From a virus (Duplodnaviria > Heunggongvirae > Uroviricota > Caudoviricetes): a DNA stretch of 32,286 nt. How positions within the stretch are numbered: the first letter of the stretch is position 1; each line of letters opens with the position of its first letter. The stretch lies in the IMG/VR virus record IMGVR_UViG_3300024272_000027; one strand, written 5' to 3'. Below are positions 1 through 32,286 of the stretch, one piece after another. A program made the translations under genes and the position numbers. The notes under the pieces were generated by a model. It worked only from the letters and a program-made list of their open reading frames with translations, did no database searches and had not been told where the DNA came from.

Positions 1-937
1 ACAACTCACCTCGAGCTACTGATGAATAAGTACATTTGTAATTGTCTGCCCACTTTTTCATCGATTTGATATTTATCTGTTGTCGAGTATTATAGTCCTC
101 AACCGCCTGTTCAAGTGTGAAGCCCATCTCACGAATCTTAGCATCAAGAGCTTCTTGTAATGCTTTACTCTGATTTAAAACATTGCCGTTATCCTTTAAT
201 CTTCTCTCTGATATCATATAAACTTTATTGTCTACAATGATATTACCATAAGCTGCAGCTTGTACCCAAGTAGTCGAGTCGGCTGAAGTTAAAGGGAACT
301 TTTCAAGCACTTCTAATGCAGTACATCCGAAAGCGTGTGTCATAACATCTGGGTTAGGGCTATTCTTGATGATATCAAAACACATCTGCAACCAAGCAAA
401 TCGAGTAGCCGCATTATCTACAGTTGATACCGCAAGTCCTATGTACTTAATATGTTCACCATCTTCAAAAGTATAGTTAAGCATCTTATGTAACCACTTA
501 GTGTCTTCTTCAAAGTGGAATACAGGCATAATCTTATCCCTATACTCAGGCTTAACTTTTGATATCATATATAAGAAGTTTTCCCAACTTTGAGCCGGTG
601 CAGCTGCTAATTCTTCCTCAGTAGGCTCACGACCAATGACCTGAGGAATCTTATCCACTTGAGCATATATAGTTACATAATCGCCGGTGTCATTTATAAA
701 GTTTATGTAGTCATCAACATCAACTTCTTTGCCTTTTGTGTATGCCGTATAAGCACCACTATCCACAAATAAACAAAATGCATTAGGATGTTCTTTAAGG
801 TACTCGATGTCAGATAATATGTGATTACGCTCGTTCAACTGCGAATAAAGTTGGTCACAGCCTAATTCGCGTTTTAGTTCAAGACCCTCTTTTGAACCCC
901 TACCTGCAAAATACAAGTGAAACGGTCCGTTATACAT
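1..937 (-). CDS. dpdA: TGT-fold DNA 7-deazaguanine transglycosylase, phage DpdA type (3' end runs just off the left edge; not in the ORF track)
   Basis: Hand translation from ATG at 937 (GGAGG at 944-948) gives 312 open codons: MYNGPFHLYFAG...LFVDSGAYTAYTKGKEVDVDDYINFIN...AQVDKIP...IMPVFHFEED...YIGLA...THAFGCT...TSADSTTW...KWADNYKCTYSSVARGEL. These match TGT catalytic motifs (DSGA, D-x-IP, H-x-FG, SADS with the nucleophile Asp). No CxCxxC zinc site of bacterial tRNA TGT is visible. From memory it resembles Streptococcus phage Dp-1 DpdA. Adjacent to yhhQ. Confidence 0.85.
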   Translation of the reverse strand, partial: MYNGPFHLYFAGRGSKEGLELKRELGCDQLYSQLNERNHILSDIEYLKEHPNAFCLFVDSGAYTAYTKGKEVDVDDYINFINDTGDYVTIYAQVDKIPQVIGREPTEEELAAAPAQSWENFLYMISKVKPEYRDKIMPVFHFEEDTKWLHKMLNYTFEDGEHIKYIGLAVSTVDNAATRFAWLQMCFDIIKNSPNPDVMTHAFGCTALEVLEKFPLTSADSTTWVQAAAYGNIIVDNKVYMISERRLKDNGNVLNQSKALQEALDAKIREMGFTLEQAVEDYNTRQQINIKSMKKWADNYKCTYSSVARGEL

Positions 938-967
938 TATTAACCTCCTAGTTTATTTTACATTGTA

Positions 968-1000
968 ATTATAATATATTTTTCGGCATAATACAACTAA
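968..1000 (-). promoter_or_regulatory. sigma70/sigmaA-type promoter for dpdA
   Basis: Minus strand TTAG-TTGTAT (991-996), 17-nt spacer, TATAAT (968-973). Same architecture at 5213-5245 and 9702-9734. Confidence 0.75.
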
Positions 1001-1004
1001 TCTG

Positions 1005-1739
1005 TCAATTTATCATTGACAGATAGTTTTTACCGATATTATCTCTCTTCCATTTCTGACATATACCATAACCAATAGGAGCGAACACTGCTTCAAATAT
1101 CAGTTCAAATAAAGCTCCAGTTATAGCACATACAAAACATTGTAGAAGAGTCCAACCAAACAACACTTGGCTAACAATTAACGAGAACACAAAATTGTCA
1201 ACAAATTGTCCGATTGTTGTTGACACATAAGTTCTAACAACAAATACACCATAAGTATCTCTATTGTTGTATAACTTACCAATAGCTGCATTAGTTACAC
1301 TATTAGTAATACTTGCTACAATAAATGCTACCATACTACCAAATACGATATACCAATTACCTTTAACTGTAGCGTCAATAGCTTGATTAACTTCATTCAT
1401 CATTCCAAAATCATAGAATGCACCCCAGTTGCCTGGAATCAATGCAGCTAAGTAAAATAACACCGCTATAACAGCACTAATAAAGGTTGCAACAAGTGAC
1501 ACTTGAACCGATGCTTTAGCACCGAAATGTTTCACTATGATGTCCATACTTAAGAAAGACATCCAAGAAAAAATAATACCGCAGTCAAGCGCTAACCAAT
1601 TATTGGAGAACGCTATTGATTTGTTTGCAAATAAATTCATACAAACAATGGATATCACAAACATTGTTAATACCCAAGCTGGGATATCTTCAAGAAGTGT
1701 TCTAAATTGCTTAAAATAGTTTTTTACTTTATTTATCAT
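1005..1739 (-). CDS. yhhQ: Queuosine-precursor (preQ0/preQ1) transporter, YhhQ/VUT family membrane protein
   Basis: About 6 hydrophobic segments. Family-like motifs ANK..., DIIVKHFG (DxxxExxG-like), RTYVSTTIGQFVDNFVF (RxxxSTxxSQxxDTxxF-like). GGAG RBS at 1747-1750. Next to a TGT-family gene. Confidence 0.88.
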   Translation of the reverse strand: MINKVKNYFKQFRTLLEDIPAWVLTMFVISIVCMNLFANKSIAFSNNWLALDCGIIFSWMSFLSMDIIVKHFGAKASVQVSLVATFISAVIAVLFYLAALIPGNWGAFYDFGMMNEVNQAIDATVKGNWYIVFGSMVAFIVASITNSVTNAAIGKLYNNRDTYGVFVVRTYVSTTIGQFVDNFVFSLIVSQVLFGWTLLQCFVCAITGALFELIFEAVFAPIGYGICQKWKRDNIGKNYLSMIN

Positions 1740-1746
1740 AATTTGT

Positions 1747-1792
1747 CTCCTAAGTTTTATTTATACAGAGGAATATTTGGAATGAACTCTGT
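1747..1792 (-). ncRNA. Candidate preQ1 class I-like riboswitch / translational leader of yhhQ
   Basis: RNA: ACAGAG-UUCAUUCCAAAUAUUC-CUCUGU-AUAAAUAAAACUUAGGAG. 6-bp stem, loop starts UUC and ends C, A-rich tail, loop UUCC can pair with the GGAG SD. Deviations from the canonical aptamer: 16-nt loop, and no loop G for the usual P2 G-C pair. Confidence 0.42.
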
Positions 1793-4267
1793 TTATAATA
1801 CATCTGATAAGAAATCTCTTAACTGCTCTTCAGTGCACTCTTCGTGTTTTGCAGCTATGATGTTGTAGGCATCATTTGGTAAATTTCCAGCGTTAAGCAA
1901 TTTCTTATATTCATCTTGCAATATATTTTTAAAGTCATCATAATACCAACAAGGTGATATTTCAGTATCACACTTGAAAGGAATCTGCACAGTAGGCGCT
2001 GCTGATATTTTCATTATATCTGATAACAATCGTGAAACCTTATCAGCATTTTCTGCAGGACATTCTCCGATAAGCTCATCGTGAACTTGTAACAGCATTC
2101 TAAATCCTAATGCACGTAATTCTTCGCTATCGAAAACTTTACGCATTGCAAGTTTGCTCATTGTAGCCGCTCCACCTTGAACTCGTGAATTGACACTTTG
2201 TCTCTCTGCTTGAGATATGAATGCTCCATTATCTCTTATATCAATCTTATCAAATCGAGCAGCTTCTTTGATTGCATTTACTTGTTTCCAACCTCTTGCA
2301 GCATCTAACTGACTTCGATATTTTTCAATCAACGGATTAACTACTTTTGTTACTAACCCCTTTGAACCTAAGAGCGGATTTATGTCCACTGCATTCTTTG
2401 ATTCACTTTTATCAGTAATAGTATACTGTGGTAAGTTTATATCTGGTAAACGTCTACGACGACCCCAGAAGTCTTCTACATATCCGTTAAGTTTACAGTC
2501 AGCGATAGTTTTATCCATCCATTCGCGAACCTTTGGGAAACCTGTGTAGAAGTCATCAATAATCTTATCAGCTTCTTTAACTGATGCACCAATCTGGTCG
2601 GCAATTGACGCATTACCACGACCATACATAAGACCAAGTAAAATACTTTTACAGTTACCACGTCTTTTCTTACCCATCGGGTTTGGTGAACCGTCCTCAA
2701 AATGCTCCATATTATCCCAGTATGTGTTCTTGTATACACCACAAGCAATAGTTGCATACAAGTCTTTATTCTGTTTGTAAGCTGAAATCATATTCTCATC
2801 TTGAGCATATTCAGCAAGTAGACGCGGCTCTTGTTGTGAAAAGTCTCCACCTACCATAACATAACCATCTGATGCTTTAAACATCAAACGAATTTCTTTG
2901 TTATGGCTCGGGATATTCTGCAAGTTAGGGTCATTGGAACTAAAACGTCCAGTGTCAGTTCCAAGTTGATTAAAGTGTGCGTGAAGTCTGCCATCTGCAG
3001 CATTCACACATCTAGGTAACTTATCAATATATGTACTAATAAGTTTTTCAAGGCCTCGTTGCTCTAAAACAAGTTCACATAACGGATTGTCAATCTTTTC
3101 AAGAATTGCTTCACCTGTTCCTCGTGGTGACTTCTTGTCGATTACGGGTGTACCTAATACATCGTATAGTAGTATTGCAAACTGAGTTGGACTTGTGAGC
3201 TGAGGTGGGTCTTTAAGTTGTTCACTCTTAGATTTCGCATAAACAGTTTCGCCCTTCTTGTTTACTTTTTCGGCTCTAAAGTTAGCTGCATCGGTTTTAC
3301 GCCATTCATTGATTACATCACGATAAGCTTCTAACTGAGTATCAATACGTGATTGCACGTCATCCGCTAACTTATGATATTTCTGGCTTAATCTGTTTGC
3401 ATATTCTATATCAATTTCAACACCTGTAAGTTCCATTTCAGCAGCAACTTCCATAACAGGCATCTCAATATTATGAAATAAATCACTTAATCGTTCGTGA
3501 CCTGGTTGATTAAATTGCAACTGCTGCCACTTATAAAGTTTGTAGGTCATAAATGCGTCAGTAGCTGCATACAATGCAAACAATTCAGGCTCAACAATAG
3601 CATATTCAATATCTTCAAACAAATGGTCGATTGAATATTTTTCAACGGAAGAATCAATCTTATCACGATACTGGTCTTTCAACTTAGCACTCTTTTCGTT
3701 CTCATCAAGAATACGAACAGCTACCATTGTGTCCCAGTAAACTTTTAGTTGAACACCACAAGTACACTTGATAACTTTGTAGTCGAACTTACCGTTGTGC
3801 ATTATTATCTTTGTGCCTACAAGTCTGTTAAACTCTTCTGTTATATCAGCCTCGGTCAACTGATTTTCAAGTCTCTGATATGTAACAGGATTAACGTGAT
3901 TTAAAGGTATATAAGCATTCTTCTGCCCTGGGGTGTATATACAAGGCCCCATAAGTTTACAAGTAATAGGGTCAAGACTGTTATTCGTTTCAGTATCTAT
4001 TGCAATTTCGCCATTAGCAATAGCAGCATCAATATACGCTGTTAATTCTTCACGCGTTCTTATAACTTGTGTATCATCAACAAATCGACCTAATATCTTG
4101 TAAACATTTGTACGAATAGCGTCAAGTTTGTACTCTAACGGAATATTACTTGACTTTATCGCTTTACTGATTACTTTATTAGCATCTTTAGGATTGTTAA
4201 CTTTGTTTATTACTTTTTTAGGAGGAGTCCGCTTTACAACGAACTCCTCACCCCATAATGAACCCAT
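1793..4267 (-). CDS. polA: Family A DNA polymerase (3'-5' exonuclease plus polymerase, no 5'-3' exonuclease)
   Basis: ExoI IAIDTET, ExoII MHNGKFD, ExoIII YAATDA; TGRFSSNDPNLQNIP; motif A DFSQQEPR; motif B KSILLGLMYG; motif C LLQVHDEL. Confidence 0.97.
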   Translation of the reverse strand: MGSLWGEEFVVKRTPPKKVINKVNNPKDANKVISKAIKSSNIPLEYKLDAIRTNVYKILGRFVDDTQVIRTREELTAYIDAAIANGEIAIDTETNNSLDPITCKLMGPCIYTPGQKNAYIPLNHVNPVTYQRLENQLTEADITEEFNRLVGTKIIMHNGKFDYKVIKCTCGVQLKVYWDTMVAVRILDENEKSAKLKDQYRDKIDSSVEKYSIDHLFEDIEYAIVEPELFALYAATDAFMTYKLYKWQQLQFNQPGHERLSDLFHNIEMPVMEVAAEMELTGVEIDIEYANRLSQKYHKLADDVQSRIDTQLEAYRDVINEWRKTDAANFRAEKVNKKGETVYAKSKSEQLKDPPQLTSPTQFAILLYDVLGTPVIDKKSPRGTGEAILEKIDNPLCELVLEQRGLEKLISTYIDKLPRCVNAADGRLHAHFNQLGTDTGRFSSNDPNLQNIPSHNKEIRLMFKASDGYVMVGGDFSQQEPRLLAEYAQDENMISAYKQNKDLYATIACGVYKNTYWDNMEHFEDGSPNPMGKKRRGNCKSILLGLMYGRGNASIADQIGASVKEADKIIDDFYTGFPKVREWMDKTIADCKLNGYVEDFWGRRRRLPDINLPQYTITDKSESKNAVDINPLLGSKGLVTKVVNPLIEKYRSQLDAARGWKQVNAIKEAARFDKIDIRDNGAFISQAERQSVNSRVQGGAATMSKLAMRKVFDSEELRALGFRMLLQVHDELIGECPAENADKVSRLLSDIMKISAAPTVQIPFKCDTEISPCWYYDDFKNILQDEYKKLLNAGNLPNDAYNIIAAKHEECTEEQLRDFLSDVL

Positions 4268-4269
4268 TA

Positions 4270-5181
4270 TTAGTAATAACGGGGACCAGGTCTAACTGGC
4301 GCTCCAGTTGTAGTAGGTGCTTGCCATCCAGGTGCTCCGGTTGGAGGTGTTGGAGGAGCAGGATATGCAGGTGCTACAGGAGCTGCAGTTTCAACAGGAG
4401 TTGCTACAGCGGGCTGCTGATATACAGGAGCACCTGTTTGTGAATAGTCAGGAACTGCAGGTGTAGGAGTTACAGCAGGAGCTGCAGGAGGCATACTTGC
4501 TGCCACACCTTCAGCCTTCGGCTGATAACTCATTGGAGCGGTCGCTGCCTGTTCTGCTGCTGGCTGTTGAGTTCCAGGGAATGCTCCGGTCTGGATGAAT
4601 CCAACAATCTCTTGATAGTTCTTATTAAGAATAATACTACCTAATGCATCGTAATCATTGAACGCATCAGGTACTGGTGGGTATGCTGCATCTGTATATA
4701 CTTTAGGACTGCAGTAGAAAATGTCATAGGTAGTATCCATACTGCCTGCAGCACCGTTACGCTTAATCTTGAATAACGATTCTGATAACGGTCCATACTC
4801 ATCAATTAAATTCTTAAGTTTTGTTGCATAAGAAGTTGAGCGCTCCCAAACAACAGGAGTACCAACCATAGTTTGAGTCTGAGGGTCAAGATTGTACTGA
4901 ACCATATTGATAAAGATTCTAGTACTTGTATTGTTACCTGTATTGCACAACGGACACATTTCAACTGCATCCTGTGGGTTTCTAATACAGTTTATCTTAC
5001 GATATTTTCCTCCGACTGTGATGTTATGTACTGCATAGATATTGAATGAATCAACACTATCGTGCATAATTCTTACGATTGCCTCATCGCCGTCATTTCT
5101 AAGATTAAAGAAATCAAAGGTACCACGACTGCCACCATTACCGCCGTCTGCGGGAATAGCTCCAAATGCGATTTTTGCCAT
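4270..5181 (-). CDS. Single-stranded DNA-binding protein, T4 gp32-like, with Pro/Ala/Thr-rich C-terminal tail
   Basis: FFNLRNDGDEAIVRI, H...C...CPLC zinc ligands, FKIKRNG...DTTY. Located between primase and PolA. Confidence 0.75.
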   Translation of the reverse strand: MAKIAFGAIPADGGNGGSRGTFDFFNLRNDGDEAIVRIMHDSVDSFNIYAVHNITVGGKYRKINCIRNPQDAVEMCPLCNTGNNTSTRIFINMVQYNLDPQTQTMVGTPVVWERSTSYATKLKNLIDEYGPLSESLFKIKRNGAAGSMDTTYDIFYCSPKVYTDAAYPPVPDAFNDYDALGSIILNKNYQEIVGFIQTGAFPGTQQPAAEQAATAPMSYQPKAEGVAASMPPAAPAVTPTPAVPDYSQTGAPVYQQPAVATPVETAAPVAPAYPAPPTPPTGAPGWQAPTTTGAPVRPGPRYY

Positions 5182-5212
5182 TATAAATGCTCCTTTTCAT
5201 TTTGATATCATA

Positions 5213-5245
5213 ATTATATATAATCTTAACTTATATTACAACTAA
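5213..5245 (-). promoter_or_regulatory. sigma70/sigmaA-type promoter for ssb-polA-yhhQ
   Basis: TTAG-TTGTAA (5236-5241), 17 nt, TATAAT (5213-5218). The TAG is also the primase stop codon. Confidence 0.75.
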
Positions 5246-6192
5246 TAACAAGTTAAGGTTTTAACTTCTTCAGGTGTTAAGTCATTCACGTCTTTACCTG
5301 CGGGCACTAAGAAGTCACTAACTACTACGTCATCGCGTATGTGACGTCTAAATCTTCTTGCTCCTTTACGTCCAGCTTCGTCACCATCAAAATATAAATT
5401 AAATGTACGAATGCCACTTTTATTTAACAAATCATATTGATAAGTGGTGCCTGTCCCAAATAAGCATACGGCAGGAATACCGATAGACCATAAGTATAAG
5501 CAGTTTATCTGACTTTCGCACACTGCAACGGACGTAATCTTTTGTTGTAATATGTAATACAACAAATATACAGGCTTTTGTACTGCTTCAGGTATCTGGA
5601 ATCTTTTTGATTTAACATAACGTCCTGTAATAAAAACAAGACCGCCTTGCTCATCTCTCACAGGAAATGTTATCATATCTTTAACAGGGTCATATCCCAC
5701 CTCAAACAAATCAACAATCTCTTTTGTTAACTTTCGATACCACATATAATCGTGATAGTATTCATAGCACTTCAAGATTGATTCATCCATATACTGCTTG
5801 ACAGCACGTTTTTTATCTAATTCAATAGGTGGGAGATAGTCTACCTCAGATAAGAATGCTGTTTGACAGCGCTCAAGTAGCCATTCCTGACCAAATTCAA
5901 TATCAGGTTCATCAAAACAATCTGCAATAAATTGAGGTAACGGTCTCGCATAACCACACGTGAAACAGTGTACAAATCCATACTCTGTTTCTTTATCATT
6001 CGGGTCAGCAAACACCATACACGATGGATGCCTTTCCATACCATCTTTGTGATGTGGGCAAGTAACAGGTATGTTATTACCTCGCATCGCTCCGATGTCT
6101 CTAAGTTTACCATTTGTGAGTTCGCTTCGTAACTGATTTAAGATTGTTTTCATATCTGTTGTAATAACTTTATTACCAATCTTAAGATGCAT
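5242..6192 (-). CDS. dnaG: DNA primase (CHC2 zinc finger plus TOPRIM)
   Basis: CPHH...HCFTCG zinc finger; ITFPVRD; TOPRIM VCESQIN and FDGDEAGRKGA; KDVND. Confidence 0.9.
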   Translation of the reverse strand: MHLKIGNKVITTDMKTILNQLRSELTNGKLRDIGAMRGNNIPVTCPHHKDGMERHPSCMVFADPNDKETEYGFVHCFTCGYARPLPQFIADCFDEPDIEFGQEWLLERCQTAFLSEVDYLPPIELDKKRAVKQYMDESILKCYEYYHDYMWYRKLTKEIVDLFEVGYDPVKDMITFPVRDEQGGLVFITGRYVKSKRFQIPEAVQKPVYLLYYILQQKITSVAVCESQINCLYLWSIGIPAVCLFGTGTTYQYDLLNKSGIRTFNLYFDGDEAGRKGARRFRRHIRDDVVVSDFLVPAGKDVNDLTPEEVKTLTCY

Positions 6193-7457
6193 TAGAACGC
6201 GTCTACTCCTTCACTTTCATACTCTCTAACTAAATCACTAACAGCTTGCGGATTACTACTAGTTTCATCATTCGGAATATATGTAAATATACCCTTATTA
6301 AAATCAACTGCATACTGCAGATGTTTACCGTTGATAGCATCACGAGCTTTTACAAGATTAAGAGTTAAAACTCCATCTTTTTGCTCTAAGAATATAACAA
6401 CAGTACTGTCTTGTGATATACGGTCAGATTGAGCTACGTGAGCTGTGGTTTGACCGCCTTCAGTTGATTCACGATTTTGCTGTGATACTGCAATAATAGG
6501 TATATGCTTTAATACTTGTAAATTCTTCAAGTCTCTCGAAATGTTAGCAGCCTTTTCAACAGGACTACGAGCACCACGGTCATCTTCAAGTAAAGAATGT
6601 TGGTCTACACAAAGTATATCAAGTTTGTCTTTCTCAATAAATGCTCTTAAAGCAGTAACCCCTGCTGCACCATTTATCATAGCGGGTGTTAGTATCTTTA
6701 TACTACCTTTATACTTGTTAGGCAATTCTTCCATATATCTTTTATATTCAACTTGTACAGAATCGTTACCACGCATAATAGCTGTGTTAGAGATATGTGA
6801 AGCTAAAGTATCAATACGATAACCAACTTTATTCTCACTCATCTCACCAGAATAGATACCGACATTTAAACCTTGTTCGGCTGCCGCTAATGCTATAAAA
6901 TGTAATATCCACGATTTACCGATACCAGGTCGAGCAACGATAGTTGCCAATTCCTCTAAACGGTCCCATCCTCCGATAAGTTCGTCAAGTTCTTTAAATC
7001 CTGTTTTTATGTAAAACTTATTATAATCGTTACATTTTTCAACATAAGCATTATATCGTGAAGTGTCTTTGAATATATCTACAGTGTCAAGATGTGTTGA
7101 TTCAACAATATCCGATGCTGCAGATGTGTACACACGCATAGCCTCATCAGTCTTATCCTGATTTAGTAGTTCACGAACACGATTAAAAACTTTTGCTAAC
7201 TTTCGTTTATTATAATCTTGATATAGTTCATCAATAAGATATGTTGTAGTTTCACTAACATCAACAACATCAAACTCAGGAAATTTGTCCACAAAAGAAT
7301 GGATATCCGGACAATTTCCATATTTATCAATATGCTCTTTTATCCACTTGAATTCATACTTGTAATCGCTAAAAAATTCATCTGTTAGATTATTCATTAA
7401 CAATAATGAAGTATCTTTTGTTGTTAATAGTTTATTTAGAAATTGTAGTTGTACCAA
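6192..7457 (-). CDS. dnaB: Replicative DNA helicase, DnaB family
   Basis: Walker A IVARPGIGKS, YSGEMS, Walker B ILCVDQ, VSQQNR, SDRISQDS, KARD. TTG start. Its stop overlaps the primase ATG (TAATG). Confidence 0.93.
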   Translation of the reverse strand: MVQLQFLNKLLTTKDTSLLLMNNLTDEFFSDYKYEFKWIKEHIDKYGNCPDIHSFVDKFPEFDVVDVSETTTYLIDELYQDYNKRKLAKVFNRVRELLNQDKTDEAMRVYTSAASDIVESTHLDTVDIFKDTSRYNAYVEKCNDYNKFYIKTGFKELDELIGGWDRLEELATIVARPGIGKSWILHFIALAAAEQGLNVGIYSGEMSENKVGYRIDTLASHISNTAIMRGNDSVQVEYKRYMEELPNKYKGSIKILTPAMINGAAGVTALRAFIEKDKLDILCVDQHSLLEDDRGARSPVEKAANISRDLKNLQVLKHIPIIAVSQQNRESTEGGQTTAHVAQSDRISQDSTVVIFLEQKDGVLTLNLVKARDAINGKHLQYAVDFNKGIFTYIPNDETSSNPQAVSDLVREYESEGVDAF

Positions 7458-7460
7458 ACG

Positions 7461-8147
7461 CTATAAACCTCTCTTATCCATCCCGTGTAGTTCAATATTT
7501 GTAGAAAGATTTACAATTCGAGAATACAATCGTTCTCCAACGCGTTCTTTCAACTGTTCAGGATTCATATTTGATGTGTATATATTAGACTTACCATTAT
7601 CAATTCTATTGTTAATAATGTTAAGTAGATTTTCTATTTCAAATTCAGTTCCAACTTTAGTACCTATGTCATCCCAGATAACTAAATCACAAGTAGCAAC
7701 ATTATCTTTAATGTGTTGAATATAGTCACTATGATTACTAATGTTATCTTTCAAAGCTAAGAAAAACTTTGGAACATTGATAAACAATGCTTTACATTCT
7801 ATAGAAGCACTCGGCCAGACTTTATTGAAATACGCTTGTAATAGTCTGAGTGCCCACGACGATTTGCCATTACCACAAGTAGTAGAATATAGATAAAGGT
7901 TACTACCACCTTTTATGAATTCAATTATGTCTGACTGAATTGTTTGAAGTCTCTTAAACTCATCTCTATCAGTCCCATCGGCGTCAATTCGTAGATTAAC
8001 GTGACATCGTTGTTTATCACTAACTAACGCATTCTCGTACAGTTTATCAAGTTTAAATAATTTGATACAGAATGTGTTATCAACGCACTCGCCTCTACGA
8101 TATTTAGCACACTGGTCTTTAATAAAACATCTATCACTAAATATCAA
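7461..8147 (-). CDS. Helicase loader, DnaC/DnaI/IstB-like AAA+ ATPase
   Basis: Walker A CGNGKSS, Walker B LVIWDDIG, IYTSN, RLYSRI; Cys-rich N-terminus; directly upstream of DnaB. Confidence 0.88.
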   Translation of the reverse strand: MIFSDRCFIKDQCAKYRRGECVDNTFCIKLFKLDKLYENALVSDKQRCHVNLRIDADGTDRDEFKRLQTIQSDIIEFIKGGSNLYLYSTTCGNGKSSWALRLLQAYFNKVWPSASIECKALFINVPKFFLALKDNISNHSDYIQHIKDNVATCDLVIWDDIGTKVGTEFEIENLLNIINNRIDNGKSNIYTSNMNPEQLKERVGERLYSRIVNLSTNIELHGMDKRGL

Positions 8148-8150
8148 ATG

Positions 8151-8867
8151 TTAAAACACCTCTTCACTTAGATTTGTAGTTACTCGAGGTTTCGCAGGAG
8201 CTTGTGGGATTCTATACGATACTTTATAATCTTTTTCATACGCATTTATTGCCCACTGTATATCACGATAAGCATTCATCGCTGCTATCTCAAGTATTTG
8301 TAACGCTAAATCAAGATTATGATTTGCGTAGTTATCGACAGTCTTTTGACCTACAGTCACTGATTTAGCGGACATCCACCCTTGTTTAGCGTACACTGCA
8401 TCAATCCAATCTTTATATGCCGATTTAAGCTCATCATTAGAAGTTTCAATCAAGGCCTTTAGATTGTCAACAATCGCCTCTGCCTTTGTTCTTTTCTTAG
8501 GCTTGGCAGCTTTCTTAATGATGTCTTCAAGTTTGCTCAATGCAACAGGTTCAGCAGATATCAATGCAGTTAAAACAGTCAAATCGAGCGTAAGACTATC
8601 CGGATTATCGTCACTAACCTTCAATACTCCCACACTCAAAAGTAACTCATCAATCTGTTTTTGTTCATCTTTGCTGAGTGTTGTGCGTTTTGTTATATAA
8701 TCTCTGCAAACCGTGAATGCATCTTCATTCAACTTATCTTTACGTACAGCTTTTTCATTTATATTAAGCAACTCACTAATATAAATAGCAGGATGCAGTC
8801 CGATTATTTCTGCTAGTTTTATATTGTAACTAACATAATTGTCCATACTAAGTAAATCAACTAACAT
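8151..8867 (-). CDS. Putative replication initiator / replisome organiser (N-terminal winged helix, DnaD-like C-terminus)
   Basis: N-terminus IGLHPAIYISEL...YITKRTTLSKDEQKQIDELLLSVGVL is typical of phage initiator wHTH domains. Upstream of the loader gene. Confidence 0.6.
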   Translation of the reverse strand: MLVDLLSMDNYVSYNIKLAEIIGLHPAIYISELLNINEKAVRKDKLNEDAFTVCRDYITKRTTLSKDEQKQIDELLLSVGVLKVSDDNPDSLTLDLTVLTALISAEPVALSKLEDIIKKAAKPKKRTKAEAIVDNLKALIETSNDELKSAYKDWIDAVYAKQGWMSAKSVTVGQKTVDNYANHNLDLALQILEIAAMNAYRDIQWAINAYEKDYKVSYRIPQAPAKPRVTTNLSEEVF

Positions 8868-8868
8868 T

Positions 8869-9648
8869 CTAATCCTCGTTTTTCAATAGGGTGCGTAACT
8901 TATAAACATAATTCTCAATAGATTGTTTTAATTTGTTATCACTCATATTATAGATATATGAAAATGATTTTTCAACTTGCTGAGGGTCTAACTCATAAGT
9001 TTCAGCGAAAGTTTTAAAATAATCTTTCGGTAAAGTCTTCACAGATTTCTTTACGGTCTGAATTAAACTGCGTGTATCCACACATTTTTCAAGCATCACA
9101 TCGTGTATTATCAAATCAATAATTAAAGCAAACAAATACTGTTGTTTGCTATAACATTGAAGCACAAGATAGCTGTAAGAATTTTCGGTAATACTTGTGG
9201 TTAACTCACGTGGTAGATAAGCGTCTTTAAACTCCTCTGAAAGGGCTTCAATACTACTTAAGTTATGGTTTATCTTTCGCTTTTGTCTATTTGATGCTTG
9301 AAACCAATTCGCACGACTACAATGTACACACGTATTTAAAACTTTTTCAACTGCTTTAGGGTCCTTATACACTGTACTAGTTTCGTCTTTCCACGGACAA
9401 GCCGTTATGGTGTACAGTAAAGCATCCATAAACCAGTCGTAAGCCTCTTTTTCGTCATACAATCCATAATCTTTGTATAACATCTTTTCAATTATGTTCC
9501 AATATCTGAGCACTAACGCTGCAAGATAAGCATCACTTTTCGGTCCTTGCTCAAGATATCCTTCAGCTAACTCAATCTGTGATAATTTCTTATGGTCAGG
9601 CAATACAGTTACAGCTTGTTGAAACACCTCTTTATATTGTTTTATCAA
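8869..9648 (-). CDS. Putative sigma-factor-like transcription regulator
   Basis: AALVLRYWNIIEKM...YDWFMDALL...W...VLNTCVHCSRANWFQASNRQKR...SIEAL follows sigma70 region 2 spacing; helical C-terminus. Pattern-level resemblance only. Confidence 0.4.
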   Translation of the reverse strand: MIKQYKEVFQQAVTVLPDHKKLSQIELAEGYLEQGPKSDAYLAALVLRYWNIIEKMLYKDYGLYDEKEAYDWFMDALLYTITACPWKDETSTVYKDPKAVEKVLNTCVHCSRANWFQASNRQKRKINHNLSSIEALSEEFKDAYLPRELTTSITENSYSYLVLQCYSKQQYLFALIIDLIIHDVMLEKCVDTRSLIQTVKKSVKTLPKDYFKTFAETYELDPQQVEKSFSYIYNMSDNKLKQSIENYVYKLRTLLKNED

Positions 9649-9670
9649 CTAATCACCGTTCTAATATGTA

Positions 9671-9697
9671 TTGATGATATTATAGTTTTATCATCAA
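9671..9697. repeat. 9-bp inverted repeat (candidate operator) over the predicted transcription start
   Basis: TTGATGATA (9671-9679), 9 nt, TATCATCAA (9689-9697); just downstream of the -10 at 9702-9707. Confidence 0.5.
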
Positions 9698-9701
9698 TTA
9701 T

Positions 9702-9734
9702 ATTATATATATAAATATAATATATTACAACTAA
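9702..9734 (-). promoter_or_regulatory. sigma70/sigmaA-type promoter for the sigma-like/initiator/loader/helicase/primase operon
   Basis: TTAG-TTGTAA (9725-9730), 17 nt, TATAAT (9702-9707). Confidence 0.75.
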
Positions 9735-9803
9735 ACAACTAAGATTCAGTTAACTTTCTTAATATTATTATAATTAGATTTGCTGTGCTTCCAACTTTCA
9801 AAC

Positions 9804-9835
9804 AAAAAAATAAACCAACTTACGTCGGTTTATTT
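9804..9835 (-). terminator. Rho-independent terminator after the SNF2 helicase
   Basis: Minus strand AAAUAAACCGAC-GUAA-GUUGGUUUAUUU plus U tract. GNRA tetraloop, one G-U pair. Overlaps the stop codon. Confidence 0.8.
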
Positions 9836-11503
9836 CAAATCTAATATCCATTGTTTTAATATTTCAATTGACTGTGCGTCAAGTTTATTATCAATTATGT
9901 AATCACCTATCGCTTCTTTACTTTCCACAATGTCGTGAACGCGTGTATCAAAAGTATCATTACAAATCAAGTTGTAGATAAAGACAGGTCGTTCACTACC
10001 AATACGATGTATTCTGTCACACGCCTGCTCATAAGCACCAGATGTCCACGGCTGGTCAATAAATATTGCGTAACTCGCAGCTGTTAAGGTGACTCCTGTG
10101 CCCATCTTCTGATGTGTACATAACATAACTTTGTTCATATCTGAGGTCTGGAACGCATCAATATTCTGAGAAATGATATCATCAGAAACATCGCCGTGAC
10201 ACACTAGGGGGTTATATTCCTGTAACCGTATGTAAAGTTCATTTAGCGTCTGCTTAAATGATGAGAAAACTACTACTTTGTTACCACTAGCTGTTATTTC
10301 CTCAATAAGTTCACAGCATCTATCCATCTTTGTTGAAGGGATATTCTCCGTTGTAAGAATCGACGGACACGCTGTTGCTTGTCGCAATCTAGCAATCATT
10401 GCTAATAGATTAGCAGTACTAATCTTAACCTTATCCACTTCATCAACAATACCATTAACAATGTTTGTATAGAATGTTGACTGTTTGTCATTCATATCAA
10501 GATATTCATCAATAATTGTTTTCGGTGGTAAGTCAAGTAAATCTTTCGTGCGACGTAGTGAACAACTATTCAACTGCTCTTTTAGAGAATCAATGTTCTT
10601 ATAGTGCTGAAATTCGTTACCGAAATATCCGCCATACTGGCAATACTGATATCTAAAGTTTGAAAAACAGGCGTTTTCTGCGCCTATCCACTTTAATGGA
10701 ACATAAGCATCAAGAGGGTTGTTTAACAATAAAGTACCTGTTAACCCAACTTTGAAAGTGGCTTCTTTTAACTTAAGTAAGTTCTTTCCTTGTTGTGAAG
10801 TGTTAGATTTACAAGTATGTATCTCATCAACTACTATCATATCGAACTTATTCTTGCCGTTTCTTAGCTGTGCAACGATTTTATCATCACGTAAGGTTTC
10901 GATATTAGTTATAACGAAAAACTCGTTTATCTTTGATTTCAGCTGAGCTAAGCGGTCACTAACACCACCGTAGTACACTTTACCTTTACGTGTTCTTTTT
11001 TCTCCGAGAATAGTACAAGACAGGTTAGAATGCTTTTGTATCTCTTTTTTCCAGTTTGTCTTCAGTGTGTTAATACCGCATACTATAAGACAATGTTCGA
11101 CATTATTTCTCTTCTTCAACTCTTGGGCAAGATAAATCAACTGTAAAGTTTTACCTAACCCTGGAGCATCCAACAGTAACCATTTGTTATGATTTAATCC
11201 GTACTGTATTCCTTCACGCTGGTAGTCATACGGAGTTGTTTTATACTTTTGCAACGGGTATTCAACGTCTACTGACTTCTTTACTATTTGTGGATAAAAT
11301 TCAATTTCGTCTATCTTATAAGCACTGTTAACAAACTTAGCTAACCTAGTTGCAGGTATTTCCCATATATTTGTTTTCTTGTTATAATCACAAGGGGTGC
11401 ATTCTTTTAATAATGCAACAATCTTGTCATTATAATCAAATGAAATAAACAAAGAGGATTGCCCCGGAATCCTCTTTGTTGTAAGTTCTTTTATTGTAAT
11501 CAT
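9830..11503 (-). CDS. SNF2-family (SF2) helicase/translocase with probable N-terminal HARP domain
   Basis: YDYQREG, DAPGLGKT, IVVDEIH, LTGTLLLN, RLRQ, KVVVFS, GTGVTL, QACDRIHRIG. N-terminal FISFDYNDKIVALLKE...YNKKTNIWEIP is HARP-like. Confidence 0.92.
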   Translation of the reverse strand: MITIKELTTKRIPGQSSLFISFDYNDKIVALLKECTPCDYNKKTNIWEIPATRLAKFVNSAYKIDEIEFYPQIVKKSVDVEYPLQKYKTTPYDYQREGIQYGLNHNKWLLLDAPGLGKTLQLIYLAQELKKRNNVEHCLIVCGINTLKTNWKKEIQKHSNLSCTILGEKRTRKGKVYYGGVSDRLAQLKSKINEFFVITNIETLRDDKIVAQLRNGKNKFDMIVVDEIHTCKSNTSQQGKNLLKLKEATFKVGLTGTLLLNNPLDAYVPLKWIGAENACFSNFRYQYCQYGGYFGNEFQHYKNIDSLKEQLNSCSLRRTKDLLDLPPKTIIDEYLDMNDKQSTFYTNIVNGIVDEVDKVKISTANLLAMIARLRQATACPSILTTENIPSTKMDRCCELIEEITASGNKVVVFSSFKQTLNELYIRLQEYNPLVCHGDVSDDIISQNIDAFQTSDMNKVMLCTHQKMGTGVTLTAASYAIFIDQPWTSGAYEQACDRIHRIGSERPVFIYNLICNDTFDTRVHDIVESKEAIGDYIIDNKLDAQSIEILKQWILDLK

Positions 11504-11505
11504 TA

Positions 11506-11811
11506 TTAGTTTTCCGCTAATTCAAATCGTGAACTTATCTTTGTGGTATAAGGAGTTGAAAAATCATTAAGTGTATCTTCGACAGCATCAAAGCTAACTG
11601 TTGCGGACACTTTAAACGGCTTTGAGCAGTTGTCACAACAGTAACTTTCTTTTAAATCCATATCGGACCCTAAGAAATCAATTATCTTGCCTTCGCTATC
11701 TCTTCGAATTACATCGGGAATACCGAAAAAAGCTTTCGGGATAAATATCTCTGCAGGCAAGTATTCTCTACCACAACTAGGACAAGTTATAACTGTTAAT
11801 TTTCTATTCAT
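11506..11811 (-). CDS. Small zinc-ribbon protein, unknown function
   Basis: CPSC and CDNC pairs; apparently co-transcribed with the SNF2 helicase. Confidence 0.6.
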   Translation of the reverse strand: MNRKLTVITCPSCGREYLPAEIFIPKAFFGIPDVIRRDSEGKIIDFLGSDMDLKESYCCDNCSKPFKVSATVSFDAVEDTLNDFSTPYTTKISSRFELAEN

Positions 11812-11861
11812 AATAACCTCAACACATTCTTAATTTATATATAAATATATACAATTATAAC

Positions 11862-12470
11862 TTAATGTTTACCGTCTATTATACGGATTGATTGGTCTAA
11901 ACTTGCACTAGATATTTTCTTAAATGAAGCATCGTTCAACTCAAATCTGTGTACATACCAGTTATCTGTTGAATTATATTTCAATTCGCAAGTACACAAA
12001 TCAATACAGTGCCACCCGTTTTCAACTGTCATAGCAGTAGCAGGATGTGTACTACTATTGTTCGTTTCATAGATATATAGACCTTTGTATTCGCCTTCTT
12101 CATCACCATAGAATATCTCTTGAGTGATGTCGTTCATACGCAAAGCAGCTGATAATTGAATAGTGGTTGACTCGGCTGCAGTATCAAGATTTGAGCATTT
12201 ATATAAGGTAGCACCAGATTTTATACTAAAATAATATCCGTATAAGTTAAAAACTAAATCTCCAACAAGTTTTAATTTAACAGTAGCGGAGTCTACAATT
12301 ACACAGCTAGCATCTGTGTCTGAGGAAATCAAGAACCCTTCTACATCAATTATCTGTCTAATAATATTAGCAACATTATTTTCGTAGAAAATACGTGAGC
12401 TTCTGTCACTAGGACGATTTTTAGCGAGGGGGAATACACTAATTTCTGTACCGTTGATATTATATGACAT
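11862..12470 (-). CDS. Hypothetical protein (last gene of the structural cluster)
   Basis: 202-aa ORF with GGAG RBS; beta-rich; no recognised motif. Confidence 0.55.
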   Translation of the reverse strand: MSYNINGTEISVFPLAKNRPSDRSSRIFYENNVANIIRQIIDVEGFLISSDTDASCVIVDSATVKLKLVGDLVFNLYGYYFSIKSGATLYKCSNLDTAAESTTIQLSAALRMNDITQEIFYGDEEGEYKGLYIYETNNSSTHPATAMTVENGWHCIDLCTCELKYNSTDNWYVHRFELNDASFKKISSASLDQSIRIIDGKH

Positions 12471-12481
12471 TATAACACTCC

Positions 12482-12985
12482 TTAATTAGTAAAAAGTAAT
12501 GACCACTCAATAATAGCATCAGTAGAAGCTGTTATTGCCGACCATAAGTCATTGATATCTTGTGTTTCTATGATAGCTAAAGGACGTTTCTTTTCATCCA
12601 GTATAACCATTCTGGGTGACGCTAACACAGGCAGCACTTGCTTATCTTCAAATGTAACTACAGCATTCAATAGCATTCTGCCATCAGTATCACCTGCATC
12701 TGCGGCAGGTCCATACACAATCCCAGTAAAAGGAATATGATTAGTAAGAGCTGTCACATATTCATCCTTTATTTCATCAAATGTTTGTATATCAAAATAT
12801 TTAGGAATCATTCCTGATATGTCATAACCTGCTAAAGCCCTTGTTATGACATCAAGAAGATGTTTTGTGCCTGTGTTATACATCTTCACTTTATACTTTT
12901 GATTATTAGTACGAAGTGTTACAGACACACATCCAGTATAAGTTATTTCATTTTTAACTTGTGCTGTGGAACTAGTATTAAACAT
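12482..12985 (-). CDS. Hypothetical virion/baseplate-associated protein
   Basis: ATG at 12985 (MFNTSS) with GAGGAG at 12993-12998 preferred to the ORF-track start at 13000. Follows the gpI-like gene. Confidence 0.5.
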   Translation of the reverse strand: MFNTSSTAQVKNEITYTGCVSVTLRTNNQKYKVKMYNTGTKHLLDVITRALAGYDISGMIPKYFDIQTFDEIKDEYVTALTNHIPFTGIVYGPAADAGDTDGRMLLNAVVTFEDKQVLPVLASPRMVILDEKKRPLAIIETQDINDLWSAITASTDAIIEWSLLFTN

Positions 12986-14075
12986 TATCGGTCTCCTCAC
13001 TTGTCAATACTTCAATAGCTTCGCCATTGACAGATTTTTTAATAGGATAAGTAGACTCATCATAATCATTTGTAGTAGGAAATTCTTCAATTGTACGATA
13101 CACTTTAGTGAGAGTAGTACTTACACCATTTATACTGTTAAGAGGTAGGCAAACTTTACTGTACTCATTCAACGTTTCTTTAGTATACCACTGATTAGCA
13201 CTTTCAAACTCAGCTGCTGATTCAAATAAAGTATAGTTACCACCATTATTCTTATAATAAAGATTATCGGCGTAAACTGGCTTAATCTCACTACTCTGAC
13301 CGTGGGCTATATAGTTATCGGAAGTGTTTGTACAGATATAGTATTCACCGTTGGGCCAGTTTACAGGCATCTCTGTAAGCAATACAAATTGTTCACCATT
13401 TTTACTGTAATAAGTATCTGCGGTAAATGTTAATTCATAAGGATATCTACTAGTGCTGTCATTAGGAGTTGTTACACGAACAGCTCTACTATCTGAAGTG
13501 TCCATAAAAATAATCTGCACAGTGTCACTAGACTTGATATGACTTACAGGCGTCATAGCTCTATAGAAACTATATTTCAGCTGATGCCCTGCTGGCAGTA
13601 CATATTTCAGTAACTCAGTTAGAAGTGTTGTATCCACCTGTCGTCCTTCAATAGCTATTTCTACAATGTAAGTATTACCACGGATGTCTTCATTTACGTA
13701 TTGCTCATATTGATAGTTATCCAATATGGTTATACGTGATTTATTTGAAGCATTAGCTATCTTGAGAAATACTTCAATTGCAGCTTGTATTCCTTTACGA
13801 GAGCCTTTGTCTTTTACTACGTATCTAAAAGCTTGCAATACCGCTCTTAACTCTTCCGTAGTCATAGACTGCTTAGTAAAAAATCCTAACTTAGTTTGTA
13901 GTAAAGGTAAAACATTATCTTTACATAAACGAGTATTTGCTATGTTAGTAATGCTGTCAATATCATACTTAACAGCACTATTAACAATATCAAAAGCATT
14001 ACACATAAGCTGAAAATCGCGTGATTTTCGTGGGTATACATCAGGCACATTTTCCTGTAATCTAAATATCGCCAT
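12978..14075 (-). CDS. Baseplate wedge protein, P2 gpI / T4 gp7-like N-terminus with Tyr-rich C-terminal extension
   Basis: LPLLQTKLGFF...LRAVLQAFRYVVKDKGSRKGIQAAIEVF is the tail_P2_I pattern; LLKYVLPAG. Start at ATG 14075 with AGGTGA RBS. Confidence 0.7.
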   Translation of the reverse strand: MAIFRLQENVPDVYPRKSRDFQLMCNAFDIVNSAVKYDIDSITNIANTRLCKDNVLPLLQTKLGFFTKQSMTTEELRAVLQAFRYVVKDKGSRKGIQAAIEVFLKIANASNKSRITILDNYQYEQYVNEDIRGNTYIVEIAIEGRQVDTTLLTELLKYVLPAGHQLKYSFYRAMTPVSHIKSSDTVQIIFMDTSDSRAVRVTTPNDSTSRYPYELTFTADTYYSKNGEQFVLLTEMPVNWPNGEYYICTNTSDNYIAHGQSSEIKPVYADNLYYKNNGGNYTLFESAAEFESANQWYTKETLNEYSKVCLPLNSINGVSTTLTKVYRTIEEFPTTNDYDESTYPIKKSVNGEAIEVLTSEETDNV

Positions 14076-14079
14076 TATA

Positions 14080-17000
14080 TCACCTATTATTAACAATCAT
14101 TATATATGAATCCTGAGCTGACCCTACGTTTAAATCAGCTTTACTTATAGTATAAGCGTTAGCAATATGATGTTCGTTAAAGAAGCTCTTACTGTTAAGT
14201 GGGTCTTCGATATACATTTCATCATTGCTGTCTATAGTAAATGCATAGTTATAAACGTCATCAATATCAAGACCTTGAACAGCGGTCAGAATATTTTCTG
14301 CACTGAAGTTATACTTACTAAAATCATTATAGGTAAATCGTGATAAGGAATCAAAAACGACAATGTCAGAATTTGTTGTTTCTGCAGTAGATGCATTTAA
14401 TGTTATAATACAACTGCATACATCTTCAACTGATGGTGTAGCAAACGTATAATACAACTTACCACCACAATTGCGTCTATTCAGCTTCGTTATAGCAATA
14501 GGAACTGAAGGGGTTCCTACTTGTGATAATGTGGCGGTTACGTTTATGGTAGTTGACATATTATCTAAACATAGCATATAGTTACTACTAGGTTTAAGAT
14601 TTAGCTGTAAAGACCCTACGCGTTGTCCAGCCTCTACTGCCATCTTACTGATATCACAAACCACCTTTTTATCTTCCAATCTAACAGCAAAGCACTCTGA
14701 GGCGGTTAATATAGATTCAGTGTAGAAGTATAGATTAACATCTTGTCTGTCAGCCAGTAAGTCCACATATGTAATATCAATATTATTGCCGCCAATTCGA
14801 TTAACACATACGTCACTTTGCATATATATATCGTCAATGTTGTCAGCATTTATCAATTGATTACTGTTATTAAATTCATATTGAGGGAAACATTCTATTT
14901 CGTCAACATCTTCGCGATGAACTGCAAGAAGCTGTACAGATTTATAGTCATCAGATAACGGCTCAATACATTGCGGAGCATCTGAAGAGCTATTGATATT
15001 TAGGGTAGCTCTAGCAGACCATCCATACTGCTCACTTTGAATATTTATGGAAGGCAGAGTAACAACTTCACCTGTTAAAGTTTTATAACTAACTTCAAAT
15101 TCGGCTCCTATATAAGTGTCTTCCCAAGACTTGAATACAGGAACGGGGTCTTCTGTATGTGTTGTATTACGTCTAATTTGAAGGGTGTTTCCTTTAACTA
15201 TGTTGTGTACTTGTTGTTCACGAGCATATAGTGTTTCAATATTACTTATAGACTTACAAGATTGGCTAAATGAACTTATACCTTCGGCCATTATTGTTTC
15301 ATACGGAATAGCAGGAACTGACAACATATATGTTCTTGATAACTGAGAATTGGTTGTAGTCTTGTCCTTACAATGTGCTGTTAGAGTAGCAGTGTCCCAC
15401 TGCACTGACACACCAATCATTGTACCGGGATGGAATATTTCATATTCTGTAAATGTTTTATTAGTTCTAACAAAGTATTCATCAGATTGTAATGTATATC
15501 TGTAATTACCTACTATAGATGTTCTGGTACCATCTAAAACTTTTTCAAACTCTGACAATTCTTGTTGAGATAGTAAGTTCATCTCGTAATTATTTTCATT
15601 GCTAATGGTGTTAGTTATCAAATAATAATTATTCTTACCATTATCCAACACTGTTTGTTTTAAGTCGCGTATCTCAATAGATTTTGTACCGGATAAGTCA
15701 AAATCGCCATACATTGCATATACTGCTTTGTATAAAGTGTCTCCAGGTAGTAGTACTCCTTCGTCATTTAATGAAGCAGGGTTTATAGGAGCGTCAGTTA
15801 AACTACATCCGTTTACCACAAATGACGGCTTAATTATAGGTGATTGAACAGTTGCAGTTGCGTCACTTGATGAAATACCAACATACTTCTTGTAATGATA
15901 TGGGGCGTCGTCTGCATCCTCAGTGCGCCAGAAAAATACAGCTACGTCTCCTACTTGTAGTTGGTAATCTCCATTAGCAGGTACTTGATACAATATCTGC
16001 TCTTTGTAAAGTATAATGTGGTCATCTTTCCAAGTTGTATGTATAATAGCATCAGTACCTACATACTCTGAGTTAGGTTCACTGCTGGTTCCCACAACAA
16101 TACGTTCTTTCTTATAACATACATTTAACCAAGAAGAAGGGCCTTGGAATAATCCGTATATGTAAGGATAAGCTGTAACTGAGTCAGCACCTATAGTTTC
16201 ATAGCATTTCTTATCCTTATTATATTCACATATAGGAAGATTATCAAAGTTAGTGTAAGTTACATTGTCTGCAATAAATACAGCACTAACATTATCCTCA
16301 GTCACCCAGTGATTAGCCGCTTTTAGGCTTGTATCAACAACTTCAGAAGCACTTCTAACTGTATTTGCTTGTTCCTTACCTGGTTTAATAGACACTTCAG
16401 GAGCTTGACACTGCATTTGATAGTGAGGCGCTTTATTTAGAGGGGACCACGAAGGCTTTTGCACAGTACTAACAGGCATAGCAACTTTGCCGAAGGACCA
16501 GAAAGGACTCTGCACTTCATATTTATACGTGTTTGAACTCTCAGGGTCAACGTTATTGAAAGTGGTCTGTAATTGTGTGCTCAAGAATTTCTTATAATCA
16601 GTATTTACATTAGCTACTATCCAGTTAAATATCTGTGTGTCAGTTAAGGCATCAGTATCTTGACCGTTAGCATCTGTGAAGGCCCTCCACCATTCCTTGT
16701 TATTTCGTAGCCAAGTAATGATGTTTTGTCTTAATATCGCTCTAGTAAGAATATTTTGACGTGTGTCAATAACAGCTGTCGTTACTGTGTAATAGGGTAG
16801 ATACTCTTTACTACCCTCAGCACTTTCATAAGTTTGTCCAGAAAGACCTAGAGTACAAATAGAACTATTCTTTGAAATTAGATATTTATTAGTTCCTACA
16901 TTATATAAAGTCCATTTATCAGGAACGGGTGTAAACCACTTCGTTGCACTGTTTAAAGCATCATTACTGTCAAATGGACAAAACTTTTTACTTGATTCGT

Positions 17001-19665
17001 TATAGTAATAACAACCTGCAACAGATTCTGGCTTTGCTCCTGTTGTGTGTTCTTCAAACTCTGTGTCTAGAATCCACTTAGTGTTATCCGCTTGATATGT
17101 ATTTGTAGGAGCCGCTACTATGTCACCAGTATCAGCGATACAATAAGCTTTATTTTTTATGTAAATTCGAACTTCGGCAGGAAATGATAAACTATCCAAC
17201 TCACATTTTGTGTTATCATCAACAGAGCCGAATGAGAATAGGCCTTTACTTATATAATCATAGATAGCATTATTATAGTCATCTGAATTAACTTCATAAA
17301 CTGTGTTGTTGTTAATTGCTTCTGACCAATCCACAACGTTCTTAGTTTTACCTGTGTTCTCGTTTAGAATAAGTTGGAACTTAGCATAGTTAGAGTAATT
17401 AACTGTACTTTTAAAAGTAGGCGCTAGAAATCTAATAGACTCGTTATCTTTTAAAGTATAACTAGCTTCTAAAAGAGCGTTGTTTATCTGTGGTTCAGGA
17501 ATATCTATATTATCGCCATTTGAGTTAAAAGTTGTTTTAATCGGAACAGACTTTGTTGGGTCATCTTTGTCCGGAGGAACTGCAAAAGGAGATATAACAG
17601 CTCCTGTCGTAATTCTGCTAGCAGAAAGTTCACTTTCATACTGTTGATTAACTTTGTAAGTAAAAGCAGATGCATTCTTAAATAACGGTGTTCTACCACC
17701 TATAACGCTTTTTGCAATAATCTCTTTTTGTATATTTGTTCTCAAACTCGAATAGAGGTCAAAATCGTTTTCAATTGGATTATATCTATAAACATCATTG
17801 CCCCATAAGAAGTACGTACGTTTTAACTGCGCTTTACTCCAGTCTTTTAAGTAATGGCTGGAAGGAGAAACATCTTCAGCACAATTACATTGCACAACTA
17901 ACTTAGAATCTGTGCTAGATATAGGAATATCTTTGAACTCTTCTTCATCCTCATCCCAATAGGTAGCAAATGTTGTATATGTAAAATCATCTAAAACCGC
18001 TATCTTTATACGTTCATCACAATTAACTATTGCATCGTAGATGACATCATAAGAAGGCAATTCTCCGAATTCAACAACCCTAGAATTACAAGTATTCCAT
18101 AAAGCCTTAACTATGTTAGATTTAACTTGGTCAATCTGTATACTTGTAAGGAAATGTTGTGGCACAACTTTCAACCCTATGGGGAATACGTTTTTAAACA
18201 AACAAGGTAGATTGGACACAATGTTTCTAAAGTTGTGTTGTACGCATTGCTGATTATATATGTATCGTTTAATCTCTTCGGTCTGAACACTTTCAGAAGG
18301 TATAAGGTCAAATGTTTTCTCATAATCAGTAATACTATCAATTATATGCGGTGTATCGAATAAATATAGTTTTAAATCAAAAGCGTTCATTGAAGTATCG
18401 CCATTATGATATTTCTTGTAGAGATATGAACCTCTGTCAGCGTCTTCACTTGTATGTTGTGTCATAGCCCCTGTGTCAGCATTATATATGTACCAATCGG
18501 TCTCCCCAACATCAGCACACACCGCTTTAAAGTAACTCACGCATTCATCACTGTGAGTTAATTGAGTTACATAAGGATTAACAGTGTCTGATGTGCGAAT
18601 TTGATACGCGTGCTGAATATCATTTAATCTGTCACTTACAATAACGTTAGACACAAGACCGCTATTATATACTGCATTAACATAATCGCGTAGAGTAACT
18701 AATGTATTAAAAGTTCCTGCAATTTTTCTATAGTTACGATATGCTTCTTCAATAGTCTCGGGGTCAGAGCCGTTCTTACTTGCTGAAGCATTATATAAAT
18801 TTATGATATCACTATTTAATAACATACTATCTGAACCGACATTAACTGTTACATCAGAATAGAACCTATCAATACATCCTGCTGAAACGTTACCGGCACT
18901 ACCTTGAGAGGTGAGATAGTTAATTGATAATCCGTTGCCAATTAACTTATCTACGTCTTCAGGAAATTCAAGATAACAAGTTGAATTACGACTATCAATA
19001 CCAAACTCAAAATAAGTATTTCCTCGAGGCTTAACTTGCAAATTATCAACGCGTTCCCATAATTTGCTGTTATCAACACTTCTTATAAAGATGCCATTTT
19101 CAGCAACAGCACTCTCCGGAAGGTAAACACGATTATCACTGTCTAAATGAGTAATACTTATTACTTGAGAACCATTAACAGACAATGTTTGAAATACACC
19201 TTCCATACCATCACCTACAACAACGTGATGGTCATTGTCAATTACTAGTTCTTCAGTTAAAGTGTAAACTGCACTACCATCTTCGTTAGTAAGCATAGTA
19301 TACTGTGGGATGGTTACAGTTTCACCATTTTCAAGTGCTCGCCCTATCCATTTAAAAGTAAATGATGTAGACGCGGATTTATACCAAGGCATTATATATG
19401 CTAATTGTTTGTATAAGTTACGCGCATTCATCTCTTGTGTAACAGTTTCGGGGAACATTTCAAGTACATTCTTATCTATGTTATAGTTATTCTTATCTGC
19501 AATGATAGCGTCAGCTTTCAGTAGTATAACGCCTGGGTCAGACTCATTACTAACAGAAGGGTCCCACTTTGAACTTAGTTGTTTAACTAAGTCAAGTAGT
19601 TCTACATATACAGATGTAAAATCTTTATTTGTATAACTTAAGTTAGATAAAGGATTAGTTTGCAC
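14080..19665 (-). CDS. Very large baseplate wedge protein, T4 gp6 / P2 gpJ-like (1861 aa)
   Basis: N-terminal SYTNKDFTSV...SNESDPGVILL...ETVTQ, YFEFG, GSAGNV, GSDPETIEEA...LVTLRDY are gp6/J motifs. GTG start with GGAGG. Lies between the gp25-like and gpI-like genes. Confidence 0.82.
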   Translation of the reverse strand: MQTNPLSNLSYTNKDFTSVYVELLDLVKQLSSKWDPSVSNESDPGVILLKADAIIADKNNYNIDKNVLEMFPETVTQEMNARNLYKQLAYIMPWYKSASTSFTFKWIGRALENGETVTIPQYTMLTNEDGSAVYTLTEELVIDNDHHVVVGDGMEGVFQTLSVNGSQVISITHLDSDNRVYLPESAVAENGIFIRSVDNSKLWERVDNLQVKPRGNTYFEFGIDSRNSTCYLEFPEDVDKLIGNGLSINYLTSQGSAGNVSAGCIDRFYSDVTVNVGSDSMLLNSDIINLYNASASKNGSDPETIEEAYRNYRKIAGTFNTLVTLRDYVNAVYNSGLVSNVIVSDRLNDIQHAYQIRTSDTVNPYVTQLTHSDECVSYFKAVCADVGETDWYIYNADTGAMTQHTSEDADRGSYLYKKYHNGDTSMNAFDLKLYLFDTPHIIDSITDYEKTFDLIPSESVQTEEIKRYIYNQQCVQHNFRNIVSNLPCLFKNVFPIGLKVVPQHFLTSIQIDQVKSNIVKALWNTCNSRVVEFGELPSYDVIYDAIVNCDERIKIAVLDDFTYTTFATYWDEDEEEFKDIPISSTDSKLVVQCNCAEDVSPSSHYLKDWSKAQLKRTYFLWGNDVYRYNPIENDFDLYSSLRTNIQKEIIAKSVIGGRTPLFKNASAFTYKVNQQYESELSASRITTGAVISPFAVPPDKDDPTKSVPIKTTFNSNGDNIDIPEPQINNALLEASYTLKDNESIRFLAPTFKSTVNYSNYAKFQLILNENTGKTKNVVDWSEAINNNTVYEVNSDDYNNAIYDYISKGLFSFGSVDDNTKCELDSLSFPAEVRIYIKNKAYCIADTGDIVAAPTNTYQADNTKWILDTEFEEHTTGAKPESVAGCYYYNESSKKFCPFDSNDALNSATKWFTPVPDKWTLYNVGTNKYLISKNSSICTLGLSGQTYESAEGSKEYLPYYTVTTAVIDTRQNILTRAILRQNIITWLRNNKEWWRAFTDANGQDTDALTDTQIFNWIVANVNTDYKKFLSTQLQTTFNNVDPESSNTYKYEVQSPFWSFGKVAMPVSTVQKPSWSPLNKAPHYQMQCQAPEVSIKPGKEQANTVRSASEVVDTSLKAANHWVTEDNVSAVFIADNVTYTNFDNLPICEYNKDKKCYETIGADSVTAYPYIYGLFQGPSSWLNVCYKKERIVVGTSSEPNSEYVGTDAIIHTTWKDDHIILYKEQILYQVPANGDYQLQVGDVAVFFWRTEDADDAPYHYKKYVGISSSDATATVQSPIIKPSFVVNGCSLTDAPINPASLNDEGVLLPGDTLYKAVYAMYGDFDLSGTKSIEIRDLKQTVLDNGKNNYYLITNTISNENNYEMNLLSQQELSEFEKVLDGTRTSIVGNYRYTLQSDEYFVRTNKTFTEYEIFHPGTMIGVSVQWDTATLTAHCKDKTTTNSQLSRTYMLSVPAIPYETIMAEGISSFSQSCKSISNIETLYAREQQVHNIVKGNTLQIRRNTTHTEDPVPVFKSWEDTYIGAEFEVSYKTLTGEVVTLPSINIQSEQYGWSARATLNINSSSDAPQCIEPLSDDYKSVQLLAVHREDVDEIECFPQYEFNNSNQLINADNIDDIYMQSDVCVNRIGGNNIDITYVDLLADRQDVNLYFYTESILTASECFAVRLEDKKVVCDISKMAVEAGQRVGSLQLNLKPSSNYMLCLDNMSTTINVTATLSQVGTPSVPIAITKLNRRNCGGKLYYTFATPSVEDVCSCIITLNASTAETTNSDIVVFDSLSRFTYNDFSKYNFSAENILTAVQGLDIDDVYNYAFTIDSNDEMYIEDPLNSKSFFNEHHIANAYTISKADLNVGSAQDSYIMIVNNR

Positions 19666-19683
19666 TCACTCTCAACCTCCATT

Positions 19684-20049
19684 TTATTCATCTGTCATTA
19701 ATCTAATCTGATATAGATTAGGTTGATTATCTATTTTATTTATACAATTGATGGTGGCGTATAAAGCCGTCTTATCGTGTGTTATAACTATATCTTTTCG
19801 TGTTAAAGATAGTTGAGGCATAAATATCTGAAGAGACACATATATGTCATCAATAATCAAATCTCTTAGCACAACATTATTCTGTTCATATATAAAACGC
19901 TTTAAGTTAGTTCCAAAATAAGGGTCACCAAATAGTGATTTTTTCCAAGAAGCTAACAGTAATTTTAGATTTGAACACGTTGCTTCTTTATCTTCAACTA
20001 ACAGTGTTCGTGAGGTTGCAAACATTTCAGGGAATGCAATTGAAAACAT
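19684..20049 (-). CDS. Baseplate wedge subunit, T4 gp25 / P2 gpW-like
   Basis: LFGDPYFGTNLKRFIYEQN; size and position typical. Confidence 0.85.
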   Translation of the reverse strand: MFSIAFPEMFATSRTLLVEDKEATCSNLKLLLASWKKSLFGDPYFGTNLKRFIYEQNNVVLRDLIIDDIYVSLQIFMPQLSLTRKDIVITHDKTALYATINCINKIDNQPNLYQIRLMTDE

Positions 20050-20051
20050 TT

Positions 20052-21086
20052 CTATTCCTCCAATTTAAAAAATAATTGACCAGTAGTTGGATTACTAGGA
20101 GTGGTCTTTCCGTATAAACCTGATGCGAGGACCATTTTTGACAAGTTTAGTAATTCAGAGTGTGAATGACTACTACCGGAGTACTCGGAGTGAGTGTGAT
20201 TACTGTCCGCTTTACTATTCCAATTAGTTCTATCTTGAGAACTCACGTGCATAGTACTATCGTTCTTATGAGTGTTCCAAGTGTTCTTATCGGCAGCACT
20301 CACGTGTATATCCGAATTATTGATATGACCATTCCAAGCACCACGTTCATTCTCACTGATGTGTTTTAACTTTTGAGTATTCGTAACTCCAGATTCGTTG
20401 ATATGATTATTTAAGGATTGTTTTATATTATCCGTAATTAAGTACATCCCTGTAGCAGGATTGCTTCCTTGGGCAGGGTCACCTAATTCCTTATCCAAAT
20501 CATCTACGTCCGATTTAAGCTCGTTTAAGTAATCTGAAAGGTCTTCAATATCCTCTTCACTTACGGTTACACGTTGTTTAAGCACATCAGCCGCATAATC
20601 CGATGCTATATCGTGTTCTTTCATATATATGATACTATCGTTTATGTTATTTATATCAACAGTTATATCATTATGAAATCGAGTATTCTCTTCAAATGTA
20701 TGTTTAATAGACTCCTGCTGACCTAACAACGTTTGAATACTTGAAGGTGAGACAGCTCCGATATTTGTATCTGTCGGCAAAGTAACGTTAGTACTAACTA
20801 CTAGACTTGTAGGTTTCATATCACTTTGTAATTTTTCAGCTGTCTCATTCATTAGTGCTCCTATTATTACGGGAGCACTATAGTCTGTATTTTCAAATAA
20901 TACAAAAACCGCACATCCTGTTATATAAGCGGGAATCACCCCTGGTGGTGTGCAAACAGTAGCTGTGTATAACTCAGAGTCAGGAGTTCGACCCACTGCA
21001 GAACCACTTTTGTTTATTGAAGGGATTCTAACTGTGTAATGATATGCGTCAAGCTTATTCACAATGAAAGCTCTTTGAATTGTCAA
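20052..21086 (-). CDS. Baseplate central spike (gpV/gp5-like OB fold, coiled coil, His-rich repeats)
   Basis: N-terminal YTVRIP...PGVIPAYITGCAVFVLFENTDYSAPVIIG; heptad region; C-terminal H-x-H motifs. Between hub and gp25. Confidence 0.7.
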   Translation of the reverse strand: MTIQRAFIVNKLDAYHYTVRIPSINKSGSAVGRTPDSELYTATVCTPPGVIPAYITGCAVFVLFENTDYSAPVIIGALMNETAEKLQSDMKPTSLVVSTNVTLPTDTNIGAVSPSSIQTLLGQQESIKHTFEENTRFHNDITVDINNINDSIIYMKEHDIASDYAADVLKQRVTVSEEDIEDLSDYLNELKSDVDDLDKELGDPAQGSNPATGMYLITDNIKQSLNNHINESGVTNTQKLKHISENERGAWNGHINNSDIHVSAADKNTWNTHKNDSTMHVSSQDRTNWNSKADSNHTHSEYSGSSHSHSELLNLSKMVLASGLYGKTTPSNPTTGQLFFKLEE

Positions 21087-22333
21087 TTATCTCCACCTAC
21101 TCTCAATAGCGTTAAAGTGGTCTTATAGCCTTGCGCGCTTATTGAATCCACTTGTTTGGTAATTATGTACAACCCACTGGATATATGTTTTTGGCCACCC
21201 GCAAACCATACATTGACTTTAACATAACTCATCAATATAGAAGGTCTTGTCAATCCTTTTAGCGTGAGTGTCGCTTGTATCGGAAATTGCGTCATTCGTG
21301 TCCACCAGTTACTTTTAGTAACAGAGAAATTATTAGAGCTAGTTTTCATTGTTGAAGGAGCATACTCTGTAACTAGTTGACCTGCGTCATTGATTGAATA
21401 TGTGTACTCTTCCTGATTTAATTCAGATGCATAATTATATAGTAGAGCCCACGATTGGTCATTATTTAAACTGAATTGAGTTACAAAATTGTCATCAGGA
21501 TAGTTTATATCAATCTCATAAGTATCAAGTGAGGATGGCACAACAGTAGTAGGAGTAATTTCTGTTACTTTAAAATAAGTTCCACCATAATTGTTACTCC
21601 AATCATCGTGTATTGTTAAACAATAGCCTGAACTCTGAATAGCAGAAGTACTTGAATTATTATAGTTAACCATTGAATTTACTAGATAATTCATATAGGA
21701 TAATGGTGTAACGCCGTTTTGAGCAAGTAGTTTAACTTTCTTATCATTTGAAGCAATGAGCTCTATCTCTTTACCTGTAGCCCCATTCACCATTCCGGTA
21801 AATACTTGTTTTAACCCATATTTGGAACTCTTGAGCATTTCTTTAAGTACATCACTAGGCTTAGCTTCTCTTGCAGGAAAATTATAAGACAATGCAACAA
21901 GAGCTAATGCATCACTTGTACAGTTAAGAGTGTATCTTATACACGAGTTGTTCATATCTAGATTTGTAGTAATATTGGTTATAATACAAACCTCTTCTTT
22001 ATATATGTAACTCGGAGCGTTCCAATCTCCGTATTGTAATATAATCTGACGATTATTTGATGCAGAACTAAAAATCTTGTCAAGTAGATTAGGGTCTTCA
22101 CCCGCCCTGACTTGATAGGAAAAGTTTAAAGTATATGTATTAACAGTACCGTTCACTTTAGTAATAGACATTGATTCCATAAAATTAGGGTAAGTAACTT
22201 TTACAGCTGCTCCGTAACTATTAGAAGACTTACTGCCTATGTATGACCCGAAAGTATAGCCTCCTATATTTGCAATTATAAATGGAGCTTCAACTAATGT
22301 GGGGATACTTACTAAATTAGCCTTTGTTCCCAA
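21083..22333 (-). CDS. Baseplate hub protein (T4 gp27 / P2 gpD / Mu gp44-like)
   Basis: Two beta-barrel pattern; C-terminal ATLTLKG...GLYIITKQVDSISAQGYKTTLTLLR; follows the LysM gene. Confidence 0.72.
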   Translation of the reverse strand: MGTKANLVSIPTLVEAPFIIANIGGYTFGSYIGSKSSNSYGAAVKVTYPNFMESMSITKVNGTVNTYTLNFSYQVRAGEDPNLLDKIFSSASNNRQIILQYGDWNAPSYIYKEEVCIITNITTNLDMNNSCIRYTLNCTSDALALVALSYNFPAREAKPSDVLKEMLKSSKYGLKQVFTGMVNGATGKEIELIASNDKKVKLLAQNGVTPLSYMNYLVNSMVNYNNSSTSAIQSSGYCLTIHDDWSNNYGGTYFKVTEITPTTVVPSSLDTYEIDINYPDDNFVTQFSLNNDQSWALLYNYASELNQEEYTYSINDAGQLVTEYAPSTMKTSSNNFSVTKSNWWTRMTQFPIQATLTLKGLTRPSILMSYVKVNVWFAGGQKHISSGLYIITKQVDSISAQGYKTTLTLLRVGGDN

Positions 22334-22347
22334 ATAGAGCCCTCCTA

Positions 22348-22668
22348 TTATATATCAAACTCAATATGACTAAAAGTTGGAACTTTCAAATGTGCACCTA
22401 CTTCAAGTTTTTCATAAGGGTCTTGAATCTTATTAAAATCTGCAATTATCCAATAGTAAGTAGGATTATTATAATAGTATAATGATAAAGTATCTAGTGT
22501 ATCACCTGGCTCTACAATATGTGTAACAAAATTCTTACCTTCTGTTATTAAGTGAGATGTTACGCCGTACACATATTTGTTATCCAAGCGATTGTAATAG
22601 TATGGAAAAACAGAGTACCTTGATACTCTGTCATAACTTTTATATTGTTTTTCTGTTAAAATATTCAT
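22348..22668 (-). CDS. LysM-domain baseplate protein (P2 gpX / T4 gp53-like)
   Basis: HIVEPGDTLDTLSLYYYNNPTYYWIIADFNKIQDP...LKVP. Confidence 0.88.
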   Translation of the reverse strand: MNILTEKQYKSYDRVSRYSVFPYYYNRLDNKYVYGVTSHLITEGKNFVTHIVEPGDTLDTLSLYYYNNPTYYWIIADFNKIQDPYEKLEVGAHLKVPTFSHIEFDI

Positions 22669-22670
22669 TC

Positions 22671-23249
22671 CTAAGCCCTCCAGAATGTGCGCTCTAGTTT
22701 AGTATCTACTCCTCTAAAGCTACCTGCAGATAATATTGTCTGAGCATCATAAGGGTCAACTTCTTCCACCGTAAATGAAACTGATACGTGTGCATACTTT
22801 TCATTTGCTAATACAGGTGCTTGATATGTTACACCAACAGAACCTGTTACAACACCTTTTATAAATATATCATTACCAAAACGTACTGCAACCATTGGCG
22901 GGTCAACCATTTTTTCGGAAGCACCATAAGCGGGTAAAGCAGCTGCTTGAACAAGCTTGATAAGTGTATCAACATAATCGTCTCCTGTAGCAACTGTAGC
23001 ATTACTCACTTGCCAGTTTATTTGAGACATCATATCTCTATGCAAGTCAAGATTTATCTGTAGCGAACGAGGTCCAGAATGACTATAGGAGTATATAGGA
23101 GCGGACCTTGCCATCGGAGTGCTGCTATTATATGTTACGCCTATCTGGTCATTTAAACTATCAGGAAAAGTAGGTATAACTATAAACTGGTCAACGTGAT
23201 ATAGATATATATAATTATCAATCATTCTAAAAATTTGTGATGTTGGCAT
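22671..23249 (-). CDS. Tail tube initiator / baseplate-tail junction protein (P2 gpU / T4 gp48-54-like)
   Basis: RSAPIYSYSHSGPRSLQINL...DPPMVAVRFG...GVVTGSVGVTY...VSVSFTVEE. Confidence 0.68.
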   Translation of the reverse strand: MPTSQIFRMIDNYIYLYHVDQFIVIPTFPDSLNDQIGVTYNSSTPMARSAPIYSYSHSGPRSLQINLDLHRDMMSQINWQVSNATVATGDDYVDTLIKLVQAAALPAYGASEKMVDPPMVAVRFGNDIFIKGVVTGSVGVTYQAPVLANEKYAHVSVSFTVEEVDPYDAQTILSAGSFRGVDTKLERTFWRA

Positions 23250-24799
23250 TAACTTAATAGCCCCTTTCTAATTGCACGCTCGATGTCGCTGTCCACATAC
23301 CCAAGTATGTCATACCCATTTAGATTATCGTTAGTACTTGCCGCTTTCATATAGCGGTCAAATAGTATATATCTTATATTGTCGTCCCACAATCCTTCAT
23401 AATCAGGAGTGTAATGAACCGCATTCTCAACATACGCCACATTTTCATCGATATATTCACGAGTATCAATAGTGTTTCGGCATAAGTATTCTATTAGCTT
23501 GTCCGCAAAAGGATGCTGCTGACCGTCATTAACTCTCAATAAACTCAAATCACTTGTCAACATTGACGACACACCATCTGCAGTATTGTTCTCACGTTCA
23601 ATACCCATTACATCAGTTACAGAAGTACTACTCACTCTAGTGTAATCGCCTTCTAACACAACTACTGTGGATGTATTGTCAACGGGCACTTGAATTGCAA
23701 GGTATAGATACTTCTCGTAAGCGTGTAACATCGGATAATAAGTTTCTGTAGGCTTACCACTGAGTTTATTAGCATTTTTATATGAGATACAATATGTTTT
23801 AGGCTGTGCGAACTGCATATTGTTATGGAGCACAACTCCTTCATCTAGATAGTCAGATAACAATGATTGGTTTTGAGCATCAGTAACAAGGTCTTTATTA
23901 TAAAAAACAGCTTTCATCAGAACAGGAAATGCACAATCTAATGCTACTGTGTATGTCTTATCAAATTTAATAGGAATAAGATATGTCTTGTATCTGGGGT
24001 CCTTACCACTGATAATATTACTTTTAGCTTTAATGTCTAACACAAAAGTATCTGCTAGTTTATAGTTAAAACAATTATACAAAGGCATTAAATCCAAATC
24101 ATATAGATTATTAAGATATCTAAGATATTCACCAAGACGATAGTGTGTTTCAGTATCATAATAACTACTGTTAGAGATAAAAGTCTCTGTTTGCCCTGGT
24201 ATGTATGTTTCAGGAGTCATTGTCGCAATAGTGACAAATTCTGCTCTATCATATTTCTGCACTCCTACTACATCATTAGTTACTGCAAAAGGACCTTCCT
24301 CTTTAGTGTATTCACCTTTGATATTTACTTGTTCAACAAACAGCTCTTCAATATAAGATGTGTCAATATCACTCGCCGCTTCTCTTGCTTCTTGTGCAGT
24401 GTCAAACAGTGTAGATTTTCTAAAATCAAAATAAAAACGCTCTTCATCTACATTGTAATATAATATAGCGTCAGTAGGAGCTTCTATGTAACGTGTCCCT
24501 ATAACATACTTATAAGCACCTACAAAACGCGTAATAGTCATAGAACCTTCATTAACACGTAGTGGCTCTTGTACATATAAGTAATCGCTTTCTTTTAAAG
24601 AACCGCGGACGCCTACAAAACGTCCGCTTTTAGTACATTTAAGAATTTTATTCTTATAGGTATAAATACATCCTTCTATCATATCATCATTATCAAATAT
24701 CAACTTGTAAACAGGCACAGGAGATTTTGAAAGAAGGTATTTGATGTATTTTGAAATTAAAGTCGTTTTAAAGAATTCTTGTAACATATATATCACCAA
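23249..24799 (-). CDS. Hypothetical structural protein (516 aa)
   Basis: Long ORF translationally coupled between the tape measure and tube-initiator genes; no recognised motif. Confidence 0.5.
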   Translation of the reverse strand: MVIYMLQEFFKTTLISKYIKYLLSKSPVPVYKLIFDNDDMIEGCIYTYKNKILKCTKSGRFVGVRGSLKESDYLYVQEPLRVNEGSMTITRFVGAYKYVIGTRYIEAPTDAILYYNVDEERFYFDFRKSTLFDTAQEAREAASDIDTSYIEELFVEQVNIKGEYTKEEGPFAVTNDVVGVQKYDRAEFVTIATMTPETYIPGQTETFISNSSYYDTETHYRLGEYLRYLNNLYDLDLMPLYNCFNYKLADTFVLDIKAKSNIISGKDPRYKTYLIPIKFDKTYTVALDCAFPVLMKAVFYNKDLVTDAQNQSLLSDYLDEGVVLHNNMQFAQPKTYCISYKNANKLSGKPTETYYPMLHAYEKYLYLAIQVPVDNTSTVVVLEGDYTRVSSTSVTDVMGIERENNTADGVSSMLTSDLSLLRVNDGQQHPFADKLIEYLCRNTIDTREYIDENVAYVENAVHYTPDYEGLWDDNIRYILFDRYMKAASTNDNLNGYDILGYVDSDIERAIRKGLLS

Positions 24800-27700
24800 A
24801 CTAATGTTCTGTCGTTAAGGTTTGTCACGTAGTTTGAACCATCAGCTTCTGTGTCAACTTGTAAACGTAAGCCATCTTCGTTTTGAACGCGTACGTGTGC
24901 TTGAGCGTGGTCATCTTGACCTAAGAATAAAGCGTACAAATCACCAATAGTTTTAACTGCGGCTCTTGAATCAGATGAATTAGCGCCCATAGCTTTTACA
25001 ATAGCTTTAGCTAAGTCATTGTAGTTAAACTTAACTGTGGTTGCTGTAGTAGGCATCTTTGATACTTCTACCACATTTGACCCTTTCATTGCATTACGCG
25101 ACGCTGTGTTTATATCCACAAGTACACCAGTACTATTACTACTTTTTACTTTCAAAGACTGTGTTGCTACGGCACTCGCAATAGCCGATGCTGTTGGTGG
25201 GTCTTTGGCCATATTAGTAACCTTGGCAGATAATGTTTTACCGCTAATGGCATTAGCAATAGCATCTGCTGTTGGAGGAGCACTTACCATATTAGTAACA
25301 GTTGTTTTTAAATCATCTTTATTAAATTTAAACTTATCTAAAACACCCTTCACTGTTGCGTCATATACAGCCAATTTTGATTTACCTGAAGCTGTTCCAT
25401 AACTGTCAATAGCACTGTCAACTACAGCGAGTTTACTCTTACCACTGCCACTAACAAAGGCGTCTAATCTATTGTCATAAACATTTAACCACTTACCATC
25501 TTTAACAACTGAAGCAGTTCCGAATACTGTTTTTAAGTTGCTGTCCGTTGTTGTAAGTTTGTCAGAAGACACATTTTGCACAGATAGGTTTTTACCTGAG
25601 ATAGCCGTAGCAATCTGTTCTGCGGTAGCAGGGTCTTTAGCCATATTTGATACGGAAACATCTAGTCCGCCACTATCAAAACTTAAGTTGCTTAGCACTC
25701 CGTAAACAGCACTATCATAAACACTTAAAGTACCTTCAACAGTAGATTTATATTTGTCAATCGCTAAGTCTGTTACAGATAAAGAACTGCTACTCTTTCC
25801 TACAATAAAATCACTTAAATGATTATCATAAACATTGAGCCAAGCATTATCTCTAACAAGAGAACTAGCTCCAAAGACTGTACGCAAGTTAGTGTCGTGA
25901 GTAAGTAAACTAACTTCTTTAAATGTCATTCTGCTGTCTCTAGTATGTAAGAAGTTGCTACCTGTGTTCTGGAATACTTTAAACAAGTGTTCTTCTTTAA
26001 CTCTCTGCACACCAGAACCTTCTGAACCTTCCACGGTTACTTTATAAACGTCATCAATAGTTTTGCCAGGGTCAGAATTTTTATTAGTTATTTTCTTAGT
26101 TTCTTCGGCATCATCTGTTGCGGCATTAAGCGTAGATGATTCCATATCAGATGAGTTACTTGTTGTTATGTAAGTGGCTTGAGTTGTGTCACCTTGTGAT
26201 GCACCGAGTGCAAAAGCATTAGATGAGCCACGTTTAGTATACTCAGTGCCGCCCCACGCATCAAGATTAGTACCTCCTAGTGAGCCTAATCCAGCAAACA
26301 TATTGCCTACAAGTGACACAGCTGATGACAGCTGTAGTCCTAGGTTCATTAAGTCTTGAACTGATGTGTTTAAGTCTAAACCGAACCCAGCCGCATTGAT
26401 AAACGGTATATTCATATCAATGTTATTGTCTTCCATAAACCCTAACATCTTATACATACCGTATGTAACTGGGTTATTCATTAAATCTTCTGCTACACCG
26501 AAAATTACGTTGTTGTATAGATTGTCAACCATCTCAGTCAAACTAGTTCTAGAAAGTAACTTCACAAATTGACTGTTCAGTTCACTTTCCATTGCCCCAT
26601 AGCTCAATGATTGACTTGAAATATTTGAAATATCTCCTGCTGATAGATTGCTAATAGCTTTCATATCAGACATTGACAGATTAAATACATCACCATAAGC
26701 TGCACGAACTACTTGATTGTCTGAGTTTTCAGCTATATCTTTAAGATAAGACATCATACCTTCAAGTAATCTATTTGTGGTTTCTGCGTCTAATCCTTTG
26801 ATTAACATATCAGAATAACTTAACCCAGCTTGTGAAGCACTCATTGCTATAAGTGTCTGTAACTGTGAATTACTTGCGAGACTTGTTACGTCACCTGTCG
26901 CTAGATAGTTGATTCCTGTTGCAATTTGATTTATTGTCTCAGAAGACATACCCACAGAACTTAGAGAGCCTAACCATTTCTGTACTATATATTCAAACTG
27001 TGCTGACATATCACGCGTCATTGTTGCGTTAGCATCAATGATAGCAGATGATACTTGGTCATACATATCATTCAAGTAACTTGAATCTTGGAACATACCG
27101 TTGAAGAATTTAGTTAAGCTGGCTTCCATACCTAAACGAGCAGCAGTTGTGTCTGCTTGTTGTAATCTAATAAGTCTTAATAAGTTAGCATCAAAAGCAT
27201 CAAAGGTATTGGCTATCTTGTCACTTACAGTTTGTAAGAATGCTCGTTGTTCAACATTGTAAGCAACACCTTTATCAACAAGCTCCTTCATATTTTCAAT
27301 TACTTTTTGAGATTTTACAAAAGGACTTAAAGAAAGGTTACCTGATATAACTCCCATTACTTCTTTATAATTAGTATCGGACCCTTGTAACCTAGCGTCA
27401 ATATGCCCTTTATAAGTTGTAAGCATACCTTCAACTTCATCAAAAAGTTTATCTCTAGTTTGAGCAAAATTCTCTATATAGCGAGCTTTAGTCTCTTCAG
27501 CTCTAAGTTGTTTCTTAGCTGCCTCCGCCTCAGCTTTTGCAGCCGCTACCTCCTCTGAATCTTCTGCAAATCCAGCTTCAAGTAAAGCGTTCACATTAGC
27601 TTCGGCAGCTTCAGCTGCTTCTTTCTGAGCTTGAACAACTTTCTTCTGCTCGTTGATAAGCTGTTGAAATGTCCCTTCATTGATACCAGCAATTGAATGA

Positions 27701-28323
27701 GCAACTTGTACAGCGCCTTCAAAAGAAGGTTGCTTTGCAAAATCTTTCACGCTTTGACCGAGTTCTTTAAACTTCTTACCTTGTTCAGATTTTTCCAGTT
27801 TTATTGCTTGTTCACGAGCTTCTGATTCTGCTTTTACACTCGCTAATACTTCTTTTTTATGTTTTTTAGTTAAGCTGATACGTGTTGCGGTATCAGCTTC
27901 TGCCCATTTCTTATGATATATAGCTTCCTTAGTTTTACGGTCTTCGGCTATTTCGTTAGCTTGCTGTTTCTTAAGTTCCGCTTTATGAAGTACAGTAGCT
28001 CTCTTATACTGATTGGTACGATAAGCTAGAGTGGCATCCATAGATTGGCGATGTATTTGTTGCTCTACTAAAGCAATCTCATCTTCAATCTTCTTAGTGG
28101 CTTGTCCTGAACGCTTAGCAAATTCAAGGTCTTGTTGTAATTTAGCTAACCCCGATTTTTTAGCAATTTCAAGTCGCATCTTCTCATAATCTGAATATGC
28201 TCCAAGTAACGACTTAAAACGCTTATTACTGCTCACGTCATTATCAAACATCTGACGTTGCTGTGCGTTGTCGTTTCGCTCTGAGTTAACTCCATTTGCA
28301 GCATCATTCATATAATTAGCCAT
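24793..28323 (-). CDS. Tail tape measure protein with repetitive C-terminal domain
   Basis: Long Ala/Lys/Glu/Gln-rich helical N-terminal two-thirds; position after the chaperone pair and before the baseplate genes. Confidence 0.78.
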   Translation of the reverse strand: MANYMNDAANGVNSERNDNAQQRQMFDNDVSSNKRFKSLLGAYSDYEKMRLEIAKKSGLAKLQQDLEFAKRSGQATKKIEDEIALVEQQIHRQSMDATLAYRTNQYKRATVLHKAELKKQQANEIAEDRKTKEAIYHKKWAEADTATRISLTKKHKKEVLASVKAESEAREQAIKLEKSEQGKKFKELGQSVKDFAKQPSFEGAVQVAHSIAGINEGTFQQLINEQKKVVQAQKEAAEAAEANVNALLEAGFAEDSEEVAAAKAEAEAAKKQLRAEETKARYIENFAQTRDKLFDEVEGMLTTYKGHIDARLQGSDTNYKEVMGVISGNLSLSPFVKSQKVIENMKELVDKGVAYNVEQRAFLQTVSDKIANTFDAFDANLLRLIRLQQADTTAARLGMEASLTKFFNGMFQDSSYLNDMYDQVSSAIIDANATMTRDMSAQFEYIVQKWLGSLSSVGMSSETINQIATGINYLATGDVTSLASNSQLQTLIAMSASQAGLSYSDMLIKGLDAETTNRLLEGMMSYLKDIAENSDNQVVRAAYGDVFNLSMSDMKAISNLSAGDISNISSQSLSYGAMESELNSQFVKLLSRTSLTEMVDNLYNNVIFGVAEDLMNNPVTYGMYKMLGFMEDNNIDMNIPFINAAGFGLDLNTSVQDLMNLGLQLSSAVSLVGNMFAGLGSLGGTNLDAWGGTEYTKRGSSNAFALGASQGDTTQATYITTSNSSDMESSTLNAATDDAEETKKITNKNSDPGKTIDDVYKVTVEGSEGSGVQRVKEEHLFKVFQNTGSNFLHTRDSRMTFKEVSLLTHDTNLRTVFGASSLVRDNAWLNVYDNHLSDFIVGKSSSSLSVTDLAIDKYKSTVEGTLSVYDSAVYGVLSNLSFDSGGLDVSVSNMAKDPATAEQIATAISGKNLSVQNVSSDKLTTTDSNLKTVFGTASVVKDGKWLNVYDNRLDAFVSGSGKSKLAVVDSAIDSYGTASGKSKLAVYDATVKGVLDKFKFNKDDLKTTVTNMVSAPPTADAIANAISGKTLSAKVTNMAKDPPTASAIASAVATQSLKVKSSNSTGVLVDINTASRNAMKGSNVVEVSKMPTTATTVKFNYNDLAKAIVKAMGANSSDSRAAVKTIGDLYALFLGQDDHAQAHVRVQNEDGLRLQVDTEADGSNYVTNLNDRTLVW
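25144..25902 (-). repeat. Tandem 117-aa (351-nt) protein repeat plus 26-aa sub-repeats in the tape measure C-terminus
   Basis: DTNLRTVFG...WLNVYDNHL...SNMAKDPATAEQIATAISGK versus DSNLKTVFG...WLNVYDNRL...TNMVSAPPTADAIANAISGK; the N codons start at 25890 and 25539. A third TNMAKDPPTASAIASA follows. Confidence 0.9.
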
Positions 28324-28344
28324 TGTACCTCACCTCACAATAAT

Positions 28345-28569
28345 TTATTTTAGCCCCATATTTCGTAACTGGGTGTTTCTAACCTCATTCTCGTGTTCTA
28401 AATCTCTGCGGATAAACTCAAGAATGTATTTTCTTTCTATTGGAGTAATCTTACCTAAATCAAAGTAAGATGTGTGTATGTGTTTTGATATAAGATAACG
28501 TTCCTCTACAATCTGTTCATATCGAACAGGTCCATAAGGTTTGCCATCAGATGTCAATAGAGGGTCCAA
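28345..28569 (-). CDS. Tail assembly chaperone, downstream part (gpT/gpE'-like)
   Basis: RYLISKHIHTSYFDLGKITPIERKYILEFIRRDLEHE pattern; overlaps the upstream chaperone by 23 nt; immediately precedes the tape measure gene. Confidence 0.6.
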   Translation of the reverse strand: MDPLLTSDGKPYGPVRYEQIVEERYLISKHIHTSYFDLGKITPIERKYILEFIRRDLEHENEVRNTQLRNMGLK

Positions 28570-29305
28570 AAAACTCCTTTGTGATACGAAAGGAAGTATT
28601 ATAATCTAACCCACAGATTGGACATTTTAACTCAACGGAAGTTCTAATTCCAAAACTTTCTACTAGTTTTTGAGCGTGTTTCATTATAAAGTTAGTATCC
28701 ATCATAGGAAGTGCTCTTACAAAATCTTCACGCTTAACAGGGTCAAGTTTTTGACCGTCAACACTTTCAATTAGAGATTGCAAAGTAAATAAAAATGCAG
28801 TATCCCCTGATGTTCCTTTTGACTTCTTTCTCAACTCGTTAGTACGGTCATTGATGTCGTCAATCATTCGAGGAGTCTGCATTCTGATTCTTATACGTTT
28901 TTGTGTTCTAGGCAATGTAAATTCAAGACACTTTGCAAACTCAGCTTCATCGTACTCCACAACTTCAAGTTCGTTTAAATTAAGTGTGCCGTCATTTTCA
29001 GATTGGCAATATGGACACACTGATGTATTCTCGTAGTTAGGGCCATAAGTAACAACACGTAACTTATGTAACAAAAACTGATAATCAGCCAAGCACATAT
29101 CATATGAAGATATGCCAGGGTTCTCTAGTAAACAATCATCAATAACTTCGCAAAGGTTCTTGTAAGCCTTGTCAGAGGGGGCTAATCTCTTCATCTCTTC
29201 TTCTGTTGTCATACTTCTGATTCTAACAACAGGGTTTACATTCTCAGAATATACTTTACCTCTAGAAGGTAACACATATTCTTCAGCAATACTATAATTT
29301 GTCAT
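28547..29305 (-). CDS. Tail/baseplate assembly chaperone, T4 gp26/gp51-like
   Basis: YVLPSRGKVY...IRSMTTEEE; CPYC and CPIC; position before the tape measure gene. Confidence 0.72.
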   Translation of the reverse strand: MTNYSIAEEYVLPSRGKVYSENVNPVVRIRSMTTEEEMKRLAPSDKAYKNLCEVIDDCLLENPGISSYDMCLADYQFLLHKLRVVTYGPNYENTSVCPYCQSENDGTLNLNELEVVEYDEAEFAKCLEFTLPRTQKRIRIRMQTPRMIDDINDRTNELRKKSKGTSGDTAFLFTLQSLIESVDGQKLDPVKREDFVRALPMMDTNFIMKHAQKLVESFGIRTSVELKCPICGLDYNTSFRITKEFFGPSIDI

Positions 29306-29326
29306 TTTGTATCTCCTTTATAGTAA

Positions 29327-29360
29327 TTTATAATTGTACACATAATAATACAATTATAAA
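29327..29360. repeat. 12-bp inverted repeat upstream of the chaperone/tape-measure operon
   Basis: TTTATAATTGTA (29327-29338), 10 nt, TACAATTATAAA (29349-29360). Confidence 0.6.
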
Positions 29361-29377
29361 CACTATGAAAAGAGGTA

Positions 29378-30202
29378 TCAAAGTTGGTCGTCAGGATTTT
29401 CTTCTTCTATATCATCGGGGTCTTCAGAAGGAGTATCATCTTTTGAAGCAAAACGAATACCTTGTTTATTACCTTTTTGGAAACGTGTTCTATTCTGGTT
29501 ATAAGTATTAGCTGCGTCAATAGTATCAACATCATCTTCACTTGCTAACATATCAGAACTGTCAGTATCTTCAATAGGTAGTTGGACTGGCTCTGAATAC
29601 TCGCGTCCGAATACAGCTGGGAATATAATATCAGCATATAGTTTTTGGTAGTGATGTTCCATATATCTTATGTAGTTTGAAATCACACGAGCAACACGAA
29701 TAATCCAACTTGTGTTATTTAAAACAAGCAATACGTGTTTACAAGCACTCCCTAAACTGTCGTCAGGATTAGTGATGTCAGAAGGACGAGTTTCAGGTGC
29801 ACCACTGTTAAAATCATTGCGTGTGCTATAGTATGCAAACCTATACGTGAAATCAGGACAAGTACAATGAATGTAAACATCATCTTTATTAAATCCAATA
29901 ATAGCAGCTCGCGAGATATCTCTAAAATCTACAGATGATTTTCCACGAGTCTGGTCACGGAGTATAGCAAGAAATCCACCGAAAGTCATTCTAACAGTAT
30001 AATCATCCGTCTCGCCGTGGACAGGTAAATTAACAGTTAAGATGTCATCTTTAAATAACTTATTCATATCAATAGAATTCATTGCTTTAACAGTATTAGC
30101 CACACGAGATTTATTTCGCTTGTTAAAACGCTCTTTCCCTTTTTGTGACGATTTGGATTTAGCTAATAGTTTCTGTCGATTGTCCTCATATAATCTATTC
30201 AT
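29378..30202 (-). CDS. SWIM-type zinc-finger protein, unknown function
   Basis: CTC-x38-CKH (29735-29866); acidic C-terminal tail. Start at ATG 30202 (MNRLYED) with AAGGAG RBS. Confidence 0.6.
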   Translation of the reverse strand: MNRLYEDNRQKLLAKSKSSQKGKERFNKRNKSRVANTVKAMNSIDMNKLFKDDILTVNLPVHGETDDYTVRMTFGGFLAILRDQTRGKSSVDFRDISRAAIIGFNKDDVYIHCTCPDFTYRFAYYSTRNDFNSGAPETRPSDITNPDDSLGSACKHVLLVLNNTSWIIRVARVISNYIRYMEHHYQKLYADIIFPAVFGREYSEPVQLPIEDTDSSDMLASEDDVDTIDAANTYNQNRTRFQKGNKQGIRFASKDDTPSEDPDDIEEENPDDQL

Positions 30203-30226
30203 AAACCGCCACTCCTTTAACATTAA

Positions 30227-30258
30227 AATAATGGGAGAATAAGAATTCTCCCATTATT
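30227..30258 (-). terminator. Perfect 14-bp hairpin after the tail tube gene (terminator/attenuator or processing stem)
   Basis: AATAATGGGAGAAT-AAGA-ATTCTCCCATTATT; on the minus strand the GC core is followed by AUUAUUUU. Confidence 0.65.
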
Positions 30259-30280
30259 AAATACAATATATTGAGTTGTA

Positions 30281-30865
30281 TTAGAGTACTTCGCTTAAAT
30301 CAATTTCTGCTCTATCATATTGAATAGTGCAAGAAATCTGATGTTTGTCACCACTATCAGCTGTGTACTCGCCTTCACTTAAAGCTGAAATCCAACATCC
30401 GTAAAGTCTCCAAGTTCTAACTTTACGATAGTCAGGTGTGTACTCGATTAAATAACAATCTTTCTTATAATTTGTTACATCAAGAGCACCAACTTTTTCA
30501 GTGCGTACATTGTAAGAAAGATTCTGCCAAGCTTTCAAGATTGACTTAATATCAGCACCAATATAGTCATTAAAGTCGATTGAACCTTCTGAGAATGAAG
30601 GAACTCCTGCGTACTTTAATGTACTGTTACCACGTTTGATATTAACAACTTCTTGTGTAAAGTGTGGCACAAATGCTTTTGTAACAGAAAGTCTTAACAT
30701 TTCCTGAGCATTTTTAATCTTTGCGTTCTTTTCAGTTCCGATAGCACCTGCACGAATAATTCCGTCAATATCAGTAACAACGAATTCAAAGTTATTTTGT
30801 CTTTGAATTTCAAATAACTGAGGATTATCGGCTAAGTGATAAGTACCAATTTGTGTTGAAGCCAT
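30281..30865 (-). CDS. Tail tube protein, T4 gp19-like
   Basis: RQNNFEF, KYAGVPSFSEGSIDFND, ILKAWQ, YKKD, RTWRLYGCWIS, TIQYD; directly after the sheath gene. Confidence 0.9.
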   Translation of the reverse strand: MASTQIGTYHLADNPQLFEIQRQNNFEFVVTDIDGIIRAGAIGTEKNAKIKNAQEMLRLSVTKAFVPHFTQEVVNIKRGNSTLKYAGVPSFSEGSIDFNDYIGADIKSILKAWQNLSYNVRTEKVGALDVTNYKKDCYLIEYTPDYRKVRTWRLYGCWISALSEGEYTADSGDKHQISCTIQYDRAEIDLSEVL

Positions 30866-30886
30866 TATCTAATCTCCCTTTCTACT

Positions 30887-32286
30887 TTATTGTACTGTTA
30901 CTTCATCGTCATCTTGTAATACGACTGTAACGTAGAAGTCTTCAACAGCATATACAGGATATAGATAAATCTTAGCACATAATGTAGCCTTTTCATTCGC
31001 TCTTTCGTGCTCAGTGTCTCTAACAAACTTGTAACCTGATATACCGTAACCTGAAACCATTCTGTCAAGAGTAGGAGCAATAGCTGCCTTAAAGTTAACC
31101 CAAAGGATATCGTTGTTCTGTTCAAAAGTTAACTTACGAGCGGTTCTATAACAAATCTTCTTAACATCACTTATAAGGTTTCTAACATTTAAGAATGATG
31201 TAGCAACTAAGTTTTCATCATTTCTTTTTAGAGTTCTATTACCCCAGATAACATTTCCATAAGGTTTGATATCTGTAATAGCATTTACTGCGATACCTAC
31301 GCGTCCATCAAGACTGCTACGTGGTTGCATCCAATCAGCAGCACCATTTGTAATCTTTGTAGTAACACCGTTATCACTCAGATTCTGAAGAGCACCACGA
31401 CTTGAACCTGCAATAGCTAACCAAGGAGCATTTGTTTTAATTGAATCCGCTAATGCACCAAGATATGCAAAACTTCCTGCTAGACGAATTGGAGAATCAT
31501 TTACTATACCGGTTGTGTCACGGTCTGAAGTTGTACGATTAAATACGCACCAAGGTGTAAACATTGCTCCAAATTCACCATTTGAACCATCAGAATTTAA
31601 AGCACTGTTAGTAACTGATTTGTATAAGCTGCCAGCTTTATCAACGTTATTTTCACGGTCAGGATTATCTGTGTGGTCAATTAAAGCAACACAATCCCCG
31701 CGTTTTTCTGCAAGAGCTAACATTGCAGACATTAAACTGTTACCGTTATATTCATAAACTGGATATCCACCGGAGGTTAGATATTTGATATTGTAATTTC
31801 CTCTATCAACTAATCCTTCAGTATCACTTAGATTAAATATCTCTGTAAGTGATTTATACATATTAACTATTGAAATTGACTCTTCTATTGCAAATACGTC
31901 AACTCTATGATTTGTAAGTGCTGCATAAGTTACAGCAGTGTCAGAACACTCGCATTTATATATACCATTACCATCTTTAGTAATTTCAATAGGCACGTCA
32001 ACGGTTGTGCGTTCATAATAATCAAGATGGTAACGTCTATCCCAATATTCTGGATATTCTGTAATAGGCTCAGCACTCATTGCGGGACAGTCAGTAGTTA
32101 CACGATTGCCTCTAGCATCATATACATAAGGAACTCCGCTACTTGTAGTACCATTTGTACTGTAGTACTCTCCTGCTTTTATGTAAATATACGATTGTGG
32201 GGTAACTTCGTAACCCTTTGCATCTCCTGCTAAAGTTACTTCACTTAAGTTAAATTTCACAGCGCCTTCATCAGTACTTAAATCAG
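30887..32286 (-). CDS. Contractile tail sheath protein (5' part lies off the right edge)
   Basis: GAMFTPW, APWLAIAG, YGNVIWGNRTL, FLNVRNL, FEQNN. The frame stays open beyond the track start at 32260 (DLSTDEGA). Confidence 0.93.
   Translation of the reverse strand, partial: DLSTDEGAVKFNLSEVTLAGDAKGYEVTPQSYIYIKAGEYYSTNGTTSSGVPYVYDARGNRVTTDCPAMSAEPITEYPEYWDRRYHLDYYERTTVDVPIEITKDGNGIYKCECSDTAVTYAALTNHRVDVFAIEESISIVNMYKSLTEIFNLSDTEGLVDRGNYNIKYLTSGGYPVYEYNGNSLMSAMLALAEKRGDCVALIDHTDNPDRENNVDKAGSLYKSVTNSALNSDGSNGEFGAMFTPWCVFNRTTSDRDTTGIVNDSPIRLAGSFAYLGALADSIKTNAPWLAIAGSSRGALQNLSDNGVTTKITNGAADWMQPRSSLDGRVGIAVNAITDIKPYGNVIWGNRTLKRNDENLVATSFLNVRNLISDVKKICYRTARKLTFEQNNDILWVNFKAAIAPTLDRMVSGYGISGYKFVRDTEHERANEKATLCAKIYLYPVYAVEDFYVTVVLQDDDEVTVQ

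Follow-up and report, generated by a model that had tools for sequence, protein, structure and literature searches.

The 32,286-bp stretch of DNA analysed here (hereafter the window, positions 1..32286) corresponds to G000:C1:114145-146430, minus strand, of a 161,507-bp phage record. Three genes at its start are read from the minus strand: a gene at 2..937 for a DpdA-like DNA guanine transglycosylase of 313 amino acids, which matches PHROG 887 ('queuine tRNA-ribosyltransferase', E 7.9e-49) and has no Pfam match; a gene at 1005..1739 for a precursor transporter of the YhhQ/Vut_1 type (Pfam PF02592, E 1.2e-21); and the family A DNA polymerase gene, polA, at 1793..4267 (Pfam PF00476 and PF01612). 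The final codons of the DpdA-like gene extend beyond position 1 of the window. Neither QueC nor QueD was found in the phage, and thus any modification would rely on precursor that is imported or made by the host. Genes for a contractile tail, also on the minus strand, occupy 28547..32260 and comprise a baseplate hub (PHROG 150), unnamed ORFs and a tail sheath (PHROG 23), with weak gp25-like and P2 gpI-like baseplate matches in the same region; these contractile-tail genes identify the phage as a myovirus.

The phage encodes replication genes of its own (polA, primase, helicase, loader and SSB) as well as 26 tRNAs, and searches of the 96%-complete record revealed neither a tyrosine integrase nor a serine recombinase. 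The lack of lysogeny genes and the presence of replication genes point, as indirect evidence, to a non-temperate, virulent lifestyle. A megablast search with 12 kb of the window gave no match to GenBank phages. The nearest cultured relatives of polA, at 35-40% identity, belong to phages that infect Clostridium, Streptococcus and Bacillus. The phage comes from animal or human gut samples and probably infects Clostridia. A NadR-like gene specific to this phage (record G000) matches four MAG contigs, three from Clostridia and one from Paludibacteraceae. What these contigs have in common with the phage is limited to the NAD-salvage cassette or accessory genes; they have purges of their own, and were rejected as host chromosome because they resemble other phages that had been placed in bacterial bins.

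Neither GATC nor CATG occurs on either strand of the window, where some 80-130 copies of each are expected: dinucleotide-preserving shuffles predict 86.5 +/- 9.7 GATC and 132 +/- 10.6 CATG, and a maximal-order Markov model predicts 106 and 82. A sequence-only reading of the window had reported by eye that both words are absent, and the computed counts bear this out under the shuffle and Markov nulls; its estimate of about 100 expected copies of each is fair (86.5-106 for GATC, 82-132 for CATG), and it was also correct that the remaining 4-bp palindromes and GANTC do occur, all being present and GANTC being found 66 times. The window holds a single ATTAAT, at 19697..19702, which represents a strongly depleted third word.

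The window is part of a purge that spans the whole 161.5-kb genome. The comparison with Markov and codon-shuffled nulls over the full genome, which the same reading had proposed, places both words far below expectation, as the full 161,507-bp record contains 0 GATC against 510 expected and 1 CATG against 451, and a synonymous-codon shuffle of 211 ORFs predicts 343 +/- 14 GATC (z = -25) and 302 +/- 14 CATG (z = -22). ATTAAT is purged less completely, with 8 copies in the genome against 64.6 expected under the Markov model (8/65) or 172 from base composition. The purge of GATC and CATG covers all three reading frames, non-coding DNA (0 of each word against approximately 42 expected apiece) and tRNA genes, none of the 26 in the phage carrying either word; in the related phage G002, GATC is found in 4 of 23 tRNA genes and CATG in 4 of 23. 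The phage occurs in JGI samples 3300023371, 3300018475, 3300024270, 3300024303 and 3300022661 and in SRR7031497. Assemblies made independently from further samples (JGI, and an ENA contig bearing a k141_ name) match G000 at 99.98-100% identity, and the lone CATG is missing from four independent assemblies, all of which have A at G000:146558. The remaining CATG is thus a private single-base variant.

Within coding sequence, the words are removed by context-dependent choice among synonymous codons, and the protein is largely kept. Asp before a codon starting with C is encoded by GAC in 61 of 61 cases in the window, as had been noticed earlier for Asp-Pro pairs, and in 226 of 226 cases genome-wide, as compared to 27% GAC elsewhere. 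His before a codon starting with G uses CAC in 32/32 cases in the window, and 167 CAC and 1 CAT in the genome; the two examples cited by the sequence-only reading, a His-Asp pair (CAC GAT, 2078-2083, in polA) and a His-Val pair (CAC GTG, 20244..20249), are correct, in frame and on the minus strand. Following a codon ending in G, Ile is never encoded by ATC (0/124 in the window, 0/545 genome-wide), and Met never follows a codon ending in C (NNC; 0 of 199 in the window, 0 of 962 genome-wide). Codon pairs that would create the words in the third frame are likewise missing from the genome, with 0 NGA-TCN pairs against 72 expected and 0 NCA-TGN pairs against 121. The base that is altered varies with the reading frame, indicating that selection acts on the DNA word while the encoded protein is kept, a pattern that a systematic miscall does not fit. 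The synonymous shuffle and these codon contexts therefore sustain the claim of strong selection against both palindromes acting through codon choice.

Relatives were gathered with polA as the marker, yielding 80 related loci, and the set of words purged differs among them, drawing on GATC, ACGT, CTAG, TCGA, GTAC, ATTAAT or TTTAAA. Given as observed over expected counts, G001 has GATC 0/474, ATTAAT 11/74 and CATG 265/558; G003 has GATC 1/381 and ACGT 35/152; G004 has GATC 3/232, ACGT 3/178 and CTAG 46/191; and G005 has GATC 2/204 and ATTAAT 3/96. No word is near zero in G002 (GATC 419/604, CATG 396/495, TTTAAA 27/71). GATC-free status is gained or lost at least 9 times along the polA tree, at least 5 of these changes being forced by well-supported branches. 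Complete loss of CATG was found in none of the relatives identified through polA, and the complete CATG purge is specific to the G000 lineage; in partly depleted relatives the CATG sites are evenly spread, with no regional clustering of the kind that recombination patches would leave.

Such patchy, lineage-specific purges are the pattern predicted by host restriction pressure, and the purge is very probably a case of restriction-site avoidance by a virulent, uncultured gut myovirus of approximately 161 kb under long and strong selection by host enzymes. Host enzymes that cut GATC, CATG and, less completely, ATTAAT would exert this selection: any lineage bearing such a word would be cut on entry, existing sites would be mutated away, and newly arisen sites would be removed by purifying selection, such that every occurrence would be lost. 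We infer restriction enzymes as the agent, and likewise the enzyme families and the host. GATC is cut by MboI, DpnII and Sau3AI, with methyl-dependent enzymes of the DpnI type possibly contributing, CATG by enzymes of the NlaIII/FatI type and ATTAAT by those of the AseI/VspI type. Consistent with avoidance, no D12 (PF02086) or N6_N4 (PF01555) methyltransferase was found in the phage, so no such enzyme would protect the sites instead, and no evidence was found of self-protection by a phage Dam-like or CATG methyltransferase. On the other side, the presence of DpdA might have been expected to render site loss unnecessary, and no DpnII-family gene was found in the four MAGs that share the NAD-salvage cassette, although their contigs, as noted above, look like other phages. 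For phages with hydroxymethylcytosine, a published survey found no avoidance (PMC6286503).

An improbable alternative is that methylation itself is avoided. Both GATC and CATG are targets of adenine methylation, and phage DNA would acquire such marks from Dam-like (GATC) and CATG adenine methylases of the host, the penalty being DpnI-type cutting in the next host or disturbed replication, repair or packaging; equally, if a host population switched between enzymes for methylated and for unmethylated GATC, site loss would be the only safe state. We know of no methyl-dependent CATG enzyme, and the depletion of ATTAAT, together with that of ACGT, CTAG, TCGA and GTAC in relatives, points to ordinary Type II pressure. 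The lack of a D12 or N6_N4 methylase in the phage itself is compatible with avoided methylation, as is the under-representation of GATC in 46/46 phages of hosts with GATC enzymes, classed as Type IIM (PMC6286503). The classical and methyl-dependent modes of cutting are inseparable from sequence alone.

Far less probable is a phage-encoded nuclease specific for GATC and/or CATG that shreds host DNA, the phage itself being immune because it has no sites. Nothing positive speaks for such an enzyme; the phage encodes one HNH protein, and two lineage-specific ORFs (199 and 307 amino acids) have no family assignment. No DpnII or MutH/Sau3AI family gene was found in the phage, and the lone HNH protein was rejected as a CATG or GATC enzyme, since it is of a generic type and G001, with its 265 remaining CATG sites, encodes an ortholog of 52% identity. 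No match in the defence library or to restriction models was obtained for ten of the largest ORFs specific to G000, among them NAD-salvage genes, a BspA-type leucine-rich-repeat gene and others that are unassigned. An MT-A70-like ORF, below threshold at 21.6 bits against a cut-off of 23.9 bits, forms a pair with a RecU-like gene, and this pair was rejected as the cause of the purge because it is also conserved in G002, a relative that has retained GATC and CATG.

The comparison with G002 also weighs against a role for deazaguanine, whereby DpdA context constraints, or a modified G incompatible with both words, would have caused their loss. The DpdA-like and YhhQ-like genes within the window invite this explanation, and it had been suggested that the purge reflects or constrains the contexts targeted by DpdA. 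G002, however, encodes a DpdA 78% identical to the phage copy and yet keeps near-normal numbers of GATC and CATG; relatives with DpdA in the polA flank and normal GATC are common; and GATC-free relatives occur both with and without DpdA beside polA, several having none in the flank around polA and G003 none in a search of the whole record. The suggestion is thus not supported, and a deazaguanine cause, largely refuted by the contrast with G002, has next to no chance of being correct: in this clade, the presence of DpdA neither requires nor accompanies loss of GATC or CATG. It is plausible, by analogy, that host systems would cut despite deazaguanine; the dPreQ0 phages iggy and CAjan are still cut by BamHI (GGATCC), and iggy also by NcoI (CCATGG) (PMC10484667). 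Sequencing or assembly error, such as systematic miscalls at modified motifs, is hardly conceivable and already refuted, since the replacements are synonymous and frame-dependent, Ile following codons that end in G is still present, as are the remaining residue classes concerned, and several samples and pipelines yield the near-identical sequence described above.

Restriction-site avoidance has precedents, against which the present purge can be set. The genome of Staphylococcus phage K is also GATC-free. So is that of phiX174, for which the absence of GATC is discussed in relation to Dam-directed mismatch repair in enterobacteria (PMC5014478); the phage described here has a genome approximately 30 times the size, probably infects Firmicutes and, unlike phiX174, is also without CATG, and because CATG is lost too, mismatch repair does not explain its purge. 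In a survey of restriction-site avoidance in non-temperate dsDNA phages, GATC, documented as a Type II recognition site, was the most commonly avoided word, and temperate phages showed complete elimination less often (Rusinov et al. 2018, PMC6286503). The present phage resembles those surveyed in that short Type II palindromes fall below 10% of composition-based expectation, the threshold at which a word is counted as eliminated, in having no integrase and in a pattern that varies by lineage. It differs in that two 4-bp words are at zero together over 161 kb, where approximately 960 sites are expected, in the reduction of a 6-bp word to 12% of expectation, and in also carrying a DNA-modification gene. 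Like iggy, CAjan and 9g, it encodes DpdA, but it differs from these three in having no QueC or QueD and in having an importer of the YhhQ type, and its modification is predicted from gene content; in the excerpt of PMC10484667 that covers them, the modification of iggy and CAjan guards only some sites, and that excerpt makes no mention of site avoidance of such depth in the three phages.

The purge is a very clean but ordinary case of a known footprint of restriction escape, a textbook phenomenon that changes no concept. If host restriction is the agent, the purged set of GATC, CATG and ATTAAT predicts the restriction repertoire of the host, a prediction that is testable, and once there are methylomes of gut Clostridia, or catalogues of their restriction genes, it may help match the clade to hosts. 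A more speculative extension, which we consider rather unlikely, is that hosts alternate between DpnII- and DpnI-type cutting of unmethylated and methylated GATC or CATG, so that only total site loss is stable and the sets of purged words serve as inherited barcodes for the restriction repertoires of hosts. Were this true, a phage methylase would be of no help, nor would partial deazaguanine modification; the barcodes could pair an uncultured clade of gut phages with hosts, and selection would be strong enough to rewrite proteins.

The clade forms a natural series for the rate of purging and its cost to proteins, with its repeated GATC switches and its partial and complete CATG purges. For CATG, an ortholog-level test of non-synonymous removal gave no signal (His conserved 0.54 vs 0.53). 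GATC-free lineages have approximately 40% fewer Asp-(Pro/His/Gln) dipeptides, the loss that the rewriting of proteins would refer to, and the corresponding ortholog-level test gives a weak non-synonymous signal (Asp conserved 0.45 vs 0.56, p = 0.017); the protein-level effect of the purge is minor.

Counts on both strands place neither GATC nor CATG in the window (32,286 bp, 35.8% G+C), for which dinucleotide-preserving shuffles predict 86.5 +/- 9.7 and 132 +/- 10.6 copies, respectively, and a maximal-order Markov model 106 and 82. All remaining 4-bp palindromes occur, as does GANTC (66 copies). The sequence-only reading, which had described the two words as missing and the other palindromes and GANTC as present, is fully confirmed on both points, and the avoidance is stronger than it had stated. 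The window corresponds to the minus strand of G000:C1:114145-146430, within a single 161,507-bp IMG/VR virus record (G000) with a completeness rating of 96%, and across that full record GATC occurs 0 times versus ~510 expected and CATG once versus ~451. The sole other strongly depleted word is ATTAAT, with 8 copies versus 64.6 (Markov) or 172 (base composition) expected and a single window copy at 19697; AATT, TCGA, CTAG, GGCC and GCGC are moderately low.

The 211 ORFs called in G000 cover 91% of the genome, and synonymous codon permutation within genes yields an expectation of 343 +/- 14 GATC and 302 +/- 14 CATG, against 0 and 1 observed. Codon choice is absolutely context-dependent: all 226 Asp codons that precede a C-starting codon are GAC (27% elsewhere), 167 of the 168 His codons before a G-starting codon are CAC, and Ile following a G-ending codon never uses ATC (0/545). 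Met never follows a C-ending codon (0/962), while 13.6% of codons end in C, and the codon pairs NGA-TCN (72 expected) and NCA-TGN (121 expected) are absent. Which base is substituted varies with the frame, and none of the amino-acid classes concerned is missing; both codon examples offered earlier prove genuine, lying in frame on the window's minus strand. In the 13.8 kb of non-coding DNA, GATC is found 0 times versus ~42 expected, and likewise for CATG. None of the 26 tRNA genes of G000 contains either word, and among the 23 of its relative G002, GATC and CATG are each found in four.

The only CATG of the record lies at G000:146555-146558 (L119:555-558 of a G000 segment), 125 bp past window position 1, inside a short-chain dehydrogenase gene directly after the DpdA-like gene (codons GTA CAT GGA), and depends on one base, the G at 146558. 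An identical polA (family A DNA polymerase) protein is encoded by 18 contigs from independent samples, six of which (five JGI samples, one ENA assembly) were compared as DNA and match G000 at 99.98-100% identity. Each of the four contigs covering the site has A, not G, at 146558, giving CAT AGA and His-Arg versus the His-Gly of G000; in two of them this is the sole difference, and the remaining two have one additional mismatch or a contig end that is not homologous. CATG is therefore missing at this position in the usual genotype, and its presence in G000 reflects a private variant or an error.

A polA search of IMG/VR found 80 related loci (39-78% identity), and word counts on ~20 kb around polA reveal a mosaic pattern. 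GATC is missing, wholly or almost so, from L001/2/7, L008/76, L010, L012, L014, L017-19, L028, L040, L043, L053, L062 and L080, and normal in, for example, L003/4, L016, L020/21, L024-26, L029/30 and more; ACGT, CTAG, TCGA or GTAC have been lost in yet other lineages. The complete CATG purge is confined to the G000 lineage, none of the polA loci lacking the word entirely (minimum 3 vs 25 expected, L044). Observed/expected counts for relatives fetched whole are GATC 0/474, ATTAAT 11/74 and CATG 265/558 in G001 (polA 76%); GATC 419/604, CATG 396/495 and TTTAAA 27/71 in G002 (71%); GATC 1/381, ACGT 35/152 and CATG 152/462 in G003 (69%); GATC 3/232, ACGT 3/178 and CTAG 46/191 in G004 (63%); and GATC 2/204, ATTAAT 3/96 and CATG 114/239 in G005 (61%). 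Partial depletions are distributed evenly along the genomes. On a polA tree (FastTree, 71 rows) GATC-free status changes at least nine times, at least five of them forced by well-supported branches, although this count is approximate because the tree is a quick one with some long branches. G002 (L090-L098), which keeps GATC and CATG, carries a different purge fingerprint, being depleted in TTTAAA, a DraI-type word. In L017, L018, L019 and others the polA match spans ~3.57 kb for 822 residues (L017: 10001-13572), which points to a ~1.1-kb insertion in those genes, a putative intein, intron or homing element without counterpart in the window's polA (1793-4267).

Site removal was mostly silent, yet GATC avoidance has measurably reshaped proteins, as dipeptide ratios and an ortholog test indicate. 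The only GATC-avoiding spelling of Asp-(Pro/His/Gln) is GAC-C, and the observed/expected ratio of these dipeptides is 0.80 in G002 versus 0.52-0.61 across the five GATC-free genomes, with pooled values of 0.54 in 15 GATC-free loci versus 0.88-0.89 in 53 others; control dipeptides, Asn- and Glu-(Pro/His/Gln), give 1.0-1.15. The ratio for His-(Val/Ala/Asp/Glu/Gly) is 0.62 in G000 versus 0.77-0.86 in pooled relatives. Ortholog alignments show that Asp encoded at GAT-C positions in G002 is kept in G000 slightly less often than other Asp (frequency 0.45 versus 0.56, Fisher p = 0.017), and there is no matching loss signal for His.

The purge is very probably the result of restriction-driven site loss, and the earlier proposal of strong selection is well supported by the synonymous shuffle, the non-coding DNA and the mosaic relatives. 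The suggestion that the purge is linked to DpdA (window 2-937, minus strand) is unsupported, since the DpdA of G002 is 78% identical and yet its site counts are near normal; in G001, which is nearest to G000 by polA, DpdA is only 36-37% identical, and GATC-free relatives occur both with and without DpdA near polA. Neither QueC nor QueD was found in G000, so any deazaguanine modification would depend on the host or on imported precursor. The published dPreQ0 phages iggy and CAjan are still cut at BamHI sites, and iggy also at NcoI sites (PMC10484667), by analogy with which any modification here would plausibly leave GATC and CATG uncovered. The modification cassette itself has been exchanged between lineages: DpdA and the dehydrogenase share 78% and 70% identity with their G002 counterparts and only 37% and 45% with the G001 ones, and for YhhQ the order is reversed (60% to G001, 36% to G002).

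A phage-encoded enzyme as the cause finds no candidate that holds. Searches of G000 for D12 and N6_N4 methylases and for genes of the DpnII and MutH/Sau3AI families gave no match, and CATG-keeping G001 has a 52% ortholog of the single, generic HNH protein of G000. A gene pair at L119:3147-4186 (G000:C1:149147-150186) consists of a 156-aa RecU-like resolvase and, after it, a 188-aa ORF containing a DPPW motif; the ORF matches MT-A70 at the model start only, below the Pfam cut-off. Both genes are also conserved in G001, G002 and G004, and they are rejected as the cause because G002 retains both words. Ten of the largest G000-specific ORFs, which are NAD-salvage, leucine-rich-repeat or unassigned proteins, had no match in the defence library. 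A base-calling or assembly artefact is excluded by the independent assemblies and by the codon mechanics, as frame-dependent base changes with amino-acid classes retained fit selection on the DNA word.

Restriction-driven loss has ample precedent. In the survey of Rusinov et al. 2018 (PMC6286503), roughly a tenth of viral genomes have lost recognition sites completely or almost completely. Avoidance there mostly involves orthodox Type II sites, and elimination is rarer in temperate phages than in non-temperate ones; in 46 of 46 phages whose hosts encode corresponding GATC enzymes, GATC itself is under-represented. Judged from the phage sequence alone, G000 agrees with the surveyed avoidance on every sequence-level criterion, and is a very clean further case of this known phenomenon.

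The replication module of the window comprises a family A polymerase, SSB, primase, DnaB-type helicase, DnaC/DnaA-like loader and SNF2 helicase, and terminates with the YhhQ-type transporter and DpdA-like genes. A second module encodes a contractile tail and baseplate (sheath, hub, LysM protein, and weak gp25-like and P2 gpI-like baseplate matches). No integrase or serine recombinase was found in the 96% complete record. The closest cultured polA relatives, at 35-40% identity, are phages of Clostridium, Streptococcus (Dp-1, MS1) and Bacillus; polA also has a 60% match originating from human faeces. The host is inferred to be a Firmicute, probably one of the Clostridia. Within the tail block, the 106-aa LysM-domain protein (window 22348-22668, minus strand) suggests peptidoglycan binding by the virion, consistent with a Gram-positive host.

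Specific to the G000 lineage, and not found in G001-G005, is an NAD-salvage set (G000:C1:69606-71439, L127:16606-18439; and G000:C1:50678-51217, L126:17678-18217) of a NadR-like protein (cytidylyltransferase plus AAA_28), a PnuC nicotinamide-mononucleotide transporter and an isochorismatase/nicotinamidase-like protein, which may counter NAD-depleting host defences. Contigs that were binned together with genomes of Clostridia and Paludibacteraceae also carry the NadR-PnuC pair, at 73-77% identity. Another lineage-specific protein (409 aa), containing BspA-type leucine-rich repeats (PF13306, E 2.7e-40; L128:8400-9629, G000:C1:95400-96629), may serve in host binding or surface mimicry. In a MAG labelled Eubacteriales, a phage-like contig of 70,430 bp (G008:C165, L143-L146) has CATG 0/211, CTAG 1/69 and GGCC 11/119 (observed/expected), a sign that pressure against CATG in particular is recurrent among gut Clostridia communities, and a 10-kb contig of a MAG labelled Ruminococcus (G007:C14) has GATC 0/41, ACGT 0/33 and GGCC 0/22.

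Follow-up and report, generated by a model that had tools for sequence, protein, structure and literature searches.

What occupies the 53 nucleotides that separate polA from yhhQ in a Caudoviricetes virus? A hairpin, an A-rich tail and a Shine-Dalgarno (SD) sequence fill nearly all of this gap, and a sequence-only reading of the locus had proposed that they form a preQ1-sensing riboswitch in front of yhhQ. Our analysis leads to the same family. We conclude with good confidence that this gap contains a preQ1-type riboswitch of class I, type-I-like, which acts on translation. The assignment is carried by the sequence anatomy of the element, purifying selection, covariation of its P1 stem, statistical similarity to type I elements and gene context. 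The stretch of DNA analysed here (the window; 32,286 nucleotides) belongs to a virus record of 161.5 kb with a rated completeness of 96%, and metagenomes from animal faeces and bovine gut contain near-identical DNA.

Anatomy and neighbourhood of the polA-yhhQ gap

The gap lies on the minus strand at 1792-1740. Read 5' to 3', it consists of ACAGAG, UUCAUUCCAAAUAUUC, CUCUGU, AUAAAUAAAACUU, AGGAG and ACAAAUU, followed by the yhhQ AUG, and the earlier description of a stem, a loop, a tail and 7 nt to the AUG matches this sequence exactly. The features of the locus, in the direction of transcription, are as follows.

1793..4267, minus strand: polA, 824 aa, family A DNA polymerase (PF00476, E 3e-89; PF01612)
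1795-1793, minus strand: polA stop codon UAA, as read
1787..1792, minus strand: P1 5' strand ACAGAG, its first base directly after the polA stop codon
1771..1786, minus strand: 16-nt loop UUCAUUCCAAAUAUUC, with UU at 1786-1785 and UC at 1772-1771
1779..1782, minus strand: candidate anti-SD UUCC within the loop (putative P2 5' strand)
1765..1770, minus strand: P1 3' strand CUCUGU, from the sequence and from covariation
1752..1764, minus strand: A-rich tail AUAAAUAAAACUU, with AAAACU at 1758-1753
1765-1758, minus strand: octamer TATAAATA, within P1 and the riboswitch tail
1747..1751, minus strand: SD AGGAG of yhhQ, 7 nt 5' of the AUG, and candidate P2 3' strand
1746-1740, minus strand: SD-AUG spacer ACAAAUU, as read
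1739-1737, minus strand: yhhQ start codon AUG, as read
1005..1739, minus strand: yhhQ, 244 aa, Vut_1/YhhQ transporter (PF02592, E 1e-21), the gene under regulation in our reading
1..937, minus strand, last 5 nt outside the window: DpdA-like gene, 313 aa (PHROG 887 'queuine tRNA-ribosyltransferase', E 8e-49)

The P1 stem has six base pairs, three of them G-C, and is closed by a G-C pair. Because the polA stop codon abuts P1, the element is intercistronic. Its tail resembles the RF00522 consensus AUAAAAAACUAAGgA and is near-identical to the tails of bacterial type I elements such as those of loci L172 and L124. Folded as a single sequence, the element does no better than chance (MFE -6.4 kcal/mol, z -0.35), a score that is uninformative for a 46-nt pseudoknot.

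The flanking genes place the element in a 7-deazaguanine setting. According to literature quoted in PMC6884629 and PMC11625349, YhhQ is a predicted importer of preQ0 and preQ1. The DpdA-like protein is likely a DNA transglycosylase and the user of the imported base, as judged from its PHROG match; Pfam gave no TGT match for this protein and PDB no sequence match. Searches of the phage genome for queC, queD (PTPS) and queF found none of them, so the phage seems to rely on 7-deazaguanine bases that are imported or made by the host. Such reliance has been discussed for DpdA phages (PMC6884629).

Other features of the neighbourhood deserve mention in their own right. A 10-bp inverted repeat at window 1000-1024, which resembles a terminator on either strand, overlaps with the stop codon of yhhQ and sits in the 67-nt space 5' of the DpdA-like gene. 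Just past the window start lies an adh_short (SDR) gene (genome 146429-147118); an SDR gene is kept beside yhhQ and dpdA in contigs L207-L217 and is found directly 3' of yhhQ in L024 (4747-5415), and it may encode a 7-deazaguanine salvage enzyme that has gone unrecognised. Intergenic DNA of the phage genome contains 16 copies of the T-loop word GGTTCGA, a sign of a sizeable complement of phage tRNA genes.

Conservation and covariation in related phages

Relatives were collected through a YhhQ protein search, which gave 12 contigs (L207-L218) with the order polA, element, yhhQ. Those that reach far enough downstream mostly continue with a DpdA-like gene of 308-316 aa and then an SDR gene. The 46-nt core of the element, from P1 through GGAG, is identical at 46/46 positions in L207 and L208, where yhhQ DNA identity to the window is 91.3% and 82.7%, respectively; over the polA 3' end, L207 and the window share 81.7% identity. 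All 29 core nucleotides visible in L209 are likewise identical, at a yhhQ DNA identity of 72.7%. The SD-AUG spacer (7-8 nt) differs in all three contigs, and GGAG is conserved. The element is under purifying selection, with a core that stays the same at flanking-gene identities of 73-91%. A weaker point is that contigs from three other studies, 2-3% diverged over 1300-2300, have no variant listed at 1730-1870, since the listing omits a few variants.

P1 changes among more distant relatives and stays paired throughout. Their stems read AGUGAG/CUCACU, ACUGAG/CUCAGU, CUUGAG/CUCAAG and GCUGAG/CUCAGC, which with ACAGAG/CUCUGU of the window makes five different stems. In an alignment of 13 same-synteny sequences (A5), all cells of P1 (100%) are paired, and in three of its six pairs both partners change; the covariation score of A5 was reached by 0 of 500 shuffles, and slid controls pair in 39-55% of cells. 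Across 45 distinct family members, in an alignment that was fitted to the covariance model, P1 is again paired in 100% of cells, both partners change in five of the six pairs, and the stem is closed by G-C in every case. In the MAFFT alignments A2 and A3, where loops of different length were mixed, the P1 3' strands fell out of register, and these alignments were left unused for that reason. Stem covariation across the same gap in related phages, which the sequence-only reading had named as a check on its proposal, is thus borne out.

Bases outside the stem are constrained as well. Loops of the close relatives range from 10 to 16 nt, and in all 13 relatives the first loop base is U and the loop ends in UC; the second base is U or A. 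The C of the tail is kept in 10/13 relatives and is missing from L215, L216 and L001. These three carry U at that position (AAAAAAUUAGGAG; L215:1147-1193, L216:1147-1193, L001:3930-3975) and are the natural counterpart of the C31U mutation considered below, which may mark them as specificity or stoichiometry variants.

The same contigs hold a side observation on polA. A separate C-terminal polA ORF of about 280-330 aa is found in L207 (1-1146), L215 (1-1140), L216 (171-1016) and L218 (148-1146), and in L207 and L215 it follows a GIY-YIG or NUMOD3 homing-endonuclease-like gene. Its place behind an endonuclease-like gene indicates that polA was split by mobile endonuclease insertion in some lineages. 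The polA of the window is intact.

Relation to known preQ1 riboswitches

Type I preQ1 riboswitches carry a compact signature: UU after the P1 5' strand (U6, U7), UC before the P1 3' strand, with C17 as the specificity base, and a conserved tail C followed by UA (A30, C31, U32, A33) (PMC11625349, PMC8752633). The C31U change strongly weakens a validated type I aptamer and hits the second ligand site (PMC8752633). The window element carries the UU, the UC and the tail ACU of this signature. Its tail reads AAAACUU-AGG, in which A, C and U are present and one extra U precedes AGG (CUU-AGG vs CUA-GG). By analogy, C1771 is the candidate specificity base, corresponding to C17 of the validated aptamer, and C1754 is by its position in the tail the apparent counterpart of the conserved type I C31. 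Validated type I aptamers have a 12-nt loop, the window element one of 16 nt; loops of 15 nt are found among bacterial relatives. The element sits directly 5' of yhhQ, which is followed by the DpdA-like gene, and preQ1 riboswitches classically precede queuosine/7-deazaguanine genes (PMC11625349).

We scored this resemblance with purpose-built covariance models, whose E-values are rough owing to a short calibration. Model R2 was built from nine same-synteny phage relatives, seven type I-variant elements and the phage element L039, with the window sequence type excluded. Run on the 161.5-kb genome, it returned the element as its sole significant match (44.8 bits, E 1.4e-9; genome 144639-144684, window 1792-1747), and the next match scored 10.8 bits. 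Model R3 was built only from the seven type I-variant elements, which come from five bacterial genomes and two metagenome contigs. It too ranked the window element first (25.5 bits, E 5.5e-4), ahead of a match at 12.6 bits. One of the R3 training loops is identical to the C. antarcticum aptamer loop, and the others are one or two bases off (sequence from PMC10018353). A further model, R1, was made from bacterial elements whose loops have 15 nt. It scored the window element at 8.6 bits, and the element was absent from its matches to the phage genome at E up to 10; R1 is too narrow a model. Its 15.2-bit match inside polA (4198-4248) looks like chance and was discarded.

The standard Rfam model behaves differently. 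At gathering thresholds, Rfam found nothing in the window, and RF00522 gave the element 10.8 bits vs a cut-off of 39, the second-best match in the genome (E 1.9). When 351 nt were scanned permissively with Rfam, RF00522 was absent from the matches at E up to 10; the match appears only with a 66-nt query or in a single-family search. RF00522 assigns just 21-24 bits to plainly canonical bacterial yhhQ leaders and 20.2 bits to L039. Failing its cut-off therefore says little, since that cut-off misses canonical-looking bacterial elements. The search with RF00522 and relaxed models that had been suggested for this locus thus divides: RF00522 stays far below its threshold, and R2 and R3 place the element at the top.

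Elements of this kind are widespread in front of yhhQ. Among 40 viral contigs, 80 bacterial genome loci and 80 metagenome loci, almost every related yhhQ is preceded by a hairpin, an A-rich tail and an SD. The bacterial loci belong to gut Clostridia, Coriobacteriia and others, and the elements as a whole fall into several variants. One bacterial variant (seen in L124, L100 and L093, among others) combines the loop UUCG-N-AACCAUC with the tail AAAACUA-N-GGAG, and the L093 loop is identical to that of the crystallised, functionally validated class I type I riboswitch of C. antarcticum (PMC10018353). Leaders of gut Clostridia and Coriobacteriia among L047-L126 include several plainly preQ1-I-like variants that score well below the RF00522 gathering score, most of them unlisted in a permissive scan; their loops read UUUCUUGCCUAAC, UUCGGGUCCGAUAUC and UCCCAGGUAAAAC, and in some of them an inserted hairpin separates P1 from the tail.

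Many viral contigs carry a sister motif before yhhQ, with a covarying stem, a 20-22-nt loop that starts with UUUUGUA and contains CCUGA, and the tail AAAACAAAAAUAAAGGAG. It is found in L003-L010, L025-L040 and L118, and twice in L024: before yhhQ and directly before queF-queC-(HNH)-queD-queE (L024:5428-5477 and L024:3957-3989). R2 gives the sister motif 15-28 bits, and Rfam reports none of these elements. Separately, a 45-kb complete phage contig (G002, the record of L016) has an RF00522-like match at 40828-40866 on its minus strand (21.3 bits, E 0.001 for that record), far from yhhQ. A tblastn search of YhhQ against GenBank phage records gave no match at E 1e-10.

Type I signature, models of canonical elements, P1 covariation and gene context together support the earlier proposal of a preQ1-I-like aptamer before yhhQ. 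The comparator named at the time, a B. subtilis type II element, was right as to the class I family and wrong as to the closest subtype, which is the type I of Carnobacterium antarcticum (PMC8752633, PMC10018353; RF00522). The window element shares with it a G-C-closed P1, a loop that starts UUC, UC before the P1 3' strand, an A-rich tail ending in ACU with the SD directly after it, and, as expected from its layout, translational control. It differs from the C. antarcticum aptamer in its loop of 16 rather than 12 nt, with a different interior, and in its P1 of 6 bp and a tail 3 nt longer, two traits also seen in gut bacterial type I examples. Other differences are the extra U between ACU and AGGAG, a likely P2 that spans the whole GGAG and not just its first two bases, and its phage-borne, intercistronic position. 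Type I aptamers bind two stacked ligands, as the window element may also do.

Other relatives are less close. The E. coli yhhQ leader, a type III element (PMC10622847, as outlined in the summary of PMC11625349), controls the same gene family (yhhQ) and has UU after P1 and a pyrimidine-rich loop; its SD is fully occluded by Watson-Crick pairing, as proposed here for the window element. Type III elements, as the summary describes them, have AC before the P1 3' strand, whereas the window has UC, and they form the smallest type, with the most stringent consensus, and are almost restricted to Pseudomonadota (PMC11625349). Type II elements (B. subtilis queC, T. tengcongensis) share the H-type pseudoknot plan and an A-rich tail of the AAAAAACUA kind, but they too have AC where the window has UC, and the B. 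subtilis type II element acts by transcription termination, whereas no terminator follows the window element. The glutamine riboswitches of marine myophages (PMC9004378) are likewise phage-carried, metabolite-type switches before an auxiliary gene, but differ from the window element in class, ligand and target gene.

Proposed control of yhhQ and its alternatives

Considering how such an element could act on yhhQ, we looked at the pairing between its loop and the SD. The loop UUCC (1782-1779) is able to pair with GGAG (1750-1747), and the pairing is extendable by the loop AAA (1778-1776) with UU across one A-A mismatch, in line with the pseudoknot that the sequence-only reading put forward. Relatives carry a pyrimidine patch at the same place in the loop. 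The four P2 pairs of A5 are formed in 91.7% of cells, vs 82.4% in shuffled and 46-69% in slid controls. In single sequences, loop-SD complementarity does not exceed that of shuffled loops (window P 0.71), and we therefore treat P2 as a putative helix, consistent with the known architecture of the family. A terminator scan called none 3' of the element. With no terminator there and an SD at the end of the tail, control at the level of translation is to be expected.

Our proposal for ligand, P2, OFF direction and physiological purpose is as follows. The RNA forms the G-C-closed, 6-bp P1, and the A-rich tail would dock along it. The loop UUCC would then pair with GGAG of the SD to give an H-type pseudoknot. 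A 7-deazaguanine base (preQ1, possibly preQ0) would sit between P1 and P2, where C1771 and C1754 could read it, and by stabilising the knot would hide the ribosome-binding site. When the precursor for DNA insertion by the DpdA-like enzyme is plentiful, less YhhQ importer would be made. By analogy with its family, the switch thus most likely shuts off importer synthesis at high precursor; it is from family membership that we infer both the ligand and the direction of the response.

The intercistronic position bears on this proposal. No convincing promoter precedes the element; a weak sigma-70-like candidate, TTAAGA-16-TATTAT at 1822-1795, matches 9/12 positions and was rejected, as the count of such sites is not clearly above that in shuffles. 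Contigs of one metatranscriptome run leave 1674-1769 uncovered. As P1 starts at the base next to the polA stop codon and the element lacks a convincing promoter, each terminating polA ribosome would unfold it. Such repeated unfolding would count against a riboswitch. After each polA ribosome, the aptamer would have to refold and sample ligand before initiation at yhhQ.

Several other explanations of the same hairpin have to be weighed. The element could be a relic, derived from a riboswitch and brought in when the phage acquired yhhQ, that no longer senses a ligand and sets a fixed low level of translation or stabilises the mRNA. Its enlarged loop and low RF00522 score would suit a relic, as would the loss of the tail C from L215, L216 and L001, given what C31U does to a validated aptamer (PMC8752633). 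Yet the whole 46-nt core, unpaired pocket positions included, is identical at 73-91% flanking identity, and 13/13 relatives keep the first loop U and the last UC unchanged, although a mere hairpin needs neither; we consider a relic improbable. Slightly less probable still is a protein-binding translational operator or RNA-processing site, for a RegA-like repressor or a nuclease, that merely looks like a preQ1 aptamer. A conserved hairpin beside an SD in an intercistronic region is what such a site would look like, but a likeness of this kind does not sit well with statistical similarity to canonical bacterial type I elements and shared signature bases, or with the presence of the same element family before yhhQ in bacteria that lack phage proteins and before queF-queC-queD-queE in another phage.

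The remaining alternatives concern transcription. The sequence-only reading had cautioned that TATAAATA (1765-1758) might be a T4-type late promoter for yhhQ and dpdA, which would make the hairpin incidental. The octamer does lie 26 nt 5' of the AUG, but it is not enriched in the genome (12 copies vs about 16 expected on the coding strand; 5 vs 2.6-4.0 expected in intergenic DNA), and same-synteny relatives read CUAAAAAC, UAUAACUA, GUAAAAUA or GCAAAUAA there, with hairpin and tail kept; the octamer is missing at this site in L210, L212 and L215-L217. The same UAUAAAUAAAA tail, moreover, occurs in chromosomal riboswitches of Clostridia, and a transcript begun 3' of the octamer would be without P1, yet P1 covaries. 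Neither enrichment nor conservation speaks for this promoter, and we rate it very improbable. An intrinsic terminator of polA, to which the position of the hairpin directly 3' of the polA stop codon might point, can practically be dismissed: the stem is weak (6 bp, three G-C pairs), its loop has 16 nt, the stretch that follows is A-rich and not U-rich, and the terminator scan did not call it.

If the type-I-like riboswitch is accepted, its ligand handling may still depart from the canonical pattern. In a speculative extension, which we regard as unlikely, the enlarged loop would mark a phage-adapted derivative of the class I preQ1 riboswitch, either tuned to preQ0 or reading two stacked ligands cooperatively, that gates DNA hypermodification (anti-restriction) and not tRNA queuosine. 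PreQ0 is what DpdA enzymes usually place in DNA, and preQ0 tuning would take place in a phage without queF to make preQ1. Were this extension true, L215, L216 and L001, with U at the position of the tail C, would be specificity variants.

Much of this picture builds on what is already known: the preQ1 class I riboswitch, its H-type pseudoknot and its link to yhhQ. Less ordinary is that the element is carried by a phage, has a loop of 16 nt and probably buries the whole SD, that the regulated importer serves a DNA-modification module, and that the standard Rfam model misses the element. Riboswitches are rarely documented in phages. Our literature search, of incomplete coverage, found no report of a phage preQ1 riboswitch. 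Streptococcus phage Dp-1 was considered as a carrier and rejected: Rfam finds no such riboswitch in the Dp-1 queuosine cluster, and none is annotated there.

For the family as a whole, the RF00522 cut-off misses many preQ1-I elements of gut bacteria and phages. The roughly 50 covarying sequences assembled here, with loops of 10-22 nt, offer material on how much loop expansion the smallest riboswitch fold tolerates. For the phage, the element would wire a known switch class to another end use, the import of 7-deazaguanine for DpdA-type insertion into phage DNA and so for restriction evasion, and it suggests that phages gauge the precursor pool of their host during infection.
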